64,000 bases of DNA from the NCBI GenBank assembly GCA_964504445.1, contig CAZDEO010000003.1, positions 21,690-85,689 of the forward strand. The letters are read 5' to 3'. Below, one piece after another: positions 1-64,000 of the stretch. The notes below the pieces were generated by a model, which worked only from the letters and a program-made list of their open reading frames with translations, ran no database searches and was not told where the DNA came from. The position numbers and the translations under genes are program-made. How positions within the stretch are numbered: the first letter of the stretch is position 1; every line of letters begins with the position of its first letter. Source of the DNA: an uncultured Anaerolinea sp. Its GTDB lineage: Bacteria; Chloroflexota; Anaerolineae; Promineifilales; Promineifilaceae.

Positions 1-467
1 CTGATTTCGATGTTTTCGGCAATGGGTTCCTCAGAGAGGTCGAGCATGTGGGAGCTGTAAAGGGGGATGCCGTGAACCTTGTAGAAGGCTTCTCCGGCGT
101 CCAACATGCCATCCACCCAGGGCAGCAGCTTCTTGGCAGCGTGGTCGGTGTGTAAAATGACGCGGGTGCCGTAAAGGGCGGCGACCTGGTGCACGTGGTG
201 CGCTCCGGAGACGGCTCCGGCAACGGCCGCTTGCTGGTTGGCATTGTTTATGCCCTTACCGGCGAAGAAGACGGCCCCACCGTTGGAAAATTGCAAAATG
301 ACGGGGGAGTTGACATCGCGGGCTGTTTCCAGCACGGCGTTGACGCTGTTGGTGCCCACCACGTTGGCGGCGGGTAGGGCGTACTGGTTAGCTTTGGCGT
401 GGACAAAAATTTCTTGTACCTGGTCGCCGGTGACGACGCCCGGTTGGATATGACTGATTCCAGACAT
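1..467 (-). CDS. fba: Fructose-bisphosphate aldolase, class II (5' part; 3' end lies outside the window)
   Basis: Missing from the ORF track because it is open at the window edge. The reverse strand from ATG 467-465 reads MSGISHIQPGVVTGDQVQEIFVHAKANQYALPAANVVGTNSVNAVLETARDVNSPVILQFSNGG...GAHHVHQ...ILHTDHAAKKLLPWVDGMLDAGE. This is colinear with E. coli-type class II FbaA. AGGAG lies 8 nt upstream of the ATG. Confidence 0.9.
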   Translation of the reverse strand, partial: MSGISHIQPGVVTGDQVQEIFVHAKANQYALPAANVVGTNSVNAVLETARDVNSPVILQFSNGGAVFFAGKGINNANQQAAVAGAVSGAHHVHQVAALYGTRVILHTDHAAKKLLPWVDGMLDAGEAFYKVHGIPLYSSHMLDLSEEPIAENIEI

Positions 468-623
468 AGTAATTTCTCCTAAATTAAGGGTAAGAAGGTT
501 TATCTATGGCAACTATATCAAAAATTTAGCCGACGATCATGGTTGAATTTGCAATGGTTGGTGCAGAATCGTTTGCCCTTCGTTTTTGCCCTGGCGCAAT
601 TCCCGATACAATGGGATGGTAAT

Positions 624-659
624 AATTGTTTGGTTCTTTGGGATCTCATGGGGTTGACA
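624..659. repeat. Left terminal inverted repeat of the ISL3 element (imperfect)
   Basis: aattgtttggttctttgggatctcatggggttgaca aligns with the reverse complement of the right end, acaattggttctttaggaaattagggggtacacc. The GGTTCTTT core is identical and about 12 of the next 20 positions match. Confidence 0.55.
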
Positions 660-672
660 GCACATATGGGTG

Positions 673-1332
673 TCAGGCGATGAAATACCGATACCCATTC
701 AGGTCCAGCCACAGACGCTGAAACAGACTGTCAACGCGCTTGAGACCATAAGAACGTCTCGTGATCGTTTTCAATTTATTGTTGACCCCCTCGACAAAAC
801 CACTGTTGGCGCGTTTGTCAAAATAGTTGGCAATCTCAGCCAGATGGTTGGTGAGGGTCTTGAGAAATTTGTTAAAACAGGCGAGTGCACGGCGCTTGAC
901 CTTAGCAGCCCATTTTTCTAATCGTTGCCGTCCAACGGTCAGGCTCAAGTCCATGTTGAAGATAGCCGTTAGCTCTTCACGCAGAGTATAGGCTTGATGG
1001 AGTGCTGGTGCATATTGGAAAAGGTGGCGCAACCGCACCTTATCATCATCATTAAGATTGGCATAGTTATGGCGCAGTACCCAGTGCATGCCGTGGACAA
1101 CTTCCTTGTAGGTTGATTCAGGTAATTCCTGCTTCAAACGGTGCAGTTCCTTTTTGCGTAGTTTGTCGAACTCTTCCCGGTAGTTCTTAGCCACATGGAA
1201 GCGGTCAATCACGACCCTGGCTTTGACGACCGGATGAGCCGCAATAAAATCGGCGATAGCTCTCAGATAGCCATCCCACATATCGGAGCAAAAGGTATGG
1301 ATGGTGGGATGCAGCCGTTGTGGAATCGTCAT
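673..1332 (-). CDS. ISL3-family transposase, C-terminal (DDE) segment
   Basis: 219 aa. The run TFCSDMWDGYLRAI...VIDRFHVAKNY...NSGFVEGVNNKLKTITRRSYGLK is typical of the ISL3 DDE domain. Its reading frame continues upstream through the A8 run as KKKTVSEFLMTIPQRL. Confidence 0.85.
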   Translation of the reverse strand: MTIPQRLHPTIHTFCSDMWDGYLRAIADFIAAHPVVKARVVIDRFHVAKNYREEFDKLRKKELHRLKQELPESTYKEVVHGMHWVLRHNYANLNDDDKVRLRHLFQYAPALHQAYTLREELTAIFNMDLSLTVGRQRLEKWAAKVKRRALACFNKFLKTLTNHLAEIANYFDKRANSGFVEGVNNKLKTITRRSYGLKRVDSLFQRLWLDLNGYRYFIA

Positions 1333-1979
1333 CAGAAACTCGCTAACTGTCTTTTTTTTCGATTCGGCAACACGGTCAGGATGATGACGGTGCCATCATC
1401 CTGACGGGCAGTGACCACGGCTCGATAGCTCTTGCGCCCTTTCTTATGGGCTACTTCGTCAATACCGATAGTGCCCAAGTTCTGGACTTCGTCCCAGTTG
1501 ACTTCCTTGTCAACCTGTCGTTCCAGCGCCCCCAGAACCGCATCGTAGCCGAGGTTTTCTTTGAGACTGACATCGGCCACGGTGCTGCCAACGAGCAGTT
1601 TCATCAAGTACCGGTCATAGGCTTTGGTATGCGGACTGCGTTGGTCATACCATTTCAATGTCTGGGTCGTCGTCGGCTGATGCTGGCAAGTTGGACATTG
1701 GGCGCGTTTGGGACGAATGACAATGTAGGTTTCTTGCCCTAAGATGGGCAAATGGCGTAGGCGTAACGCCTGTCCCACACCATAATTGCAGGTGATTTCT
1801 TGTTTGCAGACGCCGCACTTCGTTGTTTTACGGCGGCTTTCAACCGTAATGATGAATTTATTTTCCCGTGTTTGCTTGGTCGCAAGCACATCAACTTGTG
1901 GAATATCCAGGGGAAAACTGATTTTGGCAGGGGAAGATATGGGCATCGTTTTTACTCCGTTTGTGAAAATGACTTCCAT
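1332..1979 (-). CDS. ISL3-family transposase, N-terminal (zinc-finger/HTH) segment
   Basis: 215 aa with CGVCKQ...CPTCQH zinc-finger-like pairs and a DEVAHKKGRKSYRAVV motif. It ends ...VLPNRKKRQLASF* directly after the A8 run (T8 on the + strand at 1352-1359). The TGA overlaps the ATG of the next ORF by 1 nt. Confidence 0.85.
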   Translation of the reverse strand: MEVIFTNGVKTMPISSPAKISFPLDIPQVDVLATKQTRENKFIITVESRRKTTKCGVCKQEITCNYGVGQALRLRHLPILGQETYIVIRPKRAQCPTCQHQPTTTQTLKWYDQRSPHTKAYDRYLMKLLVGSTVADVSLKENLGYDAVLGALERQVDKEVNWDEVQNLGTIGIDEVAHKKGRKSYRAVVTARQDDGTVIILTVLPNRKKRQLASF

Positions 1980-2000
1980 TCTACCTCACCACCATATCTG

Positions 2001-2034
2001 GGTGTACCCCCTAATTTCCTAAAGAACCAATTGT
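2001..2034. repeat. Right terminal inverted repeat of the ISL3 element (imperfect)
   Basis: See the left repeat. ggtgtaccccctaatttcctaaagaaccaattgt is the inverted partner of 624-659. Confidence 0.55.
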
Positions 2035-2056
2035 TTTTAGGACGAAAAGGAGAGCC

Positions 2057-3370
2057 ATGAGCAAACAGATACTCGTCATTGGCGGCGGACCGGCAGGCAT
2101 TGAGGCTGCCCGCGCGGCCGCACTGGGGGACACGGCCGTTACCCTCATCACCAATGCCCCCGTGGGCGGGCGCGCTGGCTGGCACAGCCTGCTGCCCAGC
2201 AAAGTGTGGCTGACCGCCGCCGACGCCCTGGCCGTGCCCGGCACAACACCGCCCACGCCCCGCGAAATCCTGGCGCGCATCCGCCAGGTGAAAGAAAGTT
2301 GGAACGAACAGCAGCAGGTTGAACTGACCGCCCTGGGGGTGCAAATTGAGACCGCCACGGCCGAATTTAGCAGCCCCACTACGATGACCCTCAAAGACCA
2401 GGGTGGGAACGTCATCGGCGAACGCCACGCCGACGCCATAATCGTCGCCACCGGTTCCGTGCCCGTATTCCCGCCCAACATGAAGCCCAACGGCCGGCAA
2501 ATTATTGCCCCGCGCTTTGCCAGCGCTCTGGACACCCTGCCCGCCTCCATGCTGGTGGTAGGCGCGGGGGCCACCGGTGCGGAGTTTGTCTACCTTTTCA
2601 ACCGTCTGGGCGTGGCGGTGACCTGGATTATTGATCAGTTTGGCGTCTTGCCGGGCTTTGATCGAGAGGCGGCGGCCTTTTTAGCGGACGCCCTGGCCCG
2701 GCGTGGCGTGGAGTTGGTTACCGGGCAGCAGGTTGAAAGCATGGCAACCTCTGACCAAGGGGTAACGGCCGTACTCACCGACGACAGTACTCATTTCGCC
2801 GAGAAAGCCTTTTTGGCTATTGGCCGCAAGCCCGACGTGGCCGGGCTGAATCTGGTAGCCGCCGGATTGGGCAGCGTGGTGGTGGATGAATACGGCCGTT
2901 CCGCGCAGCCCCACATTTACTTTGTGGGTGACGTTACTGGCGCGCCGATGATTGTCAACAAAGCCATGGCCCAGGCCTGGGTGGCCGGGCAGCATGCCGC
3001 AGGGCTGACTCCTGCCCTTGCCCCGTCAGAAACCGTCATCCGCGCCATTTACAGCGAGCCGCAGGTAGCAGAGGTAGGGCAGGTTCACGGCGCAGGTATT
3101 GCCTCAGCGCAGGCCCCGTTTACGGCGGGGCTGAAGGCCCATTTGCTGCCAGAAGGGCAGGGTTTTGTCAAAATAGGGTATGCGGTGGGAGACGGCCGTA
3201 TCACCGGCGCCGTTGCCGTTGGCCCCCACGCTGCCGATGTGGTGGCGCCTATTGCTGTGGCCTTGCGCGGCGGGCTAACCCTGACCCAATTTGGCGTTCT
3301 CTATGGCGCACACCCCACCATCACCGAACTGGCCTTCACCGCTGCCCGCCTCGGCGTAAACCAACCATGA
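2057..3370 (+). CDS. FAD/NAD(P)-binding oxidoreductase of the dihydrolipoamide-dehydrogenase (class I pyridine nucleotide-disulfide oxidoreductase) fold, lacking the redox-active CxxxxC
   Basis: 437 aa. N-terminal GGGPAG dinucleotide-binding motif, a second GAGATGAE motif, and a C-terminal dimerisation-domain HPTITE. The usual GGTCLNVGCIPSK is replaced by GGRAGWHSLLPSK. GGAG RBS upstream. Confidence 0.75.
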   Translation: MSKQILVIGGGPAGIEAARAAALGDTAVTLITNAPVGGRAGWHSLLPSKVWLTAADALAVPGTTPPTPREILARIRQVKESWNEQQQVELTALGVQIETATAEFSSPTTMTLKDQGGNVIGERHADAIIVATGSVPVFPPNMKPNGRQIIAPRFASALDTLPASMLVVGAGATGAEFVYLFNRLGVAVTWIIDQFGVLPGFDREAAAFLADALARRGVELVTGQQVESMATSDQGVTAVLTDDSTHFAEKAFLAIGRKPDVAGLNLVAAGLGSVVVDEYGRSAQPHIYFVGDVTGAPMIVNKAMAQAWVAGQHAAGLTPALAPSETVIRAIYSEPQVAEVGQVHGAGIASAQAPFTAGLKAHLLPEGQGFVKIGYAVGDGRITGAVAVGPHAADVVAPIAVALRGGLTLTQFGVLYGAHPTITELAFTAARLGVNQP

Positions 3371-4059
3371 CCACCGGAACCATTCTCGTCGTCGAAGACG
3401 AAATTAGCATTCAGAACGTCTTGCGCACTTACCTGGAAAACGGCGGCTTTAGCGTGCGCTGCGTAGATAACGGGCTGGATGGCCTGGAAGCGGCGCGCCA
3501 GCTTCAGCCCGACTTAGTCATTCTGGACTTGAACCTGCCCGGCATGGACGGCATGGAATTGGCGGCCCGCCTGCGCCAGGAATCCGACGTGTACATTCTG
3601 ATGCTCACTGCCCGCACTGAAGAAAGCGATCGGGTAGCCGGGCTGCGCATCGGTGCAGACGATTACCTGACCAAACCTTTCAGCCCCCGTGAAATGGTGG
3701 CTCGCGTGGAAGCGATTTTGCGCCGTCATCGCCGAGCCGCGCCAGCTTTGCGCCGCTATGATTTCGCCCATCTCACCATTTACCCGGATAGCCATGAGGT
3801 GCAAAGCAGCCAGGGGGAGCTGATTGAGATGACGGCGACGGAATTCCAGGTGCTGCTTGAATTGGTACGCCATGCCCAGCGCGTGCTCACCCGTGAACAA
3901 TTGATTGATCGGGTGTGGGGCGGCAATTTTTTCGGTAATGACCGCGTGGTAGACGTGTATGTTGGCCAGGTGCGGCGCAAACTGGAGCAGGCCACCGGCG
4001 AACCGCTGATTCAGACGGTGCGCGGCGTGGGATACAAATTTGTGGACGAGGCAAAGTAA
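3367..4059 (+). CDS. OmpR/PhoB-family response regulator
   Basis: 230 aa. Receiver domain (VVEDE...DLVILDLNLPGMDG...ADDYLTKPF) plus a winged-helix output domain (...VRGVGYKF). The ATGA start/stop overlaps the upstream gene. Confidence 0.9.
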   Translation: MTTGTILVVEDEISIQNVLRTYLENGGFSVRCVDNGLDGLEAARQLQPDLVILDLNLPGMDGMELAARLRQESDVYILMLTARTEESDRVAGLRIGADDYLTKPFSPREMVARVEAILRRHRRAAPALRRYDFAHLTIYPDSHEVQSSQGELIEMTATEFQVLLELVRHAQRVLTREQLIDRVWGGNFFGNDRVVDVYVGQVRRKLEQATGEPLIQTVRGVGYKFVDEAK

Positions 4060-4062
4060 GCG

Positions 4063-4124
4063 GGTTACAGGTTGCAAGTTACGTGCAGTCTATCCATGTA
4101 ACCTGCAACTTGTAACGTGTAACG
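4063..4124. repeat. Heptamer-phased inverted repeat block (GTTACAR/GTTGCAR family) forming a hairpin
   Basis: The units ggttaca ggttgca agttacg are followed by a 14-nt spacer and then gtaacct gcaactt gtaacgt gtaacg. The arms pair over about 19 bp with 2 mismatches. The block lies between the response-regulator stop and the kinase start. Confidence 0.8.
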
Positions 4125-4128
4125 ATCA

Positions 4129-5232
4129 ATGAAATTTTGGCGACAATTACGCTGGCGCATTGTGGGCGCTAACATGGCCGTCATCGCTGTGGGCGTGACT
4201 CTGGTGGTGCTAATGGCCTACCTGCTCACCCAGGGCTACGTGCCGTTGGCTGTGCAGGTAGCCGTACGCGAAGCTGCCGAGTCTCCGGAGGCTAGCACGA
4301 CTTTGCTGGACACCTTTCGGCGCTCTATTTTTACGGCCGTGGCCGTGGCCGGACTGGGCGCGCTCATTGTGGGGCTGGCGGGTAGCATCTGGCTGGCGCG
4401 GCAAATTTTACGGCCGTTGCACCAAATTGCCCATAGCAGCCAGCGCATTGCCTGGGGGCATTACGATGAGCGGGTAGCGGTGCCGGCCAGTGACGAGCTT
4501 AGCGTTATGGCGACCAATTTCAACCAGATGGCTGAGACCTTGGAGCAGGTCGAGCAGCGCCGCGTAGCCCTGATCGGCAATGTCTCGCATGAACTGCGCA
4601 CTCCTCTCACGGGCTTAGAGGGCTATCTGGAAGGGGTCATGGATGGGCTTTTCCCCAGCGACGAAGAGACTTACGCCATCATGTACAGTGAGGTGCGCCG
4701 CATGAAGCGGTTGGTGGACGATTTACAGGCGCTCTCGCGGGTGGAGGCGGGGCAAATTTCTCTGCATTGGGAAGAATTTGACCTGACCGAGCACGTGCGG
4801 CGGGTGGTACAGCAGATCCAGCCCCAGGCGGAGGCGCAATGTTTGCGGGTGTTGGCTAATGGCTCTGATGCCCTTATTGTGCGGGCTGACCCTGACCGCA
4901 CGGCCCAGATTTTGCTAAACTTGCTTAGTAACGCTATGCGTTACACACCGGAGGGGGGATGTATTCAGGTGCAGGTAACGGCCGTAGCCCGCACAGCTTG
5001 GGTAGAAGTGCAAGATAATGGCATCGGTATCCCGTCGGAATCGCTTTCCTACATTTTTGAGCGCTTTTATCGTGTAGATTCATCGCGGGCACGCAAAAGC
5101 GGCGGCAGCGGCATTGGCCTGACCATTGCCCGCCACCTGGTCTGGGCCATGGGCGGCGACATCAAGGCGGCTAGTGCCGGTGTGGGGCAGGGCAGCACTT
5201 TCACTTTTTCCCTTCCCCTGGCGCATGGGTAA
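4129..5232 (+). CDS. Sensor histidine kinase (TM, HAMP, HisKA, HATPase_c)
   Basis: 367 aa. It has an N-terminal TM segment, an H-box SHELRTPLT, an N-box LLSNAMRYTP and G-boxes DNGIGI and GGSGIGL. Confidence 0.9.
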   Translation: MKFWRQLRWRIVGANMAVIAVGVTLVVLMAYLLTQGYVPLAVQVAVREAAESPEASTTLLDTFRRSIFTAVAVAGLGALIVGLAGSIWLARQILRPLHQIAHSSQRIAWGHYDERVAVPASDELSVMATNFNQMAETLEQVEQRRVALIGNVSHELRTPLTGLEGYLEGVMDGLFPSDEETYAIMYSEVRRMKRLVDDLQALSRVEAGQISLHWEEFDLTEHVRRVVQQIQPQAEAQCLRVLANGSDALIVRADPDRTAQILLNLLSNAMRYTPEGGCIQVQVTAVARTAWVEVQDNGIGIPSESLSYIFERFYRVDSSRARKSGGSGIGLTIARHLVWAMGGDIKAASAGVGQGSTFTFSLPLAHG

Positions 5233-5370
5233 GCACATTGTCAGAAAAGAATTTCGACTTTCCCGGAAGTTAAGAAAGCGCGGCTTCTGGGAAAGTTAGA
5301 CGTTTTGCCGGTGACGTACGCAGAAAAGTTTGTTATTCTTTGCCTGGCTTTGTCTGGCGAGGTTTTTCTC

Positions 5371-5778
5371 ATGGCTTATTCCATTTTGGTCGTTGATGAT
5401 GAGCGTGTTGTTCGCCGTGTTTTGTCAATCATGTTGACTCAGGCTGGTTGGCACGTCGATCAGGCTGCTGATGGATTTGAAGCGATTCTTATGGTTCAAA
5501 CAAAACAACCAGATGTGGTTGTTTTAGATATTATGATGCCCCAAATGGATGGATATGAAGTATTACAGGTGCTGCGGAATGAGCCTGAGACTGCTGAGTT
5601 GCCTGTGGTCATTCTTAGCGCCAAAATGGACGATACGGCTATTAAGAAGGGGCTAGATTTGGGGGCTAATCGCTATTTGGTCAAGCCGGTTCGACAGCAT
5701 ATTTTGGTACAAACCATTGAGGAAGTTTTGACGGGGAGGGATTCAGACGGAAAAAGGGAGCCGTTTCCTGATTTATAG
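5371..5778 (+). CDS. Single-domain CheY-like response regulator
   Basis: The listed ORF starts at a non-ATG codon at 5305. ATG 5371 (MAYSILVVDDE...) has GAGG 8-9 nt upstream. Motifs: DVVVLDIMMPQMDG and ...YLVKP. Confidence 0.8.
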   Translation: MAYSILVVDDERVVRRVLSIMLTQAGWHVDQAADGFEAILMVQTKQPDVVVLDIMMPQMDGYEVLQVLRNEPETAELPVVILSAKMDDTAIKKGLDLGANRYLVKPVRQHILVQTIEEVLTGRDSDGKREPFPDL

Positions 5779-8568
5779 TAAACTCACAGGGTCAATATCC
5801 ACAATCCAGCGAGGGGGGATGGGGAAGTCTTGCAGCAAGCGCACGGGGTTGGGGGAACGAATGACGATTTGCCAGCGGTAACGGCCGTCTATTCGGTTAA
5901 AAAATGGCGGCACAGGCCCCAAAATTTCCGTCGCACTCAGCGCTAATTCGCGCACGTGGAGCCTGAGGCCCTTTGCCAACTTTTCCGCCTCTTGGTGCCC
6001 GCGAGCATCCACCGGGTCTACCCACACCAGCTTGGCCATTTGCCGGAAGGGGGGGAGCATGTGCTGTGTGCGGAAGCGAATCTCCTCCAGGTAAAAGCTA
6101 GCAAAGTCATGGTCGGCCGCCGCCCGGATGGCGTAATGCTCTGGTTTGTAGGTTTGAATGACCACCCGTCCCCCGCGCAAACCGCGCCCGGCCCGGCCCG
6201 CTACCTGGGCCAGAATTTGAAATGCGCGCTCCCCGGTGCGGTAGTCAGGCAATCCTAGAGACACGTCGGCCGAAATGACGCCCACCAGGGTCACTAGAGG
6301 CAAATCCAGCCCCTTGGCAATCATTTGCGTGCCCACCAGAATATCTGACTCTTGGTTGATAAAGTTGGCCAGCAGCGTTTCGTGAGTATTGCGCCCGGCG
6401 GTGGTGTCCCGGTCCCAGCGGGTAATGCGCGCTTGGGGCCAGCGCTGCTGCACGCGGGCTTCTACCTCTTCGGTGCCTAAGCCAAAATATTTGATGCGTT
6501 TGCTGCCGCACACAGGGCATTCGCTGTGGGGCGGCTCGCGGCGGCCGCAGTAATGGCACACCAGCATCATGCGTGGGCGATGGTAGGTCAGGGGCATGTC
6601 GCAGCGTGAGCATTGCAGCACATGGCCACAGTCGCGGCACATGATGAAGGTGGCGGTGCCGCGCCGGTTGAGAAACAAAATCGCCTGCTCGTTCCGGTCT
6701 AGCGTTTCGGTGATGGCCTGCTCCAAAGCGCGGCTGAAGATGGAACGGTTGCCGGCGCGCAGCTCCTGGCGCAGGTCCACAACCTGGATGGGAGGCAGAG
6801 GGATGGTGAGGGCGTCGTCGGGGTCGCTGCCCTGACGATGGTATTGACTGGCTATCTTCAGCCGTTGGGCCTGGCTTTCAATGCGCTGGCGATGCCCCAT
6901 GACGCGCTTGGGTAGCTCTAGCAGGTGGTAACGGCCGCCCCGGGCCTGGTGGTAAGTTACCACGTCGGGGGTGGCGGACCCCATGATAACGGTGGCGCCC
7001 ACAATTTCTGCCAGGGCTACGGCCGTTTCCCGCGCATGGTAGTAAGGCGGTGGCACTGGCGGCGACTGCTTGTAGCTGGGGTCGTGCTCTTCGTCTAGCA
7101 CAATGACGCCCAGATTTTCTAAGGGGGTGAACAGGGCGCTGCGTGGCCCTACCACAATATCGAACAAACCCTGCCGGGCGCGGCGCCAGGTGTCGTAGCG
7201 CTCGCCGTCGCTGAGGCGGCTGTGCAGCACGGCTACGCGACCCGGAAAGCGGGCGGCAAAGCGGCGTACCGTTTGGGGGGTCAGGGCGATTTCTGGTACC
7301 AGGACGACGGCCGTTTGTCCCCGCTGCAAGGCAAAATCAATGGCCCGCATGTAGATTTCCGTTTTGCCGCTGCCCGTTACGCCATGAAGCAGAAAAGGAG
7401 CAGGGGGACTGGGGAGTAGTGGCGCATCCGCTTCATTTCTTTGCTCCTCTACTTCAATCATGGCGACCTTAACCCGCCCCCAAACGCGAGCCTGGTCTAT
7501 GGTGAGGGTGGGGGCCGTGGCGGGCATGAAGTCCCGGTCAGCCAGAGGGTCGCGCCACACCTCTTCCGCGCCCAGGCGGATGAGGTCGAGCTTGACCAGG
7601 CGGCGCAAATGGCTGATGGTTGCGCCTGTTTGCGCGTAGATGTCACTGAGCGATAGGGGTTGGGCTGCCTGGGCCAGAAGGGTAAGAATGGCGTGGTACT
7701 TGTTTGCGCCGCGCAGTTCCAGGGCATGGGCAAAGGCATCTTGCGGGGAAATGGCAAGGCTGACGGTTTGAGCACCTGGTGGGGATGTTTCTGAATCCTG
7801 AAAGCCGAAATCGGAAATTGAAATGAGGCCAGCTTCTTGCAGAGCGATCAGGTGACTTTCGTCGGTGCCAGTGGCGGAGAGCACGGCCGTTTTCTGCGGC
7901 AGCGGGTCATCCAGGTCGGCCAGGTGCAGCAGCAGGTCGGCTTGCTTGTTGGCGCGCCCCAGGGTCAGCAGCCCGGCGCGGACGCGGGTAGGTCTGGCTA
8001 TGAGTTCAGCGGTGCGCACTTTTTTGGGGCGGATGCGGGGCGGGTCGAGAATGGTAGCTTTGCGCAAAATTTGGCGATTGGCGAGTTGAATAACGGCCGT
8101 TTTCCACTCGGTTTTGGGCAGTGCCCGCTGAATCTGGCTGCCGCGCAGGTGGCCTTTTTTGCGTAGTAAGTTTATTAATCGCTCTTGTAGGGGGGTTAAA
8201 CGGCCGTTGCCATCCCAGTGAGGGTTAATGTCTACAGTCATGTCAGCCCAGCGCGTCAGCCCGGGGGGCAGCATTAGCCGCAGGCAGTTGTTGAGCGGCG
8301 AAAGGTACTGCTGGCTCATCCACTGGGCCAACGCGATTTGCCACGGTTGTACCACTGGCTCGGGGTCAATGAGGGCGATGATGGGCTTGGTTTCTTCAAC
8401 TGGGGCAGCGGGGCTGAAAGCGACGATGATGCCCTGGGCCAGGCGGCGACCAAACTCCACTTCCACCAGGTGACCGACGCGCAGGGTGTCTTGCAGATCG
8501 CCGGGCACAGTGTAGTGAAAGGTGCTTTCCAGGGGTGCCTCGATGTTGATGACTAATTCTGCAAACAT
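5773..8568 (-). CDS. priA: Primosomal protein N' (replication restart helicase PriA), long form
   Basis: Walker A GVTGSGKTEIY, DEEHD box, and a Cys-rich zinc module CRDCGHVLQCSRCDMPLTYH...CHYCG...CPVCGS. The track start at 8595 is a TTG. The first ATG (MFAELV) is at 8568. A long insert lies between the N-terminal DNA-binding region and the helicase core. Confidence 0.85.
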   Translation of the reverse strand: MFAELVINIEAPLESTFHYTVPGDLQDTLRVGHLVEVEFGRRLAQGIIVAFSPAAPVEETKPIIALIDPEPVVQPWQIALAQWMSQQYLSPLNNCLRLMLPPGLTRWADMTVDINPHWDGNGRLTPLQERLINLLRKKGHLRGSQIQRALPKTEWKTAVIQLANRQILRKATILDPPRIRPKKVRTAELIARPTRVRAGLLTLGRANKQADLLLHLADLDDPLPQKTAVLSATGTDESHLIALQEAGLISISDFGFQDSETSPPGAQTVSLAISPQDAFAHALELRGANKYHAILTLLAQAAQPLSLSDIYAQTGATISHLRRLVKLDLIRLGAEEVWRDPLADRDFMPATAPTLTIDQARVWGRVKVAMIEVEEQRNEADAPLLPSPPAPFLLHGVTGSGKTEIYMRAIDFALQRGQTAVVLVPEIALTPQTVRRFAARFPGRVAVLHSRLSDGERYDTWRRARQGLFDIVVGPRSALFTPLENLGVIVLDEEHDPSYKQSPPVPPPYYHARETAVALAEIVGATVIMGSATPDVVTYHQARGGRYHLLELPKRVMGHRQRIESQAQRLKIASQYHRQGSDPDDALTIPLPPIQVVDLRQELRAGNRSIFSRALEQAITETLDRNEQAILFLNRRGTATFIMCRDCGHVLQCSRCDMPLTYHRPRMMLVCHYCGRREPPHSECPVCGSKRIKYFGLGTEEVEARVQQRWPQARITRWDRDTTAGRNTHETLLANFINQESDILVGTQMIAKGLDLPLVTLVGVISADVSLGLPDYRTGERAFQILAQVAGRAGRGLRGGRVVIQTYKPEHYAIRAAADHDFASFYLEEIRFRTQHMLPPFRQMAKLVWVDPVDARGHQEAEKLAKGLRLHVRELALSATEILGPVPPFFNRIDGRYRWQIVIRSPNPVRLLQDFPIPPRWIVDIDPVSLL

Positions 8569-8739
8569 ACTGCCATTGTAGCGTGTGTGGGGCAAAGCGT
8601 GAAGCGTGAAATGGCGCTATTGCCAATCATTGAGAAAGGAGCCAGGGTTCTTCCCGTGGAGGTTGGTAATACTTGTCAGAATGTGCAGAGCAGATTACAA
8701 ATAGGGGGAGCTTTCATCTGGCCCCTGAGCGCAAACACG

Positions 8740-9465
8740 ATGAATCTGACCGAGCAACTGCCCATTACCCTTTATGCTGACCAGGAGCACAACAAGCTGC
8801 GTTTGGTGGTGTTGTTGGTCATGCCTGTGGCTGTGGGGCTGAGTTACTGGCTGGGGATTCGCCTGATTGAATTTGTAGGCGGCATTCTAGCGGAATATGC
8901 GGTGTTTTTGTCCTGTTTGTGGGCGCTGCCGGTAGGATTGGGGTTGGTGTATCTTTTTGAAGGCTGGCTGAAGCGAAGATGGCCCAGCGGCGACCAGGTG
9001 ATTCTTGCACAAGATGGGTTAATTGCCCAAACGTGCGATGGTGGGCAGATTAGCTTGAGGCCGGGGCCGGAAACGGCCGTCACCAACTGGTATTTTCGCC
9101 TGGATGGCTACCCCCGCGTGGGCAACGAACGCCGGGCAAACAAGCAATGGTACTGCCTGGCCAGCCAGCTTCAACAGGAAGAGGGACGCGTTGTAGTGTA
9201 TGCGTTTTTGTCACCACGGGAAACAGCCGTGTATACGGCGGATGATGCCCCTTTTGACTTTTATCTGATCAGGCCGGCAATTTTGTTTGACCGCAAGTTG
9301 GGTGGATCCCGCCTGGCTCCTCGACCTACATTGCCCCCGGACCTGCTGCGCGGCAAGGACGGCCGTTTCTGGCTGGCCGAAAGTCATCGCTGGACTGAGG
9401 GCTTAGAATTAACCGCAAAAGACTTTCAACTTTACATGGATTACATTCATACGATGACGAATTAG
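8740..9465 (+). CDS. Hypothetical membrane protein
   Basis: Two hydrophobic helices (LVVLLVMPVAVGLSYWLGI, FLSCLWALPVGLGLVYLF) precede a soluble C-terminal part. The start is uncertain: ATG at 8611 or 8740, and the track start 8587 overlaps priA. No family recognised. Confidence 0.5.
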   Translation: MNLTEQLPITLYADQEHNKLRLVVLLVMPVAVGLSYWLGIRLIEFVGGILAEYAVFLSCLWALPVGLGLVYLFEGWLKRRWPSGDQVILAQDGLIAQTCDGGQISLRPGPETAVTNWYFRLDGYPRVGNERRANKQWYCLASQLQQEEGRVVVYAFLSPRETAVYTADDAPFDFYLIRPAILFDRKLGGSRLAPRPTLPPDLLRGKDGRFWLAESHRWTEGLELTAKDFQLYMDYIHTMTN

Positions 9466-9508
9466 ACGAATTAAAACACTTTCCCAATCATAAAATGGAG
9501 GATTTCCC

Positions 9509-10672
9509 ATGTTTGACTTTATCACCGAAGAACACCGCGAAATACAGCAGTTAGCCCGCGAATTTGCCCAAAAATCCATCGCCCCCATTGCCGAACACTT
9601 CGACGAAACGGGCGACTTTCCCATCGACACCGTACGCCAGATGGGCGAAATGGGTTTTATGGGCATTGAAGTGCCTGAAGAATATGGCGGCGTGGGCATG
9701 GATACCCTGGCTTACGCCCTGGCCCTCACCGAAATTTGCAAAGTAGACGCTAGCCACGGCACCATCATGTCCGTCAACAACTCCCTCTTTTGCCACGGCA
9801 TCTTAAAATTTGGCACCGAAGCACAAAAGAGAAAATATGTCACCGACGTGGCGACGGGCAAAGCCATTGGCGCTTACAGCCTGACGGAGCCGATGAGCGG
9901 CAGCGACGCCGGCACCATGGCCAGCCGCGCCGTTCTCAACGAAGAGGGAACCCATTACGTCATCAACGGCACCAAGTCTTGGGTCACGTCGGCCCCCTAT
10001 GCTGACTACATTGTGCTGTTTACCATGACTGCGCCGGAGCAAAAACACAAAGGCGTGACTGCTTTTATCGTGGAGACGGACAAGCCAGGCTTTAAGCGGG
10101 GCAAAAAGGAGCCGAAGTTGGGCATTCGCGCCAGCGCCACCAGCGAGATTTTCTTTGAGGATTACCTTTGCCCGGTGGAAAATCGGTTGGGTGCTGAAGG
10201 CGAAGGCTTCAAAATTGCCATGACGGTGCTGGATGCGGGGCGCATCGGCATCGCTTCTCAGGCGTTGGGCATTGCCGAGGCATCTTTAGAAGCCAGCGTG
10301 AAATATGCCCAAGAGCGCGAAGCCTTTGGGCAAAAAATCGGCCAGTTCCAGATGATTCAGCAAAAATTGGCGGATATGAAGTGCCGGGTAGATGCCAGTC
10401 GCTTGCTGATTTATCAGGCTTGTCTGGCGAAACAACAGGCTGCGCAGAATGGCGGACGCTACTCTTTGGAGGCCAGCATGGCCAAGCTGTTTGCAAGCGA
10501 AACGGCCAACTTCTGCGCCAAAGAGGCGATCCAGATTCACGGCGGCATGGGGTACAGCAAAGAGATGCCGATTGAGCGATATTTTCGGGATGCCAAGATT
10601 ACGGAAATTTACGAAGGCACCAGTGAAATTCAGCGCATGGTCATTGCGCGGAGCCTGACGGGCTTGCGGTAA
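9509..10672 (+). CDS. Acyl-CoA dehydrogenase (short/medium-chain type)
   Basis: 387 aa. Typical ACAD sequence throughout (YSLTEPMSGSDAG..., QIHGGMGYSKEMPIERYFRDAKITEIYEGTSEIQ). GGAGG RBS. Confidence 0.9.
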   Translation: MFDFITEEHREIQQLAREFAQKSIAPIAEHFDETGDFPIDTVRQMGEMGFMGIEVPEEYGGVGMDTLAYALALTEICKVDASHGTIMSVNNSLFCHGILKFGTEAQKRKYVTDVATGKAIGAYSLTEPMSGSDAGTMASRAVLNEEGTHYVINGTKSWVTSAPYADYIVLFTMTAPEQKHKGVTAFIVETDKPGFKRGKKEPKLGIRASATSEIFFEDYLCPVENRLGAEGEGFKIAMTVLDAGRIGIASQALGIAEASLEASVKYAQEREAFGQKIGQFQMIQQKLADMKCRVDASRLLIYQACLAKQQAAQNGGRYSLEASMAKLFASETANFCAKEAIQIHGGMGYSKEMPIERYFRDAKITEIYEGTSEIQRMVIARSLTGLR

Positions 10673-10705
10673 TTGGAGATTTGAGATTGATAATTGGAGA
10701 CTGAG
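10671..10705. repeat. Heptamer-phased direct repeat block (TTGGAGA family, 5 units)
   Basis: The units aattgga gatttga gattgat aattgga gactgag start at the stop codon of the acyl-CoA dehydrogenase gene and abut its terminator. Confidence 0.7.
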
Positions 10706-10738
10706 ACCCTCAGGGCTAATGTCCTGAGGGTTTTTTTG
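10706..10738 (+). terminator. Rho-independent terminator of the acyl-CoA dehydrogenase gene
   Basis: Stem ccctcagg (10707-10714) pairs with cctgaggg (10723-10730), followed by T7 (10731-10737). Confidence 0.8.
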
Positions 10739-10739
10739 C

Positions 10740-11006
10740 TTAAATGAGCATGCCGATGATGAGGCGGCGCAGGATGTCCAGGCCGAAGAGGACGATGATG
10801 GGGCTGATGTCCAGGCCGCCCATGGGGGGAATCAGGCGGCGGACAGGTTCCATGATGGGGTCGGTAACCTGAATGATGAAGCGGATGATGGGTCCCCAGG
10901 TGGGGTGGTAAGGGTTGGGGCGTATCCAGGACATGATGACACGGGCAAGAATGAGAAAGGAGAGGATTTGAAAGAGTAGGTTGAGGGTGCTTACCAGGGG
11001 GGACAT
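10740..11006 (-). CDS. yggT: YggT-family membrane protein
   Basis: 88 aa, two TM helices. The motif ARVIMSWIRPNPYHP...IIQVTDPIMEPVRRLIPPMGGLDISPI is typical of YGGT repeats. It lies downstream of yggS, as in many division-cluster arrangements. Confidence 0.8.
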   Translation of the reverse strand: MSPLVSTLNLLFQILSFLILARVIMSWIRPNPYHPTWGPIIRFIIQVTDPIMEPVRRLIPPMGGLDISPIIVLFGLDILRRLIIGMLI

Positions 11007-11081
11007 GGGTTTTGGGTTTCCTTTTTGTGGTTGGTTTGGTAGTTGGTTGGTTTTCTGTTTTTGTTTCCTGTTTTTTAGTTA

Positions 11082-11801
11082 TCAGGTTCGTTCGCCAAAG
11101 ATAGCGCGGCCAACGCGGATGTGGGTGGCGCCTTCTTCTATTGCCAGTTCAAAGTCGTCGGTCATGCCCATGGAGAGGTGGGGCAAGGAGAGGTGGGGCA
11201 CGGCCGTTTCCAGCCAGCAGGCCAGCTCTCGCGTGCGCCGAAAGACGGTGCGAATCTCCTCTTGCGGCGCGTCCCAGGGGGCCATGGTCATTAACCCCAC
11301 AAGTCGTATATGAGGCAGCGCAGCCACCGACTCGACCACTGTGCGCAGCTTCTCTTGCTGCGTTGCATCGTTTTCCCAGCGCGTGGCGGCAAAGCCGGAT
11401 TTGCTCTCTTCGCCGGAGGTATTAACTTCCAGGAAAACGGGCAGCGGGTTGGCTGCTTCCGGGCGCTGCTGGCTGAGGCGGTTGGCGATTTTCAGGCGGT
11501 CTAGGGCGTGAAACAGGTCGGCGTGTTCGGCAGCGACGGCCGTTTTGCGGCTTTGTAATGTGCCAATGAGGTGCCAGGTGATGTCGGCAGGGGAGATTGA
11601 CGGCCGTTTCTCAGCCAGTTCCTCCACCCGATTTTCGCCAAAGTGGCGCATGCCCACCTCGTAAGCGGCCATAATCGTTTCGACCGGCCAGGTTTTGGTC
11701 ACCGCCACCAGAGTTATGTCCGCCGGGTTGCGCCCGGCGCGCTGCGCGGCTTGCACGATGCGTTCTCGTACGTCAACATACCGTTCAACAAGACTATCCA
11801 T
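11082..11801 (-). CDS. yggS: YggS-family pyridoxal-phosphate homeostasis protein
   Basis: 239 aa. VAVTKT (PLP lysine), FGENRVEE and MGMTDDFELAIEEGATHIRVGRAIFG are characteristic. Confidence 0.85.
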   Translation of the reverse strand: MDSLVERYVDVRERIVQAAQRAGRNPADITLVAVTKTWPVETIMAAYEVGMRHFGENRVEELAEKRPSISPADITWHLIGTLQSRKTAVAAEHADLFHALDRLKIANRLSQQRPEAANPLPVFLEVNTSGEESKSGFAATRWENDATQQEKLRTVVESVAALPHIRLVGLMTMAPWDAPQEEIRTVFRRTRELACWLETAVPHLSLPHLSMGMTDDFELAIEEGATHIRVGRAIFGERT

Positions 11802-11877
11802 ACAGTAATTATATGGGCCATGTGTTCAGGTGTCAGGTGTTTGCATGGTCTGCTCAGGGGACGCTAAACGAGGAGGA

Positions 11878-11947
11878 AGTTACGAGTTACAAGTTGCAAG
11901 TTACAGGTTACAAGTTACAAATTTCATGTAACCTGTAACCTGTAACC
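11878..11947. repeat. Heptamer-phased repeat block (GTTACAR family): 6 direct units, a spacer unit, 3 inverted units
   Basis: The units are agttacg agttaca agttgca agttaca ggttaca agttaca aatttca tgtaacc tgtaacc tgtaacc. This is the same unit family as 4063-4124. The inverted part can fold as a hairpin. Confidence 0.85.
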
Positions 11948-11951
11948 TGCT

Positions 11952-13307
11952 CTATTCCCCATACCCAATCTCAAAAATGATACCTGTGGAGTAGTCGGCG
12001 ACGTAGAGACGGCCATTGGGGCCGGTAGTCACGTCAATGGGTGAGGCAAAGCCGGTGGCAAAGGTGCTGGCCTGGCCGTCAGGCGTCACCCGCACAATGC
12101 GTTCGGCAAAGGGCAGCGCTGTCCAGAGGGTGAGGAAGAGACTGTTGTAGTAGCCGGGGAACTGCTCCGCCAGGTAGGCGGTGATGCCGGTGGGCACGCT
12201 GTGGGGAGGGAATTCCACCAGGGGCGGCACAACAGAGACATTTTCGGGAATGCCAAAGCACCAGTCACATTCATAGTAGGGATAGCCATGCTCGCCACCG
12301 GGCACGACGGCGTGCAGTTCTTCGGGCACAATTTCACCGCTGTTAGACACTTCATCACGGCCGTTATCCGTGGCGTACAGCAGCCCATCTCCGCCCCAGG
12401 CAATATCATAGGGATTACGCAGCCCTCGCGCGTACACCTCTACCTCTGTGCCGTCAGGGCTAAAGCGCAAAATAGCCGCTTCAAACGGGTGCAACTCATC
12501 TTGTGTGTTGGTGCCATCCAAAATTTCGCCATGGTCGGCGCGGCCGCCTACGCCCACGTAGCCATAGCCATCAGGCCCAAAGGCGATGCCGTTGGGGGCG
12601 TGCATGCCCAGGTAACAGCAGGGCAGCCCACCAAAAAGCTGCACCGCCTGGCCATTTTCAATGACCAGCACCTGCCCTTCGCCGCCGACGTGCCGGTCCA
12701 GCACGCGGCTGGAAACAAAGAGACGGTCTGTGCCTGGCTGGAAGGCCAGGCCGGTGGGCACAATTAGCCCGTCAAAAAAGAGTTCTTTATTGCCGTTGGC
12801 ATCCACGGTGTAGATGCTGCCCTGGCGAAAAGCCACGTACAGCTTGCCATCGGGGCCAAAGGTGAGGCTGGTGGGCTGCAAGCTGGGCCAGTCTGGTTCC
12901 ACGGCGTTGTTGGGGAATTGAGCCAGGTAACGGACTGTGAAGCCCGCTGGCGCCTGAATGCGGTTTTCCCAGGCGGTCACGTCGTCAAAGCAGGGGAAGC
13001 GATCGCTGCATGGGCTTTCTACGTACGCTGGCTGCTCTACGCCGGGGGCGTGGGGGCCAGCGGTGGGGGTGGCAGTGGGCAGGGGTGTTGCTGTGGGAAC
13101 GGGGGTGGCCGTGGCGTCGGGTTCAGGGGTGTTCGGAGGCAGCGGGGTGTTGGTGGGCGGCGCGGGCGTCCGCGATGGGAAGGGGGTAGCGGTGGGCGGC
13201 TTGGGGGTGCGCGTGGCGGTGGGGGGCAGGCTTGCGGTTTCTGTGCCACCGCAGCCTGCTAAAAATAAAATGAAGAAAATTATCAACGTGAAGTTTTTGC
13301 GTGTCAT
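11952..13307 (-). CDS. Lipoprotein with Pro/Thr-rich linker and glucose/sorbosone-dehydrogenase-like beta-propeller
   Basis: 451 aa. Lipobox FLAGC, a PT-rich linker of about 70 aa, then propeller motifs (FGPDGKLYVA, NGIAFGPDGYGYV, RNPYDIAWGGDGLLYATDNG, GPNGRLYVADY). Confidence 0.7.
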   Translation of the reverse strand: MTRKNFTLIIFFILFLAGCGGTETASLPPTATRTPKPPTATPFPSRTPAPPTNTPLPPNTPEPDATATPVPTATPLPTATPTAGPHAPGVEQPAYVESPCSDRFPCFDDVTAWENRIQAPAGFTVRYLAQFPNNAVEPDWPSLQPTSLTFGPDGKLYVAFRQGSIYTVDANGNKELFFDGLIVPTGLAFQPGTDRLFVSSRVLDRHVGGEGQVLVIENGQAVQLFGGLPCCYLGMHAPNGIAFGPDGYGYVGVGGRADHGEILDGTNTQDELHPFEAAILRFSPDGTEVEVYARGLRNPYDIAWGGDGLLYATDNGRDEVSNSGEIVPEELHAVVPGGEHGYPYYECDWCFGIPENVSVVPPLVEFPPHSVPTGITAYLAEQFPGYYNSLFLTLWTALPFAERIVRVTPDGQASTFATGFASPIDVTTGPNGRLYVADYSTGIIFEIGYGE

Positions 13308-13382
13308 GATGCTCCCGAATTTGGGGGGTTCAGTTAGTCAAAATCTGTAAGCCGTATTTCGCAAGCCGATTCCGGAATACGG

Positions 13383-13841
13383 TTAACGGTTTACGGAAGA
13401 CGCCCCTTTTTCTAGCAGCAGCGTCACCGGACCGTCGTTGTGAATGTGGACGGCCATGTGCGCGCCAAAAATGCCGGTGGAGACGGGCAATCCTTGCGCC
13501 CGAAGCTGCTCGCAAAAGTAATCTACCAGGGGTTCGGCTATTTCTGGCGGCGCGGCGTGGGTGAAGGACGGCCGTTTCCCTTTGCGCGCATCCCCATACA
13601 GCGTAAATTGAGACACCACCAGCACGCTGCCGCCTACGTCCAGCAGAGAAAGGTTCATTTTTCCGGCTTCGTCCTCAAAGACCCGCAGCCCGGCTACTTT
13701 GTTGGCCAGCCAGTCCGCTTCAGCCGGGGTGTCTGTGTGGGTGATGCCCAGCAGCACTACAAAGCCACGGCCAATTTCGCCTATGGTACGGCCGTCTACT
13801 GCCACGCTACCTGCGCTTACCCGCTGAATTAATGCTTTCAT
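13383..13841 (-). CDS. dtd: D-aminoacyl-tRNA deacylase
   Basis: [17 protein letters not shown]...GFVVLLGI...[17 protein letters not shown]...[11 protein letters not shown]. The track start 13889 lies inside the upstream hairpin repeat, so ATG 13841 is preferred. Confidence 0.9.
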
Positions 13842-13849
13842 CAATGTGG

Positions 13850-13898
13850 AATGGTGAATGCTGAATGATGAACGGAGGGTATTCATCATTCAGCATTC
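13850..13898. repeat. Heptamer-phased hairpin (GAATGNT family)
   Basis: gaatggt gaatgct gaatgat gaacgga. The arm gaatgctgaatgatgaa (13856-13872) is perfectly complementary over 17 bp to ttcatcattcagcattc (13882-13898), with a 9-nt loop. Confidence 0.85.
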
Positions 13899-13910
13899 CT
13901 AATTTATGTT

Positions 13911-14978
13911 TTAAAGAATGCCCACCTGGCTGTTGTCCGCCAGAGTCAGCTTCAGCGCCTTGGGCTTGATGGGCGACTTGTTGATACACACATTCTTGCC
14001 AATGAGGCTGTCCTGAATACGGGTCTCAATGTCGCGAATTTCGCTGTATTCCAGCACCATGGAATGCTCAATTTCGCTGTTTTCCACGGTAACGTTGTGG
14101 TAAATGCTGGTGAAGGGGCCGACGTAACTGTTGATGATGCGCGCATTTTCGCCAATGATGGCGGGGCCGCGTACCACGCTGTTGACGATTTCCGCGCCGC
14201 GCTCCACGCGCACGCGGCGGCCTACGGTGCTGTCCCGGTCAACGTAGCCTTCTATCAGGTAGTCGATTTCTTCCAGCACCAGGTCGTTGGCTTCCAGCAT
14301 GTCCCCCGGCGCGCCGGTGTCAATCCACCAGCCGCGGTGAATGTAGGGGTGAACGGTATATCCTTTTTCCACCAGCCACTGGATGGCGTCAGTAATTTCT
14401 AGCTCGCCACGCCAGGAAGGTTTGATGGCGTTGACGGCTTTAAAGACGTGTTGGTCGAACATGTAAATACCCACCAGGGCCAGGTTGCTGGGTGGGTTTT
14501 TGGGCTTTTCAACCAGGCGAATAATACGGCCGTCATCCCCCAATTCCGCCACGCCATACTGTTCCGGATGTTCAATGCGCGTCAGCACAATCTGGCTGTT
14601 CCACTTGCTGTCAGCGAATTGAGCAATCAGCGGACTGATGCCGCCCTGGATAACGTTATCGCCCAGGAACATCACAAAACGGTCGTCGCCCAAAAAATCC
14701 TGAGAAATTTTAACGGCGTGGGCCAGACCCAGGGGGGCATCCTGGGGAATATAGGTGATGTTGACGCCCCAACGGCCGCCGCTGCCCACAGCCTCCTTAA
14801 TCTGGTCGCCGGTGCTACCAATGACGATGCCGATTTCGGTGATGCCTGCGTCGCGAATGGTTTCGATGACGCGCACGAGCACTGGTTTGTTGGCCACCGG
14901 GATAAGCTGCTTGGCGCTGGTGTAGGTGAGGGGGTAGAGGCGGGACCCTTTGCCGCCACTAAGAATGAGTCCTTTCAT
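13911..14978 (-). CDS. Sugar-1-phosphate nucleotidyltransferase, long RmlA-like form with C-terminal left-handed beta-helix
   Basis: MKGLILSGGKGSRLYPLTYTSAKQLIPVANKPVL... followed by hexapeptide-repeat-like C-terminal sequence. ATG 14978 is preferred over the track start 14996. Confidence 0.8.
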   Translation of the reverse strand: MKGLILSGGKGSRLYPLTYTSAKQLIPVANKPVLVRVIETIRDAGITEIGIVIGSTGDQIKEAVGSGGRWGVNITYIPQDAPLGLAHAVKISQDFLGDDRFVMFLGDNVIQGGISPLIAQFADSKWNSQIVLTRIEHPEQYGVAELGDDGRIIRLVEKPKNPPSNLALVGIYMFDQHVFKAVNAIKPSWRGELEITDAIQWLVEKGYTVHPYIHRGWWIDTGAPGDMLEANDLVLEEIDYLIEGYVDRDSTVGRRVRVERGAEIVNSVVRGPAIIGENARIINSYVGPFTSIYHNVTVENSEIEHSMVLEYSEIRDIETRIQDSLIGKNVCINKSPIKPKALKLTLADNSQVGIL

Positions 14979-15199
14979 GTCTGCTCCTTTTTTCAATGAG
15001 CAGAGAACAGTTTGCAGGTGTAAACCCTTACTTATGGTTCCTTGCTCATGGCCATTGGTAATTGAGGTTGAATTTTAGGGGATGATGGGGAATTAGCAAG
15101 AGTGGGACACGGCCGTTTTCATCTTTACTTGCCTATGGCTACCATGCATCCTAGGCAAATCTGCTGAATTTGCTTGTAAGTACAAGAACAGTCTTTTCC

Positions 15200-16015
15200 T
15201 TAGCGCCGTTCCATATACCCATACAGCCCCGCCACCACCAGCAGCAGTGCCGTCAGGCCACCTACGAAGACCCAGGTGGCTGGTTTCGCCGTATCAAACT
15301 CCGTCCAGGCGCGGGCTGCCCCCACCAGGATTAGGACAATGCCGAAAATCTGGCTTTGCAGCGTAATGCGCGCCGCGCTCCAGCGCGCATCGGCGGCCAC
15401 GCCCAGGGCGACCACCCCGGGCAGGGCAAACCAGCCGGCCACCACGCGGGTTGTCAGCGGCGTAAGCTGCCAGGGCCAGATGGGAATGTAGACAGCCGGC
15501 CAGAACAGCATCAGAAAGGCATTGCCCAGGTTGATCAAGCCAATCAGCGCCATGACGCCGCGCACCGCCGTCGAAAGCCGTTTTTCTGGTGTATCAGATA
15601 CGCCAGGGTCAGTTTTGTGGTTCAGCCACCAGAGCGCGGGGATGAGAAAAGGGGTGACGGCATACAAAATGAGCCAGGCAATAAAGGCAGGGTGGCTGTG
15701 GTTAAAGCGGTCATAATGCAGAATGGTGGCCACGGCCATGAACCAGACAAAGGCGGAAACAGCCGGCAGCCCCAGGGCCACGTGATGCCAGCGCCTAGCC
15801 GTGGCTGCACGCAAGAAGAAGTATGCCCCGGCCAGATACCCCGCGCCCATCATCATCGGGGTCATGGTGGGGTTGATGGTCCAGGCGAAGTAGTCGGTAG
15901 TGCGGTGGGGTAGGCCGTAGAGGATGATAAAGGCCAGGGTGAGAACGGGCACAATGATGATGGCGACCCAGCGGGTTGCGGGTAGGACACTATCGTCTCG
16001 GTTGCGATGATTCAC
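15200..16015 (-). CDS. Hypothetical polytopic membrane protein
   Basis: 271 aa with about 8 hydrophobic segments and aromatic-rich loops. No family recognised. Confidence 0.55.
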   Translation of the reverse strand: MNHRNRDDSVLPATRWVAIIIVPVLTLAFIILYGLPHRTTDYFAWTINPTMTPMMMGAGYLAGAYFFLRAATARRWHHVALGLPAVSAFVWFMAVATILHYDRFNHSHPAFIAWLILYAVTPFLIPALWWLNHKTDPGVSDTPEKRLSTAVRGVMALIGLINLGNAFLMLFWPAVYIPIWPWQLTPLTTRVVAGWFALPGVVALGVAADARWSAARITLQSQIFGIVLILVGAARAWTEFDTAKPATWVFVGGLTALLLVVAGLYGYMERR

Positions 16016-16173
16016 CAGTGACTCTCCTTACTTTTCTGAAAAAACAGTTTCTACATGCATCCCACGGAATTGTAACGGGAACGGCCGTCTTGCCAAGCGG
16101 CCTGCCTGACGAATTTGGGGGTGGGAAATGGCCGTAGAATCTCCAGACTCTACGGCCGCTTCCATTCAACCAT

Positions 16174-19100
16174 CTACGGCCGTACCACCACCGGCAAATA
16201 CACCACCCACTTACTCTGCGCCACGGCCGTAACCGCTGCCACCCCCACAACCGCCCCCCGTCCTTCACTGACCACCACTGAACCGATCTCCGCCGTCAAC
16301 CCCGCAGGCAAAACGGCCGTTACCCCATACGTCCCCAGTGCCACCCCATAGAAAGCAAAACGGCCGTTCCCATCCGTCACCCCCGTTTGCCCCGCCACCG
16401 TCACCGGAACGCCCGCCAACGGCGTCTCCCACGGCTGGCGCAGGCCATCGCGGTTGCCGTCCAGCCAGGCCGCGCCGTGCACCTGGCCCGCCCCAACTGC
16501 AGCCAGCGCCGCGCCGATGCCCGCATCGGCGGCCAGGGTGATGGCCTGCCCTTGCACGGCCTGCGTGGTCGCCGCCAGGGTGTAGCTGCCGGCCGGCGTC
16601 CCCAAGAAGAGGCCCAGGCCGCCCATGCCCGCGGCCAGTTGCGTCCCTGCGCCGCTGCTGAGGGTCAGGGTCACGGGCAGGGCGACGCGCGGCTCATCCG
16701 GCTGCTGGCGGCCGTCGCCGTCCCAGTCGAAGTACACCACGCCGCTGACCTGGCCGGCCAGTTGCAGGGGAAGCTGGAGCACGCCGCCCTGCGCCAGGGT
16801 GACGGCGCGGGCAGGGATGGCGGCAAAGCCGGCCGGCGGCGCGGCTGTGGCCGTGTAGCTGCCGTCGGGCAAGCCGGCGAACTGGACGCGGCCGTTGGGT
16901 GACGTGACGCCGTAGGCCGGCGCTGGCCCGCTGAGCGCCACGCTGACTCCGCCCACGCCTGCCTCGCCTGCGTCCTGCTCGCCGTCACCGTCCAAGTCCA
17001 CGAACGCCTGCACCAGGGTCAACCCGGCCGGGCGCAGCGGAATGGCGGGCAGCGCCACGTCCGCACCCTGCACGGCGATCTGGCGCGTCGCCGGCCCGTT
17101 GACCAGATAGCCGGCCGGCGGCGTGACGGTCAGCGTGTGCAGCCCATCAGCCAGCGTCAGCGGTTCGCCCCAGCCCGTCTGCCCGGAGACGCCGCTGCCA
17201 CCGCCGCCCGCCAGCGTCACGCCCGCCAGCCCCGGCTCGTCGGCGTCGCGGTAGCCATTGCCGTTGTGGTCGCGGAAGGCGGACCAGGCGACCTGCACTG
17301 CGTCGCTGGCTCTGGCTTGCAAAACGACGGGCGTGAGGGTGACGTTGATGTATCTTCCATATCCCCCATTGATCAGGAAGCAGTCTGCTACGAAGGAGGA
17401 TGTACACCATCCCCAGTGGTAGGCCGAGGAATTGTTAAAGCCAGGTACATCTACCACTTTGAAGCAGCCGCCCGCGCCCTGATCCCCGTAGCCGCCGTCC
17501 AGGCCAGTGTATTGGTCATATTGGATGATGGGATTGGCGACATTGCAGGAACCGTTCACTGGCTGGTAATGAACGACGCGCGCGCCAGCGATGGGCACAA
17601 AAGCCTCGCCCTGCTGGTAGCGCACGATGCCGCCCACGTACTGGTTGCCCGCCGATGGTGGGGCCGCCACCCCGATGCCAAGCTGCACCGTCGTCGGATT
17701 TGCGCCGACGGTGAAGACGCCGGGCGAACTGGTGAGGAACGCGCCGGACGGCAGGCCGACCAGTTGCAGCGCATAGGGCGTGTTGGCATTCAGCCCCTCG
17801 AAGCGGAAGTAGCCGGCGCCATCCGGGGCGGCGACGGCCACTTGCAGCCCGCCCGCGCCCACCAGGCGCACGCTGTATTGGCTGACGCTCGGCTCGTTGC
17901 CATCCCACTGGCCGTTGCCGTTGCTGTCGCTGTAGACCACGCCCACCACGTGGCCGGTGGGAACCAGGTTCAAGTTGTTGTTGCTCGGGGTCTGCCCGCT
18001 CTGGTAGGTGATCAGCGGCTCGCTGCCGGCTACGTAGCCGGGCGGCGGCGCGGGTAGGCGCAGGCGATAGGTCGCCGGCGCCAGGTTGCTGAAGCTGAAG
18101 CTGCCGTTGGCGCTGCTGGTCGTCTCCACGGTGACATTGCTGGCAACGTCTTGCAGTTGCACCGTCAGCCCGGCGGCCAGTGAGCCGCCTCCCAGGCTGA
18201 AGGAGTTCGGGTTGGGCGGCCAGACCTTGCCGCTGACGTTGCCGGCGTCGCGCAGGGGGACGAGCAGTGTCTGCGGCGCGTTGTTGGCGACGATCGGCCC
18301 GATGGGCAGCGACCACAGCGACGCATAGCCGGCCGGCGGCGTGAACTGCACCGGGTAGATGCCGCCCGGCAGGTAGAAGGTCGCCCCGCTGCTGCTGAGG
18401 CTTTTCGTAACCCCGTTGACGGTCGCGCTGCCACCGCTCACATACGCTTCGCCTGCTTCGCGGCTGCCGTTACCGTTGCCGTCCAGGAAGGCGCGCACCA
18501 GCAGGGTGTTGGCCGGCTGCACGGCCAGCGCCACCGGCGCGCCGCCGTTGCGCGGCGCGTTGACGCCGGACGGGCTGGCCGGCAGCAGATCGGCTGGCAG
18601 CCCGGCGGTGATCTGGGCGCAGACGGGGAAGAAGCCGCTGGGCGGCGGGTTGAAGACGGCCACGCCGCCGCTGTCGGTGGCAGCCGTCTGCAGCTCGGCC
18701 CCGCTGCCGCCGCAGGCCACATTGCGCAGACGCACGACCACGTTCGCCAGCCGCTGCTCGCCGGCGTCGGCCACGCCATTGTGGTTGCCATCAATGAAGA
18801 CCAGCACGCGCGGACGGCCGTCGCTCGGCGGCACAGGAAAATCGACCAGCGGCACGCCGCCATTGAGCGGCACGGAGACCTCGCGCACCCAGCTTTGCCC
18901 GGCGTGGGTCAGCGTCACGCGGTATTCGCCGCTGTTGATGGGCGATTGGCTGTACCAGCCATTGGAGCCGGTGGTGGGATTGGCGACCGCCTGGCCGCCA
19001 GGCGTGGCGATGACAATGGCCGCGCCCGCGATGGGATCATCCCACGCCTCGTCGAACACGTTGTTGCCGTTGTTGTCGAAGAAGACGCGGCCGCTGACGG

Positions 19101-22100
19101 ACTGGCTTTCGTTGAGTTGGTAGCCCACCTCCAGCAGTTCCACCGCGCCGACGCCGGTCAGCTCGTACCAGCGTTCCACGCCAGTGGTGGGGGCGTAGCC
19201 CGGCGGCAGATTGACCCGCGCCCGGTACGTGCCTACCGGCAGGTTGGGGAAGCTGAAGTAGCCGGTGTTCCAGTTGGTTCCATTCGTGGTCAGCGTGTTG
19301 GCGATCTCTATCCCGTTGGCGTCGTACAGCGCGACCGGAATGCCATTGTTGGATGGCACGTTGCTCTCGGTGCAGTTGTTGCCGTTGGCGCGCACGCCCT
19401 GCGGCGCGCAGCGATCCCAGAAGGCGTAGCCGGCGATGGTCTGCGGATTGGTGGGGTTCCAGGGGTAGCGCACGTCCACGTGGGTGTTGTTGGCGATGAC
19501 GACGATCTGGCTGGAGGTGGGCCAACTTGCCTGCCCCGGCACATTCGGGTCGGGGATCAGGCGCACTTCCAGCGTGGCTGGGTTCAGGTTCCAGTTGCTG
19601 GTGGTGGGCTGGCTGGCGGGCAGGTAGCCGGTTTCGATCAGGCTGCCGCTGAGCGTGCGCACTTCGTAGGTGCAGGCGAAGCCAGGCTGCCCGGCGACGG
19701 GCAGTTGGCAGAACATATTCAGCGAGCGGGAGAGCGTACCGCTGAAGTTAAGGGTGGCGGCGCTGTCGTTGCTGACAACGGCCGTGCGCTCCGCCGGCGT
19801 CAGTTGCAAACCGGGGACCAGGTTGGCGATCTCGCCCCACGGCCGCACCGTGTATGTACCCGGCGCCAACCCCTCCACCAGCGCTTCGCCTTGGGCATTG
19901 GTAAAGGCCACCCGCGCCTGGCTGCCATTGAGCAGCAGCTCGAAGGGCAGGAAGGTAATCGGCAGCGCCTGGCCGTTGACCACCTGTACCGCCTTGATGG
20001 TCAACTCCCCCTGTTTCAGCAGCGTCCAGTTCTCCACGGCGCTGCCGTTGAGCGTGGCGGGCACAAAGCGCTGCGTCACGCCGTCGGCGGTGACGTAGTT
20101 GGCGGGCGGGCCAATTTGCAGGGTGTAGTTGCCCTCGGCCAGGCCGGCAAAGCCGTAAGCGCCGTTGGCGAAGCCAAAGGAGAGGGTTTGCAGGTTGCCC
20201 GGTTGCAGCGTGAAGGGTACGCCGTCCAGCCCCACGCCGCTGTTGTTGGCGACCTGCCCGCCGATCGTGCCGCCAGCGGCGAAGGGCAACTGGGCGCTGA
20301 CCATCTGCAAGTCCGCCACATAGACCTCGATCTCGCGGCTGGCGGGATAGTTGCCGCCCGGCGCGTTCATCTGCACCCGGTAGAGGCCCGGTTCGCTGAT
20401 GCGGAAGGCGTAGGCCCCATGGCTCCAGCTGGAGCCGGTGACGTGGGTGGCGAGTTGATTGCCGTTGGCGTCCAGCAGGCGCACGGTGCGGCCGTTGATC
20501 GGTGTTTCGGTCACTTCGGGCCGGCCGTTGGCGTTGCTGTCGATCCAGGCGCGGCCGACGATGTAGCCATCGTCCTCCGGCTGCGGCGTAAACGGTACCG
20601 GCATGATGCCGAAGTTGATCTCCGTGCCGCCGTCTGCGCCCATCGCCACCGCTACCGGGTTCGGGGTGGAAATGCAGTTGGCGATGATGGAGCAGACGTA
20701 GAGGTTGGTGGCCTCCACCAGGTAGACCCCGGCCTGCGGCGTGAAGATTTGGTAGCTGCCGTTGACGATGGTCGCGTTCAGCGCGGTGTAGGGTGGCGCT
20801 TGCAGCGTGGCCGTGATCACAATACCCTGCCCCAGCGTGTTGATCGTCTCGCCCAGGCCAAAAAAGCCGTCGCCATCCCGGTCAATCCAGCGAAAGCCGT
20901 TGATGTTGGCCGGTTCCAGCACGCTGACCAGGGTGTTGGTGATGGCGCTGCTGCTGTTGTTAACGGCCGTTACCGTCACAGTGTAGCTTCCCGGCGCGGT
21001 GAAGGTATGGGCCACGACTGCGCCGCTGCCCAACTGCCCATCGCCAAAGTCCCAATCGTAACTCACCCCCGTGCCGGCGTTGACGCTGGCGCTGAACTGC
21101 GCCGGTAAATCCTCGTAAATGGGCAACGACGCTTGCAGCGCCAGCCCTTCGATGGGCACATCCAGCACGCCCCCGGCGGCAAAGGCCAGCGAAAATTCGG
21201 AGGTGGAGCCATCGGCGTGGGTGGCGGTGGCCGTCACAAACTGGTTGGGCGGGATGGCGGCAGGCAGGGTGACGTTGAATTCGGCGTCGCCGTCGGCGTC
21301 GGTGGTGACGCTGGTTTCCCCCAGATAATACTCTCCTTCGCCATAGCCGGTGGGGTCGGCTTCCGCACTGTAATAGAAGTCCAGAGTGAACTCAGTATTG
21401 GGATTGCTATCCAGCGTGCCCTGAATAACCGTCGTGCCATTGGCGTAGGCTTGGGCGAAAGTAATGACTGGGTAGTTTTGCAGATTGTTGCCGCCAGTAT
21501 CCGGGTCGTCGGGGTCGTTGATGTTCACGCCTGCCGGGTTGAGCAGGTCAATGCCGATCTGGGCGTTGTTGTAGATGCGGTTGCCGCGCAGGGTGTTGCG
21601 CAAAACAGTGGCGTTAACCCGAACCCCATTGGGGAAATTGGCGGAGCCATAGCCGTTATGGGCGATGATGTTCGCCTCCCCAGGGCCAGTTCCGCCGATC
21701 TGGTTGTCATTGCCGGCGGTGAGCCGGATGCCGGTATAACCGTTGCCACGCGGCGTCACGCCGTCCGCGCCCACGCCGATCAGGTTGCCGGTCAGGACAG
21801 AGCTGGTCAGGTTCAGGCTGATGCCTTCAAAGGTGTTGCCGGCGATGACGTTGTTGCGCACTGTTAACCCCTGCGACGCGCCGCCGATGCCAACGTTGTT
21901 GGGCAGCGCCGCAAGGCCGGTCGCGTCCACGCCGATCCAGTTGCCGGCGATGGTGTTGGGCACAGCGCCAGTCACGCTGACGAACTGCGAGAAGATGCCG
22001 CTGGTGCTGTTGTTAGCGTTGCCGGAGATCAGATTGCGCTCCAGATCATCGCTGACGCCGTCAAAGTTGCTGCCGATCAGGTTGCCATAGCCGCCCAGGC

Positions 22101-23328
22101 TGACGCCGCCGCGCGGCGAGCCGCCGTAGCCGTTGGCAATAGCAAGCATGCCGGTGATGTCCGTGCCGATCTTGTTGCCTGCGACCATGTTGTTCCAGGG
22201 CGACTGCTGGCCGAACGAGACGCCAAAATCGCTGTTGCCGGAGATCAGGTTGCCTTCCAGCGCATCGGAGACGCCGTCGCCGTCCGTGCCGATGACGTTG
22301 TATTCTGTGGCGAGCAGGCGCACCCCTTCCACCTGCAAGCCGACGCTGGCGGTTCCGGCGGCGTTTGTGCCAATCAAATTGCCGGAGACGCGGTTGTGGT
22401 GGCTGCGGTTGGTACTTGTGCCGGTGAGTTGGATGTTGTAGGTGTTGCCGCCGATGACGTTGCCTTCCAGGGCGTCGCCCACACCGTCGCCGTCCGTGCC
22501 GATGATGGTATAGCCCGCTTCCTGCACCAATATGCCGTTGGTGGCGACGGTGGTGTTGCTTGTGCCGACCGGGGCCGTCCCCGCTGCGTTCAGGCCGATA
22601 TGGTTCCCCATGATGCGATTGCCGGTGGCGGCGGGCTGGTAAATCCAGATGTTCTGCTCGACGTTGGCGGAGATGACGTTGCGCTCGGCCGCGTCGTCCA
22701 CGCCGTCGGCGTTGGTGCCGATGCGGTTGTTGCTGGAGCCGCCCTGAATCCAGACGCCGCGCTGGTTGGCGACGCGCGTATCTCCGGCGAAGTTGACACC
22801 GATGTAGTTGCCATAAATCCAGTTGTTGCCGCCGGACTGCAGACGGATGCCGGCGCCATTTGCACCGGTGAAGCCGTTGATCACCAGCCCGCGCACTGTG
22901 CTGCCGCCGCCGGTGATGTTCAAGCCAACTACGCTGCTGCCCGCTGACCCGCCGTTGAGTTCAATCAGCGGAGGACCAGCGTAGCCGCTGCCGCCCTGGC
23001 TCCAGCCGTCGATGGTCACGGGGCCGGTGATGGTGAGCAGAGCAGACGTGGGCTGGATGGTTTGCTGGCTGCCGGGGTCGCCGATGGCGAAGGTGATGGT
23101 GTCGGGGCCGGGGTTGGCGTTCGCGTCCAGAATGGCCTGGCGCAGGGAACCGGGGCCGCTGTCCGCCGTGGTGGTGACAGTGTAGGTGGCGGCGTGGACG
23201 GTAGGACGCAAGGCGAAGAAGAGGAGAATGGTCAATAGCCAATAGCCAATGGTCAACGACCAACGGCGAATCCTCAATCGCAAATCGTCAATCGTCAATC
23301 GCAAATCGTCAATCGTCAATTGCTTCAT
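16174..23328 (-). CDS. Giant secreted/surface protein: signal peptide, parallel beta-helix region, PKD domain, many SdrD-B/Cna-B-like repeats
   Basis: 2384 aa, with AGGAGA 6-7 nt upstream of the ATG. There is a hydrophobic signal segment ending VHA-AT. The N-terminal GSLRQAILDANANPGPDTITF motif is followed by NxIxGN-type beta-helix turns (NVISAN, GNVIGGN, GNLISGN, NNVIAGN). A PKD-like segment reads YDWDFGDG...HTFTAPGSYTVTVTA. At least 10 repeats carry DxNxNG/DxDGDG acidic loops (FFDNNGNNVFDE, FIDGNHNGVADAGE, FLDGNGNGSREAGE, YSDSNGNGQWDGNE, FVDLDGDGEQDAGE, YFDWDGDGRQQPDE, WLDGNRDGLRQPWE). The protein ends YLPVVVRP. Confidence 0.85.
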   Translation of the reverse strand: MKQLTIDDLRLTIDDLRLRIRRWSLTIGYWLLTILLFFALRPTVHAATYTVTTTADSGPGSLRQAILDANANPGPDTITFAIGDPGSQQTIQPTSALLTITGPVTIDGWSQGGSGYAGPPLIELNGGSAGSSVVGLNITGGGSTVRGLVINGFTGANGAGIRLQSGGNNWIYGNYIGVNFAGDTRVANQRGVWIQGGSSNNRIGTNADGVDDAAERNVISANVEQNIWIYQPAATGNRIMGNHIGLNAAGTAPVGTSNTTVATNGILVQEAGYTIIGTDGDGVGDALEGNVIGGNTYNIQLTGTSTNRSHHNRVSGNLIGTNAAGTASVGLQVEGVRLLATEYNVIGTDGDGVSDALEGNLISGNSDFGVSFGQQSPWNNMVAGNKIGTDITGMLAIANGYGGSPRGGVSLGGYGNLIGSNFDGVSDDLERNLISGNANNSTSGIFSQFVSVTGAVPNTIAGNWIGVDATGLAALPNNVGIGGASQGLTVRNNVIAGNTFEGISLNLTSSVLTGNLIGVGADGVTPRGNGYTGIRLTAGNDNQIGGTGPGEANIIAHNGYGSANFPNGVRVNATVLRNTLRGNRIYNNAQIGIDLLNPAGVNINDPDDPDTGGNNLQNYPVITFAQAYANGTTVIQGTLDSNPNTEFTLDFYYSAEADPTGYGEGEYYLGETSVTTDADGDAEFNVTLPAAIPPNQFVTATATHADGSTSEFSLAFAAGGVLDVPIEGLALQASLPIYEDLPAQFSASVNAGTGVSYDWDFGDGQLGSGAVVAHTFTAPGSYTVTVTAVNNSSSAITNTLVSVLEPANINGFRWIDRDGDGFFGLGETINTLGQGIVITATLQAPPYTALNATIVNGSYQIFTPQAGVYLVEATNLYVCSIIANCISTPNPVAVAMGADGGTEINFGIMPVPFTPQPEDDGYIVGRAWIDSNANGRPEVTETPINGRTVRLLDANGNQLATHVTGSSWSHGAYAFRISEPGLYRVQMNAPGGNYPASREIEVYVADLQMVSAQLPFAAGGTIGGQVANNSGVGLDGVPFTLQPGNLQTLSFGFANGAYGFAGLAEGNYTLQIGPPANYVTADGVTQRFVPATLNGSAVENWTLLKQGELTIKAVQVVNGQALPITFLPFELLLNGSQARVAFTNAQGEALVEGLAPGTYTVRPWGEIANLVPGLQLTPAERTAVVSNDSAATLNFSGTLSRSLNMFCQLPVAGQPGFACTYEVRTLSGSLIETGYLPASQPTTSNWNLNPATLEVRLIPDPNVPGQASWPTSSQIVVIANNTHVDVRYPWNPTNPQTIAGYAFWDRCAPQGVRANGNNCTESNVPSNNGIPVALYDANGIEIANTLTTNGTNWNTGYFSFPNLPVGTYRARVNLPPGYAPTTGVERWYELTGVGAVELLEVGYQLNESQSVSGRVFFDNNGNNVFDEAWDDPIAGAAIVIATPGGQAVANPTTGSNGWYSQSPINSGEYRVTLTHAGQSWVREVSVPLNGGVPLVDFPVPPSDGRPRVLVFIDGNHNGVADAGEQRLANVVVRLRNVACGGSGAELQTAATDSGGVAVFNPPPSGFFPVCAQITAGLPADLLPASPSGVNAPRNGGAPVALAVQPANTLLVRAFLDGNGNGSREAGEAYVSGGSATVNGVTKSLSSSGATFYLPGGIYPVQFTPPAGYASLWSLPIGPIVANNAPQTLLVPLRDAGNVSGKVWPPNPNSFSLGGGSLAAGLTVQLQDVASNVTVETTSSANGSFSFSNLAPATYRLRLPAPPPGYVAGSEPLITYQSGQTPSNNNLNLVPTGHVVGVVYSDSNGNGQWDGNEPSVSQYSVRLVGAGGLQVAVAAPDGAGYFRFEGLNANTPYALQLVGLPSGAFLTSSPGVFTVGANPTTVQLGIGVAAPPSAGNQYVGGIVRYQQGEAFVPIAGARVVHYQPVNGSCNVANPIIQYDQYTGLDGGYGDQGAGGCFKVVDVPGFNNSSAYHWGWCTSSFVADCFLINGGYGRYINVTLTPVVLQARASDAVQVAWSAFRDHNGNGYRDADEPGLAGVTLAGGGGSGVSGQTGWGEPLTLADGLHTLTVTPPAGYLVNGPATRQIAVQGADVALPAIPLRPAGLTLVQAFVDLDGDGEQDAGEAGVGGVSVALSGPAPAYGVTSPNGRVQFAGLPDGSYTATAAPPAGFAAIPARAVTLAQGGVLQLPLQLAGQVSGVVYFDWDGDGRQQPDEPRVALPVTLTLSSGAGTQLAAGMGGLGLFLGTPAGSYTLAATTQAVQGQAITLAADAGIGAALAAVGAGQVHGAAWLDGNRDGLRQPWETPLAGVPVTVAGQTGVTDGNGRFAFYGVALGTYGVTAVLPAGLTAEIGSVVVSEGRGAVVGVAAVTAVAQSKWVVYLPVVVRP
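23230..23320. repeat. Heptamer-phased direct repeat block, 13 units (NNNCAAT on +; TTGACGA family on -), including a perfect 21-bp tandem duplication
   Basis: + strand units: ggtcaat agccaat agccaat ggtcaac gaccaac ggcgaat cctcaat cgcaaat cgtcaat cgtcaat cgcaaat cgtcaat cgtcaat. The block covers codons 4-33 of the giant ORF (LTIDDLR LTIDDLR LRIRRWS LTIGYWL...) and the last codons of the upstream small ORF. Confidence 0.85.
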
Positions 23329-23518
23329 TTTGTTCTCCTACGGGGGTGGGCTGGCTGAGGAAGGCGTGGAGGTCGGCGGGGGTGTGGAAGTGGTAGCGTT
23401 GGCCGGTCTGGATGTGTTCGACTTCGGCGCGGAAGCGTGGTTTAATGGCCGCTGTGGATTCTTTATCTTGCCATAAGCGCATTAGGTAAGAGGCGTAGTG
23501 CATTGTTTCGCTTTTCAT
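23309..23518 (-). CDS. Small conserved-pattern protein (69 aa), paralogous in pattern to 63116-63343
   Basis: SYLMRLWQDKESTAAIKPRFRAEVEHIQTGQRYHFHTPADLHAFL aligns with QLFTLRVWSEFTEDGQIRWRGQLRHIPSDTVHYFQDWASLVPLL of the second ORF. No clear SD. The ORF overlaps the start of the giant gene by 20 nt. Confidence 0.5.
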   Translation of the reverse strand: MKSETMHYASYLMRLWQDKESTAAIKPRFRAEVEHIQTGQRYHFHTPADLHAFLSQPTPVGEQNEAIDD

Positions 23519-23573
23519 GGCGAGCAGTATAACTGGGAGGTGTCCGCAAAATGTCTACAGTGAGGGGCAAAGA

Positions 23574-26500
23574 TTAGGGATTGGGCATTTGGTAATGACG
23601 TTGGATATGCTGCCAGAAGGTTTTCCGCAAAGCTAGATCGGTGAAGCTGGCGACCTGGCGCTCCAACTCGGCCTGGAAGGCGATGAGGTCTGCGGGGTTG
23701 TGGGTGATGTGCCAGTGGGTTGCGTGAAGGCGCAGGTGATAGCGGTGCATGTCTGTTGGTTGGAGGCAAGTGGCGGCTTCAGTCACGGCCGTTTCTGCCT
23801 TTCTGGTTTCGCCAACGGCCATCTCCGCCTGGGCCAGCAGCAGCAAAATGTCGGCATCATGCAGGCTGGCGTTTTGCCGCCACCAGGCTGCCGCCGGGTG
23901 AAGCACCGCCTGTGCCTCTGCCCCTTGTCCCTGCGCCAGATAATATTCCGCCGCAGCTTTTGCCCAGGCCAGGTACGGCCGTCCCGGCAACAACCGGGCA
24001 GTTTGTAGACTGCGCAGTAAATTCCCCGCTTTTTGCACTTGCCCGGCGGCCAGCAGCGCCCGCGCCAGCCCGGCCCGATGCCAGATGCCATAATCGGAAT
24101 CGGCCGGTAGCCCCACCGATTCACTCAGCGTCACCAGTTGGCGCAGGGCGGCGATGGCCTCCTCGTGCTGCCCCATGTTGCTGCTGTAGAGGCCATAGTT
24201 GTACAGCACCGAGCCGTAAGCCCAGGGATCGTTGAACGTCTGGTACAGGTCCAGCAACGGCCGTAACTGCTGCCGCGCTTCTTCCCAGCGCCCTAAATAG
24301 GCGTTGGCTTCGCCCAATTCGCGCAGGGCGTCGGCGAAGGCGGGATGGGGGGGATGGCCCGGTTGGTAAGGCGTCAGTGCCAATGCTGCTTCGGCGCTGG
24401 CGCGGGCGCTGGCGCACTGCCCTTCGGCGCGCTGCACAAACGCCAGATGGCACAAAGCCTGGTACTGCACGGCCGTATCCCCCATCTCTTGCGCCAGGCG
24501 GCAGGCCATTTGCAACTGAGCCAGCCCTTCCCGCGAGCGCCCTAATGCGTCGGCCAGATGCCAGCCATAGGTCTGCCGGATACGCGCTTCTGCTTGGCGG
24601 TCGCTGGTGTGGATGGCGAGGGCCAGGGCTTGTTTCGACGTCTCCTCCACGCGCGCAAAGTCGGATTGAAGGACGTAGAGGCTGATTTGCGCCTCTAGGG
24701 CTTCTAAACGAAGGCTTGTATTTGTGGTGGCCCGGTGGAGCAGGTCAGTGGCATCGGCTTGCCACTGTGGTATGCGTACCAGAAGACGGTTAAGGGCCAA
24801 ACGCTGCCGTAACAGGCTTAGGTGCAGTTGTTCTGACTGTGGTATGGCTGGCAGCAAGGTGATGGCCTGGTTGACCAGAGATAAGGCGGTTTCGTGGGCA
24901 AAGCGTTCCCGAGATTGGGTGGCGGCGCGCTGCAAGTGGGCAACGGCCGTTGCGGATTCTCCGGCCATGGTGAAATGATGGGCGATCACAACTGCCTGTT
25001 CTGGCCGATGGGCAATCAATGCTTCTGCAGCACGGTGATGCAGCAGCTTTTGGCGCCAGGGGGAGAGGCTTTGATACACGGCTGTTTGTAACAGCGCATG
25101 AGAGATGGCAATTGACGATGGACGATCGGCGTTCGGAGCCAGAGAGTTTGTGATTTCTATGAGTTTGTGAGCAAGTAGCTCGTCTAAGGCGTCGGCTATT
25201 TCGCTTTCACTGCGGGCGGAAGTGTGGCGCAGCAACGCCTCGTCGAGGTGGAGATGGAGCACGGCGGCAGCTTCCAGCACTTGCCGGGTGGTGGGGGTGA
25301 GGTGTGCTAGACGTGTTTCAATGACCTCGCGCACGGTTTGGGGGAGAGGTAACGTGGCTGGTGGGTGAGCCAGTTGGTCACTTTCCTGTAATTCGCGCAG
25401 GATTTCTAGCACAAAAAAGGGATTGCCGGCCGTCACTTCCCAAATGCGTGCCGCCAGTTCCGGCGACGCCGGCGCCGGTAGGCAGCGCAGCAAATCGGCC
25501 ACGGCCGTTACCGGCAATCCGGCCAGGCTTACTTCGGTTAGACGGCCGGTGCGGGCTAGCGCTTGTCGCAGGAGGGCCAGCTCTGGAGTGCTGGCAACGG
25601 CTGTCACCATCATTACCAGCGGCAGGTCATCCCAATTGACCGTCAGAAAGCGGAACCAGCCCAGGGTGTCGGCGTCGGCCCAGTGGAGGTCGTCCAGAGC
25701 GAGCAGCAGTGTGCCCTGGCCGGCCAGAGCACGGCAGGTTTGGGCCAGGGCGGTAAACAGGCGTTGTTGGGCCAGGGCCGGCGTTGTGCCCGGTGGCGCG
25801 GGTAAATCGGGAAACATGGCGCGTAATTCGGGCAGCAGAGGCAGGAGTTCGCTGCGCCAGAGGGGGGGCACAATTGTCCAGGTGGCGGCGTCCGGCAGGG
25901 CGGCGCGTAGGGCGTGGATAAGAGGCTGGTAGGGTAGAGAACGGCCGTCGGGGGCGCTGTTGGTGACGAGGAGCGGGCCGGTCCAACGGGCAATACATTC
26001 ACGCAGTAACCGGGATTTGCCCACGCCTGGTTCACCGGTAATGAAGAGGCACCCACCGGGAGTGAAGCGTTTTAAAGTTGACAGTGCCTGCGCGAGGGCT
26101 GTCTTGCGGCCAATGAAAGGCAAATCTAGCGTAGGCCACACGGGCAGGATGGGCCGGGAATCAAGGGGTTTGGGGGGCCGCAAAGCGGCACGCGTTTCGG
26201 CCAGTGGGCTAACACCTAATTCACGCTCTAAAATGAGGGCACATTCTTCAAACTGGCGTAGTGCAGCGGCGCGGTCGCCAACGGCCGTATGCGCAGCAAT
26301 GAGATGGCGGTGCATGGATTCATCTAGTTCATCGATGGCTAGTGATTGACGGGCGTAAGTGATGATGGCCGCATGATTGGCAACGGCCGTGGCTTGATGC
26401 ACCAGGGTGGCTAGTGCAGACAGGCAGCGCTGCTGGAGCTGGCGCGCCATCTGCTCCTGCCAGGCGTCAAATTCTGGGGCGGCCGACAAGGAAAAACCAC

Positions 26501-26864
26501 CCATGAAAGGTGAGCGGTAAAGGGCAACGGCTGGGGCTAATTGCGCGTTATCGGCACTCAAGCGCCAAAAAGTATCGCTGTCGGAAGCGCATAAGAGCGG
26601 GTTAAGGGCCACAGTCTCCTCAGCGATCAGCAATAGATTGGGTAACGGCAGAGCCGCCCGCAGGCTGGATATTAAGCGAGTTAGGTGACGACGGGCTACC
26701 GCGTCCGGTTGGTCTGGCCAGAAAAGGAAGGCCAGATGGGCCCGTGAGACAGGTTCCAATCGGGCAGCCAGACGAAAAAGGAGTGCCCGCAATTGACGGC
26801 GAGGCAGGTTCCAAGGCTGACCCTGCCAGGTAATCTGGCATGAACCGAACAGATGGATGTGCAT
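23574..26864 (-). CDS. SARP/AfsR-like large regulator: OmpR-type winged helix + BTAD + P-loop NTPase (STAND-like) + TPR
   Basis: 1096 aa. The N-terminal segment MHIHLFGSCQITWQGQPWNLPRRQLRALLFRLA... plus a BTAD-like segment (YRSPFMGGF...AWQEQ...DESMHRHLIAAHTAVGDRAAALRQFE) is followed by Walker A ITGEPGVGKSRLL and Walker B LLLALDDLHWAD. The C-terminal half is a long TPR-like region. Confidence 0.8.
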   Translation of the reverse strand: MHIHLFGSCQITWQGQPWNLPRRQLRALLFRLAARLEPVSRAHLAFLFWPDQPDAVARRHLTRLISSLRAALPLPNLLLIAEETVALNPLLCASDSDTFWRLSADNAQLAPAVALYRSPFMGGFSLSAAPEFDAWQEQMARQLQQRCLSALATLVHQATAVANHAAIITYARQSLAIDELDESMHRHLIAAHTAVGDRAAALRQFEECALILERELGVSPLAETRAALRPPKPLDSRPILPVWPTLDLPFIGRKTALAQALSTLKRFTPGGCLFITGEPGVGKSRLLRECIARWTGPLLVTNSAPDGRSLPYQPLIHALRAALPDAATWTIVPPLWRSELLPLLPELRAMFPDLPAPPGTTPALAQQRLFTALAQTCRALAGQGTLLLALDDLHWADADTLGWFRFLTVNWDDLPLVMMVTAVASTPELALLRQALARTGRLTEVSLAGLPVTAVADLLRCLPAPASPELAARIWEVTAGNPFFVLEILRELQESDQLAHPPATLPLPQTVREVIETRLAHLTPTTRQVLEAAAVLHLHLDEALLRHTSARSESEIADALDELLAHKLIEITNSLAPNADRPSSIAISHALLQTAVYQSLSPWRQKLLHHRAAEALIAHRPEQAVVIAHHFTMAGESATAVAHLQRAATQSRERFAHETALSLVNQAITLLPAIPQSEQLHLSLLRQRLALNRLLVRIPQWQADATDLLHRATTNTSLRLEALEAQISLYVLQSDFARVEETSKQALALAIHTSDRQAEARIRQTYGWHLADALGRSREGLAQLQMACRLAQEMGDTAVQYQALCHLAFVQRAEGQCASARASAEAALALTPYQPGHPPHPAFADALRELGEANAYLGRWEEARQQLRPLLDLYQTFNDPWAYGSVLYNYGLYSSNMGQHEEAIAALRQLVTLSESVGLPADSDYGIWHRAGLARALLAAGQVQKAGNLLRSLQTARLLPGRPYLAWAKAAAEYYLAQGQGAEAQAVLHPAAAWWRQNASLHDADILLLLAQAEMAVGETRKAETAVTEAATCLQPTDMHRYHLRLHATHWHITHNPADLIAFQAELERQVASFTDLALRKTFWQHIQRHYQMPNP

Positions 26865-27165
26865 AGATCAAGCTGTTTTTTTGCCGCTTAGCCGTCGAAC
26901 CCTACCATCAATGTGAGGGAGATAAACAAGTCTCAAGAATAGCTACAATGATTTAGCGGGTGTGATTTTCAGAAATTGGGCAAATTTTCCCACAAATTAA
27001 TTATAGAGAGCGTATGCCATTCAGTACAGGCTCTTGTGGTCAGTTGTTATTAACCTATTGTTTTTTGCTGCGACCATGACACGAACCGAGAATTCTTGCC
27101 TGGACTTCCTGGCGGTTTTTTGTTTAAGGGAGTATGCGATCGGGCCAGGGTTGTGTCACGGCCGT

Positions 27166-27194
27166 TTGACCAACGGGATTCCGTTGTCTATAAT
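27166..27194 (+). promoter_or_regulatory. Candidate sigma-70-type promoter (TTGACC-17 nt-TATAAT)
   Basis: TTGACC is at 27166-27171 and TATAAT at 27189-27194 with a 17-nt spacer. It lies about 280 nt upstream of the CNNM gene start and directly abuts an ACGGCCGT copy (27158-27165). Confidence 0.5.
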
Positions 27195-27476
27195 TTCTGG
27201 TAAATTTCCCGAGAGAAATAAACAAATTTTGATGTTCAATCAGAACAATTCGTACCCATTGGATATAAGGAACCTGGAGCGGAGGGAGTCATAGCGGCGA
27301 TGGAAGCAAATTCAGAACCGCCTGGCTCTGTCCAGCAGGTTGTCGATACACATCCTCCCCCTCAGTATATATCTCTCTTTGATTCGCAATCAATGAAATG
27401 GTCCTCGCGAATGGCTTGGAGGCTTATTGAAGTCTTCTAGTCGCTTAGCATACCCCTGTGTGGTTAATTAGAGCCT

Positions 27477-28844
27477 ATGTCCTTCATTTTTGTTGTTTTT
27501 GCCACAGTTGCGTTAATGATATTTGCGAATGGGCTTTATGTGGCAGCAGAATTCGCAACAGTGTCGGCTCGCAAAACGCGAATTAGCTATCTTGCTAGCC
27601 AGGGTAACCGCTTTGCGCAGGCTTTGATGCCTATTATTCAAGATAGCAAGATGCTCGATCGTTATGTGGCTGCTTGCCAGTTAGGCATCACGATTTCGTC
27701 ATTGGTTTTGGGCGCTTACGGGCAGAATGTGATTGCTTCGCGCTTGGTGCAGCCCCTTGGTCATCTGTTGGAGCGGATCGGTGTGGAAATGGCCGTGGCC
27801 CAACCCATTGCCGTTTCTATTTCTGTGACCGGCGTCCTCATATTCCTCACTTTCTTGCAGGTCATCATGGGCGAATTGTTCCCCAAGTCTGTGGCCGTGC
27901 AGTACCCTGAAACTGTCGCCCTCGGCGTTGTCATGCCTATCAAGTGGTCATTGGCCCTATTCCGACCTCTCATCTGGCTATTCAACGGTAGCGGCATGCT
28001 CCTTTTGCGCTTGCTGGGCCAGTCTATGGATAGCAGCCAGCAAGCCCACTCACCTGAAGAGATTGAACTTCTCGTTACAGAAAGTCATGAAGTTGGCCTG
28101 CTAGACGACCGTGAAAGGCAGATGCTGCGTAACGCTTTCCGCTTGCGCGACCTGACTGCGCGACAAATTATGCTCCACCGCACAAAATTGGTTGCAGCTT
28201 CCGTAAACAGTACAGTTTACGACATCATTTACAAAGCCATGGAGTCAGGACTTTCGCGTATTCCCCTCTACCGCGAGTCTATCGATGACATCATTGGGTT
28301 TGTACACGTTAAAGATTTATTCCGGTTGTATATTCATGAAGAAGAAGATATCCAAAAAGTCATCCGCCAGGTCATATACCTGCCGGAATCACTCCCAGCA
28401 GCAGATATTTGGGACAAGTTTAACCAGGGCCATCATTACCTGGCTATTGTTTTTGATGAATATGGGGGCACGTCGGGAATTATCACTTTTGAAGACCTGA
28501 TTGAAGAGATTTTTGGGGAGTTGCAAGACGAATTTGACGACGAAATGGCCTTAATTGCGAGAGATAAAGAAGGGCGTATTTATTTGCGCGGGGATTTGCT
28601 GGTTTCAGACGTAAATGAGTACCTGGAACTTGACTTGCCCACAGAAGCCGCTGACACTTTAAGCGGGCTGGTAATAAGCAAATTAGGTCGCCCACCGGAA
28701 GTGGGGGATACCGTCGCTGTTGGCGCTATGGCAATTCGAATTGAAGCAATGGAAGATTTAGGCGTATCAGAACTTTCCATCCAAATGCCCCCAACTGGGG
28801 ATTTACCATCCTACAGTGAATGGGAGTTAGCAGATCATGAATAA
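27477..28844 (+). CDS. CNNM/CorB-type transporter-like protein (DUF21 TM domain + CBS pair + CorC_HlyC)
   Basis: 455 aa with the N-terminal motif [20 protein letters not shown], a CBS pair region and a C-terminal CorC/HlyC-like domain ([19 protein letters not shown]). Confidence 0.85.
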
Positions 28845-30306
28845 ACTCCTTTTCCTGTCGTTGGGAATTCCTGGAATAAGCCTGGCGGTTTTAGTGGCTG
28901 CCGCAGAAAGTGAAATGCCTGGTATTGGTGAATTGGTGTTGCCAGCCCTTACCATTTTGGTCCTTGTATTGATAAATGGGTTTTTTGTAGCCGCTGAATT
29001 TGCCATTATTGGTGTGCGCGCCACACAGGTAGAGCAGTTGTCTGACGAGGGGAACTCTCGGGCTAGCAAAGTTTTTTCAATACTTGACTCGCGAAATAAA
29101 CAGGATCAGTACATTGCCACTGCCCAGGTGGGCATTACCATTGCTTCATTAGGCCTGGCTATGTATGGAGAGCCAGCGATTGGCCATTTTATTGAACCTT
29201 ACCTGGCACGGATTTTGGGAGTTGAGCCTGAGGCTGCGGTGGTTTTGTCTACAAGCTATTTGTTGGCATTAGGGTTGCTCACTTATTTGCATATTGTAGT
29301 AGGTGAAATGGTTCCTAAATCATTGGCCCTTATGAATTCTGTGCGCATGGTATTGTTTATTAATCAACCCATGGCGTTCATACAGGCGATTTTTCGCTGG
29401 CCTGTGCACATTCTTAATGGGATTGGGAATTTACTTTTGCGCCTGTTTAAGATTCCTCCGGCGCAAGGTCATGCACGGGTGCTTTCTCCTGAAGAGTTAG
29501 AGTTGATTGTTTCGGAAAGTACAGAGGGTGGGCTGTTAAAAGAGGGGGAGGAAGAGCTTATTCGGAACATTTTTGATTTTGGCGATCGCGTGGCGGCACA
29601 GGTGATGACGCCGCGCACGCGTGTTCAGGCAATTCCTATTGATATTAGCCGGGAAGATTTGCTGAAGCTGGTCACGGAGAGTCGGCATAGTCGTTTTCCG
29701 GTTTACAAAGACGATCGTGACCATATAGTGGGAATTTTGCATATCAAAGATTTGATGCGCCAAACTTTGCGGCCAACTGGCGTTTTTGATATTCGGTTAA
29801 TTTTGCGCTCGGCGCCTGCTGTGCCGGAGGATCAGCCGGTTGAAGCCCTGCTTGCGGCTTTCAAACGCCAGAAACTGCATATGGCAGTTGTGTTGGATGA
29901 ATTTGGGGGCATGGCGGGCATTGTGACTTTGGAAGACCTGGTTGAGGAAGTGGTGGGTGAGGTCCGCGATGAGTTTGACCAGGAGGTTGAGCCTTATGTG
30001 GAGGTTGAACCTGGCATCATTGAGGTAAGTGGTGAGTATTTGGTAGACGATCTGGTGGATGATGTGTATTTAGGAGATGAGGATTTGCTACCCGATGTGG
30101 ATACTGTGGCAGGACTCGTCGTGACGAAATTGGGGCGCCCACCGCGTGTTGGCGATGAGGCTGTTTATAATGACCATGTGCATTTTACTGTATTGGCTGT
30201 GGCGAAACGAGCGGCGACGCGTATTCGGGTAGAGTATCCTGTTCCTGGTAATGAATCTTCCCCATCTAGAGATGAAGGGGAAGATTCATTACCGACTACT
30301 TCTTAA
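28837..30306 (+). CDS. CNNM/CorB-type transporter-like protein, tandem paralog
   Basis: 489 aa with the same architecture (INGFFVAAEFAIIGVRATQVE..., VTLEDLVEEVVGEVRDEFD). It overlaps the upstream paralog by 8 nt. Confidence 0.85.
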   Translation: MNKLLFLSLGIPGISLAVLVAAAESEMPGIGELVLPALTILVLVLINGFFVAAEFAIIGVRATQVEQLSDEGNSRASKVFSILDSRNKQDQYIATAQVGITIASLGLAMYGEPAIGHFIEPYLARILGVEPEAAVVLSTSYLLALGLLTYLHIVVGEMVPKSLALMNSVRMVLFINQPMAFIQAIFRWPVHILNGIGNLLLRLFKIPPAQGHARVLSPEELELIVSESTEGGLLKEGEEELIRNIFDFGDRVAAQVMTPRTRVQAIPIDISREDLLKLVTESRHSRFPVYKDDRDHIVGILHIKDLMRQTLRPTGVFDIRLILRSAPAVPEDQPVEALLAAFKRQKLHMAVVLDEFGGMAGIVTLEDLVEEVVGEVRDEFDQEVEPYVEVEPGIIEVSGEYLVDDLVDDVYLGDEDLLPDVDTVAGLVVTKLGRPPRVGDEAVYNDHVHFTVLAVAKRAATRIRVEYPVPGNESSPSRDEGEDSLPTTS

Positions 30307-31811
30307 AGGGCGTATAGTGTGCTGAATTTGTGGGTGAGGTAGCGCATGAAGGCGGTGTAGCCGAGTGGTTGCTCTGTCACGCGCTGTATTAATTCGCCGG
30401 GGGTGAACTTTCGGCCGTGCTGATGAATATTTTCGCGTAACCAGTTTAACAAAGATTGGGTTTGACCCTGACTCATGTCTGTGGCAATGGTGGGGTTTTG
30501 GGTAACGGCCGTTTCATAAAACTGTGCCGCATACAAATTCCCCAAGGCGTAAGTTGGGAAATAGCCAAATCCTGGTCGCGTCCAATGTACGTCCTGCAGG
30601 CAGCCTTGTGTGTCGGTGGGGGGGACAATTCCTAAAAGCTCGTCCATCTTGGCATTCCAGGCTGCTGGTAACTCTTTTGCGGGCAGCTTCCCGTTGAGCA
30701 TGGCCTGCTCTAATTCAAACCGCAAAATAATGTGAAAATTGTAGGTAAGCTCATCTGCTTCCACACGAATGTAGGAGGGCTGGACTTTGTTCACGGCGCG
30801 GTAAAAATCTTCGGCTGTGTAGCCACCAAGCTGCGCTGGAAACATTTCCTGTAGTTTAGGAAAATGGGCTTGCCAAAAACCCCGACTCCGCCCTACAATG
30901 TTCTCAATCATTCGGGATTGGGATTCGTGTATTCCTAGAGACGTTCCTCGCGCCAGGGGGGTGCGGTAAAGATCAGGATGGGTACCTTGTTCATACATGG
31001 CGTGACCTGACTCGTGCAGGCCGCCAAACAGGGCAGGATTTAAAAAGTTTGGGTACCAGCGTGTGGTGATGCGCACATCATCCCGGGCAAAGTTGGTGGC
31101 AAAGGGATGCACTACCGTGCCTAAATGCCCCCGTTCGTAATCGTAGCCAACGGCCGTTGTAATGTAACGCACAAAGTCTTGTTGTTTTTCTATAGCAAAG
31201 GGTTGGTGTACAAGACTGTCGTCCAAGGCATCCGCTTGAGCTTTAACTTTCTCTAGCAAGGGTAGTAATTCTGTCTCAAGCCCGGCAAAAATAGCGCGTA
31301 CTGCGGCCGTACTCATGCCTGTTTCATACTTATCCAACAGGGCATCATAAGGCTCATCTTCGTAGCCGTACAACTCGGCTTGCTCCTGACATAGAGCAAT
31401 GACTTCTTCAAGCCAGGGCCGGAAGATCTCAAAATTGTTCTCAGCGCGAGCTTTTACCCAAGCCTGCCGGGCCTGACCGCTCACCTCAGAGGCACGTTTG
31501 ACGTAATCGGTTGTTAATTTGCGCTCATCGGCGTATTGTCGCTGCAAATAGCGAATAAGACTGGCCTCATTGCTGTCATAAGGCAGATCTGCTGTTTCGC
31601 TAGCCGCTTTTTCAATCAGATTGCCCATTTCATCTGCTACAAAGAGCTTGTGGGCCAGTTGCCGTAGGGTGGTCATCTGGTCAATCCGCGCCCGTGCACC
31701 TTTTGGGGGCATGTTGGTCTCGCGATCCCAGCTAAGAACCGCCATTGCTTTTTGCAAGTCATGGACTTGGTTCACTTCTTTGAGTAAAGTTTGGTAATGG
31801 GTTGTTGTCAT
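30303..31811 (-). CDS. Carboxypeptidase, M32 (Taq-type) family
   Basis: 502 aa. HPF and HESGHAMYEQG (HExxH) motifs at the family-typical spacing, plus the C-terminal GNLYAAQF motif. Confidence 0.85.
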   Translation of the reverse strand: MTTTHYQTLLKEVNQVHDLQKAMAVLSWDRETNMPPKGARARIDQMTTLRQLAHKLFVADEMGNLIEKAASETADLPYDSNEASLIRYLQRQYADERKLTTDYVKRASEVSGQARQAWVKARAENNFEIFRPWLEEVIALCQEQAELYGYEDEPYDALLDKYETGMSTAAVRAIFAGLETELLPLLEKVKAQADALDDSLVHQPFAIEKQQDFVRYITTAVGYDYERGHLGTVVHPFATNFARDDVRITTRWYPNFLNPALFGGLHESGHAMYEQGTHPDLYRTPLARGTSLGIHESQSRMIENIVGRSRGFWQAHFPKLQEMFPAQLGGYTAEDFYRAVNKVQPSYIRVEADELTYNFHIILRFELEQAMLNGKLPAKELPAAWNAKMDELLGIVPPTDTQGCLQDVHWTRPGFGYFPTYALGNLYAAQFYETAVTQNPTIATDMSQGQTQSLLNWLRENIHQHGRKFTPGELIQRVTEQPLGYTAFMRYLTHKFSTLYAL

Positions 31812-31914
31812 GGTTGCTCCAATATTTCTTTATTCTTGCAGGCGTCAAGCGTTAGACGTATATCTAATTTCTAAAATGGATTTTACCTGAGATATGCTAT
31901 TTGTCCATAACTTG

Positions 31915-33015
31915 CTAGGCAGGGAGGGGGATAACAGGCTCTTTGGGCGACTGACTTAGGGATTGCAAACCCTTTTCTGTGAAAACTGCCAGGTCTTCAA
32001 TGCGTACGCCACCCCAACCGGAAAGGTAGATGCCAGGTTCGATGGTGATGGTCATGTGGGGCTGAAGCACGGTTTCTTGCCCACGGGGGGAAAGGAAGGG
32101 TTCTTCGTGGATGTCTAGCCCAACACCATGTCCCAACCCATGTCCAAAAGCCTCTTCGTATCCCGCTGCGGCAATGGGTTCACGGGCTAAAGCATCTACT
32201 TGGGCCGCGTTCATGTTGGGGTGCGCTTGTTGGAAAACGGCCGTTTGTGCGCCTAAAACTGTCTCATACACCTGCCAAAACTGTGTTGGCGGTTCATCTC
32301 CTAAGAAAAAGGAACGGGTCAGGTCACTTTTGTAACCATTTAGCTGTGCGCCCATATCCACGATGAGCACGTCTCCTGCTTGAAGCGGGCGGTCACCGGG
32401 TTGATGATGTGGCAGCGCACTGTTTGGCCCAGAGGCCACAATAATGGGAAAGGCTGTAGCATCCGCGCCAGCGTTGCGCATAACCATTTCCAGCGCCCAG
32501 GCCAACTCCTTTTCCCGCATGCCGGCATGCACCAAATTGCGCACTTGGGCCATGGTGTAGTCGGTTAGAACTGCGGCAGCTTGCATGGCTTCAATTTCCC
32601 AAGGTTGTTTGCTGGCGCGTAGATTTTCGACCGTTTGGGCCAATTTAATCCAGGTAACATCTGCCAGGTTTTCATGGTTGCGCAGTTCCTCTGCTGCCTG
32701 AACGGTAAGATGGCGTGCCTCAATTCCGATGTTGCGGGCTGAGACATGACGGAATAACTCACCGGTTTTTCCTGCCGTACGGTCATGCTTAAAAAGGGTG
32801 TAATCTGGGGCTTGTTGGCGTGCTTGTTCCCAATAGCGAAAGTCTGTGGCCAGGAGGGCCTGCTGCTGCGAAATGAGCAACTGCCCATTTGAGCCAGTAA
32901 ATCCGCTGAGCCAGGCCCGGTTGGTTTCCGATGTGATATAGACAGCATCGACCTGCCACGCCGATAGCTGCTGACGAACTGTGTATAATCGTTTTTGGTA
33001 AACACTATTGCGCAT
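31915..33015 (-). CDS. Xaa-Pro aminopeptidase/dipeptidase, M24B family
   Basis: 366 aa. A creatinase-like N-domain is followed by a pita-bread catalytic domain (DMGAQLNGYKSDLTR, HGLGHGVGLDIHEEP, TIEPGIY). Confidence 0.85.
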   Translation of the reverse strand: MRNSVYQKRLYTVRQQLSAWQVDAVYITSETNRAWLSGFTGSNGQLLISQQQALLATDFRYWEQARQQAPDYTLFKHDRTAGKTGELFRHVSARNIGIEARHLTVQAAEELRNHENLADVTWIKLAQTVENLRASKQPWEIEAMQAAAVLTDYTMAQVRNLVHAGMREKELAWALEMVMRNAGADATAFPIIVASGPNSALPHHQPGDRPLQAGDVLIVDMGAQLNGYKSDLTRSFFLGDEPPTQFWQVYETVLGAQTAVFQQAHPNMNAAQVDALAREPIAAAGYEEAFGHGLGHGVGLDIHEEPFLSPRGQETVLQPHMTITIEPGIYLSGWGGVRIEDLAVFTEKGLQSLSQSPKEPVIPLPA

Positions 33016-33044
33016 AGCGAATATAAAACTCCTAATTACCAGAC

Positions 33045-34778
33045 CTAATTACTAGCTATGACTTCTGTTGTAAAAATGGCGCGCAAGATGGCGATCATGG
33101 AGGCGTACGTAGGGTCCATGCCAAAGTAAGACAGGTTTTGGGTGCCGAGATTTGTACTTTTGCTAAAGGGGGTGTCAGATGCATAGTGCAAAATGCCCAC
33201 GGGGAAGGGGGCATGATGCAAATCAACCAGTTCGTTGTATGGATGGCGTTTGGGCCGGATCATTTCGTAGATGCCACTCAGGTAGGGTCCAGCTTCCATT
33301 TCCATGTCTGTATATCCTTCCTGGTAGAAAACAGACATATATTCGTCGTTTTGCAAAAATGTACCGGGTACGGTAATCGCTTTTTGGTTATCCATAACTG
33401 TGCCGTAGACCAGGTGCGGGGCGACATCGTCAGCTTTGAAGCAGTTGTCGAAGAGGTAGGTGTTTAGAGAATGTTCGTCATGGACTACATTGGGAATCAT
33501 CACGTCACCAATACGGCCGTTGAGCGTAGCCGCCTTACCCATGATATAAATACCGCGCACCGTGTCGATATTGCGCGCAACTTCAGTAAGCACCTGGTAA
33601 GCCGCCAAGCCTAACGGATAATCAATATTGAGAATGAGTGCATGACTGTGGGCTAATTTTTCCATATCTGGCACCCACAATCGTTGGTCCATGCTCGTCA
33701 GATCCAGTTGATTAAGAGAAACGACTTGCATTTCAATATCAAAAGCATGTTCGCTGGGCACGCGCACAATACCGGCCTGTTTTTCGTGGACCATACGATC
33801 CTGGCGCCCTTCTGGGTATACGGCCTCATATTTCTTCAGCACGTAATATAAGAAATTCTCCAGGCTGCTAGGCACATTTTGGGCAAGGATATCATGGTAC
33901 TCTTTCCGCAGTTGGTCAGAACCACGGGCGTGAATAAAATTGTTCAGATCTTCCCGGTGTTGCAAAGCATACCCGCTAAGCAAATTGGGTAATGTATGGG
34001 TGTTACTGGATACAAAATAAATCGGTCGTTCGTCGAAAGCAATATCTGGCAAAGCGCGCTCTGTATTACGCCACCAACGGCGGGTAGCACGTTTATAGTC
34101 TGCCAAAGAACCAGCCAATGAACGAATGGCTAACTCATGCTTGTGCAAAGCAATCGTTAATAGGCGCTCAACCATTTGTGTTTGCCAAATTTCACCCAGC
34201 CTTTTTAAGTCTTTGCTGCTTACATTGACTTTTTTGGCAAGCCATTTCAATTCTGGCTTTTTCAACTTTCCCTGCCCCTCGGCTTTAAGTTGCTGCAATT
34301 TCTCAATGATTGGCGGTTTGTTGAGTCGGGTGTGCAGCTTGCGGCGTTCAATCTGGTAAGCGGTGAGGATGGGCAGCAGGTCGTCAATATCAGATCGACT
34401 GGCTATGTAGACAGCTAGCGTGTCTTGACCATTAAAGAAACTGCGCCGCCGCCGCCCCGGAGCACTAACCTGTTGCCACGATTCAACCTCTGCATAGCCA
34501 TGTTGTGCAAATACGCGTTCTGACTGCCCCATAATGACCAAACGGGTACGATCTATGCAGGTGGGCACGCGCAGGCTGGCATAGATGAAAGCGGCAACGT
34601 CTATTTGCTGACTGTTGGCGTTGACATGTAGTGCCGAATTGATACGTTTGTGCGCTTCTATCAGGGTTTTGATCTGTACTTCGCGGGTGCTGCGCAGCAA
34701 GGAGTAGTATGTGCGCAGGTAAAGATTGATTTCCTCGTTCCCAGAGGTGGGCACAGTTCTGATCATTGTTTTATTCAT
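33045..34778 (-). CDS. Uncharacterised 577-aa protein with nucleoside-phosphorylase-like C-terminal region, translationally coupled to selD
   Basis: The track ORF (to 35069) overlaps selD out of frame. The ATG at 34778-34776 (MNKTMIRTV...) overlaps the selD stop (AATGAATAA). The C-terminal part GIYIMGKAATLNGRIGDVMIP...GYTDMEMEAGPYL resembles the PNP/UDP phosphorylase fold. This is my reading and was not searched. Confidence 0.55.
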   Translation of the reverse strand: MNKTMIRTVPTSGNEEINLYLRTYYSLLRSTREVQIKTLIEAHKRINSALHVNANSQQIDVAAFIYASLRVPTCIDRTRLVIMGQSERVFAQHGYAEVESWQQVSAPGRRRRSFFNGQDTLAVYIASRSDIDDLLPILTAYQIERRKLHTRLNKPPIIEKLQQLKAEGQGKLKKPELKWLAKKVNVSSKDLKRLGEIWQTQMVERLLTIALHKHELAIRSLAGSLADYKRATRRWWRNTERALPDIAFDERPIYFVSSNTHTLPNLLSGYALQHREDLNNFIHARGSDQLRKEYHDILAQNVPSSLENFLYYVLKKYEAVYPEGRQDRMVHEKQAGIVRVPSEHAFDIEMQVVSLNQLDLTSMDQRLWVPDMEKLAHSHALILNIDYPLGLAAYQVLTEVARNIDTVRGIYIMGKAATLNGRIGDVMIPNVVHDEHSLNTYLFDNCFKADDVAPHLVYGTVMDNQKAITVPGTFLQNDEYMSVFYQEGYTDMEMEAGPYLSGIYEMIRPKRHPYNELVDLHHAPFPVGILHYASDTPFSKSTNLGTQNLSYFGMDPTYASMIAILRAIFTTEVIASN

Positions 34779-35823
34779 TAACCCATATGTGGCCTTTGCC
34801 GGGAAGGATATCTCCAATGACAACGGCCGTATCACATTTTTCCTGGAAAGCGGCCACGTATTGTGGGGGCACCGCCACCAACAACCCGCCGGAGGTTTCT
34901 GGGGTGAAGAGTGCGTCTCGCAGTAACTCCGGAATAGCATGCGCAAAAGTGACGTGGTCGGCAAAAAACTGCATATTGTTACCCGTGCCGCCGGGGAACG
35001 CCCCTTGTTGGCCATAGTCAAACACGCCAGGAAGCCAGGGCAATTTGCTAGCGAAGAAGCGCAGGTCAACGCCGCCTTGCGCAGCCATTTCGTAGGCGTG
35101 GCCTAACAGCCCAAAGCCAGTAATGTCGGTCATGCCGGTAGCCTGGGCCTGTTTCGCCGCTTGGGCAGCCTGACGGTTGAGAGCTTTCATGCTGGCAACG
35201 GCCGTTGCCACATCTTCCTCGCGCGCAATCTGGCGCTTAAGGGCTGTGGTCACAACTCCCACACCCAAGGGCTTCGTCAGCAACAGTACGTCACCCGGTC
35301 GGGCATTGCCCTTTATCTTCACCTCAGCCGGAGCGATGATGCCGGTAACAGCCAGACCGTACTTTGGCTCTTTGTCGTTGACGCTATGTCCACCCACCAC
35401 CACAGCGCCAGCTTCCTGCACCTTCTCTGCGCCACCTCGCAGCACTTCTTGTAAAATTCCGGCCTCTTCTCGCACCAAATCATCAGGAAAAGCCACCAGA
35501 TTGATGGCAAAAAGCACCTCGCCCCCCATGGCATAAATATCAGACATTGCGTTGGCAGCAGCAATGGCCCCAAAATCATACGGGTCATCAACTATAGGCG
35601 GAAAAAAGTCTGTAGTGGTAACGATAGCTTGTTGGTCGTTCAGCTGATAAACAGCCGCGTCGTCAGCTGCCTCCAGACCCACTAGCAAATTGGGATAATC
35701 TGCCGGGTTAAACAGGCTACGCAGTGGTTGGAGCAATCGGGCTAAGTCCGCCGGACTTAGTTTGGACGCTCAACCAGCACATGAGGCCAACGATGTCAAG
35801 CGTATCTGTTTGCCTGTGGTCAT
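34771..35823 (-). CDS. selD: Selenide, water dikinase (selenophosphate synthetase) with in-frame UGA selenocysteine codon
   Basis: The track ORF begins at 35736. Upstream, in the same frame, ATG 35823-35821 (AAGGAG 7 nt upstream) gives MTTGKQIRLTSLASCAG-U-ASKLSPADLARLLQPL..., with TGA at 35772-35770. This matches the SelD N-terminal G-[C/U]-x-x-K motif. The rest is AIR-synthase-like (DDAAVY..., DIYAMGG). Confidence 0.85.
35742..35760 (-). promoter_or_regulatory. SECIS-like hairpin 9 nt downstream of the selD UGA
   Basis: On the mRNA: UGA GCGUCCAAA CUAAGUCC-GGC-GGACUUAG. The stem is 8 bp with a G-rich apical loop about 20 nt after the UGA. Confidence 0.65.
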
Positions 35824-35935
35824 GCCAACTCCTTGATGGTGAATTAGGAACCTTGCCTCAAACCGCATGCGGTTCCTTCGTTGTGTGAGAAGTATACAGG
35901 ATGCCTACGGGGTTGCAATGAAGCCTTAACGTAAA

Positions 35936-35964
35936 TTGACGCCTTTCTGCGGCAAAACTATAAT
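35936..35964 (+). promoter_or_regulatory. Candidate sigma-70-type promoter (TTGACG-17 nt-TATAAT) giving a leaderless or near-leaderless fhaA-like mRNA
   Basis: TTGACG is at 35936-35941 and TATAAT at 35959-35964. The ATG of the next gene is at 35973, only 8 nt after the -10 box, and there is no SD. Confidence 0.55.
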
Positions 35965-35972
35965 CCGTTGCC

Positions 35973-36779
35973 ATGGGAGAATTTTCTGGCGTAAAACGGC
36001 ACCTGACACGGTTTGAAGAGTTGGCCCAGCGGTTGGTGGAAGGTTCTTTTAGCCGCCTTTTTGGCGGGCAATTGCAGGCTATGGATCTGGCGACGCACCT
36101 GGCGCGAAGTATGGAAGATAATCAACTGAATGGACTAGCCCCTGATGTGTACGTCATTCATTTGCATCCAAAAGCATATGCTGCCATTTCCGGTGCGAAC
36201 CTCCAGTTAGCGGATGATCTGATTGCCTACATTGAGCAATTAGCGCACCAAAGCCATCTTGCTTTGGTAAGCACACCCGAAGTGCGCTTTACAACAGATC
36301 CTAATTTGCCGCGTTTTGCTATTTCCGTGCAATCTGAGCATGGACAAATAAAGGCGCAAACGACCCAGGTTCACCAACGACCAACGGCCGTAGACGACGT
36401 AGCCATGGCTGTTCAGGCGTTGGATGCCTTTCTTATTTTGGACGGCAAGCGCCATGTGGGGTTGGAGAAGCCAATTGTTACGCTTGGGCGGCGGGTGGAA
36501 AATGACATTGTGTTAGAGTCGACAACAGTTAGCCGCCGCCATGCACAGCTCCGCTGGCGTTACGGCCGTTTTATTCTGTATGACCTGAGTGGACGGGGCC
36601 GAACGGCCGTTAATGGCGAAGCCGTTACCGAATGCGTGTTGCAACCAGGAGACGTTATTAACCTGGGAGGTACCCTCATCATCTACGGCGAAGGGCGCGA
36701 AAAACCAATTAGCACCCTGCCTTCGGCTGATGATGGCGACACCCAATTGCGCTTTTCACCACCAGCAGAGGAATCGTGA
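35973..36779 (+). CDS. FhaA-like protein (DUF3662-type N-terminal domain + FHA domain)
   Basis: 268 aa. The N-terminal FEELAQRLVEGSFSRLFGG and the C-terminal FHA segment (VTLGRRVENDIVLESTTVSRRHAQL...GRTAVNGE) are both present. Confidence 0.8.
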   Translation: MGEFSGVKRHLTRFEELAQRLVEGSFSRLFGGQLQAMDLATHLARSMEDNQLNGLAPDVYVIHLHPKAYAAISGANLQLADDLIAYIEQLAHQSHLALVSTPEVRFTTDPNLPRFAISVQSEHGQIKAQTTQVHQRPTAVDDVAMAVQALDAFLILDGKRHVGLEKPIVTLGRRVENDIVLESTTVSRRHAQLRWRYGRFILYDLSGRGRTAVNGEAVTECVLQPGDVINLGGTLIIYGEGREKPISTLPSADDGDTQLRFSPPAEES

Positions 36780-37210
36780 GCGGTCCAATCCTATTGTTCG
36801 TGCTGCGCACGCTTAGCGCCATACTGCTTTTGGGCTTTCTAGGCCTTATCACCTGGTTCATTTATCGTGACTTAAAAATGACAGCGCTTGCCCTAAACAG
36901 CCAGCAGCACGGCCGGGGTGCCCTGCGGGTTATTGCGGCCACAGAAAGCAAGCTGGCTTTGGACACGCTATTCTCATTGCAGCCTGTCACGACAATTGGC
37001 CGCAATGAGCAAAATGCCATTGTGCTTGACGACAGCTACGCTTCTGGTGAGCATGCTTTGTTGGCCTGGCGGGGCAATCAATGGTGGGTGGAAGATTTAG
37101 GCAGTCGTAATGGCACGCTGTTGAATGGAGCGCCTCTTACTAGTAGTACAATCATTGCGCCGGGGGATATTATCTCCATTGGAGACACGCAACTAAAATT
37201 AGAGCTGTAA
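36776..37210 (+). CDS. FhaB-like membrane-anchored FHA-domain protein
   Basis: 144 aa. An N-terminal TM helix is followed by FHA (TIGRNEQNAIVLDDSYASGEHALL...GSRNGTLLNG). It overlaps the upstream gene by 4 nt. Confidence 0.8.
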   Translation: MSGPILLFVLRTLSAILLLGFLGLITWFIYRDLKMTALALNSQQHGRGALRVIAATESKLALDTLFSLQPVTTIGRNEQNAIVLDDSYASGEHALLAWRGNQWWVEDLGSRNGTLLNGAPLTSSTIIAPGDIISIGDTQLKLEL

Positions 37211-37403
37211 TGGCTTCTGGGCTACCAGCCCACCACTGGTTTTGTGGATTTGTCCTTCTCGCCAGAAATTTTGTTGTCCGTATTCAAAAATATGAAAAGC
37301 GGTAACTACTTTTGTAGAAGGGGGCGCGGGCTGCTTTGTAACCATTTCGCGCCTTCTGCAAGGTAACGGCCGTTCCACTTGGTAGCAGCGGGATGTGACA
37401 TAG

Positions 37404-37473
37404 AAATTGACGATTCGCAATTAACGATTTACGATTGCAGCGTATCGTAAGCCGTCACGTTAAAATCGTCAAT
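37404..37473. repeat. Heptamer-phased block (ATTGACG/CGATTNN family) with inverted ends
   Basis: CG recurs in 7-nt phase at 37411, 37425, 37432, 37446, 37453 and 37467. The ends ATTGACGATT (37405-37414) and AATCGTCAAT (37464-37473) are perfect inverted copies, with inner TTACGAT/ATCGTAA pairing. The unit family is shared with 23230-23320. Confidence 0.7.
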
Positions 37474-37494
37474 CTAACAGCACAGAGGTGAAAT

Positions 37495-38292
37495 ATGGAC
37501 TTAGGACTCAATGGAAAAGTAGCGCTGGTGGTAGCAGCTAGCAAAGGTTTGGGCTTTGCCGCAGCACGGCAGCTTGTCTTGGAAGGAGCAAATGTGGCCA
37601 TTTGCAGTCGTTCCCAACAGCAAGTAGATGAGGCTGTCGCCAAATTGCAGGAACTAGGTAGCCCAGAAACGGCCGTTGCCGGCTTCGTCACTGACGTCAC
37701 CAACGCAGAACAAATTTACCAACTTGTTCAAGATACCGTTGAAATCTTTGGCCGTCTCGACGTTCTCATCACCAACGCCGGCGGCCCTCCTGGCGGCACC
37801 TTCGACACCACCGACATCTCTTCTTGGGAAAAAGCCTTCCATCTTACTTTGATGAGCGTCACCCACCTGATCAAAGCAGCTTTGCCTCACCTGCGCCAGA
37901 GCAGCACCCCCAGCATTTTGACAATTACTAGCGTATCCGTCAAACAACCTATAGCCGGTTTACTGCTATCAAACGCCATTCGGCCCGCCGTAGTTGGCCT
38001 CACCAAAAGCCTTTCCCAGGAATTAGGTAGCGAAAATATCCGCGTCAACTCCATTTTGCCCGGCTGGACAGCCACCGAACGAGTTGGCGAAATACTGACC
38101 TATCGAGCGCAGCAAAATGGAACCACGAAAGAGGCTGAAGAGGCAAAAATTACCCAAAGCATTCCCCTGGGACGTATGGCCACACCGGCCGAGTTTGGCA
38201 ATGTCGCCGCATTTTTGGTTTCACCTGCTGCCAGCTATGTGAATGGGGTTATGGTCCAGGTAGACGGTGGCAGTTACTCTGGTTTGTTATAG
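37495..38292 (+). CDS. Short-chain dehydrogenase/reductase (SDR) family oxidoreductase
   Basis: 265 aa with VVAASKGLG (TGxxxGxG-like), NAGG, and a C-terminal YVNGVMVQVDGG. Confidence 0.85.
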   Translation: MDLGLNGKVALVVAASKGLGFAAARQLVLEGANVAICSRSQQQVDEAVAKLQELGSPETAVAGFVTDVTNAEQIYQLVQDTVEIFGRLDVLITNAGGPPGGTFDTTDISSWEKAFHLTLMSVTHLIKAALPHLRQSSTPSILTITSVSVKQPIAGLLLSNAIRPAVVGLTKSLSQELGSENIRVNSILPGWTATERVGEILTYRAQQNGTTKEAEEAKITQSIPLGRMATPAEFGNVAAFLVSPAASYVNGVMVQVDGGSYSGLL

Positions 38293-38825
38293 CTATACAC
38301 GTGTGCTTTCAGTTCGGCGATATAAGGCAGGGTACGGTGCTGATCTGCATAATCAAGGCCGTATCCCACTACCCAAACATCGGGGATCTCGAAACCCAGG
38401 TAATCTACGGGAACATCCAAGCTTTCCCGCGTTTTACGGACAAAGGTGCAGGTTCGCAGTGAGGCGGGCCTGCGCCCTAGTAGCGTTTTGTAGAGATAGT
38501 TTAGGGTTTGTCCTGTATCTACAATGTCTTCCACCAAAATAACGTGCTTGCCCTCAATAGGCTCGCGCAGATCCATAATTACCCGTACTTCGCCTGATTG
38601 GGCTGTTTTGCCGTAACTGGAAACCGCCATGAAGTCTACCCGATGCGAGATAGTAATATGGCGGGCCAGGTCTGCAAGGAAGATAAAGGCCCCTTTTAGC
38701 ACACCAACCAGATACAAATTATTGCTGATGTGGGCATAATCCTGGGATATTTGCCTAGCCAAAGCCAGGACACGTTTTTGAATGGTGTCTTCAGTTAGCA
38801 ATACACGGGCAAGATCTTCATGCAT
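38274..38825 (-). CDS. hpt: Hypoxanthine phosphoribosyltransferase
   Basis: 183 aa with VGVLKGAFIFLADL, the PRPP motif VILVEDIVDTGQT, and GYGLDY. Confidence 0.9.
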   Translation of the reverse strand: MHEDLARVLLTEDTIQKRVLALARQISQDYAHISNNLYLVGVLKGAFIFLADLARHITISHRVDFMAVSSYGKTAQSGEVRVIMDLREPIEGKHVILVEDIVDTGQTLNYLYKTLLGRRPASLRTCTFVRKTRESLDVPVDYLGFEIPDVWVVGYGLDYADQHRTLPYIAELKAHVYSYNKPE

Positions 38826-39045
38826 ATTTATATGACCTCCCTCGAAAAACGCCAGCGCAGGAGAAGGGATTTCCTCAAGTTGAGCCTACGCGCATGCCGA
38901 TTCCTTTGATATTATCAGTAATTGGGTTGGGTGAACCCACCAATGCCGGTAAACGATAATCAATAATTTTGTTAACGCATACCAAACAGTATGCGCTAAA
39001 TGGCCCTAAATGTGAAGTGACAAATGTCACGAGGAGTGGCACACA

Positions 39046-40992
39046 ATGTTCCATGGTAGTGGTTGGTTTGCTTACTTACGATATGACGAAGAACAAGATC
39101 GTCCGGCTGTTTCCCGTGATTTGATAAGGCGAGTGTGGCGATTTGCCCATCCTTACCAGGGGCAAGTATTACTGCTCTTGCTTACCATTATGCTCATTTC
39201 CGGACTATCTTTGATCTCCCCTTTGCTTTTTCGCGCGCTTATTGACAGAGCCATTCCTGACCGGGACTTTACGCTGCTAAATTGGTTGGCATTGGGGATG
39301 ATCGGTATTCCCATTGTAAATGGCGTAATAGGCGTATGGCAACGGCAGCTTAACTCCGCCGTTGGGGAAGGGGTTATTTGTGATCTGCGCCAGGCTTTAT
39401 ATGGTCATATGCAGCGAATGTCTCTGCGCTTTTTTACGCAAACGCGCACTGGTGAGTTGATGTCGCGCCTAAATAATGACGTGGTAGGCGCACAGCAGGC
39501 AATTAGCAATACATTTGTAACCATTGTTTCTAATCTGGTGACGCTAGTGGCAACTTTGGCCATTATGTTGACATTGGAATGGCGATTAACGCTGTTGGCG
39601 CTGGCTATTTTACCTTTGTTCGTGCTGCCAGCTCGGCGCATTGGCCGCATTTTACGGGATATTCGGCGGCGTTCTATGGAGCTGAATGCTGAGATGAATG
39701 CCACCATGAATGAGACGCTGAACGTGAGCGGTGCGTTGTTAGTGAAGTTGTTTGGACGAGAAGAGCGGGAAATGGCCCGCTTTCGCCGCGATGCAGAGGA
39801 GGTGCGGGATATTGGTATTCGGTCGGCGGTCATTGGACGCTGGTTTTTTATGCTTTTGAGCATTGTCAGTGCGGTGGGTACGGCCGTCGTCTTTTGGGTC
39901 GGTGGCCACCTTGTGCTGCGGGGAGAGTTTACCATTGGCACGATTGTGGCTTTTGGCAATTATTTGATGCAGTTATATGGACCGCTTATGTCATTGACGA
40001 ATGCACCGGTGGAGTTTGCCCAAAGTATGGTCAGTTTTGAACGCGTGTTTGAAGCGCTAGACATAGCGGTAGAAATTGAAGAGCGATCTGATGCCGAACC
40101 CCTGAAAGATGTTCACGGCCGTCTCGCGTTCCAGAATGTTTCTTTTGCCTATGCTGGCGATGATAAAGGGACACAAATGGCCTTGCCCGAAATTGCTCGC
40201 TTTACCCGGGGCGGGAGCGACGTGCATCTCAAGCGCGGCAAGCAAAAAGGAAACGGCCGTGAAGACACAGCCGGAATGCCTTCCACAGAACCTACTCAAG
40301 CAAGAACGTGGGCGCTCCAAAATGTAACCTTTCACATCGAACCTGGCCAGCTAGTAGCCCTGGTAGGCCCCAGCGGTGCAGGCAAAACCACTATTACCTA
40401 TCTCATTCCCCGCCTGTATGATCCCACATCTGGCACAGTTTTTGTAGACGACATCGATGTCAAAGAAACCACCCTTGTTTCCCTTGCCCACAACATTGGT
40501 ATGGTCACACAAGAAACCTATCTCTTCTATGACACAATCCGCGCTAATTTGCTTTACGCTCAACCCCATGCAACCGAAGAAGAAATGGTTGCCGCCGCTA
40601 AGGCAGCCAATATTCACGATTTCATCATGGGATTGGCAGATGGGTATGACACGGTTGTTGGTGAGCGCGGCTATCGCCTTAGCGGCGGTGAACGCCAGCG
40701 CATTGCAATTGCGCGGGTCATCCTCAAAGATCCACGCATCCTGGTGTTAGATGAGGCCACCTCGCACCTGGATTCTTTATCCGAAGCGCTGATTCAGGAA
40801 GCGTTACAGCACGTCATGCAAGGGCGCACTAGTTTGGTTATTGCCCATCGCCTTTCTACCATATTAGCTGCTGACCAGATTTTAGTGATGGACCAGGGAC
40901 AACTGGTGGAGCAAGGCACTCATGCCGATTTGTTAGCCCAGAATGGGCTGTACGCTGCCCTTTATGAGACCCAGTTCCGTGAACACAGTTAG
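39046..40992 (+). CDS. ABC exporter, fused permease/ATPase (MsbA/type I exporter-like) with an insert before the NBD
   Basis: 648 aa with six TM segments, Walker A GPSGAGKTT, signature LSGGERQR and Walker B ILVLDEATSHLD. An insert of about 45 aa (GDDKGTQMALPEIARFTRGGSDVHLKRGKQKGNGREDTAGMPSTEP) lies in the NBD N-terminus. Confidence 0.85.
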   Translation: MFHGSGWFAYLRYDEEQDRPAVSRDLIRRVWRFAHPYQGQVLLLLLTIMLISGLSLISPLLFRALIDRAIPDRDFTLLNWLALGMIGIPIVNGVIGVWQRQLNSAVGEGVICDLRQALYGHMQRMSLRFFTQTRTGELMSRLNNDVVGAQQAISNTFVTIVSNLVTLVATLAIMLTLEWRLTLLALAILPLFVLPARRIGRILRDIRRRSMELNAEMNATMNETLNVSGALLVKLFGREEREMARFRRDAEEVRDIGIRSAVIGRWFFMLLSIVSAVGTAVVFWVGGHLVLRGEFTIGTIVAFGNYLMQLYGPLMSLTNAPVEFAQSMVSFERVFEALDIAVEIEERSDAEPLKDVHGRLAFQNVSFAYAGDDKGTQMALPEIARFTRGGSDVHLKRGKQKGNGREDTAGMPSTEPTQARTWALQNVTFHIEPGQLVALVGPSGAGKTTITYLIPRLYDPTSGTVFVDDIDVKETTLVSLAHNIGMVTQETYLFYDTIRANLLYAQPHATEEEMVAAAKAANIHDFIMGLADGYDTVVGERGYRLSGGERQRIAIARVILKDPRILVLDEATSHLDSLSEALIQEALQHVMQGRTSLVIAHRLSTILAADQILVMDQGQLVEQGTHADLLAQNGLYAALYETQFREHS

Positions 40993-40995
40993 CAG

Positions 40996-42018
40996 CTAGT
41001 GGGGAGGTGTGTCTACATTTTCCAGCCACTCTTCCACAATTTGAATGCCTAAAACCGGGGCATAGATATTGCGCGTGGTAGAAATGTCTGTGTGGCCCAA
41101 AAATTCTTGCACCACCTCCAAAGGCATGCCAGCACGTAACAGCTGTGTTGCCCGGTAATGGCGAAAATCATGAGCTGAAAGGTTATCATGTAGCTGTAGT
41201 GCCTTTACAGCTTTTTTAACCACGTTGTGAGCGGCAGTGGTGGAAAGGCGCGCATTTTTGGCGTTGCGGCTGTGGGAGATGAAGAGTGCTGGGTTGGCAT
41301 CGTCCCGTTCAGCCAGATATGCACGAATGGCTGGCCCGGCATAATCGCGAATATGTAGCGTCCGCGGCTTATTGCCCTTGCCTGTTATTGTGGCGAATTT
41401 CGCGTAACCGTTGTCCACGTTGCTGCGATTCAAACTGACCACTTCAGATATGCGGGCAGCCGTGGCGTAGAGCACTTGCACCAACGCCCGGTCACGAAGC
41501 AGTGAAAGGCGACGATTGTAGCTGTCGTTTTGCTGGGGAAGGGGGAGATTTTCGTAATAGGCTATTATTTGGGGAATGGCTTGCCGTGCCTCATCCATAT
41601 CAATTACCATTTCGGCCTGGTTGCGCTCTAGCGGACGGCGGGCCAACTGGCGTTGTAGCTTGCCCAGTTGGATGGTTTCGGGCAGGGCGTCGATGCCGTC
41701 AAGATAGTTCAAATAGCCCATGAGCGCAGCCAGGTAGGTTGTTGTCGTGGATTTAGCGCGGTTAGCCAGCAGCCAGGTGCGGAAGTTGAGAATTACGGCC
41801 GTATCCAAGTTTGCCGGCGAAAGTGGCCACTCAGTATCTAGACTGTAGTCGAGACGGCCAAAATGCTGCAACCAGTCTGCAAACAGGCGCAAACCAGAGC
41901 GATACGTTGTTTCTGTTTTGGCGCTGTGAATACCCGCTTCCAATAAAAAACTGGTTTCATGCAGCCAGGCCGGCTTGGCGGGAAACGGCCGTTTTGAAAG
42001 AGGTAAAACCTGTGGCAT
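40996..42018 (-). CDS. Tyrosine recombinase / phage-integrase-family protein (XerC/D-like)
   Basis: 340 aa. The catalytic pattern is present: ARISE (Arg), HDFRHY (His-x-x-Arg), LGH, and NIY (Tyr). It contains two ACGGCCGT copies. Confidence 0.8.
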   Translation of the reverse strand: MPQVLPLSKRPFPAKPAWLHETSFLLEAGIHSAKTETTYRSGLRLFADWLQHFGRLDYSLDTEWPLSPANLDTAVILNFRTWLLANRAKSTTTTYLAALMGYLNYLDGIDALPETIQLGKLQRQLARRPLERNQAEMVIDMDEARQAIPQIIAYYENLPLPQQNDSYNRRLSLLRDRALVQVLYATAARISEVVSLNRSNVDNGYAKFATITGKGNKPRTLHIRDYAGPAIRAYLAERDDANPALFISHSRNAKNARLSTTAAHNVVKKAVKALQLHDNLSAHDFRHYRATQLLRAGMPLEVVQEFLGHTDISTTRNIYAPVLGIQIVEEWLENVDTPPH

Positions 42019-42066
42019 TTGGACAACACCTCCGGGGTGGGCAAGGTCAAGATAAGATACACCCGA

Positions 42067-42102
42067 TTATACTTAAGCTAAGTTACATTAACTTAAGTAT
42101 AA
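42067..42102. repeat. Perfect 11-bp inverted repeat with 14-nt spacer in the recombinase/pilin-like intergenic region
   Basis: TTATACTTAAG (42067-42077) and CTTAAGTATAA (42092-42102). Confidence 0.7.
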
Positions 42103-42232
42103 CCACTCTGGCCCAAAAATCAACCACCTGAAAATTTGATTGCCCCTCGTTTGCCCATTTCGTCCGCTAACATTTTGTGCTATGCTGAAAGAATATTATT
42201 TAGTTCTTTTTTTATCTTTAAATGAGGGAATC

Positions 42233-42736
42233 ATGACAACAAAATACGGTTCAGAAAAAGGTCAATCCTTAGTAGAATATGGCCTTGTTTTGGTTTTAGT
42301 AGCCATTGTAATCGCGGCTATTCTGGCAATATTCGGCGACACTGTGAAGGGTACGTACTGCCGTACGACCTACATGCTCGCACCTGATACTGATTTATCC
42401 GAAACTTGCCAGGCGCCTATTGTGATGTCCATCACCAGCCACAACGGCAACGCCATTAGTGTAGAAGCGCGTGTTCACGATCCTGACGGCAATCCCAATG
42501 CACCCTATGCGGCCATCGACAGAGTGGAGTTTTACATAGACGATGTAAATTCCACTCCCGTCATCATTGAATATCAATATCGCTACTGCCTCGGTGCTGG
42601 AGATGGGAATGCCACTGGATGTGGAACATATTACAACATCAGCGGCTTGTCTTCTGGCAGCCACGAAGTGATCATGTTAGCCTACGATGATGATGGAAAT
42701 GTGGGCCAGGCGCGCTACCGATTCACCAAGGATTAG
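42233..42736 (+). CDS. Flp-type (type IVb, class III-like) prepilin N-terminus fused to a beta-rich Ig-like C-terminal domain
   Basis: ATG 42233 with GAGGGA upstream. The N-terminus MTTKYGSEKG-QSLVEYGLVLVLVAIVIAAILAIF matches the Flp G/xxxxEY processing motif plus a hydrophobic helix. The remaining residues, about 120 aa (VHDPDGNPN...VEFYIDD...GSHEVIMLAYDDDGNVG), look like an Ig-like domain. Confidence 0.6.
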   Translation: MTTKYGSEKGQSLVEYGLVLVLVAIVIAAILAIFGDTVKGTYCRTTYMLAPDTDLSETCQAPIVMSITSHNGNAISVEARVHDPDGNPNAPYAAIDRVEFYIDDVNSTPVIIEYQYRYCLGAGDGNATGCGTYYNISGLSSGSHEVIMLAYDDDGNVGQARYRFTKD

Positions 42737-42792
42737 CGGCCATTTAGCCTTTCCTAATTAAGCCACAATAAAGCTATGCGAAAATTCTGCTC

Positions 42793-43257
42793 ATGAGAAA
42801 GGACAGCGCAATTGAATTGTGGCAACTTAAAACTGAATTATACGCTCTTTTACAGTTGTTGTATGAGGGTGTAGATCACCTTGACGATCTTACTTGCAAA
42901 ACCATTGCCAGAGCTTTGGGTGAATTACTGCAAGAGACCATCTCATTACCCGACAATATGGCGCCAGACGCAATAGAAGCATTTGCCCGTGACACATTGA
43001 TTGGCACCGACCAACTAAAAGAAGAGTTGATAGCGCGTTGGCAGGAAGAGCTCCAACCTTTGATGGGCCGTGCCCGCCACAGAGCTGAACAGCTCGGACA
43101 TAGGCTTGCTGACTTCACGCCCCTGGCCGTCAATGGTGAGGAATGGGGTGCAATTTGCCTCAAATGTCTTGATTGGGTAATGATTACACCACATAGCACT
43201 CGTGGCGCTCTGCTCACAGAATGCCGTAGTTGGGTAGCCAACTGGAAGTCAGATTAA
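42793..43257 (+). CDS. Hypothetical protein
   Basis: 154 aa, predicted helical, with no recognisable motif. It lies in an AT-richer tract free of ACGGCCGT. Confidence 0.45.
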   Translation: MRKDSAIELWQLKTELYALLQLLYEGVDHLDDLTCKTIARALGELLQETISLPDNMAPDAIEAFARDTLIGTDQLKEELIARWQEELQPLMGRARHRAEQLGHRLADFTPLAVNGEEWGAICLKCLDWVMITPHSTRGALLTECRSWVANWKSD

Positions 43258-43389
43258 ATTTCTGCCTCCGCTTACTAGTCGTTTTTCCCCCACCCCAATA
43301 TTAGCAATCTTTTAAAAATCGCTAGCCAACAGCTTTTTTATGTGTTAAAATTTTGATATGTCTAAATTTTTGTCTAGGAGGTGTTAAAA

Positions 43390-44430
43390 ATGCCTGATCC
43401 CCTTACCTCACTGTTGGTTGCTACAAGCCTGGCAAGTTTGGGTATTCTGCTTTTTTGGCCAGAAAAGGGCCTGATTTCCCGTTGGCAAAAAACTCGCCAA
43501 ATTACGCAGCGCATGTTAGGCGAGGATGCCTTAAAACACATACACAAATGCGATATGAAAGGACGTCGTCCGACTATGGAAAGCATTGCTGGCGCTTTGC
43601 GAATTAGCCCCAACGAGACAGCCGAACTGGTACATGGGTTGCAATCGCAAAAACTGGTGGAGGTGGTTGAAGGGGAAATTCACCTGACCCCACAAGGTCG
43701 TGAGTCAGCCCTGCACATTATCCGTGCCCACCGTTTGTGGGAGCGCTATTTGGCTGAAGAAACTGGCTATCAGGAAGCCGATTGGCATGATCAGGCCGAG
43801 CGTTTTGAGCATCACCTGTCGCCGGATGAATTGGATAGTCTGGCAGCACAACTCAATTATCCCACCCATGACCCCCACGGGGATCCTATACCCACGGCTG
43901 GGGGAGAGATGGTTACCCATGGCGGGCGACCTCTGACATCTTTGCCCGTTGACGTTCAAGGGCACATTGTGCACCTTGAAGATGAGCCACCTGTCGTTTA
44001 TGCTCAGTTAGTCGCTGAAGGTTTGCATGTGGGGATGCCCATCCGGGTTATCGAAGCAACGGCAGAACGCATTCGCTTTTGGGCCAACGGGGATGAGCAT
44101 GTGTTGGCGCCCATTTTTGCCAACAATATTTCTGTGGTCCCCTTGCCTGAACCCCTTCCGCCCCCTATGGAGGATACCATGTCGCTGAGGGATATTAGAC
44201 CTGGCGAAATGGTAGAAGTTGTGAGCATTTCGCCTCAGTGTCGAGGAACGGAACGTCGCCGTTTTTTGGACCTGGGAATTTTGCCCGGTACAACGATTCA
44301 AACCGAGATGAGAAGCCCGGGCGGCGGCACAACGGCCTATATTATTCGCGGCGCTTTGATTGCTTTGCGTGAACAGCAGGCCAGCTATATCAAAGTCAAA
44401 AAATATCAACCGGAGGTGGCGAAGATATGA
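43390..44430 (+). CDS. DtxR/MntR-family metal-dependent regulator with N-terminal hydrophobic helix and two C-terminal FeoA-like domains
   Basis: The track start 43381 is a GTG abutting the SD. ATG 43390 lies 9 nt after AGGAG. The DtxR-like HTH/dimerisation region ([15 protein letters not shown]...HDPHGDPIP) is followed by two SH3-like FeoA segments ([15 protein letters not shown]..., [15 protein letters not shown]...). Confidence 0.75.
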
Positions 44431-45275
44431 CCACACCAACTTTACGAACAAATACAGCTACTGCGGCGGACTGCGCCGCTTGCCCGGCCCATCATGCGGG
44501 CAATTTGCGCAAGCTAGGCGTAGATATGTCTGATTTTGATTATGTCGTTGCCCTGGCCGGCAACCCCAATGTAGGGAAAAGTACCGTTTTCAATGCGTTG
44601 ACGGGCTTGCGCCAGCACACGGGGAATTGGCCGGGAAAAACGGTAACCCGGGCGGAGGGGGGATTTAGCTATGGTAACGGCCGTTACAAACTTGTTGATC
44701 TGCCCGGCACCTATTCCCTTCTCTCCACCAGCAAAGATGAGGAGATTGCCCGAGACTTCATTCTTTTTGGGCAGCCCGATGTCACCATCATTGTGGTAGA
44801 CGCAACGCGACTGGAGCGCAACCTCAATCTTGCCCTGCAAGTGCTGGAAATTACCGACCGGGCGGTGATAGCCTTGAACCTGATGGACGAAGCGCAGCGG
44901 CATGGTTTGGAGATAGACCATCGGCGGCTGGCGCGGGATTTAGGCGTTCCTGTCGTGCCCATGGCTGCCCGCCAGGGTGAAGGGATTGCTGCGCTGCTGC
45001 AGGCCGTCCATGAAGTAGCTACTGGGCAAACGGTATGCAAGCCACACCGGCTTAAAAGCGAATCTCCCACTGTGCAGAAAGCTGTGGAAACATTAGCCCG
45101 TCAGTTGGAAGCGCAATTTCAGAATTTACCCAATGCTCGCTGGGTTGCCCTCCGTTTGCTAGATGGCGACCAAAGCATCATTGAAGCTGTGCGCAGTGGT
45201 GAAATTGGTAACCTGGCCGCGCCCACCCTTACGCAGCAGCCCGAGAGTTTACCGTTGACGTTGGAGGCCGCATGA
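44427..45275 (+). CDS. feoB: FeoB, separate G-domain (GTPase + helical domain) polypeptide
   Basis: 282 aa with G1 [10 protein letters not shown]3 DLPG and G4 NLMD. It ends with ATGA overlapping the start of the membrane part. An alternative start, MSDFDYV, is possible. Confidence 0.8.
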
Positions 45276-46759
45276 CAACCTATACGCCTGAATTGAAGGG
45301 GGATGAATTGAGCAAGTCGGTAGAAACGGCCGTTTCCACCCATCCTGAAGCGGACGTCCTCCGCCTGGCTGAATCCCTGCGCTGGCAAGTGGGCCAAAAC
45401 TTTCATGAACAGTTGATGGAAGACATCTACACCGCGGCGGCGCGCATGGCTGACCGGGCTGTTACGCGCCCCAATGAAAAGCCGCGCTTTGACCTGGACC
45501 GTACCATTGACCGCATTGTCACCAGCCGCATTTGGGGTTTTCCGCTGATGATTCTGCTCTTTGCTGTGGTCTTTTGGATCACCATTGTTGGCTCCAATTA
45601 TCCCTCCCAGGCACTGGCCTGGCTGCTGGTAGAGACCATACACCCGGCTTTGCAAACGGGCGCGGCAACCATAGGGCTGCCCTGGTGGCTGAGCGGACTG
45701 CTCATTGATGGCATGTATCTGGCCACAGCCTGGGTTGTCAGCGTGATGCTGCCCCCCATGGCTATTTTCTTCCCGCTGTTCACGCTGCTGGAGGATTTTG
45801 GCTATCTGCCGCGGGTGGCCTTCAACCTGGACAACATTTTTCGCAAGAGTGGGGCCCACGGCAAACAAGCCTTGAGCATGATGATGGGTTTTGGGTGCAA
45901 TGCCGCCGGCGTGGTGGCAACGCGGGTTATTGATAGCCCGCGGGAACGATTGATTGCCATTATTACCAACAACTTTGCCTTGTGTAACGGCCGTTGGCCG
46001 ACCCAAATTCTCATTGCCACCCTGTTTATTGGCGGGCTGGTACCCGCTTACCTGGCGGGGCTGGTCTCGGCGTTGGCGGTGGTGAGCATTGCCATGTTGG
46101 GCGTGCTGCTGAGTTTCGCCGTCTCGTGGGGCCTTTCGCGCAGTATTCTCAAAGGAGAGGTTTCCACCTTTAGCCTGGAACTGCCCCCCTATCGTCCCCC
46201 GCGCATCTGGCAAACCATCTACACCTCGGTCATTGACCGCACCCTGATAGTGTTATGGCGGGCGGTGATGTTTGCGTTACCGGCAGGCGCCGTTATCTGG
46301 CTTTCTGCCAATATTACGCTAGGTGAATTGAGCTTGGCGGAACATTTAATCAACTCCCTTAATCCGGTGGGCTTACTCATTGGGCTAAATGGCGTGATTT
46401 TGTTAGCCTACGTCGTGGCCATTCCCGCTAACGAAATTGTGATTCCCACCATACTGATGCTCACCGTGTTGGTGACGGGTGCCGTGAATGTGGGCGCCGG
46501 TGCGGGGGTGATGTTTGAGCTGGATGACAACCTGGCGATCAAGACCCTATTAGATGCTGGGGGTTGGACGCTGCTAACGGCCGTCAACCTGATGCTCTTC
46601 TCTCTCATCCACAATCCCTGCTCTACCACCATCTATACCATCTACAAAGAAACGGGCAGCAAAAAATGGACCCTCATTGCCGCGCTGCTGCCGGTGGCGA
46701 TGGGGTTCATCATCACCTTTTTAGTGGCGCAGGTGTGGCGGCTGGTTTCCGGGGGATGA
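45272..46759 (+). CDS. feoB: FeoB, separate membrane (gate-domain) polypeptide
   Basis: 495 aa. [18 protein letters not shown]... is followed by about 8-10 TM segments typical of the FeoB permease region. Confidence 0.8.
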
Positions 46760-46783
46760 TGGGATGGCACGTTGCCATAGTCT

Positions 46784-46811
46784 GTGGTCCGTGGCCCGTG
46801 GCCCGTTACCC
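46784..46811. repeat. Heptamer direct repeat (GTGGCCC family, 4 units)
   Basis: The units gtggtcc gtggccc gtggccc gttaccc lie downstream of the feoB stop. Confidence 0.7.
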
Positions 46812-46941
46812 GACGACAATTCCCCAGAGGGGGCGTTGGGTGATGGGATGCGGACACCGGCATGAGGGAACTAGCTATCCTCAGCACAAGTGGTAAAATG
46901 GGTTCCACGCTTAATTGACCCGTGAAACTCAGGAGAATTAG

Positions 46942-49143
<2,202 letters not shown>

Positions 49144-49207
49144 AGTTTGGCGTGGAGGAGTGCAGCCAGCAGGACTGCTGTCCCTCTAGCCGCTATCAGA
49201 AAAATTT

Positions 49208-50203
49208 ATGAGTAGAGACGATTTATACCCTTTGTTGTTTACACCGGTGTTGAAGGATTACGTTTGGGGCGGGCGCAACCTGGAAACGTTATTGGGGCGG
49301 GATCTGCCGCCAGGGAAAATTGCTGAGAGTTGGGAAATTGCGGCCCACAAAGATGGCGCTTCGGTGGTCGAAAACGGCCGTTTCGCCGGGCAAACTCTTC
49401 CACAGGTCCATGCCCAACTGGGCCTGGATCTCATTGGCACCAACAGCCAATGGGCGCAAGAACGCGGCAAATTCCCCTTGCTCATCAAGCTCCTGGATGC
49501 CCAAACCAATCTCTCGGTCCAGGTTCATCCTGACGATGACTATGCCCTGGCCCACGAAGGCAACGAGCTGGGCAAAACTGAAATGTGGGTGGTGCTGCAT
49601 GCCGAACCGGATGCAGCTATCATTTTAGGCGTCAAAGCGGGCGCCACGCCAGAAAATTTCCGTCAGGCCATTGCCGCTGGCGAGCTGGAGCCTTACCTGC
49701 ATCGCCTGCCCGTGCAAACAGGGGACTTTGTCTGCGTACCGGCAGGAACCCTCCATGCTATTCTAGGGGGTGCCCTCATTGCCGAAATCCAGCAAAACTC
49801 AAACACGACCTATCGGGTTTACGACTGGAACCGGCAGGTGGCGGGTCAGCCGCGCCCCCTGCACGTGGACAAAGCGCTGGACGTCATCAACTTTGCTCAG
49901 GTGGAGCCCGTTTTGTCAGAACCCAAACGGCTGGTCCATGAGGCAGGACTGCGCCGTTACCAGTTGTGCGCAAACCCGTATTTTGTAACCGAGCGGGTAG
50001 AGATGGCAGGGGGCACTGTGTTTAACGGCCGTTGCCATGGCGCCACCTTTGAGATATGGGGCTGCATTGCCGGCAGCGCCGCCGTCAACGAGACTTCCCT
50101 ACCCGCCGTGCGCTTCAGCCTGCTGCCCGCCGCCATGGGGGCTTTTACCGTTACTGCCCAGGAGACGGCCGTTTTGCTGCGCGTCACCGTCAGCCCTACT
50201 TAA
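49208..50203 (+). CDS. manA: Mannose-6-phosphate isomerase, class I
   Basis: 331 aa. Cupin motifs: KLLDAQTNLSVQVHPDD, GKTEMWVV and VPAGTLHAI. Confidence 0.8.
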   Translation: MSRDDLYPLLFTPVLKDYVWGGRNLETLLGRDLPPGKIAESWEIAAHKDGASVVENGRFAGQTLPQVHAQLGLDLIGTNSQWAQERGKFPLLIKLLDAQTNLSVQVHPDDDYALAHEGNELGKTEMWVVLHAEPDAAIILGVKAGATPENFRQAIAAGELEPYLHRLPVQTGDFVCVPAGTLHAILGGALIAEIQQNSNTTYRVYDWNRQVAGQPRPLHVDKALDVINFAQVEPVLSEPKRLVHEAGLRRYQLCANPYFVTERVEMAGGTVFNGRCHGATFEIWGCIAGSAAVNETSLPAVRFSLLPAAMGAFTVTAQETAVLLRVTVSPT

Positions 50204-50298
50204 AATTTGGCAACCCGCGCCTTTTATGCTACCATTTTCCTCGCTCTCACGCCTCCCAAGGTGATGATTAAAAGAGTTCATACCGGAGGATTAAAACA

Positions 50299-50580
50299 TT
50301 GGCTAACATAAAATCTGCCAAAAAACGGATTCGGCAAACAAAAAAACGTACAGCTCGCAACCGCGTCTACCGCAGTTCAGCGCGCACCTACATCAAGAAG
50401 ACCCGCCAGCTCATCGCTGAGGGTAACCTTGAAGAAGCGGAGATCATTGCCCGCAAGGCTTACAGCGCGCTAGACAAGGCCGGGCGGAAACGAATTGTTC
50501 ACCCCCAAAATGCAGCGCGCCGCAAAGGTCGGCTCATGGCACAGCTAGCCGCCGCAAAAGCAACTGCACAAAATGGGTAA
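50299..50580 (+). CDS. rpsT: 30S ribosomal protein S20
   Basis: MANIKSAKKRIRQTKKRTARNRVYRSS... There is a TTG start with GGAGGA 7 nt upstream. Confidence 0.9.
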   Translation: MANIKSAKKRIRQTKKRTARNRVYRSSARTYIKKTRQLIAEGNLEEAEIIARKAYSALDKAGRKRIVHPQNAARRKGRLMAQLAAAKATAQNG

Positions 50581-50603
50581 TTAACCCTTTTCCTTAGACT
50601 TAC

Positions 50604-50634
50604 AAAAAAAACCGCCCCGGGGCGGTTTTTTGTT
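50604..50634 (+). terminator. Rho-independent terminator of rpsT
   Basis: An A-run, then stem CCGCCCC/GGGGCGG (50612-50625), then T6. Confidence 0.9.
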
Positions 50635-50800
50635 TATGGATGCAAACCCCCACACATCATTTCTTCACAAAATTGGTTTACAATAGCATCGTATCTACCG
50701 GTTGAGACGGCCGTTACCCCAGCAGCACCCCCAAAGTCAGCAACGGCCGTATCCTTTCTGCATCTCATACGTCTGTATAAATAGACAGAAGCAACAGGCG

Positions 50801-51409
50801 ATGTTCAACTCAAAAAGCCGTAGCAACCGACGAGAAGCCGGAAAACGATGCGAAAAAAGGTGGCTCACCGCAACCTATGATGAATACCACCTACCCATTT
50901 ACCGGTTTATCTATCGGCGCATAGGTGATGTGGAAACGGCCCGGGAGCTAACAGCTGACGTATTTCAACGTCTCATTCAGGTGGTATGCGGAGGAAAAAC
51001 GGTTCCCGAAAACACCCGCGCCTGGTTATACCAGGCTGCTCATAACATCGTCATTGACGAGTACCGGCGGCGACAACACCGGCAGCATCTACAGTTAGAT
51101 GAAGCCATCATTGACAATCGGGCTGACCCGGCAGAAGAAGCCCATAAAAAAATGGCCGCAGAACGAGTGAGAACCGCCCTAAAACTGCTCACGCCAGAGC
51201 AGCAGCAGGTCATTGCCCTCAAATTTTTCGAGGGATTTACCAATCAGGAAATTGCCGAAATTACTGGCCGCAGCATTGGCGCCGTAAAAGCATTACAGCA
51301 CCGGGGATTGTCAACGCTACAACAGTCCCTAAATCCTACGGTGCGAGAAAACGAGCAAATAGCAACTCCTGGAATATTAGCCAATATGCTGATAGCGGAA
51401 GGTTTGTAA
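50801..51409 (+). CDS. ECF-type sigma-70 family factor
   Basis: ATG 50801 is preferred over the track start 50702. Region 2 (YRFIYRRIGDVETARELTADVF...AHNIVIDEYRRR) and region 4 (QQQVIALKFFEGFTNQEIAEITGRSIGAVKALQHRG) are present. Confidence 0.85.
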   Translation: MFNSKSRSNRREAGKRCEKRWLTATYDEYHLPIYRFIYRRIGDVETARELTADVFQRLIQVVCGGKTVPENTRAWLYQAAHNIVIDEYRRRQHRQHLQLDEAIIDNRADPAEEAHKKMAAERVRTALKLLTPEQQQVIALKFFEGFTNQEIAEITGRSIGAVKALQHRGLSTLQQSLNPTVRENEQIATPGILANMLIAEGL

Positions 51410-52743
51410 TGAGCGATCAATTTAGCGACATCCTTGATAATGCGATTAACCGGTATTCCACTGGTGAGAGCATGCCGGAAATCCTCACCGCTTACCCTGA
51501 ACACGCGACCGAGTTGATGCAACTGCTGCAAACCGCTAGGGTCCTTGAAAAAAGTGGTCGCCCAATTGTTGCCCTGTCTAAACAAGCTGAAAAAGCCGAT
51601 CGTGCCGCTTTCCTCCGCCAAATTCAAGGTTTGCCAGAAACAAATAGTGGTTTACTGGCTTCCCTGAGTTTGTGGATCGGCAATCTACCAGAAATGATGT
51701 TGACCGTGAAGAACCGTTTGCAAATAAAGGAGTGGAGCCCCATGAGTATGATAGTTGTAAGAGTTGCCTTAGCAGTTGTTTTGCTGTTTGGCGCAGTGGG
51801 TGGAACGGCCGTTGCTGCCGCAGATAGCTTACCCGATTCCCCCCTTTATAGCGTCAAAACGGCCGTCGAAGATATTCGTATTGGCCTGACAAACGATCCC
51901 ATTGATCAAGCCCATTTACAATTGGTATTAGCCCAAACCCGCATTCAGGAAATGGTAAAGCTGGCCCAAAACGGTGGCGAACCTGGTGAAGCAACTTTAA
52001 CCCGTCTGCAAAATCACCTGGAAACCGCCCTTCAACTAGCCGCCAACGCCCCCGAAGACCGCATGAATGGCGTTCTGACCCAGGCCCAGTTGATGCTACA
52101 AGGAGAAGGACCCGGCATGCTGCAAGCCCAACAGCAGGTGCAAGGCCCCGCCCACGATGCCCTGGGCAATGCCTACCAAATCATGAACCAGATTGGTAAA
52201 GAAATAGAAGTCGGGCTGCAAAATCCGCAAGTCTTTCGCTGGCGGTACATGCACAACCGGCCCGAGGGATTGCCAGAACCACCAGTTATGGAACCCAACC
52301 CTGGCGGCGTGATTACCCACACCATGCCCATTTCCCATACCCGGCCCATTACACCCAGCAGAACCATTACCGAACCAGTGCAAGCTGGCCCAGGGTACGG
52401 CCCCGGTGAACCGTTTTACGGGCCTGGCGCGCCTGGCGGAAATCCAGTTTCACCTTATGGACCAAACCCCGAAGATGCACCCGGCTATGGCCCTGGTGAG
52501 CAGCCTGGCTATGGCCCTGGGGAAACTCCTGGCGCCGGTTTAGGCCCCAGTCAAAGCAACAGCCCCGCTGATTCAGGCTCCGACAGCCCTGGCCCCGTGG
52601 ACGCAGGCAACCCCAATGACAATGGGGGAAATGACAATAGCGGCGGCAGTAGTGACAATGGTGGCAGTAGTGACAATGGTGGCAGCAGTGACAGCGGAGG
52701 TGGTGGTGACAATGGCGGTGGAAACGGAGGCGGCGGTCACTAA
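51409..52743 (+). CDS. Sigma-associated membrane protein (DUF5667-like, candidate anti-sigma) with Gly/Pro/Ser/Asp-rich tail
   Basis: 444 aa. TAATG start/stop overlap with the sigma gene, one TM helix (IVVRVALAVVLLFGAVGG), a helical ectodomain, and a low-complexity C-terminus (GYGPGE..., GGSSDNGGSSDNGGSSDSGGGGDNGGGNGGGGH). Confidence 0.65.
   Translation: MSDQFSDILDNAINRYSTGESMPEILTAYPEHATELMQLLQTARVLEKSGRPIVALSKQAEKADRAAFLRQIQGLPETNSGLLASLSLWIGNLPEMMLTVKNRLQIKEWSPMSMIVVRVALAVVLLFGAVGGTAVAAADSLPDSPLYSVKTAVEDIRIGLTNDPIDQAHLQLVLAQTRIQEMVKLAQNGGEPGEATLTRLQNHLETALQLAANAPEDRMNGVLTQAQLMLQGEGPGMLQAQQQVQGPAHDALGNAYQIMNQIGKEIEVGLQNPQVFRWRYMHNRPEGLPEPPVMEPNPGGVITHTMPISHTRPITPSRTITEPVQAGPGYGPGEPFYGPGAPGGNPVSPYGPNPEDAPGYGPGEQPGYGPGETPGAGLGPSQSNSPADSGSDSPGPVDAGNPNDNGGNDNSGGSSDNGGSSDNGGSSDSGGGGDNGGGNGGGGH
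52645..52698. repeat. 18-bp tandem repeat (about 3 copies) encoding GGSSDN units
   Basis: ggcagtagtgacaatggt is perfect at 52645-52662 and 52663-52680. A third, degenerate copy follows at 52681-52698. Confidence 0.8.
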
Positions 52744-52755
52744 CCGAACCACCGG

Positions 52756-53313
52756 TCATTTAGTTTGACGTAGAATAGCCTCCGCCACAGCGCGGAGGCT
52801 TTTTCTTTTTTCACGCGCATACTGCTGCATCAACCGATAAGCAGCTTCCTCATCCAGGCCTTCGGCCATCAGGCGCCCCTTTGCGCGTTCGACCAGTTTG
52901 CGCCCTTCTAAGGCGTCTAATAGTTCATGGGTACGCTGATCCAGGACCTGCGCCTCGGTAAAGCGCTTGCGGGCCACGGCAATGGCTGCCGCCAGGTCAC
53001 CTTCCTGAATTGGCTTAACCAGGTAACCATGAATGGGTAAATCAGTGGCTTTCTCAATAAGCTCGCTTTCGCTGAAAGCGGTAAGTAGAATAATGGGGAG
53101 CGGATTTTGCTGACCCAGGGTTTGGGCGACTTGCAAACCGTCAGTAAAAGGCATTTTGATGTCTAGAATGGCCAGATCTGGGCGATGTTGTTGCGCCATA
53201 CGCAAGGCTTCACGGCCGTTTACGGCCGTAACCACCTGGTGTCCCAATCCTTGCAGCATTGAACGTAGCCCCATACGGATAATCGATTCGTCGTCAGCAA
53301 TGAGAATCTTCAA
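52756..53313 (-). CDS. Response regulator with ANTAR RNA-binding output domain (PdtaR/AmiR-like)
   Basis: 185 aa. Receiver domain (ILIADDE...DLAILDIKMP) plus ANTAR (LEGRKLVERAKGRLMAEGLDEEAAYRLMQQYAREKRKSLRAVAEAIL). Confidence 0.9.
   Translation of the reverse strand: MKILIADDESIIRMGLRSMLQGLGHQVVTAVNGREALRMAQQHRPDLAILDIKMPFTDGLQVAQTLGQQNPLPIILLTAFSESELIEKATDLPIHGYLVKPIQEGDLAAAIAVARKRFTEAQVLDQRTHELLDALEGRKLVERAKGRLMAEGLDEEAAYRLMQQYAREKRKSLRAVAEAILRQTK
52777..52811 (+). terminator. Rho-independent terminator for the + strand sigma/anti-sigma operon, embedded in the 3' coding end of the convergent ANTAR gene
   Basis: Stem AGCCTCCGC (52777-52785) pairs with GCGGAGGCT (52792-52800) around a 6-nt loop, followed by TTTTCTTTTTT. 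Confidence 0.75.
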
Positions 53314-53315
53314 AG

Positions 53316-54947
53316 TCAGTGTCGTTCCTTCTCAACGGTGCGGGGTATCCGAATGCTGATTTCTGTACCTCCGCCAGCCGGTCGGTTATAGCGGATACGG
53401 CCGTGCAAATCCTCCGCGACCAGCGTTTCCACAATTTCCAAACCCAAATTGCGGATCAGGTTAGCCGGTAGACCCACGCCATCGTCTTGCACAAGAATAA
53501 TCAAGTCATCGGGGCCACGGCCCAGGGAGACGGTGATCGTGCCCCATGACTGCCCCACAAATGCGTGTTCCAGGGCATTTTGCACCAACTCGTTAACAAC
53601 CAGGGTTACGGCCGTTGCTGCCCGGCTGGGGAGGAGAAACTGCTCGCCCTGCACGGTAAGCACAATATTACGTTCCACGGCGCCACTCATCTCGGTTGTC
53701 ATGCGCGTAATGCGTCGTAGCGCATCAGCCACATCCACCAGGGTAAAGCCCTGCTCCGAAAGCACTTCATGAACAGTAGCAATACTCTGTACCCGGTGTA
53801 TGTTGGTTTGTAACACTTGCCGTGTATCCAGCGCTTCAGCGTTTGGCAACTGGAGCTGCATGAGCATTGCCACCGTTTGTAAGTTATTCTTAATTCGGTG
53901 ATGCATTTCGCGAACCACCGCCGCATTGGTAACCAGCCGCGCGTTTTCGATGGCCAGGGCAGTCTGATTCGCCAGCGTTGCTAGCAGCGCTCGCTGCTTT
54001 TCACTAAAATCCCGCCGCTCATAACTATAACAGTTAAGAACGCCAATCACACGGTCTCGCACGCTAAGAGGGACGGACAGCAAGGAGATGAATCCTTCTT
54101 GCGTCGCCAACTCCGGGCGCAAATAGCGAGGTTCTTGGCGCAAGTCAGGAATGTACATGGCCTGCCCAGTCTGGGCTACAAGACCAGTGACACCCTGCCC
54201 CAAAGGCAGTGGCGGCTGTTGGCGATAACTTTGGCTGGCGCGCCTGGCCGAGCGCATCTCTAGTTGCTTTTCAGCCTCATTGAGCAAGAAAATGGCACAG
54301 ACGGCCGTTTCCATAGTCTGCGCCGCCATCTCAGTAACCACATCCAAAATTTCATCCAAATACTGCGGCGAAGTAACCACCTCACTCAGCGTAGCCAAAG
54401 CGTGCAGTTCACTAATTTGCCGTTTCTGATCATCATACAATTGTGCCTTTGCCAGAGCGCCTGCGGCTAATTCTCCGATTAATGAAAGAAGATCTATCTC
54501 GCTATCCGAAAATTCATGTCGTGCCAAAGTTTGTACATTTAAGGCCCCAATTACCCGTTCCTCAATTCGCAAGGGAATAGCCAACAAAGAGTGAAATTGC
54601 ATCTCCAATGTCTCGTCCACCCGCTTGAAGCGCGGGTGCTGTTGCGCATCTGTGGCGAAAACTGGTGCATTCAACTCAATGGCATAACCGGTCATCCCCT
54701 CCCCCACAGCAAGCGTTGCCCGGCCCAAGGCCCGCCGAGCCAGCCCTGTAGTAGCCCGCAGCCGTAGTTGACGGCCGTCCGGATCCAACAGATAAATAGT
54801 ACACGAATCCACATCCATTACTTCCGTAGTCTTACGGGCAATCAAATCCAACGTAGTGTCTAAGTCCCAAGCAGCACTCAACGCCCGCGCAATCTCACGC
54901 AACGCTGTAACCGCTTGCGGTCTGGCTGATGTCGTCATCCCATGCAC
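53316..54947 (-). CDS. Cytoplasmic GAF-GAF sensor histidine kinase (HisKA_2/PdtaS-like)
   Basis: 543 aa with no TM segment, two GAF-like regions, an H-box HHRIKNNLQ and an HATPase region (DDGVGLP). Confidence 0.85.
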   Translation of the reverse strand: MHGMTTSARPQAVTALREIARALSAAWDLDTTLDLIARKTTEVMDVDSCTIYLLDPDGRQLRLRATTGLARRALGRATLAVGEGMTGYAIELNAPVFATDAQQHPRFKRVDETLEMQFHSLLAIPLRIEERVIGALNVQTLARHEFSDSEIDLLSLIGELAAGALAKAQLYDDQKRQISELHALATLSEVVTSPQYLDEILDVVTEMAAQTMETAVCAIFLLNEAEKQLEMRSARRASQSYRQQPPLPLGQGVTGLVAQTGQAMYIPDLRQEPRYLRPELATQEGFISLLSVPLSVRDRVIGVLNCYSYERRDFSEKQRALLATLANQTALAIENARLVTNAAVVREMHHRIKNNLQTVAMLMQLQLPNAEALDTRQVLQTNIHRVQSIATVHEVLSEQGFTLVDVADALRRITRMTTEMSGAVERNIVLTVQGEQFLLPSRAATAVTLVVNELVQNALEHAFVGQSWGTITVSLGRGPDDLIILVQDDGVGLPANLIRNLGLEIVETLVAEDLHGRIRYNRPAGGGTEISIRIPRTVEKERH

Positions 54948-54961
54948 ACACCTATTCTACG

Positions 54962-55010
54962 TGAAAAAGCCCACCTTGGGCACACAGCAAGCCGCGCACA
55001 AGGTGGGCCG
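54962..55010 (-). terminator. Rho-independent terminator after glnA
   Basis: On the - strand: GCCCACCTTG ... CAAGGTGGGC, a 10-bp stem (+ coordinates 54969-54978 and 54999-55008), followed by U5. Confidence 0.8.
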
Positions 55011-55042
55011 TTAAAAGTTAGCCCTCAGTCTTCACCCACTAA

Positions 55043-56446
55043 CTAGATACCATAGTACAACAAAAACTCGTACGGGTGCGGGCGCAAACTTACCGGACCA
55101 ATTTCTTCGTGACGCTTATAATGAATATAAGCGTCCAACAAATCCTTAGTGAAAACACCCCCCTCCAACAAAAACGCCTGATCCGCTTCCAGCGCATCCA
55201 AAGACTCATTTAGTTTCCCCACCGTCATCTGCACCTTGTCAATATTTTCATCCTCAAACAAGTCCATGTCTGCCGGATCACCTGGATCAATCCGGTTCTT
55301 AATGCCATCCAAACCAGCCATAAGCATCGCCGCAAAAGCCAGGTACGGATTAGCCGCCGGATCAGGGCAGCGGAACTCAACACGCTTGGCCTTAGGGGAG
55401 TGCGAATACATAGGAATACGCACAGCTGCCGAGCGATTGCGCGCCGAATAAGCCACCACGACCGGCGCCTCGTACCCAGGAACCAGCCGACGATACGAAT
55501 TGGTTGTGGGCGCCACAATCGCCAGCAAAGCATTAATATGCTTTAGAATGCCACCAATATAATAGAGCGCCATCTGGCTCAACCCAGCGTAAGCATCCCC
55601 AGCAAACAAGGGCTTACCATCTTTCCACAAGCTCTGATGCGTGTGCATGCCCGAGCCATTATCCGCAAATATTGGTTTAGGCATGAACGTTACGGTTTTG
55701 CCGTGAGCTTTGGCCACATTTTTGACAATATATTTATATAGCTGCACTTTATCCGCCATGGTCACCATCTGATCATACTTCATATCAATTTCACACTGAC
55801 CAGCAGTACCCACTTCATGATGGTGTACTTCCACATTGAGACCAGACTCAATCATCACCCGCACCATCTCCGAGCGTAAGTCCTGCAATGTGTCAAAAGG
55901 AGCGACCGGAAAATATCCCCTTTTATGCGGCACAGAGTGGCCAAAACCAAAAATACCAGAATTCCAGGGGCCTTCAACACTATCTACCTGGTAGGCAGAA
56001 GAATACTCACCGGCCGAATACTTCACCTGATCAAACACAAAAAACTCGGCTTCGGGGCCGAAATAAGCAGTGTCCGCAATCCCGCTGGCCTTTAGATATT
56101 CCACCGACTTCTGGGCAATATAACGCGGATCACGCGAGTATGGCTCCCGGGTAATCGGGTCAAAAACATTGCATACCAGGCTCAAAGTCGGCATGGTGCA
56201 GACAGGATCGACAATAGCCGTAGATGGATCGGCCAACAAAATCATGTCGCTGGCTTCAATACTCTGAAATCCCCGAATGGACGAGCCATCAAAGCCCATT
56301 CCTTCATTAAAAGCCGTATCTGGATCAAACTCCTCTACAGGCATGGAAAAGTGCTGCCACTGACCAAAAACATCAGTAAACTTCACGTCAACAATCTTTA
56401 TACCTTTCTCTTCAATAAACTGCATCACATCGTGGGGAGTCTTCAT
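55043..56446 (-). CDS. glnA: Glutamine synthetase, type I
   Basis: Typical GSI sequence ([32 protein letters not shown]). The SD AGGAG abuts the track ATG 56455, so ATG 56446 (9-nt spacing) is preferred. Confidence 0.9.
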
Positions 56447-56504
56447 TGTTTTCATCTCCTTAAAAAATTATTTTGTACCCCGTGGCTCTTACTTGACCAC
56501 TAAA

Positions 56505-56551
56505 GCAAAAAACGCCTTTGCCACAGACAAAAATCTGTTAGCAAAGGCGTC
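56505..56551 (-). terminator. Intrinsic terminator inside the glnA 5' leader (candidate attenuator)
   Basis: On the - strand: ACGCCUUUGC-(19-nt loop containing ACAGA/UCUGU)-GCAAAGGCGU followed by U6. It lies about 60 nt upstream of the glnA start. Confidence 0.75.
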
Positions 56552-56592
56552 CTGGCCTTCAAATAAAATATTTTATTTTTGCTCACCATAGC
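56544..56592 (-). promoter_or_regulatory. Two small hexaloop hairpins resembling an ANTAR target; the second overlaps the terminator 5' arm
   Basis: P1 is GCU-AUGGUG-AGC (+ 56581-56592), with loop A1 and G4. P2 is AAGGC-CAGGAC-GCCUU (+ 56544-56559), with loop G4. The 3' arm of P2 and part of its loop cover 7 of the 10 nt of the terminator 5' arm. Confidence 0.5.
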
Positions 56593-56637
56593 GAACCCTT
56601 TAATGTTACAGGAACACACCAAGTGAATCAATACATG

Positions 56638-56646
56638 ATTATATCA
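56638..56646 (-). promoter_or_regulatory. Candidate extended -10 promoter element for glnA (TGATATAAT)
   Basis: The - strand reads attgTGaTATAATcatg, about 190 nt upstream of the glnA start. No good -35 element. Confidence 0.45.
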
Positions 56647-56754
56647 CAATTACTGTCAGTTATTTTGTGCAAACTGCCTAATTCATTCACTTAGGCTAGA
56701 TTTTTTCGTCAAATTTGCCACAAACCACAACTTATGCGACGATAGGCAGCCATC

Positions 56755-57696
56755 ATGACCAACGACCTTGCCGGCTTCAAAATCGGCCACGCCACTGATA
56801 CCTCATTCCACACAGGCTGCACTGTCATTCTCTGCCCAGAACAAACTGTGGGCAGCGCCGATGTGCGGGGACCAGCCCCTGGCACCCGGGAAATTGGCCT
56901 GCTAGCGCCAGACAAGCCGGTGCATTACGTTAATGCGGTGGTGCTTACCGGCGGTAGCGCTTTTGGCCTGGCGTCTGCCGATGGTGTTATGCGCTATTTG
57001 GCGACCAAGGGCATCGGCCACTATACGCCAATTCGCCCTATTCCCATAGTGCCTGCTGCTGTGGTTTTTGACCTGGGTTTCAGCCGTGGGAAGCGCTTTC
57101 CTGACGCAGAAATGGGTTATGCGGCATGCCTGGAAGCCGGAGATGGCACAATTGCCCAGGGCAATGTGGGCGCCGGAGCTGGGGTGACGATAGGGAAGTG
57201 GGGCGGGTTTATGCATATGATGAAAGGGGGCTTTGGGCTGGCTAAAGTGTTTGTAGAGGAGTGCATGGTTGCCGCCGCAGTCGTAACCAATTCTGTAGGT
57301 GACGTCCTTAATGGCGACGGCACGGTGCTGGCGGGAGCACGCCGGCTGGCTGGTGGCTGGTTAGTAGATGATTACCCGCTACGGTTTGTAACGGCGGAAC
57401 AACTGCCACCAGCCATCACCAATACTACTCTGGTGGTGGTGTTTACCAATGCGCGGTTTACCGTGCCTGAGGTAAACCGACTGGCGCAACGTGCCCATGA
57501 CGGCATGGCTTTGGCCATTAACCCCGTTCATGCCACCCACGATGGAGACACTGCTTTTGCCCTGGCTTCCGGTTTGGTGGACGCACCTTTCGATCTGGTA
57601 GCGAATATGGCGGTGACGGCCGTAGCTGATGCTATTCGCAGCGCTGTCCGTCACGCCGCTTCCCTGTCTGGGGTTCCTGGTTTGGCAAAGTCGTAA
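56755..57696 (+). CDS. P1/S58-family peptidase (DmpA-like L-aminopeptidase)
   Basis: 313 aa. N-terminal GFKIGHATDTSFHTGCTVIL...GPAPGTRE and the internal segment VVLTGGSAFGLASADGVM. Confidence 0.8.
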   Translation: MTNDLAGFKIGHATDTSFHTGCTVILCPEQTVGSADVRGPAPGTREIGLLAPDKPVHYVNAVVLTGGSAFGLASADGVMRYLATKGIGHYTPIRPIPIVPAAVVFDLGFSRGKRFPDAEMGYAACLEAGDGTIAQGNVGAGAGVTIGKWGGFMHMMKGGFGLAKVFVEECMVAAAVVTNSVGDVLNGDGTVLAGARRLAGGWLVDDYPLRFVTAEQLPPAITNTTLVVVFTNARFTVPEVNRLAQRAHDGMALAINPVHATHDGDTAFALASGLVDAPFDLVANMAVTAVADAIRSAVRHAASLSGVPGLAKS

Positions 57697-57727
57697 CGCC
57701 GCGAAATAAAAGAAGGTATGAACCAAG

Positions 57728-58285
57728 ATGACTGCAAAAATTATCACCGTCTTTGGTAGCTCTGCTCCCCAACCAGGCAGCTCGGCTTATGAGCAAGCGT
57801 GGCATGTGGGGCAACTTCTGGCCGAGGCTGGCTTTGCTGTAGCTACCGGCGGCTATGGGGGAACGATGACGGCCGTTTCCCAGGGCGCGGCAGAAGCGGG
57901 CGGCCACGTCATCGGCGTCACCTGCGAGCAGATTGAGCAATTCCGGTCCGGTGGGGCAAACCGCTTTGTGGCTGAGGAAATTCGCTACCCCACTCTGAGA
58001 GAGCGATTGCTGCACCTGGTGATCCACAATGCAGGTATGATCACCTTGCCTGGTGGCATTGGAACATTATCTGAAATGGCCCTGGCATGGAGCTTTTTGC
58101 AAGTGGGTGAAATCAGCCCACGCCCGCTGGTACTGCTGGGGGACATGTGGCCTCCCGTGGTAAATGGCGCCCTGTCAGGTGGCTATGTCTCTGTCGCCCA
58201 CTACAAACTACTGGCTTTTGCCGATACGCCAGAAGCCGCCGTTGCCCTCGTAATCCATTGGCCTGGCGATTTTTCTAAGGACTAA
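57728..58285 (+). CDS. LOG/TIGR00725-family protein (lysine-decarboxylase-like nucleotide phosphoribohydrolase fold)
   Basis: 185 aa with ITVFGSS...ATGGYGGTMTAVSQGA...PGGIGTLSE. Confidence 0.8.
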   Translation: MTAKIITVFGSSAPQPGSSAYEQAWHVGQLLAEAGFAVATGGYGGTMTAVSQGAAEAGGHVIGVTCEQIEQFRSGGANRFVAEEIRYPTLRERLLHLVIHNAGMITLPGGIGTLSEMALAWSFLQVGEISPRPLVLLGDMWPPVVNGALSGGYVSVAHYKLLAFADTPEAAVALVIHWPGDFSKD

Positions 58286-59129
58286 CGATTATTTTTTCCC
58301 AACCGCTAGATTCAGGAAATAGATGCCAGACATTGCCGTCACTGGCTTGAAGATAAGTGTGATTATATTTGACCAGAGTCGTCCATTGGATTACGGTGCC
58401 GAACCCTACTTCTGGCTCTGTTGCCCAACCCAATCGCTCCCGCACCATCTCATTTTCACACCAGAGATAGCCAAAGCCACGGACTGGATGGAGCTTGCCC
58501 TCTGGGGGCGGCCCTAGATCGCAAATTGGGTCACCATTCCAACTATCGCTAAATGTGCTTACTTTGGGGTACAGGGTGTCCGCAAACAGCACAATGATAT
58601 TATCCAACGTGCCAACCCAAATCATGACACCGCCCTCAAACAACTGCTCAGCGGCAGGAGAAAAAACAGGCGCAGTAGGGCAGCCACCAAGCGGTGGGTC
58701 AAAAAACCAGGTATCCGGACAGATGACGGTAATGGTCACCCCTGCCGCCACGTGGTTGCCAGTGACGGAATTGAACGCATCCAGCATAAAAAGAATGGGG
58801 TTTCGTTCCCAATCAGGAACGATATGGGTGTGAATGCCGCTGGCGGGTAGGCCTTCCCACCACTCCGCTGGACGGTAATCCCAGAAACGGGTAAGTACAA
58901 TCTGGTCTGCTCCGGTAACTTCCCAAGTTAGCGTGACAGTTTGGCCAGGATCAGCATGGTCTGGGGCCACTTGAAAAGAGAGGATGATTGGTTCAGAAGG
59001 TTTGGCTATAAGTGGCAGATAGGCAAAATTCTCTACCGTTTGCTGAAGGGTGTTTTGTGCAACCACGGCCGTGGTTGCCAGCAATAAAACCACCAACACC
59101 CCTAAAGGCCAAAACCGTCGCCGATTCAT
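58275..59129 (-). CDS. Secreted hypothetical protein
   Basis: 284 aa. A signal-like N-terminus (RRRFWPLGVLVVLLLATTAVVA) is followed by the YLPLIAKP motif (aa 37-44), then a Cys- and Trp-rich domain. Confidence 0.6.
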   Translation of the reverse strand: MNRRRFWPLGVLVVLLLATTAVVAQNTLQQTVENFAYLPLIAKPSEPIILSFQVAPDHADPGQTVTLTWEVTGADQIVLTRFWDYRPAEWWEGLPASGIHTHIVPDWERNPILFMLDAFNSVTGNHVAAGVTITVICPDTWFFDPPLGGCPTAPVFSPAAEQLFEGGVMIWVGTLDNIIVLFADTLYPKVSTFSDSWNGDPICDLGPPPEGKLHPVRGFGYLWCENEMVRERLGWATEPEVGFGTVIQWTTLVKYNHTYLQASDGNVWHLFPESSGWEKIIVSP

Positions 59130-59303
59130 GACAGCCTCCTTGGGAACCGAATTGTCCCCTAGTAGGAACCGACGGGCACAGTGTGGGCAGCGTGTTAGAA
59201 TGAAAACTTATTTTCAGTATAGAATACTTCAAAACGCTTTCCATTAAAGAGATGTGAAATAGAAGGGTCACCAAGCTCACCTCCAATTTTCTCTCAGGCA
59301 ATT

Positions 59304-61211
59304 TTACGGCCGTAACTTTTCGCGGAAAAAGTCTGTCATACGCGTGTATACCGTCACCCGATTTTCAAACTTCAAGACGTCGTGACCTTCGTCAGGAAAA
59401 AGTAGGTAGTCCACCTCTTTACCCAAACCTTGCAATTCCTCAACCAACTCGCGCGATTCTTGTTCAATAACCCGCGGGTCGTTTTGCCCCTGTACCACCA
59501 ACAAAGGGCATTGAATCTGGTGAATGTAGGTGCGCGGTGAACGCTCCTGTAAGAAAGGCTGCTCCGTCTCCGGGTCACCCACCATCGCTTTCATAAAAGG
59601 TTTCCAGGTTTCTGGCACCCGCTGGGCAAATTTCGTCAAGTCGTAGGGGCCAAACATATCCACAGCCGCTGCCCACAACTCCGGATGGCGACCAGCCAAA
59701 GTAAGAGTCATGAAACCACCGTAAGAACGACCCACAACGCCGGCACGGCTAACATCCAGGCGCTCGTCCTGGGGAAGCACCTCCGTCATGGCGTAGACGT
59801 GGTCTAGCCGGTCTTGCCCGCCCCAGTCGCGCACAACCCGCTTCATGTATGCAAAGCCGTATCCGGTACTGCCGCGCACATTGGGTACAAAAACGGCAAA
59901 GCCATTGAGGGTGAGGAATTGGATGAAAGGCATGGAAAACCAGGCAAAGTCGGGCCGTTCCTGACTTTGTGGGCCGCCGTGGACGTAGTAGATTAACGGC
60001 CATCTCCCCCCAAACCCTAACCGTTCTGCCGGCAAGTAAAGTCGGGCAGATATGCGTAGCCCGTCATAAGAGATAAAGGAGGCGTCTTCTCCTGCAGACA
60101 GCAAGTCCGGGGCTATACCCAACACGCGCTCATCAGTATGCCGTTGAATCTGGTCTCGCGCCGTACCCCCAATGGTGTAGAGCTGGGTCGGTGAGGTAGC
60201 GGTAGAAAAGGAAAGGGCAAAGCGGTCCCCTGCTTCATCATAAGTCACCGATTCTAGCACGCCGTTGGTCAGTTCCCCCGCACCGCACAACAAATGGACC
60301 AGGTTCATCGTCCAGGTAGATTCGTCTAATTCGCCTTCATACAGCCAGGTGCAGCCGTCTATGTTGAACTGTACCATGTACCGGTGACCGGTAAGGTGCT
60401 CTAACTCTTCCAGCTCCCCCACCCCGTTGTGCCGGATGCCGTGCAGTTTGATGGGTGTGATGTTTGTAGGGTCACTGAAGGGCATGTAGGCCAGGCTATA
60501 ACTGTCGTCGAAGAGAATGCTAGAAAAGATGAGGCCCTGTCCATTGGCGGCAAAGTGGAGGTTGCTTACGGCCGTTGCCTCGGCCTGTTGCCCCGCCTGC
60601 CGTTGGGCCAGCGTGACACCATAAAAATGTTGCGGCGTTTTGTCGGCGCGGCTGGCCCGGTAAAGCACCGAATCCCCCACGCCAAATTGCTCCGCCAGGA
60701 TGAACTGGTCATTGCTTTCGTTAACGCCCACAGGAAACATGCCGAACTTGCCCTCACCAATCTTTTCCAGTGTGCCAGTGGCCAACTCGGCCAGATAGGA
60801 GGTGAAAAGTGATTCGCGGCGCGATTGGGCAATGAAATAGACGCTGTTTTGCGCTAGCTTTTCCCCAACTGCCATCACACTGTGATGGGGAAACACCTCC
60901 CGAAAGGGGAATTCTGGATAACCACCCGCCAGGGGAATGAGGGCCGGCTGATAATTTTCATCGCCATCCTGGTCAATCATGACCAGAATTTGCCCCAGAT
61001 CGGGGAAAACAATGAAGGAGCGACCTTCAATGAGGTGCGGGTTTTGCAGGGCGATGTTGCCCGGCAGCAAGGGTTGGGGCACACTGCCACCCAGTTTCAT
61101 GACATAAAGGCTGTTACGGCCGTTCAGATTGCTGATGAAGTATATCTGGTCACCAACAACCTGCGGCGTCAAAAACAGCCGGGCTGATAGAAACGATTCA
61201 ATCCGAAACAT
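59304..61211 (-). CDS. S9 prolyl-oligopeptidase-family serine peptidase (beta-propeller + alpha/beta hydrolase)
   Basis: ATG 61211 (MFRIESF) has AAGGAGA upstream and is preferred over the track start 61280. The nucleophile elbow is GRSYGGF, with the C-terminal motifs QGQNDPRV and DEGH. Confidence 0.85.
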   Translation of the reverse strand: MFRIESFLSARLFLTPQVVGDQIYFISNLNGRNSLYVMKLGGSVPQPLLPGNIALQNPHLIEGRSFIVFPDLGQILVMIDQDGDENYQPALIPLAGGYPEFPFREVFPHHSVMAVGEKLAQNSVYFIAQSRRESLFTSYLAELATGTLEKIGEGKFGMFPVGVNESNDQFILAEQFGVGDSVLYRASRADKTPQHFYGVTLAQRQAGQQAEATAVSNLHFAANGQGLIFSSILFDDSYSLAYMPFSDPTNITPIKLHGIRHNGVGELEELEHLTGHRYMVQFNIDGCTWLYEGELDESTWTMNLVHLLCGAGELTNGVLESVTYDEAGDRFALSFSTATSPTQLYTIGGTARDQIQRHTDERVLGIAPDLLSAGEDASFISYDGLRISARLYLPAERLGFGGRWPLIYYVHGGPQSQERPDFAWFSMPFIQFLTLNGFAVFVPNVRGSTGYGFAYMKRVVRDWGGQDRLDHVYAMTEVLPQDERLDVSRAGVVGRSYGGFMTLTLAGRHPELWAAAVDMFGPYDLTKFAQRVPETWKPFMKAMVGDPETEQPFLQERSPRTYIHQIQCPLLVVQGQNDPRVIEQESRELVEELQGLGKEVDYLLFPDEGHDVLKFENRVTVYTRMTDFFREKLRP

Positions 61212-61254
61212 GAGAGGATCTCCTTTTGGGAAATATTGGCAGCGCAGTCGCTCG

Positions 61255-61848
61255 CTACCGGCTACGCCCCTGAGCATCATAAACGGGGAAAAAGGCCAGC
61301 GTCAGATTATAAGACTGGCTCTGAAACATGGTTTCGTTGCTTTCGGAAAGGGTCTGGTATTCCTGTAATAGCGCATCAAGACGGCCGTATAGTTCCCTAG
61401 CCTGCTCTTCCGACAAATGAAAGTTAGCCCGCAGTAGGCTTCCTTTTTGCGGCTGGCCCGTTTCCTTTAAATTTGCCAACCCAGCGCGAATGCTCTGTTC
61501 AATCTCCCGCTGGGCCATGGCAAAGAACGAGTGTAGCAGGGCTTCCACTCCACCCCTCTCAGCATCACTGGGCGACAACACCTTCTCGTCCAGCACAAAT
61601 TGACGGGCCACAGCCTGATATTGTTTCTCGATTATGCCGGACACAATTTGAGTGTCCACTACCTGGATAAACCCTTTGTCCTCCAGCAAATTAACGTGGT
61701 AATACAGCTTGGTTGGTGGCAGGTCCAATTCGGTTGCTAGCTCTTTCACAGTTCTCACCCGCTTCAACCGTTCCAGCAGTTGCAGTCGGAGTGGATGCGC
61801 CAGGGTTTTTAGCCCTTCCAGGTTAGCGATCTTAAACTCTTCCAACAT
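61255..61848 (-). CDS. ArsR-type winged-helix transcriptional regulator with C-terminal extension
   Basis: 197 aa with LKTLAHPLRLQLLERLKRVRTVKELATELDLPPTKLYYHVNLLEDKGFI. Confidence 0.75.
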   Translation of the reverse strand: MLEEFKIANLEGLKTLAHPLRLQLLERLKRVRTVKELATELDLPPTKLYYHVNLLEDKGFIQVVDTQIVSGIIEKQYQAVARQFVLDEKVLSPSDAERGGVEALLHSFFAMAQREIEQSIRAGLANLKETGQPQKGSLLRANFHLSEEQARELYGRLDALLQEYQTLSESNETMFQSQSYNLTLAFFPVYDAQGRSR

Positions 61849-61915
61849 TTCGACACAATCCCATTTGCTTCAATTTAATCATTTTAATAAATTTGAATGG
61901 TTGAGAGAAGTTTAA

Positions 61916-61979
61916 CCAGAAACGGCCGTCCTGTCAAACACAAAAATAGCTATTCTTTTCAGGCAACGGCCGTTTCTGG
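61916..61979. repeat. 14-bp perfect inverted repeat built from two ACGGCCGT copies (36-nt spacer), spanning the hydrolase stop codon
   Basis: CCAGAAACGGCCGT (61916-61929) and ACGGCCGTTTCTGG (61966-61979). Confidence 0.8.
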
Positions 61980-63110
61980 AACCTTCTCGGCCAGCCAATC
62001 CAGCATCACCTTTACTGCCAGCCCCATATTGCCCACTTGGCAATGATTCTGCGCCTCGTCCGCCCGCGTAAAGACCCGCGCCGTCAGCGACCTGGCCTGG
62101 CGCAGCGCCGCCACCTGCAAATGATGCAGCTTCATAGGGATAAAGTGATCTTCTTCGCCAGTCAAAATCAACACATCCTGCCGCACCTGCGTTGATTGCA
62201 AATTGGTCTCATTAAACGCCAACAGGGCCTGGCTGGCCTCAAAGACGCTCTTCTGCTGGGTGATGTACATCAGGTTATCAATACCCCACTTTTCCTGCGG
62301 CAGCATTTTCATCTTCCAGCTAGAAAGGGCATTGAACAGCCCCTTGTGGGTCATCAGCCAGCGGGCAAAGCTCGCCACCGGCGGCGGCGGGATTTTCATA
62401 TAATCGTAGGCAATGCTAGAAGCAATCACGCGCTGAATACGCGGCTCGTTGGCCGCCGCCCGGAAGCAGAGCCAGCCGCCCATAGAAATGCCAAGCCAGG
62501 TCACATCCTCCAGGCCGAAATGATCCAGAATGGCCTTCGCCGGGAGTTCCCAACGGTAATCAATGGGCAGGTTGTATTCTTTGAGCGGCGCGCCCTGGCC
62601 CGGTCCATCAAACATCACCACGTCATAGCCATCGCGGGCAAAGGCATAGCCAATAGACACCAGCTCTTCGATGAAAGAATCAAAGCCGCCATGCATGACA
62701 ACATGACCGCGCCGCGCCGCGCCCTGCGCTGGCAGGGTGAAACCGGTAAGGGCCGCCCGCTCGTAAGGAATTTTGAAGCGCTGCAGCGGTTCGCCGGCCA
62801 TCAGCTCATCGTAAAAGAGGGTGACGAATTTGTCGTAGAGCCGTTTTTTGTCCGGGTCACTGGGGTGGGCAAAGAATTCAGCCGCACGATAGAGGAAGGT
62901 TCCATCCATGAGCCGCCCCTCGGCCAACGCTTTGTCGGCCAGGCGGATCATTTCCGGCTTCCAATCGTCCAGACCGCGAATAGCTTGCCCGGCCTGGCGC
63001 ATATCTTCCAGGCGCACGTAGCCCAGGGAATGCCAGCGGTTGAGCTGGTAGTCAATGATTTTGGTCTTATGCAGATTGTAATACCCAATCGGAAAGGTGA
63101 ACTGTTTCAT
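61959..63110 (-). CDS. Alpha/beta-fold hydrolase
   Basis: 383 aa with the nucleophile elbow GISMGGW and GGAGG upstream inside the preceding small ORF. Confidence 0.75.
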   Translation of the reverse strand: MKQFTFPIGYYNLHKTKIIDYQLNRWHSLGYVRLEDMRQAGQAIRGLDDWKPEMIRLADKALAEGRLMDGTFLYRAAEFFAHPSDPDKKRLYDKFVTLFYDELMAGEPLQRFKIPYERAALTGFTLPAQGAARRGHVVMHGGFDSFIEELVSIGYAFARDGYDVVMFDGPGQGAPLKEYNLPIDYRWELPAKAILDHFGLEDVTWLGISMGGWLCFRAAANEPRIQRVIASSIAYDYMKIPPPPVASFARWLMTHKGLFNALSSWKMKMLPQEKWGIDNLMYITQQKSVFEASQALLAFNETNLQSTQVRQDVLILTGEEDHFIPMKLHHLQVAALRQARSLTARVFTRADEAQNHCQVGNMGLAVKVMLDWLAEKVPETAVA

Positions 63111-63115
63111 GATTA

Positions 63116-63343
63116 TTATCCTCCGTTTTTAGTGTCAGGCGGCGTTATCGCCGGGTCGTTGGCCGGCGGGTAACGCCGCAAAATTGAGAGCAGCAGCGGC
63201 ACCAACGAGGCCCAATCCTGAAAATAGTGGACGGTGTCGCTGGGAATGTGCCGCAGTTGGCCACGCCAACGAATCTGGCCATCCTCTGTAAATTCTGACC
63301 AGACTCGCAAAGTAAACAATTGAGAAGGCGGTATTTGCGCCAT
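63116..63343 (-). CDS. Small conserved-pattern protein (75 aa), second member of the family seen at 23309-23518
   Basis: ATG 63343 has a GGAGG SD and is preferred over the track start 63406. The protein reads MAQIPPSQLFTLRVWSEFTEDGQIRWRGQLRHIPSDTVHYFQDWASLVPLL... Its last codons contain the SD of the hydrolase gene. Confidence 0.6.
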   Translation of the reverse strand: MAQIPPSQLFTLRVWSEFTEDGQIRWRGQLRHIPSDTVHYFQDWASLVPLLLSILRRYPPANDPAITPPDTKNGG

Positions 63344-63422
63344 GCATAACCTCCACGGTTCACCAGGCCAGTTTCTGCGGTGAACCAGCGCCCATAGGAT
63401 AGACAATCAAGCGTTTCGCAGT

Positions 63423-63450
63423 CGTTTGGCTAAACGGCCGTTGCCAAACG
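63423..63450. repeat. 28-nt near-perfect palindrome centred on an ACGGCCGT copy in a divergent promoter region
   Basis: CGTTTGGC-TAAACGGCCGTT-GCCAAACG. The outer 8-bp arms are perfect and the centre AACGGCCGTT is palindromic. Confidence 0.75.
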
Positions 63451-63539
63451 CCGGGCCAAACGATTTACGAACGCGCTATCTGCTATGGTGGCGCCACACC
63501 GGTTTCCTTATCCCAATTTAGCATTACAGGAGAAACTCA

Positions 63540-64000
63540 TGTCTCGTCAATTTCGTTTAACGCGTATGCAATCTGCTTCAATCCTATGGTCTGGCCTGAC
63601 GGCCGTTGTCTTCTTTATCATTCTGGTCTCGGTCTGGCAGCCTGCTGTACCGGCAGCCCGCGTGTACGCCGCGCCCGCAGCCTCCCTGGCCTACAGCACC
63701 TACCTCGGCGGCGATGGCGTGGACAAAAACAAAGGCATCGCTCTGGACAGCGCCGGTAACATTTACGTCATCGGCGAAACAGGCTCAGACAACTTTCTCG
63801 GCTCCGGGCTATCTGTCACCGGTTCTTCCGACATCTTCGTCGCCAAGTTCAACCCCAGCGGCAGCACCCTGCTCTACCTGACCCTCATTGGCAGCAGCAG
63901 CTCTGACACGCCGCTGGCTGTCAAAGTAGACGGCGGCGGCAACGTCTACGCTACCGGCCTGGTCTTCGCCGACGACTTCCCCACCCACAATGCCCTCTGG
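63540..64000 (+). CDS. Secreted beta-propeller (SBBP-type) repeat protein, 5' part (runs off the window)
   Basis: Missing from the track because it is open at the window end. ATG 63540 has AGGAGA upstream. It reads MSRQFRLTRMQSASILWSGLTAVVFFIILVSVW...YSTYLGGDGVDKNKGIALDSAGNIYVIGETGSDNF...DIFVAKFNPSGSTLLYLTLIGSSSSDTPLAVKVDGGGNVYATG. Confidence 0.75.

What the first reader, a model, noticed from the sequence alone, without database searches (positions are those of the whole stretch)
1..64000. ACGGCCGT: a highly iterated octameric palindrome (HIP1-like) saturating the window
By manual scan I find 89 exact copies of the palindrome ACGGCCGT. Start positions: 2132, 2765, 2892, 3192, 4333, 4410, 4978, 5881, 7019, 7307, 7883, 8093, 8200, 9073, 9359, 11200, 11536, 11600, 12357, 13568, 13788, 14526, 15109, 16081, 16176, 16223, 16313, 16360, 18824, 19778, 20963, 23785, 23975, 24257, 24469, 24943, 25501, 25941, 26281, 26383, 27158, 30505, 31150, 32237, 33513, 34823, 35198, 36384, 36562, 36603, 37366, 37669, 39880, 40115, 40253, 41795, 41985, 44687, 45326, 45987, 46577, 47339, 47420, 48092, 49017, 49374, 50025, 50165, 50707, 50743, 51805, 51859, 53212, 53222, 53397, 53608, 54301, 54771, 57616, 57869, 59065, 59306, 60568, 61116, 61381, 61922, 61966, 63434, 63600. 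Under a rough independent-base model at about 55-60% GC, this word should occur only about 1-3 times in 64 kb, so the excess is tens-fold. Copies lie in genes on both strands and in spacers. The flanks are biased toward a longer palindrome, GAA-ACGGCCGT-TTC, which is perfect at 45323-45336. In coding DNA the word is read mainly as T-A-V (PETAVA, SVETAVS, SPETAVAG, ETAVLLRV) or as x-G-R ([21 protein letters not shown]), so it visibly shapes protein sequence. This is the behaviour described for HIP1 (GCGATCGC) in cyanobacteria, but with a different word. GCGATCGC itself occurs only once here (29582-29589). The core CGGCCG is an EagI/XmaIII-type site.
Basis: partly seen in the sequence, partly recalled or inferred. 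Interest (0 to 1): 0.8.

Follow-up and report, generated by a model that had tools for sequence, protein, structure and literature searches.

The report
HIP-like palindrome ACGGCCGT in Chloroflexota
The eight-letter palindrome ACGGCCGT occurs about once every 700 bases in this uncultured Chloroflexota genome and its relatives, some 60 times more often than chance, which gives a second, independent case of the still unexplained 'HIP1' phenomenon known from cyanobacteria.

Summary
There are 89 exact copies of ACGGCCGT in 64 kb. Dinucleotide shuffles predict 1.3, codon-order shuffles 2.1, and synonymous-codon shuffles with the proteins held fixed predict 9.0.

- **Placement.** Copies sit in all three reading frames and in spacers, at about the same density in both. 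Spacing between neighbours is exponential.
- **Effect on proteins.** 44 of 48 Thr-Ala-Val tripeptides are spelled with the word, and TAV is five times over-represented.
- **Unit.** The enriched unit is the full octamer. CGGCCG outside the word is at 0.82 times expectation.
- **Lineage.** The window is from an uncultured Anaerolineae/Ardenticatenia-type Chloroflexota bacterium. Nine related lineages, with 69-88% GlgB identity and 47-65% GC, carry the word at 1.0-2.0 per kb. More distant relatives do not.
- **Conservation.** About 70% of sites are shared at orthologous positions, against 9-10% for ordinary 8-mers. Where the amino acids are unchanged, 29 of 30 are shared. Sites turn over by substitution, not insertion.
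- **Mobile elements.** Integrase-bearing, conjugation- or phage-like contigs carry 3-4 copies per kb, more than any chromosomal locus sampled.

All testable defining features of the HIP class were met, but with a new word in a new phylum. The mechanism is unresolved. No methyltransferase was found in the sampled DNA, and whole genomes could not be reached.

The parts
1..64000 (.). Whole window: ordinary chromosomal gene set of an uncultured Chloroflexota bacterium carrying 89 ACGGCCGT copies (1.39 per kb), with exponential spacing (CV 1.00)
673..1979 (-). ISL3-family transposase region (two adjacent ORFs) with zero copies of the word; 1.8 expected, not significant
45323..45336 (.). Perfect 14-bp extended palindrome GAAACGGCCGTTTC
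35193..35210 (.). 18-bp perfect palindrome around the copy at 35198 (5 bp of extension on each side)
59059..59078 (.). 20-bp perfect palindrome around the copy at 59065 (6 bp of extension on each side)
2132..2139 (.). ACGGCCGT copy in Pyr_redox_2 oxidoreductase gene (+), read T-A-V
2765..2772 (.). ACGGCCGT copy in Pyr_redox_2 oxidoreductase gene (+), read T-A-V
2892..2899 (.). ACGGCCGT copy in Pyr_redox_2 oxidoreductase gene (+), read x-G-R
3192..3199 (.). ACGGCCGT copy in Pyr_redox_2 oxidoreductase gene (+), read x-G-R
4333..4340 (.). ACGGCCGT copy in HAMP histidine kinase gene (+), read T-A-V
4410..4417 (.). ACGGCCGT copy in HAMP histidine kinase gene (+), read x-R-P-x
4978..4985 (.). ACGGCCGT copy in HAMP histidine kinase gene (+), read T-A-V
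5881..5888 (.). ACGGCCGT copy in PriA gene (-), read x-G-R
7019..7026 (.). ACGGCCGT copy in PriA gene (-), read T-A-V
7307..7314 (.). ACGGCCGT copy in PriA gene (-), read T-A-V
7883..7890 (.). ACGGCCGT copy in PriA gene (-), read T-A-V
8093..8100 (.). ACGGCCGT copy in PriA gene (-), read T-A-V
8200..8207 (.). ACGGCCGT copy in PriA gene (-), read x-G-R
9073..9080 (.). ACGGCCGT copy in unknown 292-aa ORF (+), read T-A-V
9359..9366 (.). ACGGCCGT copy in unknown 292-aa ORF (+), read x-G-R
11200..11207 (.). ACGGCCGT copy in YggS-like gene (-), read T-A-V
11536..11543 (.). ACGGCCGT copy in YggS-like gene (-), read T-A-V
11600..11607 (.). ACGGCCGT copy in YggS-like gene (-), read x-R-P-x
12357..12364 (.). 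ACGGCCGT copy in GSDH/NHL propeller gene (-), read x-G-R
13568..13575 (.). ACGGCCGT copy in D-Tyr-tRNA deacylase gene (-), read x-R-P-x
13788..13795 (.). ACGGCCGT copy in D-Tyr-tRNA deacylase gene (-), read x-G-R
14526..14533 (.). ACGGCCGT copy in NTP transferase gene (-), read x-G-R
15109..15116 (.). ACGGCCGT copy, intergenic
16081..16088 (.). ACGGCCGT copy, intergenic
16176..16183 (.). ACGGCCGT copy at the 3' end of the 2384-aa SdrD_B/PKD protein gene (-), read x-R-P-stop
16223..16230 (.). ACGGCCGT copy in 2384-aa SdrD_B/PKD protein gene (-), read T-A-V
16313..16320 (.). ACGGCCGT copy in 2384-aa SdrD_B/PKD protein gene (-), read T-A-V
16360..16367 (.). ACGGCCGT copy in 2384-aa SdrD_B/PKD protein gene (-), read x-G-R
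18814..18821 (.). ACGGCCGT copy in 2384-aa SdrD_B/PKD protein gene (-), read x-G-R (reader listed 18824)
19778..19785 (.). ACGGCCGT copy in 2384-aa SdrD_B/PKD protein gene (-), read T-A-V
20963..20970 (.). ACGGCCGT copy in 2384-aa SdrD_B/PKD protein gene (-), read T-A-V
23785..23792 (.). ACGGCCGT copy in BTAD/AAA_16/TPR regulator gene (-), read T-A-V
23975..23982 (.). ACGGCCGT copy in BTAD/AAA_16/TPR regulator gene (-), read x-R-P-x
24257..24264 (.). ACGGCCGT copy in BTAD/AAA_16/TPR regulator gene (-), read x-R-P-x
24469..24476 (.). ACGGCCGT copy in BTAD/AAA_16/TPR regulator gene (-), read T-A-V
24943..24950 (.). ACGGCCGT copy in BTAD/AAA_16/TPR regulator gene (-), read T-A-V
25501..25508 (.). 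ACGGCCGT copy in BTAD/AAA_16/TPR regulator gene (-), read T-A-V
25941..25948 (.). ACGGCCGT copy in BTAD/AAA_16/TPR regulator gene (-), read x-G-R
26281..26288 (.). ACGGCCGT copy in BTAD/AAA_16/TPR regulator gene (-), read T-A-V
26383..26390 (.). ACGGCCGT copy in BTAD/AAA_16/TPR regulator gene (-), read T-A-V
27158..27165 (.). ACGGCCGT copy in unknown 86-aa ORF (+), read x-G-R
30505..30512 (.). ACGGCCGT copy in M32 carboxypeptidase gene (-), read T-A-V
31150..31157 (.). ACGGCCGT copy in M32 carboxypeptidase gene (-), read T-A-V
32237..32244 (.). ACGGCCGT copy in M24 peptidase gene (-), read T-A-V
33513..33520 (.). ACGGCCGT copy in DUF6909 gene (-), read x-G-R
34823..34830 (.). ACGGCCGT copy in DUF6909 gene (-), read x-R-P-x
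35198..35205 (.). ACGGCCGT copy in unknown 119-aa ORF (+), read T-A-V
36384..36391 (.). ACGGCCGT copy in FhaA/FHA gene (+), read T-A-V
36562..36569 (.). ACGGCCGT copy in FhaA/FHA gene (+), read x-G-R
36603..36610 (.). ACGGCCGT copy in FhaA/FHA gene (+), read T-A-V
37366..37373 (.). ACGGCCGT copy, intergenic
37669..37676 (.). ACGGCCGT copy in SDR gene (+), read T-A-V
39880..39887 (.). ACGGCCGT copy in ABC transporter gene (+), read T-A-V
40115..40122 (.). ACGGCCGT copy in ABC transporter gene (+), read x-G-R
40253..40260 (.). ACGGCCGT copy in ABC transporter gene (+), read x-G-R
41795..41802 (.). ACGGCCGT copy in tyrosine recombinase gene (-), read T-A-V
41985..41992 (.). ACGGCCGT copy in tyrosine recombinase gene (-), read x-R-P-x
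44677..44684 (.). ACGGCCGT copy in FeoB N-part gene (+), read x-G-R (reader listed 44687)
45326..45333 (.). ACGGCCGT copy in FeoB C-part gene (+), read T-A-V
45987..45994 (.). ACGGCCGT copy in FeoB C-part gene (+), read x-G-R
46577..46584 (.). ACGGCCGT copy in FeoB C-part gene (+), read T-A-V
47339..47346. ACGGCCGT copy in GlgB gene (+), read N-G-R; shared with 4 of 5 other word-rich lineages aligned
47420..47427. ACGGCCGT copy in GlgB gene (+), read D-G-R; shared with 3 of 5 other word-rich lineages aligned
48092..48099. ACGGCCGT copy in GlgB gene (+), read Y-G-R; shared with all 5 other word-rich lineages aligned; ACGGCCGC in the word-poor relative L091
49007..49014 (.). ACGGCCGT copy in GlgB gene (+), read D-G-R; specific to this lineage, and the closest relative L083 reads D-A-R (GACGCCCGC) (reader listed 49017)
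49374..49381 (.). ACGGCCGT copy in PMI type I gene (+), read x-G-R
50025..50032 (.). ACGGCCGT copy in PMI type I gene (+), read x-G-R
50165..50172 (.). ACGGCCGT copy in PMI type I gene (+), read T-A-V
50707..50714 (.). ACGGCCGT copy in ECF sigma gene (+), read x-R-P-x
50743..50750 (.). ACGGCCGT copy in ECF sigma gene (+), read x-R-P-x
51805..51812 (.). ACGGCCGT copy in DUF5667 gene (+), read T-A-V
51859..51866 (.). ACGGCCGT copy in DUF5667 gene (+), read T-A-V
53212..53219 (.). ACGGCCGT copy in ANTAR regulator gene (-), read N-G-R; starts 10 bases before the next copy (2-base gap)
53222..53229 (.). ACGGCCGT copy in ANTAR regulator gene (-), read T-A-V; with 53212 encodes V-V-T-A-V-N-G-R
53397..53404 (.). 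ACGGCCGT copy in GAF histidine kinase gene (-), read x-G-R
53608..53615 (.). ACGGCCGT copy in GAF histidine kinase gene (-), read T-A-V
54301..54308 (.). ACGGCCGT copy in GAF histidine kinase gene (-), read T-A-V
54771..54778 (.). ACGGCCGT copy in GAF histidine kinase gene (-), read x-G-R
57616..57623 (.). ACGGCCGT copy in S58 peptidase gene (+), read T-A-V
57869..57876 (.). ACGGCCGT copy in LOG family gene (+), read T-A-V
59065..59072 (.). ACGGCCGT copy in unknown 284-aa ORF (-), read T-A-V
59306..59313 (.). ACGGCCGT copy at the 3' end of the S9 peptidase gene (-), read x-R-P-stop
60568..60575 (.). ACGGCCGT copy in S9 peptidase gene (-), read T-A-V
61116..61123 (.). ACGGCCGT copy in S9 peptidase gene (-), read x-G-R
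61381..61388 (.). ACGGCCGT copy in HTH_20 gene (-), read x-G-R
61922..61929 (.). ACGGCCGT copy, intergenic
61966..61973 (.). ACGGCCGT copy in a/b hydrolase gene (-), read T-A-V
63434..63441 (.). ACGGCCGT copy, intergenic
63599..63606 (.). ACGGCCGT copy in SBBP propeller gene (partial, +), read T-A-V (reader listed 63600)

Best explanation
ACGGCCGT is a highly iterated palindrome of the HIP class. It belongs to a family- or order-level clade of uncultured Chloroflexota related to Promineifilaceae.

Shown here:
- The word arises by point substitution at scattered positions, not by insertion of an element.
- It is read as a full 8-bp unit, with weak symmetric flank preferences (GGnA-word-TnCC).
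- It is used almost wherever the protein sequence allows it, and it has changed protein sequences.
- It is held at orthologous positions across genomes whose synonymous sites are otherwise saturated with change.
- It reaches its highest densities in contigs carrying mobile-element genes.

Inferred: the word is the recognition site of a clade-specific, dimeric, sequence-specific DNA-binding or DNA-modifying protein. By analogy with HIP1, the most likely candidate is an orphan DNA methyltransferase that reads the octamer. On this reading, DNA carrying many (methylated) sites is favoured in repair, recombination or DNA transfer and establishment, so sites accumulate and are retained on the chromosome and on its resident mobile elements.

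Confidence that this is a genuine, actively maintained HIP-class word is about 0.95. The confidence given below applies to the methyltransferase-linked recognition-site mechanism.
For: - **Enrichment.** 89 copies observed against 1.3 (dinucleotide shuffle), 2.1 (codon-order shuffle) and 9.0 (synonymous shuffle) expected. In 169 kb from six lineages, 255 observed against 3.4-4.3 expected.
- **DNA-level signal.** All three frames and spacers are used at similar density, 1.41 per kb coding and 1.12 per kb non-coding. 44 of 48 TAV and 29 of 38 [NDHY]GR tripeptides are spelled with the word. TAV is 5.2 times and NGR 4.8 times over-represented.
- **Full octamer is the unit.** CGGCCG outside the word is at 0.82 times expectation.
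- **Symmetric flank preference** in every frame and in spacers, as expected for a dimeric reader.
- **Clade-wide presence** at 0.97-2.03 per kb across 47-65% GC. It is absent from 80 more distant relatives. All nine word-rich lineages form one GlgB clade.
- **Conservation.** 18 of 26 and 14 of 19 sites are shared with relatives at about 78% nucleotide identity, against 8.8% and 10.5% for all 8-mers. Where the amino acids are identical, 29 of 30 are shared against 15-19% background. The word-poor relative L091 shares 0 of 7.
- **Substitution, not insertion**.
- **One-off variants.** The excess is at the outer positions (A1>T 4.2 times, A1>G 2.0 times) and at C2>T (1.95 times). Inner transversions are at about 0.5 times. 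This is the pattern Elhai reported for HIP1 (PMC4390886).
- **Mobile elements.** Contigs with mobile-element genes carry 3-4 copies per kb, above all chromosomal loci. A control palindrome searched the same way did not behave like this.
- **HIP1 precedent.** HIP words co-occur with cognate methyltransferases (PMC4390886), and methylated HIP1 raises transformation efficiency (10.1101/2024.09.10.611283; introduction of 10.64898/2026.06.24.733823).
Against: - No methyltransferase, Vsr or other candidate reader was found in the window. None was found in about 550 kb of word-rich DNA screened by catalytic motifs and then by Pfam. That is only a small fraction of several genomes, so absence is not shown, but there is no positive evidence either.
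- No enzyme with ACGGCCGT specificity is known to me.
- The C2>T excess is only about 2-fold on 17 counts, and ordinary transition bias would also produce it.
- Conservation of sites does not separate selection from site-specific biased repair.
- The hosts of the dense mobile-element contigs are inferred only from the word itself.
Confidence: 0.4

Rival explanations
1. The word is a DNA uptake or transfer recognition sequence, analogous to DUS in Neisseriaceae or USS in Pasteurellaceae. A surface or translocation protein prefers DNA that carries it, so the chromosome and the elements moving within the clade accumulate it. This is compatible with methylation also being involved, as now proposed for HIP1.
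For: - Density is about 1-2 per kb, in coding and non-coding DNA, with a weaker flanking consensus. It is clade-wide and conserved in orthologues.
- Contigs with mobile-element genes (integrase, FtsK/SpoIIIE, SLT, ParA, RadC) carry 3-4 per kb, more than any chromosomal locus. Passive amelioration cannot produce that.
- HIP1 has recently been proposed to be an uptake sequence (10.64898/2026.06.24.733823).
Against: - Known uptake sequences are asymmetric 9-12-mers, not palindromes.
- Competence is not documented for this clade, to my knowledge.
- No competence or pilus genes could be examined.
- Host assignment of the dense elements is indirect.
Confidence: 0.2
2. The word is a neutral by-product of a sequence-specific repair or gene-conversion bias, such as a very-short-patch-like or methyl-directed mismatch-repair ratchet. 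The bias converts near-matches to the word and restores decayed sites. The sites themselves have no function.
For: - Where the amino acids allow the word, it is almost always used (44 of 48 TAV; 29 of 30 shared when the amino acids are conserved).
- Inner transversion variants are at about 0.5 times expectation.
- Precedents: Vsr-driven excess of CCWGG in E. coli (established knowledge) and Elhai's ratchet model (PMC4390886).
Against: - Taken together, one-off variants are not depleted (99 observed against about 79 expected), and the C>T product at position 2 is in excess rather than removed.
- Density is higher in mobile-element-like DNA than in chromosomes, the opposite of what slow amelioration of incoming DNA would give.
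- Amino-acid changes in conserved enzymes such as GlgB are tolerated to create sites, which needs a strong drive.
Confidence: 0.2
3. The word is the binding site of a nucleoid-structuring protein, or a Chi-like 'self' signal that attenuates a helicase-nuclease. It would then mark resident DNA for chromosome organisation or for protection from degradation.
For: - Symmetric flank preferences over about 16 bp fit a dimeric binder.
- Placement is even and Poisson-like (CV 1.0; bin variance 3.5 against mean 5.6).
- Elements living in these cells carry more sites than the chromosome, as expected for a protective self signal.
- Xu et al. 2018 proposed a chromosome-structure role for HIP1 (PMC5861425).
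Against: - Known Chi, KOPS and SRS motifs are asymmetric and strand-skewed, which a palindrome cannot be.
- No periodicity can be assessed in 64 kb.
- Robinson et al. [quoted passage not shown]
- No candidate protein was identified here.
Confidence: 0.12
4. The excess is an artefact of codon usage, amino-acid composition, a repeated protein motif, or a small mobile repeat (REP or MITE) copied around the genome.
For: - The maximal-order Markov expectation is 77 against 89 observed.
- The component codons GCC and GGC are the commonest Ala and Gly codons.
Against: - The Markov figure is circular, because the 7-mers are almost all inside the 8-mer. With the word masked, the expectation is 3.4-4.3 against 255 observed.
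- Shuffling synonymous codons with the proteins fixed gives 9 against 84. ACG and CGT are minority codons.
- Copies occur in three frames, in 34 unrelated ORFs and in spacers.
- There is no sequence conservation beyond +/-4 bases, and no indels at sites in orthologue alignments.
Confidence: 0.01

Closest known systems
HIP1 (GCGATCGC) of cyanobacteria
   Same: - An octameric GC-rich palindrome at about 1-2 per kb, tens- to hundreds-fold over expectation, and the single dominant 8-mer.
- Found in coding DNA in all frames and in non-coding DNA.
- Spreads by substitution.
- Conserved at orthologous positions.
- One-off variants are biased toward the first and last base.
- Patchy, clade-level distribution.
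   Different: - A different word, with no GATC or CGATCG core; the core is CGGCCG/GGCC.
- A different phylum (Chloroflexota).
- The hexamer core is not enriched on its own here (0.82 times).
- No cognate methyltransferase has been identified.
- Kilobase-scale periodicity could not be assessed.
- High density in mobile-element-like contigs is reported here; I did not find comparable data for HIP1 in the papers read.
Alternate HIPs of cyanobacteria (GGGATCCC, TCGATCGA, GGCGCC, rCCGGy, GCsGC; Elhai 2015)
   Same: - Unrelated GC-rich palindromes that take the place of HIP1 in particular lineages, at 1000-2000 per Mb.
- Here a lineage nested in the ACGGCCGT clade (L009) lacks the word and has TGCCGGCA six times in 3.1 kb. 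That would be the same kind of replacement.
   Different: - Elhai's alternates were each matched to a predicted methyltransferase of the same specificity; that could not be done here.
- The L009 sample is only 3.1 kb.
DNA uptake sequences (Neisseria DUS, Pasteurellaceae USS)
   Same: - About one per kb, family-wide, in coding DNA in several frames.
- They shape peptide content.
- A core plus a weaker flanking consensus.
- Conserved between related species.
   Different: - DUS and USS are asymmetric and occur in two orientations; this word is its own reverse complement.
- Uptake machinery and competence are unknown for this clade.
Vsr/Dcm-driven excess of CCWGG in E. coli (very-short-patch repair)
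   Same: A methyltransferase recognition palindrome whose frequency is pushed up by a site-specific repair bias. This is the simplest known way for a methylation site to become over-represented.
   Different: - The effect in E. coli is modest, not 60-fold.
- It depletes the T-containing variants, whereas here ATGGCCGT is in 2-fold excess.
Chi, KOPS and SRS polar octamers
   Same: Over-represented 8-mers read by DNA-processing motors, which mark the chromosome as self or give it direction.
   Different: Those motifs are asymmetric and strand-skewed, and far less enriched. A palindrome carries no orientation.

Membership tests
HIP class (highly iterated palindromes; Robinson 1995/1997, Elhai 2015, Xu 2018) | A palindromic, GC-rich (at least 75% GC) short word that is the single most over-represented oligomer of the genome | tested here: met
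   ACGGCCGT is 75% GC. It has 89 copies; the next palindromic octamer has 9. All the top 8-mers are overlaps of the word.
HIP class (highly iterated palindromes; Robinson 1995/1997, Elhai 2015, Xu 2018) | Frequency of roughly 1000-2000 per Mb and observed/expected of 15-300 | tested here: met
   1391 per Mb in the window and 970-2030 per Mb in nine related lineages. Observed over expected is about 67 by dinucleotide shuffle and 60-75 by Markov order 2-4 with the word masked.
HIP class (highly iterated palindromes; Robinson 1995/1997, Elhai 2015, Xu 2018) | Present in coding DNA (all frames) and non-coding DNA; not explained by codon or amino-acid usage | tested here: met
   Frames split 44/29/11 with 5 intergenic copies. 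Synonymous shuffling predicts 9.0 against 84 observed.
HIP class (highly iterated palindromes; Robinson 1995/1997, Elhai 2015, Xu 2018) | Propagates by nucleotide substitution, not by insertion of an element | tested here: met
   In codon alignments of orthologues, sites align without gaps to non-word sequence of the same length. There is no conserved flank beyond +/-4 bases.
HIP class (highly iterated palindromes; Robinson 1995/1997, Elhai 2015, Xu 2018) | Sites conserved between related genomes more than comparable octamers | tested here: met
   18 of 26 and 14 of 19 sites shared, against 8.8% and 10.5% for all 8-mers. With identical amino acids, 29 of 30 shared against 15-19%.
HIP class (highly iterated palindromes; Robinson 1995/1997, Elhai 2015, Xu 2018) | One-nucleotide deviations biased toward the first and last positions | tested here: met
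   Outer-position variants: 55 observed against 27.8 expected. Inner-position variants: 44 against 51. Counts are small.
HIP class (highly iterated palindromes; Robinson 1995/1997, Elhai 2015, Xu 2018) | A DNA methyltransferase of matching specificity encoded in the genome | not testable with these tools
   None in the window and none confirmed in about 550 kb of word-rich loci. Whole genomes and REBASE-type specificity assignment were not available.
HIP class (highly iterated palindromes; Robinson 1995/1997, Elhai 2015, Xu 2018) | Periodic distribution along the chromosome on a 10-90 kb scale (Xu 2018) | not testable with these tools
   The window is 64 kb. Nearest-neighbour spacing is exponential (CV 1.00, KS p = 0.87), which says nothing about periods of tens of kb.
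HIP1 proper (GCGATCGC, cyanobacteria) | The word GCGATCGC or a derivative with a GATC core, in a cyanobacterial genome | tested here: not met
   GCGATCGC occurs twice against 1.5 expected. The organism is a Chloroflexota bacterium.
DNA uptake sequences (DUS/USS) | An asymmetric 9-12-mer present in both orientations | tested here: not met
   The enriched unit is a perfect palindrome, and its flank preferences are symmetric.
DNA uptake sequences (DUS/USS) | A cognate uptake receptor and competence machinery in the genome, with preferential uptake shown | not testable with these tools
   No such genes lie in the window.
REP/MITE-type small dispersed repeats | A unit of at least about 20-40 bp with conserved sequence or a hairpin, mostly intergenic, present or absent as an indel | tested here: not met
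   Information content is confined to 8 bases plus about 4 weak flanking positions. 84 of 89 copies are inside genes. There are no indels at sites. 58 of 89 copies have no palindromic extension.
Target of a restriction-modification system (EagI/XmaIII-type CGGCCG) | The recognition site is avoided (under-represented) in the host and its mobile elements | tested here: not met
   The word is 60-fold over-represented and is densest in mobile-element-like contigs. CGGCCG outside the word is only mildly low, at 0.82 times.

The most novel reading that the evidence does not exclude
ACGGCCGT is an independently evolved 'self tag' of a Chloroflexota clade. On this reading it is an 8-bp palindromic recognition sequence, probably methylated, that promotes uptake, transfer, establishment or protection of DNA within the clade. 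Mobile elements are then selected to carry even more copies than the chromosome. Sister lineages can swap the word for another one (TGCCGGCA), just as cyanobacteria swap HIP1 for alternate HIPs. If so, HIP-type words would be a general, convergent bacterial strategy rather than a cyanobacterial oddity.
Probability: 0.25. Interest if true: 0.85.

Novelty: new member of a known kind. Interest (0 to 1): 0.7.

Why it matters
The function of HIP1 has been an open question for about thirty years, and all work on it has been confined to one phylum. This finding offers a second, unrelated instance with a different word, core and host phylum, spanning genomes from 47 to 65% GC.

That makes the competing hypotheses testable by comparison. 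One can ask which methyltransferases, repair genes or competence and transfer genes track the word in both phyla. Many relatives are MAGs from activated sludge and other engineered or natural systems, some assembled from long reads, so methylation at the motif could be read directly from existing data.

The higher density in mobile-element-like DNA, if confirmed on complete genomes, argues that the word benefits the molecule that carries it. That would narrow the range of possible mechanisms.

In practice, the word is a strong compositional marker for binning contigs, and for assigning viruses or mobile elements to hosts, in this clade.

Tried and rejected
1. **Maximal-order Markov expectation.** It gives 77 against 89 observed. 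I rejected it as a test because the sub-words are almost entirely derived from the octamer.
2. **Longer palindrome, hairpin or REP-like element.** Most copies have no palindromic extension. Rfam found nothing in the window.
3. **Methyltransferase or Vsr in the window.** None by Pfam.
4. **Methyltransferase hunt in word-rich DNA** from relatives, IMG/VR and metagenomes. Catalytic-motif screens produced candidates, but none was confirmed as a methyltransferase by Pfam. L163 has one weak partial N6_Mtase hit over 58 residues.
5. **GTDB genome scan with GlgB.** It returned only relatives at 72% identity or less, and only L009 exceeded 63%.
6. **Literature.**
   - The raw word returns only primers and unrelated sequences.
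   - There were no hits for HIP with Chloroflexi beyond an incidental mention.
   - There were none for Promineifilum with palindrome.
   - CGGCCG with methyltransferase and over-representation gave nothing relevant.
   - 'Palindromic octamer' gave nothing relevant.
   - Delaye and Moya 2011 is not held.
7. **Within-species polymorphism at word positions.** 0 observed against 2.0 expected, too few to use.
8. **Host assignment of the dense mobile element.** Its FtsK/SpoIIIE protein has no named homologues and only remote plasmid and phage matches. There is no tRNA attachment site.
9. **TGCCGGCA as a widespread second word.** In IMG/VR it is enriched only weakly, in contigs of 67-71% GC, so the L009 observation stays a 3.1-kb sample. 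No closer relative of L009 was available.

Full report
**Observation.** The window holds exactly 89 copies of ACGGCCGT.
Four are slips of 1-10 bases: 18814, 44677, 49007 and 63599 are the correct starts.
- The window is 55.3% GC.
- The word is by far the commonest palindromic octamer; the next has 9 copies. The other top 8-mers are all overlaps of it.
- GCGATCGC occurs twice, not once, which is chance level.
- The 14-bp palindrome GAAACGGCCGTTTC at 45323-45336 is there.

**Is it more than chance?**
- Dinucleotide-preserving shuffles give 1.32 +/- 1.17 copies, maximum 5.
- I called 52 non-overlapping ORFs covering 93% of the window. Shuffling codon order within genes gives 2.07 copies.
- Shuffling synonymous codons while keeping every protein sequence gives 9.0 +/- 2.6, maximum 18, against 84 observed in coding DNA.
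- The maximal-order Markov expectation is 77, which looks like a ratio near 1. It is circular, though. The counts of ACGGCCG (98), CGGCCGT (96) and CGGCCG (122) are themselves almost entirely made of the octamer.
- With the word masked, Markov models of order 2-4 predict 3.4-4.3 copies in 169 kb pooled from six lineages, where 255 are seen.
- With the word masked, CGGCCG is at 0.82 times expectation. The enriched unit is therefore the whole octamer, not the EagI hexamer.

**Anatomy.**
- *Frames.* Copies are read as T-A-V (44), [N/D/H/Y]-G-R (29) and x-R-P-x (11). Five are intergenic.
- *Density.* Coding and non-coding densities are similar, at 1.41 and 1.12 per kb.
- *Coding saturation.* Of 48 TAV tripeptides in the window, 44 are spelled ACGGCCGT, although ACG is a minority Thr codon. 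Of 38 [NDHY]GR tripeptides, 29 use the word.
- *Protein composition.* TAV is the most over-represented tripeptide (48 against 9.3 expected). NGR is next (17 against 3.6). The word therefore overrides synonymous codon choice and has also shifted protein composition.
- *Palindrome extension.* Most copies (58 of 89) are not part of a longer perfect palindrome.
- *Flanks.* Pooling 508 half-sites from six lineages gives a weak symmetric preference: A at -1 (57%), G at -3 (50%), G at -4 (46%). It is present in every frame and in spacers. There is no information further out, so this is not a longer repeat unit.
- *Spacing.* Nearest-neighbour spacing is exponential (mean 698, CV 1.00, KS p = 0.87).
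- *Gene context.* Rfam and tRNA scans of the window are empty. The genes are ordinary chromosomal ones: PriA, GlnA, GlgB, FeoAB, S20, an ECF sigma factor, two-component systems and a 2384-aa surface protein.
- *Relevant absences.* There is no methyltransferase or Vsr. An ISL3 transposase region at 673-1979 has no copy of the word.

**Whose genome?** Identical DNA is found in two public sequencing runs.
- The closest GlgB homologues (69-88% identity) are unnamed, or labelled as Chloroflexi, Anaerolineae, Anaerolineales or Candidatus Promineifilaceae MAGs.
- NCBI places Promineifilaceae in Chloroflexota, class Ardenticatenia.

**Relatives.** I fetched up to 10 kb on each side of glgB in relatives.

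| Locus | GlgB identity | GC | Copies per kb | Label or assembly |
|---|---|---|---|---|
| L083 | 87% | | 1.40 | |
| L085 | 85% | | 1.75 | |
| L087 | 78% | 47.5% | 0.97 | |
| L093 | 76% | 65% | 1.08 | Anaerolineales |
| L088 | 74% | | 1.58 | |
| L092 | 73% | | 1.77 | |
| L090 | 69% | 50% | 2.03 | Promineifilaceae |
| L094 | 69% | | 1.71 | GCA_016703445.1 |
| L091 | 71% | | 0.18 | not enriched |

- The 80 loci from GTDB representative genomes have at most 0.19 per kb. All but L009 are at 63% GlgB identity or less. L009, at 72%, has none.
- Cyanobacterial loci in the same set show GCGATCGC at 0.4-1.6 per kb, a built-in positive control. No other palindrome in 235 loci behaves comparably, apart from modest compositional effects in very GC-rich DNA.
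- In a GlgB neighbour-joining tree the nine word-rich lineages form one clade. L091 is its sister. One partial sequence, L009, is nested inside it.

**Evolutionary behaviour.** I made codon alignments of 15 and 13 orthologues with L083 and L085, which are about 78% identical to the window at the nucleotide level.
- 18 of 26 and 14 of 19 window sites are the word in the relative too. Only 8.8% and 10.5% of all aligned 8-mers are identical.
- Where the encoded amino acids are the same, 16 of 17 and 13 of 13 sites are shared, against 15% and 19% for other 8-mers.
- With the word-poor L091, 0 of 7 sites are shared. That includes three where the amino acids are the same and only a synonymous base differs, such as ACGGCCGC.
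- Each pair also has 5-12 lineage-specific sites, nearly always tied to amino-acid differences.
- Sites align without gaps.
- The word therefore spreads by substitution, is actively kept, and turns over mainly when the protein changes.
- Within-species polymorphism is too sparse to help.

**One-off variants**, pooled over 169 kb.
- The excess is at the outer position (A1>T 4.2 times, A1>G 2.0 times) and at C2>T (1.95 times).
- Inner transversions are at about 0.5 times expectation.
- This is the outer-position bias Elhai described for HIP1 (PMC4390886, abstract).
- The C2>T excess is what deamination of a methylated first C of CGGCCG would give. Ordinary transition bias acting on a large pool of sites would give it too.

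**Mobile elements.** An IMG/VR scan for two copies within 30 bases returned 120 loci, of which 22 have five or more copies.
- *Densest viral loci.* These are L110 (49 copies in 13.2 kb), L163 (47 in 13.2 kb) and L095 (44 in 14.7 kb).
- *Their genes.* They encode RadC, ParA, a P22-type antirepressor, an SLT transglycosylase, an FtsK/SpoIIIE translocase, a DnaC/IstB-like ATPase, integrases and many unknowns.
- *L455.* This is a 21-kb stretch of the 100-kb contig that includes L110. It has 71 copies (3.3 per kb): 1.8 per kb in the first 6.6 kb and 4.0 per kb from the integrase gene onward.
- *Control.* TGCCGGCA searched the same way gave 9 of 120 loci with five or more copies, and at most 1.3 per kb, in 67-71% GC DNA.
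- *Metagenome scan.* A scan with GGNAACGGCCGTTNCC returned 35 of 120 word-rich loci.
  - A baseplate-J tail-like cluster has 3.7 per kb.
  - A plainly chromosomal locus (AroK-AroB, ABC-F) has 2.3 per kb.
- *Conclusion.* DNA with mobile-element hallmarks carries the word at or above the highest chromosomal densities.
- *Caveats.* The hosts of these contigs are inferred from the word alone. The loci were also selected for containing close pairs of copies.

**Mechanism.**
- *Established here.* This is a DNA-level, full-octamer signal, symmetric, maintained across a clade, strong enough to override codon choice and some amino-acid choice, and present on chromosome and mobile DNA alike. That points to a trans-acting, probably dimeric, sequence-specific reader.
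- *HIP1 precedent.* By analogy with HIP1, I rate a clade-specific DNA methyltransferase as the most likely reader. HIP words co-occur with cognate methyltransferases (PMC4390886), and methylated sites raise transformation efficiency (10.1101/2024.09.10.611283). Sites would be favoured through repair, recombination or DNA transfer.
- *What is not shown.* This is inference. No methyltransferase was found in the window or in about 550 kb of word-rich DNA, and whole genomes were out of reach.
- *Restriction.* The high density on mobile elements argues against the word being a restriction target.
- *Neutral ratchet.* The same observation argues against a purely passive, slow mutational ratchet.
- *Self or transfer signal.* It fits a role in which the word benefits the molecule that carries it. 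That keeps an uptake or transfer signal, or a protective self signal, as serious rivals. These rivals are not exclusive of methylation.

**Comparison and novelty.** Every testable defining property of the HIP class is met (see the membership table).
- It is not HIP1 itself. The word, the core and the phylum all differ.
- The papers I could search describe HIPs only in cyanobacteria. I found no description of ACGGCCGT or of any HIP in Chloroflexota. The held library is incomplete, so prior description cannot be excluded.
- I therefore file it as a new member of a known kind. It is of above-average interest because it gives the long-standing HIP1 problem an independent comparison point.

Noticed in passing
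L009:1559-3100 (Chloroflexota MAG THP_Bin_29, JAGVTM010000575.1): This relative has 72% GlgB identity and sits inside the ACGGCCGT clade in the GlgB tree. It has no ACGGCCGT, but carries TGCCGGCA six times in 3.1 kb with unrelated flanks. That may be a replacement HIP word. The sample is only 3.1 kb, no closer relative was available, and TGCCGGCA is not widely hyper-abundant in IMG/VR.
   Followed up: partly
L455:1-21284 (ENA ERZ27256989 k141_4379186, 22182-43465); also L110, L163, L095, L106, L185, L237: Contigs with mobile-element genes (integrase, FtsK/SpoIIIE, SLT, P22 antirepressor, ParA, RadC, baseplate J) carry ACGGCCGT at 3-4 per kb, above every chromosomal locus sampled (1-2.3 per kb). 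Within L455 the density rises from 1.8 to 4.0 per kb at the integrase gene.
   Followed up: partly
window:673-1979: An ISL3-family transposase appears as two abutting ORFs (673-1332 and 1332-1979, minus strand), so it may be frameshifted or split. It holds no copy of the word where 1.8 would be expected. Only the 673-1332 ORF matched Pfam DDE_Tnp_ISL3.
   Followed up: no
window:16174-23328: A 2384-aa predicted surface protein with SdrD_B, PKD and CarboxypepD_reg repeats. Its 3' end carries two pairs of word copies, each pair exactly 47 bases apart (16176/16223 and 16313/16360), which suggests a repeated protein module.
   Followed up: no
window:53212-53229: Two copies whose starts are 10 bases apart (ACGGCCGTTTACGGCCGT) together encode T-A-V-N-G-R in the ANTAR response-regulator gene. 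These are the two favoured readings of the word, back to back.
   Followed up: no
L091:1-22223 (GCA_973789855.1): The word-poor sister lineage has the hexamer CGGCCG at 2.5 times expectation (79 copies in 22 kb at 58.6% GC). The flanks are C or G (CCGGCCGG, GCGGCCGC) rather than A and T.
   Followed up: no
L088:2419-6285 (GCA_024762615.1): The CODH/acetyl-CoA synthase subunit gene of this relative carries hits to intein-splicing and LAGLIDADG homing-endonuclease domains, which suggests an intein inside a core metabolic enzyme.
   Followed up: no
window:27477-30306 and 55043-56455: The longest stretches free of the word lie over the two adjacent CNNM/CBS/CorC paralogues (3.3 kb gap) and over glutamine synthetase (part of a 2.8 kb gap). 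Both are within what exponential spacing allows.
   Followed up: partly
window:33045-35069: A 674-aa DUF6909 protein of unknown function gives a full-length Pfam match. It is conserved in relative L085, in a different gene order (79% protein identity to an L085 ORF; Pfam DUF6909 at L085:20162-21880).
   Followed up: no

Follow-up and report, generated by a model that had tools for sequence, protein, structure and literature searches.

In the window (the whole 64-kb stretch of DNA analysed), glnA is preceded by a leader in which a small hexaloop hairpin, P2, overlaps a strong intrinsic terminator. The leader is probably a protein-dependent ANTAR-type transcription attenuator controlling nitrogen assimilation genes, and comparison of related sequences makes it very likely that the RNA-binding response regulator encoded nearby targets P2. 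This is a known kind of nitrogen switch, already predicted in Firmicutes, which appears here as a lineage-specific variant in Chloroflexota; the lineage is new and the RNA layout unusual. The original prediction was that glnA is subject to GAF-sensed RNA antitermination. The comparison strongly supports this as a single hexaloop/terminator switch, but not the dual-hairpin anatomy that was proposed with it.

Locus organisation and promoter

The genes lie on the minus strand in the order glnA, terminator, GAF-GAF-HisKA_2 kinase and REC-ANTAR regulator (Table 1). Pfam and TIGR00653 calls confirm the order first read from the sequence, and the terminator described downstream of glnA is present. 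The regulator ORF begins 2 nt past the kinase stop codon. AAGGAG directly abuts the ATG at 56455 of the glnA ORF; the true start is probably the ATG at 56446. A further hairpin lies between the leader terminator and the ribosome binding site, and a matching one is also found upstream of glnA in the related locus L069.

The extended -10-like TGATATAAT, originally taken as the promoter, is present and sits within a block, TGCACAAAATA-N11-TTTGTGATAnAAT, which is kept in three related loci (L176, L069 and L001). TGATATAAT may be an upstream promoter or operator. A candidate proximal sigma-70-type promoter (TTGATT at 56631..56626, TAACAT at 56608..56603, 17-nt spacer) is better formed and closer to the leader; both hexamers and their spacing are common to the window and the same three loci. 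Transcription from it would start near 56596, and if it is used the leader is about 140 nt long, not about 190 nt.

Table 1. Features of the glnA locus, with window coordinates
Feature	Position	Strand	Basis
Extended -10-like TGATATAAT	56638..56646	-	within block conserved in 3 relatives
Candidate proximal sigma-70-type promoter, TTGATT-17 nt-TAACAT	56603..56631	-	conservation in relatives
5' hairpin GUUCGC-UAUG-GUGAGC	56581..56596	-	RNAfold
P1, GCU-AUGGUG-AGC	56581..56592	-	drawable; minor register of 5' hairpin
Conserved A-rich box AAAUAAAAUA	56569..56578	-	family alignment and position counts
AU hairpin AAAUAAA-AUAU-UUUAUUU	56561..56578	-	fold
P2, antiterminator hairpin AAGGC-CAGGAC-GCCUU	56544..56559	-	sequence, family alignment
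Intrinsic leader terminator ACGCCUUUGC...GCAAAGGCGU then U6	56507..56553	-	fold
Hairpin GUGGUC-AAGUAAGA-GCCAC	56482..56500	-	fold
glnA, glutamine synthetase type I	55043..56455	-	Pfam Gln-synt_N and Gln-synt_C; TIGR00653, 644 bits
Terminator 3' of glnA, GGCCCACCUUG...CCAAGGUGGGC then U5	54964..55009	-	sequence
Cytoplasmic sensor kinase, GAF-GAF-HisKA_2-HATPase_c	53316..54947	-	Pfam
REC-ANTAR response regulator	52756..53313	-	Pfam

P2 and the leader terminator

The claim of a strong leader terminator is borne out by its fold, whose energy across 101 nt is -40.2 kcal/mol (z = -6.3 relative to shuffles), with U6 at 56512..56507. P2 and its overlap with the terminator 5' arm are exactly as first described; the 5' arm of the long terminator hairpin begins inside the P2 loop. 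The overlap recurs through a family of related leaders, and across this family P2 and the terminator are mutually exclusive, as had been proposed for glnA. Among 41 parsed leaders, the terminators have median values of 19 for pairs, 6 for the U run and -28 kcal/mol for energy, against a median of -3.4 kcal/mol for P2. In 22 leaders the terminator 5' arm starts at the second position of the P2 loop and in 14 at the fourth; in 38 of the 41 it takes in the P2 GCC arm. The terminator stem sequence varies freely; the register of P2 relative to it is fixed.

The P2 core GGC/GCC is nearly invariant. G4 of the hexaloop is invariant across the family, and loop position 1 is always C, never A; the deviation from A, first raised as a caveat, is therefore real and invariant family-wide. 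In three pairs of the helix both bases have changed; 6 of 500 shuffles reach that count. This covariation support is thin because the core is almost invariant. Comparison with relatives, proposed earlier as a check, thus finds P2 conserved with thin covariation and the putative first hairpin, P1, not conserved. Family P2 hairpins match published ANTAR examples (GGC-AACGAC-GCC and GAAGC-AAAGAC-GCUUC) nearly base for base. In the EutV-RNA structure, G4 alone is contacted in a base-specific way and A1 has no specific contact, and its authors redefined the minimal ANTAR motif as a single hexaloop (PMC8934654).

The family model, R2, scores the window leader at 38.3 bits (E = 6e-7), this leader being in the training set. 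The only other R2 match above about 9 bits in the 64-kb window is the reverse-strand shadow of this leader (14.0 bits).

The A-rich box

A conserved A-rich box (family consensus MAANMRAAUA) lies 5-11 nt 5' of P2. It is as conserved as P2, and 40-45 of 45 leaders keep each of its last five positions. The AU-rich linker that was originally considered longer than expected does exist; it is not neutral, however, and houses this second conserved element of the family. The box appears to substitute for the canonical first hairpin. Both earlier caveats (C1 in the loop and the long linker) are defining peculiarities of this leader family.

Distribution and target genes

The element was searched for as GGCC[AG]NGA[CT]GCC followed by a terminator. 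P2 with an overlapping terminator is found in about 47 leaders beside the same kinase/regulator pair in genomes of Ardenticatenales and Promineifilaceae. About 20 further leaders with the element come from metagenomes, where the A-rich box occurs too. Of 80 reference loci, 36 have the element; together with the window they provide 45 leaders, each on the same strand as the kinase. R2, run on both strands of 910 kb, gives 45 matches, all 45 on the plus strand.

Every leader with an identifiable downstream gene, including all of these 45, precedes a gene or operon for glutamine synthetase (GS) type I, GS type III or an ammonium transporter (Amt). One target operon is LysE-x-glnA, with the LysE gene first. 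Box-bearing metagenome leaders precede Amt or GS in all 13 cases with a classifiable downstream gene. The element is associated exclusively with GS and Amt genes beside the kinase/regulator pair, and it was found at none of about 38 loci which have the pair and no GS or Amt gene nearby. The link between system and leader rests on co-location in one half of the loci, since about half have no nearby target.

Kinase and regulator

The first GAF domain of the kinase (residues 14-190) matches NCBIfam NF008283 (PtsP; 6.8e-46), and the second (residues 180-358) matches TIGR01817 (NifA; 3.2e-27). The GAF domain of PtsP binds glutamine and controls autophosphorylation (PMC4848567). The kinase has structural matches to PDB 3trc and 3ci6, and its H-box, EMHHRIKNNLQ, is invariant. 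The solved structures closest to the regulator are Rv1626 (1s8n; 8e-40) and EutV (6wsh; 1.6e-28). Regulator residues D51, R138, K145, E155 and Y159 align with D54, R142, K149, E160 and Y164 of EutV; the phospho-acceptor Asp and the G4-contact residues (Y164, R142, K149 and E160 in EutV) are retained. Met172 and Arg168 of EutV are replaced by Arg167 and Gln163, which speaks against an ANTAR attenuator.

Proposed mechanism

We infer regulator binding, response direction and ligand as follows. By default, the nascent glnA leader would form the terminator (about -28 kcal/mol or stronger) and RNA polymerase would halt before glnA. The cytoplasmic kinase would report nitrogen limitation; by homology, its two GAF domains may sense glutamine and/or 2-oxoglutarate. 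It would phosphorylate Asp51 of the REC-ANTAR regulator, a dimer of which would bind P2 (GGC-CAGGAC-GCC) on its emergence, reading the flipped-out G4 of the hexaloop. Because the terminator 5' arm begins with bases that P2 also needs, P2 held shut would block the terminator, and transcription would continue into glnA. In the most speculative step, the A-rich box most likely aids recruitment of the regulator. GS type III and ammonium transporter genes would be under the control of this element in related genomes.

Alternative readings of the leader

The absence of a canonical P1 and the C1 loop count against an ANTAR attenuator, as does the score from a covariance model built from 30 published dual-hairpin ANTAR targets. 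This model, a search suggested with the original prediction, gives the window leader only 4.7 bits and does not pick P1; none of its matches on the family loci is a leader. P1 is needed for EutV-dependent induction in vivo (PMC3369931). A canonical dual-hairpin target, with a regulator dimer on the hexaloops of P1 and P2 across a passive linker of about 20 nt, is very improbable here. P1 is drawable, with A1 and G4, and its 23-nt linker is of a length that Mehta et al. (PMC8164766) allow (2-25 nt). However, RNAfold favours the 6-bp tetraloop register of the 5' hairpin, of which P1 is a minor alternative, and the homologous hairpins of L069, L001 and L176 have loops of 4, 9 and 4 nt, with no hexaloop. 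A search of 45 family leaders for a canonical P1 (3 bp or more, an A1/G4 hexaloop and a linker of 2-25 nt) found one in the window alone, against 3.8 +/- 1.9 in shuffled sequences; the 5' hairpin itself does not occur family-wide. P1 is a chance feature of the window sequence alone, and an anatomy of two tandem hexaloops finds no support. Linkers of 14 nt (PMC3369931) or +20 nt (PMC8934654) also abolish EutV function. Another reading, which we consider unlikely, has the A-rich box supply both loop and 5' arm of a first hairpin that is weak, AU-rich and stabilised only by protein, that is, a degenerate recruitment hairpin and not a linear site. In the window the box does fall within an AU hairpin, and pairing of this kind is far above chimeric controls in the window, L001, L002, L067, L069 and L079; the window differs from L069/L079 by a U-A to C-G exchange. 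Box positions -7..-2 (A-H-M-R-A-A) are near the published loop consensus AAHGRH, with G at the fourth place in half of the leaders. Against this, the 5' and 3' halves pair no better with each other than with shuffled partners family-wide (p = 0.41; p = 0.35), the best loop register gives at least 3 closing pairs in at most 13 of 45 leaders, and in five leaders the partner of the box is instead a sequence upstream of it.

The terminator could also be under other control (a box-reading RNA-binding protein, a riboswitch or a fixed attenuator), the kinase and regulator being merely co-transcribed with glnA. Conservation of a box with no known ANTAR role, the absence of a nearby leader at about half of the kinase/regulator loci and the failure of the published-target model would fit such control. 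It is quite unlikely: the conserved part, with its 10-nt box and 12-nt hairpin, leaves too little room for a ligand pocket; Rfam gives no match, glutamine riboswitch included; P2 is nearly identical to published ANTAR hairpins; and an ANTAR gene adjoins the leaders in 36 reference loci. It is barely credible that GGCCARGACGCC and the A-rich box act as DNA operators bound by a transcription factor and not as RNA elements. In GS type III and some amt leaders the box does lie no more than about 30 bp from the inferred start of transcription; however, the element is strictly oriented (45 of 45 on the coding strand), is not palindromic, keeps its register to a terminator whose stem varies, and in the window lies 40-75 nt downstream of either candidate promoter.

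Comparison with known systems

Ramesh et al. (2012; PMC3369931, Table S2) list ANTAR RNAs 5' of genes for glutamine synthetase and ammonium transporters in Firmicutes, among them Alkaliphilus metalliredigens (Amet_3386/3385), Desulforudis and Carboxydothermus. As here, a hexaloop hairpin overlaps an intrinsic terminator before the glutamine synthetase gene, and an ANTAR regulator is encoded next to it. Those targets were found by a dual-hairpin model and have A1/G4 loops, whereas the leaders from Chloroflexota, a different phylum, have no conserved P1, an invariant C1 and a conserved A-rich box, and include GS type III in the regulon.

EutW/EutV of Enterococcus faecalis (ethanolamine utilisation) likewise pairs a cytoplasmic kinase with the REC-ANTAR regulator that it phosphorylates, and loop positions 2-6 of P2 are identical to those of the eutG loop AAAGAC. 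The signal and the kinase sensor domains differ, and EutV requires both P1 and a short linker in vivo (PMC3369931). In Geobacter sulfurreducens, the ANTAR regulator of GnfK/GnfR relieves premature termination in the nifH, glnK and amtB leaders, and its conserved RNA sequence CAGGCAANGGCGCC contains GGC-AANGGC-GCC, with the same stem as P2 (PMC2995071). The GnfR target differs in its A1 loop and in a motif that is found upstream of the terminator as well as overlapping it. GnfK lacks an evident sensor domain, unlike the GAF-GAF kinase here, and GnfK/GnfR is subordinate to a second cascade, GnfL/GnfM.

PdtaS/PdtaR of Mycobacterium tuberculosis (Rv3220c/Rv1626) includes the closest solved relative of the regulator. 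PdtaS is, like the window kinase, a cytoplasmic HisKA_2 protein with an N-terminal GAF domain. It has a GAF-PAS sensor, with reported responses to c-di-GMP, copper and NO (PMC8131098; bioRxiv 10.1101/615575), whereas the GAF-GAF sensor of the window kinase combines PtsP-like and NifA-like domains. The target genes also adjoin the kinase/regulator pair here, unlike those of PdtaS/PdtaR. Members of the kinase family are named PdtaS in JGI annotation.

Organisation of the glnA locus

Judged from its sequence and conservation, the element in the glnA leader is a real ANTAR-type attenuator of nitrogen assimilation genes. Attenuators of this kind have already been predicted on nitrogen assimilation genes in Firmicutes, and one is known for GnfR of Geobacter. 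What is new here is the phylum, Chloroflexota, and a non-canonical RNA layout.

[quoted passage not shown] The regulator is of the REC-ANTAR (EutV/PdtaR) type, with the phospho-acceptor Asp in the receiver domain and a C-terminal ANTAR domain containing the G4-reading residues. In a sequence alignment, D51, R138, K145, E155 and Y159 correspond to EutV D54, R142, K149, E160 and Y164; EutV Met172 and Arg168 are not kept. The kinase resembles the cytoplasmic PdtaS-like HisKA_2 kinases: it has an N-terminal GAF domain, a HisKA_2 H-box (invariant in the kinase alignment) and an HATPase_c domain, with no membrane segment among the domains listed by Pfam. Its second sensor domain is also a GAF domain; in PdtaS it is a PAS domain.

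Features of the glnA locus and its leader
Feature	Position	Strand	Description
Two conserved upstream blocks	56603-56672	-	
Second upstream block	56631..56603	-	TTGATT-17 nt-TAACAT
P1	56592..56581	-	first hairpin of the original prediction
A-rich box	56578..56569	-	AAAUAAAAUA, inside an AU hairpin
P2	56559..56544	-	hexaloop hairpin
Hairpin 3' of the leader terminator	56482-56500	-	GUGGUC-AAGUAAGA-GCCAC, before the glnA ribosome binding site
AAGGAG and glnA start region	56444-56461	-	
glnA	56455..55043	-	Pfam Gln-synt_N and Gln-synt_C; NCBIfam type I glutamate-ammonia ligase
TAGAAT	54947-54962	-	directly 3' of the glnA terminator
Kinase gene (543 aa)	54947..53316	-	Pfam two GAF, HisKA_2 and HATPase_c
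Regulator gene (185 aa)	53313..52756	-	Pfam Response_reg (6.6e-28) and ANTAR (5.2e-16)

AAGGAG abuts the first glnA ATG (56455). Its spacing is normal for the second ATG (56446); GlnA therefore probably starts MKTPHDV. The kinase start codon is preceded at about 7 nt by TAGAAT; the mRNA for kinase and regulator may lack a leader, or may come from a separate promoter.

The leader terminator and P2

The leader reads as quoted in the original prediction, and the strong terminator described there is borne out by the predicted fold. It has the form of an intrinsic (Rho-independent) terminator, a hairpin of about 20 pairs followed by U6; the 101 nt fold at -40.2 kcal/mol (z = -6.3), an energy that 0 of 200 shuffles reached. 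A second terminator downstream of glnA and the hexaloop hairpin P2, which overlaps the 5' arm of the leader terminator, are likewise present as described.

The geometry was measured in 41 automatically parsed leaders of the family to which this one belongs. The terminator has a median of 19 pairs, -28 kcal/mol and a U run of 6, and its stem sequences vary freely between leaders yet always pair. Its 5' arm begins at P2 loop position 2 in 22 of the 41 leaders and at position 4 in 14, and in 38 the terminator starts inside the loop and contains the 3' arm of P2. P2 has a median of -3.4 kcal/mol against the -28 kcal/mol of the terminator; on these energies the leader would terminate by default, and P2 would form only with assistance.

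The GGC/GCC core of P2 is invariant except for one compensated G-C to A-U change, and at the fourth pair 26 leaders have A-U, two have G-C and one has G-U. Because the core is nearly invariant, covariation support is weak and P2 rests mainly on sequence conservation. The loops seen are CAAGAC, CAGGAC, CGAGAC, CGUGAC, CACGAC, CAUGAC, CCUGAC, CAAGAU, CAGGAA and CAAGCC (the last in locus L056). All have the G at position 4 that the original prediction pointed out. Position 1 is C in every family member, where the definition of ANTAR targets has A.

The hairpin found in the window between the leader terminator and the glnA ribosome binding site has a counterpart, GUGGCCAA-AUAA-UUGGCCAC, upstream of glnA in reference locus L069 (~4440-4465), where glnA follows amtB. 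Post-terminator sequence complements or repeats the 5' half of P2 in six loci: in L079 (4252-4335) a 14-bp complement lies just 3' of the terminator, and in the amt leaders of L011, L018, L028, L066 and L073 ACGGCCGUC lies about 25 nt 3' of the U tract.

Distribution and downstream genes of the leader family

Among about 2000 homologues of the kinase, the best, at 65-86% identity, belong to Chloroflexota (Anaerolineae, Ardenticatenaceae and Promineifilaceae). A reference set of 80 loci was drawn from a kinase-alignment scan of one genome per species. In most of these loci the kinase gene neighbours that of the ANTAR regulator; several have no regulator match and some have an intervening gene. 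Directly upstream of the kinase is a GS type I gene in about 20 loci and a gene for a 720-750-aa GSIII_N protein in about 20 others, and an ammonium transporter gene is often found further upstream.

Side by side, glnA leaders share GGCC[AG]NGA[CT]GCC directly 5' of the terminator. The exact pattern GGCCNNGACGCC is found in 39 of the 80 loci; with coding matches removed (for example GGCCGTGAAGCC inside the regulator gene), 45 leaders are left, that of the window included. With both strands of 910 kb searched, a covariance model of these family leaders gives 45 matches, every one on the kinase strand. In the window it scores 38.3 bits at the leader (itself in the training set), 14.0 bits at the reverse-strand shadow of the leader and below 9 bits elsewhere. 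All 45 leaders precede GS type I, GS type III or Amt genes, one of the operons being LysE-x-glnA. The model has no match in the approximately 38 kinase/regulator loci without a nearby GS or Amt gene. Elsewhere in the window, GGCCNNGACGCC with one mismatch occurs 14 times, which is at the level of chance (8.6 expected), and none of these sites has a terminator.

A loose pattern scan of metagenome contigs gave 120 matches, mostly chance occurrences in GC-rich coding DNA. About 20 with AU-rich sequence upstream and a genuine terminator were kept as additional leaders; the downstream gene could be classified in 13 and encodes Amt in eight, GS type III in three and GS type I in two.

Some loci carry additional genes. 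In L028 (2390-3385), L039 (1630-2664), L055 (2480-3424), L066 (2417-3415) and L073 (2471-3460), amtB and the GS type III leader are separated by a conserved ORF of about 330 aa for which Pfam gives no match; this ORF may belong to an amtB operon under the same control. In L013, L019, L021, L023, L024 and L035 (~7650-8700) there is an extra gene between kinase and ANTAR regulator, and its product looks like a second receiver protein, with an NGRDA stretch recalling NGREA of the regulator. Three metagenome contigs, L166 (minus strand, ~2006), L111 and L199, have GGCCARGACGCC and a terminator, without the A-rich box, directly before a response regulator gene. The response regulator of L166 is 46% identical to that of the window. 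This arrangement may represent autoregulation in other lineages.

The first hairpin and the A-rich box

The original prediction proposed two tandem hexaloop hairpins. Across relatives, the part concerning P2 and the terminator stands, as both are kept; the part concerning P1 does not. When the 45 leaders were searched with a descriptor of the canonical P1 (A1/G4 hexaloop, 2-25 nt upstream of P2), a single leader matched, that of the window, compared with 3.8 +/- 1.9 in shuffles. P1 itself is one register of a 5' hairpin for which RNAfold predicts a 6-bp stem and a UAUG loop. L069, L001 and L176 have equivalent 5' hairpins: CCGUUCGC-UGCG-GCGAGCGG, AAUUCGC-9 nt-GCGAAUU and GUUCGC-AUCA-GCGAAC, respectively. 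There is no conserved P1 stem in any loop register among the 45 leaders.

What had been regarded as a long AU-rich linker between P1 and P2 holds an AU hairpin with a conserved A-rich box, M-A-A-N-M-R-A-A-U-A, whose final AAUA is held in 40-45 of the 45 leaders. The box sits 5-11 nt upstream of P2, and the intervening spacer is U-rich. MAFFT opened no spacer gaps when run on the short stretch from box to P2, so a longer alignment was used for the box and for the family model. Judged by sequence likeness, box positions -7 to -2 (A-H-M-R-A-A) can be read as resembling the published ANTAR loop consensus, with G at the fourth place in half of the leaders.

Several structural roles for this region were considered and rejected. 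If the box and the U-rich spacer formed a family-wide P1 hairpin, the two halves of each leader should pair with each other better than with those of chimeras, and they do not (p = 0.41, p = 0.35); nor does any loop register of a box hairpin give a stem in more than 13 of the 45 leaders. A good AU hairpin is found in a subset (the window, L001, L002, L067, L069 and L079), with one compensatory change. Pairing of the box with the U tract of the terminator (in the window, AGCAAAAA with UUUUUGCU) is no better for own pairs than for shuffled partners (p = 0.13). A second P2-like hexaloop hairpin up to 130 nt upstream is found in L039, and the remaining matches fall in promoter DNA. L039 (28-66) is the sole twin-hairpin leader: its P2 (GGC-CGAGAC-GCC) is preceded, 21 nt upstream, by GGCAAA-CGAGAC-UUUGCC, whose loop is identical. 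A box-like sequence at 36556-36580 in the window was discarded, being antisense within an ORF.

Upstream of the 5' hairpin, two conserved promoter-like blocks align in the window, L176, L069 and L001. The first contains TGATATAAT, originally proposed as an extended -10 promoter, inside TGCACAAAATA-N11-TTTGTGATAnAAT, and includes the inverted repeat ACAAA...TTTGT. The second, TTGATT-17 nt-TAACAT, keeps its spacing in all four sequences and ends about 7 nt before the 5' hairpin. From their sequence, the two blocks might form a tandem promoter; alternatively, they might serve as operator for a DNA-binding regulator acting in addition to the attenuator.

Comparison with known ANTAR targets

In the seed alignments of Ramesh et al. 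(PMC3369931), P1 is SYAC-AAHGRH-GUDB and P2 is RRGY-AAHGDV-GCYY; examples of P2 are GGC-AACGAC-GCC and GAAGC-AAAGAC-GCUUC. The family P2, GGC-CA(A/G)GAC-GCC, differs from the published P2 at loop position 1 only. In the EutV-RNA complex, Tyr164 stacks with G4, which Arg142, Lys149 and Glu160 hold in place; A1 makes no specific contact, and the minimal motif is a single hexaloop (Walshe et al., PMC8934654).

A covariance search, suggested with the original prediction, went against its two-hairpin anatomy. With a model made from 30 sequences of Ramesh Fig. S2, the leader reaches 4.7 bits, and the alignment covers P2 but not P1; the cut-off of Mehta et al. 2021 for ANTAR targets is at least 15 bits. 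The leader is absent from the top matches of this model in the window, and the family leaders are missing from its matches in the loci; none of its matches in either set is a real site. Its matches at ~10 kb in several loci are antisense to a conserved ATPase coding sequence. Rfam at the gathering threshold has no match in the window, including the glutamine riboswitch (glnA RNA motif), and at E <= 10 the leader gives chance matches only (microRNA models and the unrelated SQ2397, PyrR and sR43). Searches with dual-hairpin models miss such sites: the published-target model gives 4.7 bits and the family model 38, the window leader being in the training set of the latter. Binding of the regulator and antitermination at the leader are predicted from co-location with the ANTAR gene.

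Proposed nitrogen sensing and circuit

GAF1 of the kinase (residues 14-190) matches the GAF domain of PtsP/EI-Ntr (NF008283, 6.8e-46; PDB 3trc and 3ci6), and for GAF2 (residues 180-358) the match is the GAF region at the N terminus of NifA (TIGR01817, 3.2e-27). The NifA GAF domain binds 2-oxoglutarate. In EI-Ntr, glutamine binding to the GAF domain inhibits autophosphorylation (PMC4848567). From these domain matches we infer that the kinase may read the nitrogen status of the cell; the sign of its response is an assumption based on physiology.

A joint reading, which we advance tentatively and hold to be rather doubtful as a whole, is that Ardenticatenales and Promineifilaceae run ammonium assimilation (glnA, GS type III and amtB) through one circuit. 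A glutamine/2-oxoglutarate-sensing GAF-GAF kinase would signal to the ANTAR regulator, which would act on a single C1/G4 hexaloop, with a linear A-rich recruitment box replacing the first hairpin. If so, this family would be the first among natural targets to agree with the 2022 revision that makes a single hexaloop the minimal motif, and a whole class of ANTAR targets would escape dual-hairpin models. The roughly 60 natural leaders, which conserve the antitermination hairpin but not the "recruitment" hairpin, bear directly on whether one hexaloop suffices for ANTAR.

Chloroflexota are abundant in wastewater, soil and sediments. Seemingly little is known of their nitrogen regulation, and literature searches on ANTAR control in this phylum found nothing. 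The locus offers a concrete, testable circuit of four parts: sensor, regulator, RNA site and regulon. No further nitrogen genes were found in the window beyond the glnA locus. Its other features include a 2384-aa ORF (16174-23328, minus strand), a tyrosine integrase gene (40996-42018, minus strand) and, on the plus strand at 43381-46759, an iron-repressor/FeoA fusion followed by a split feoB.
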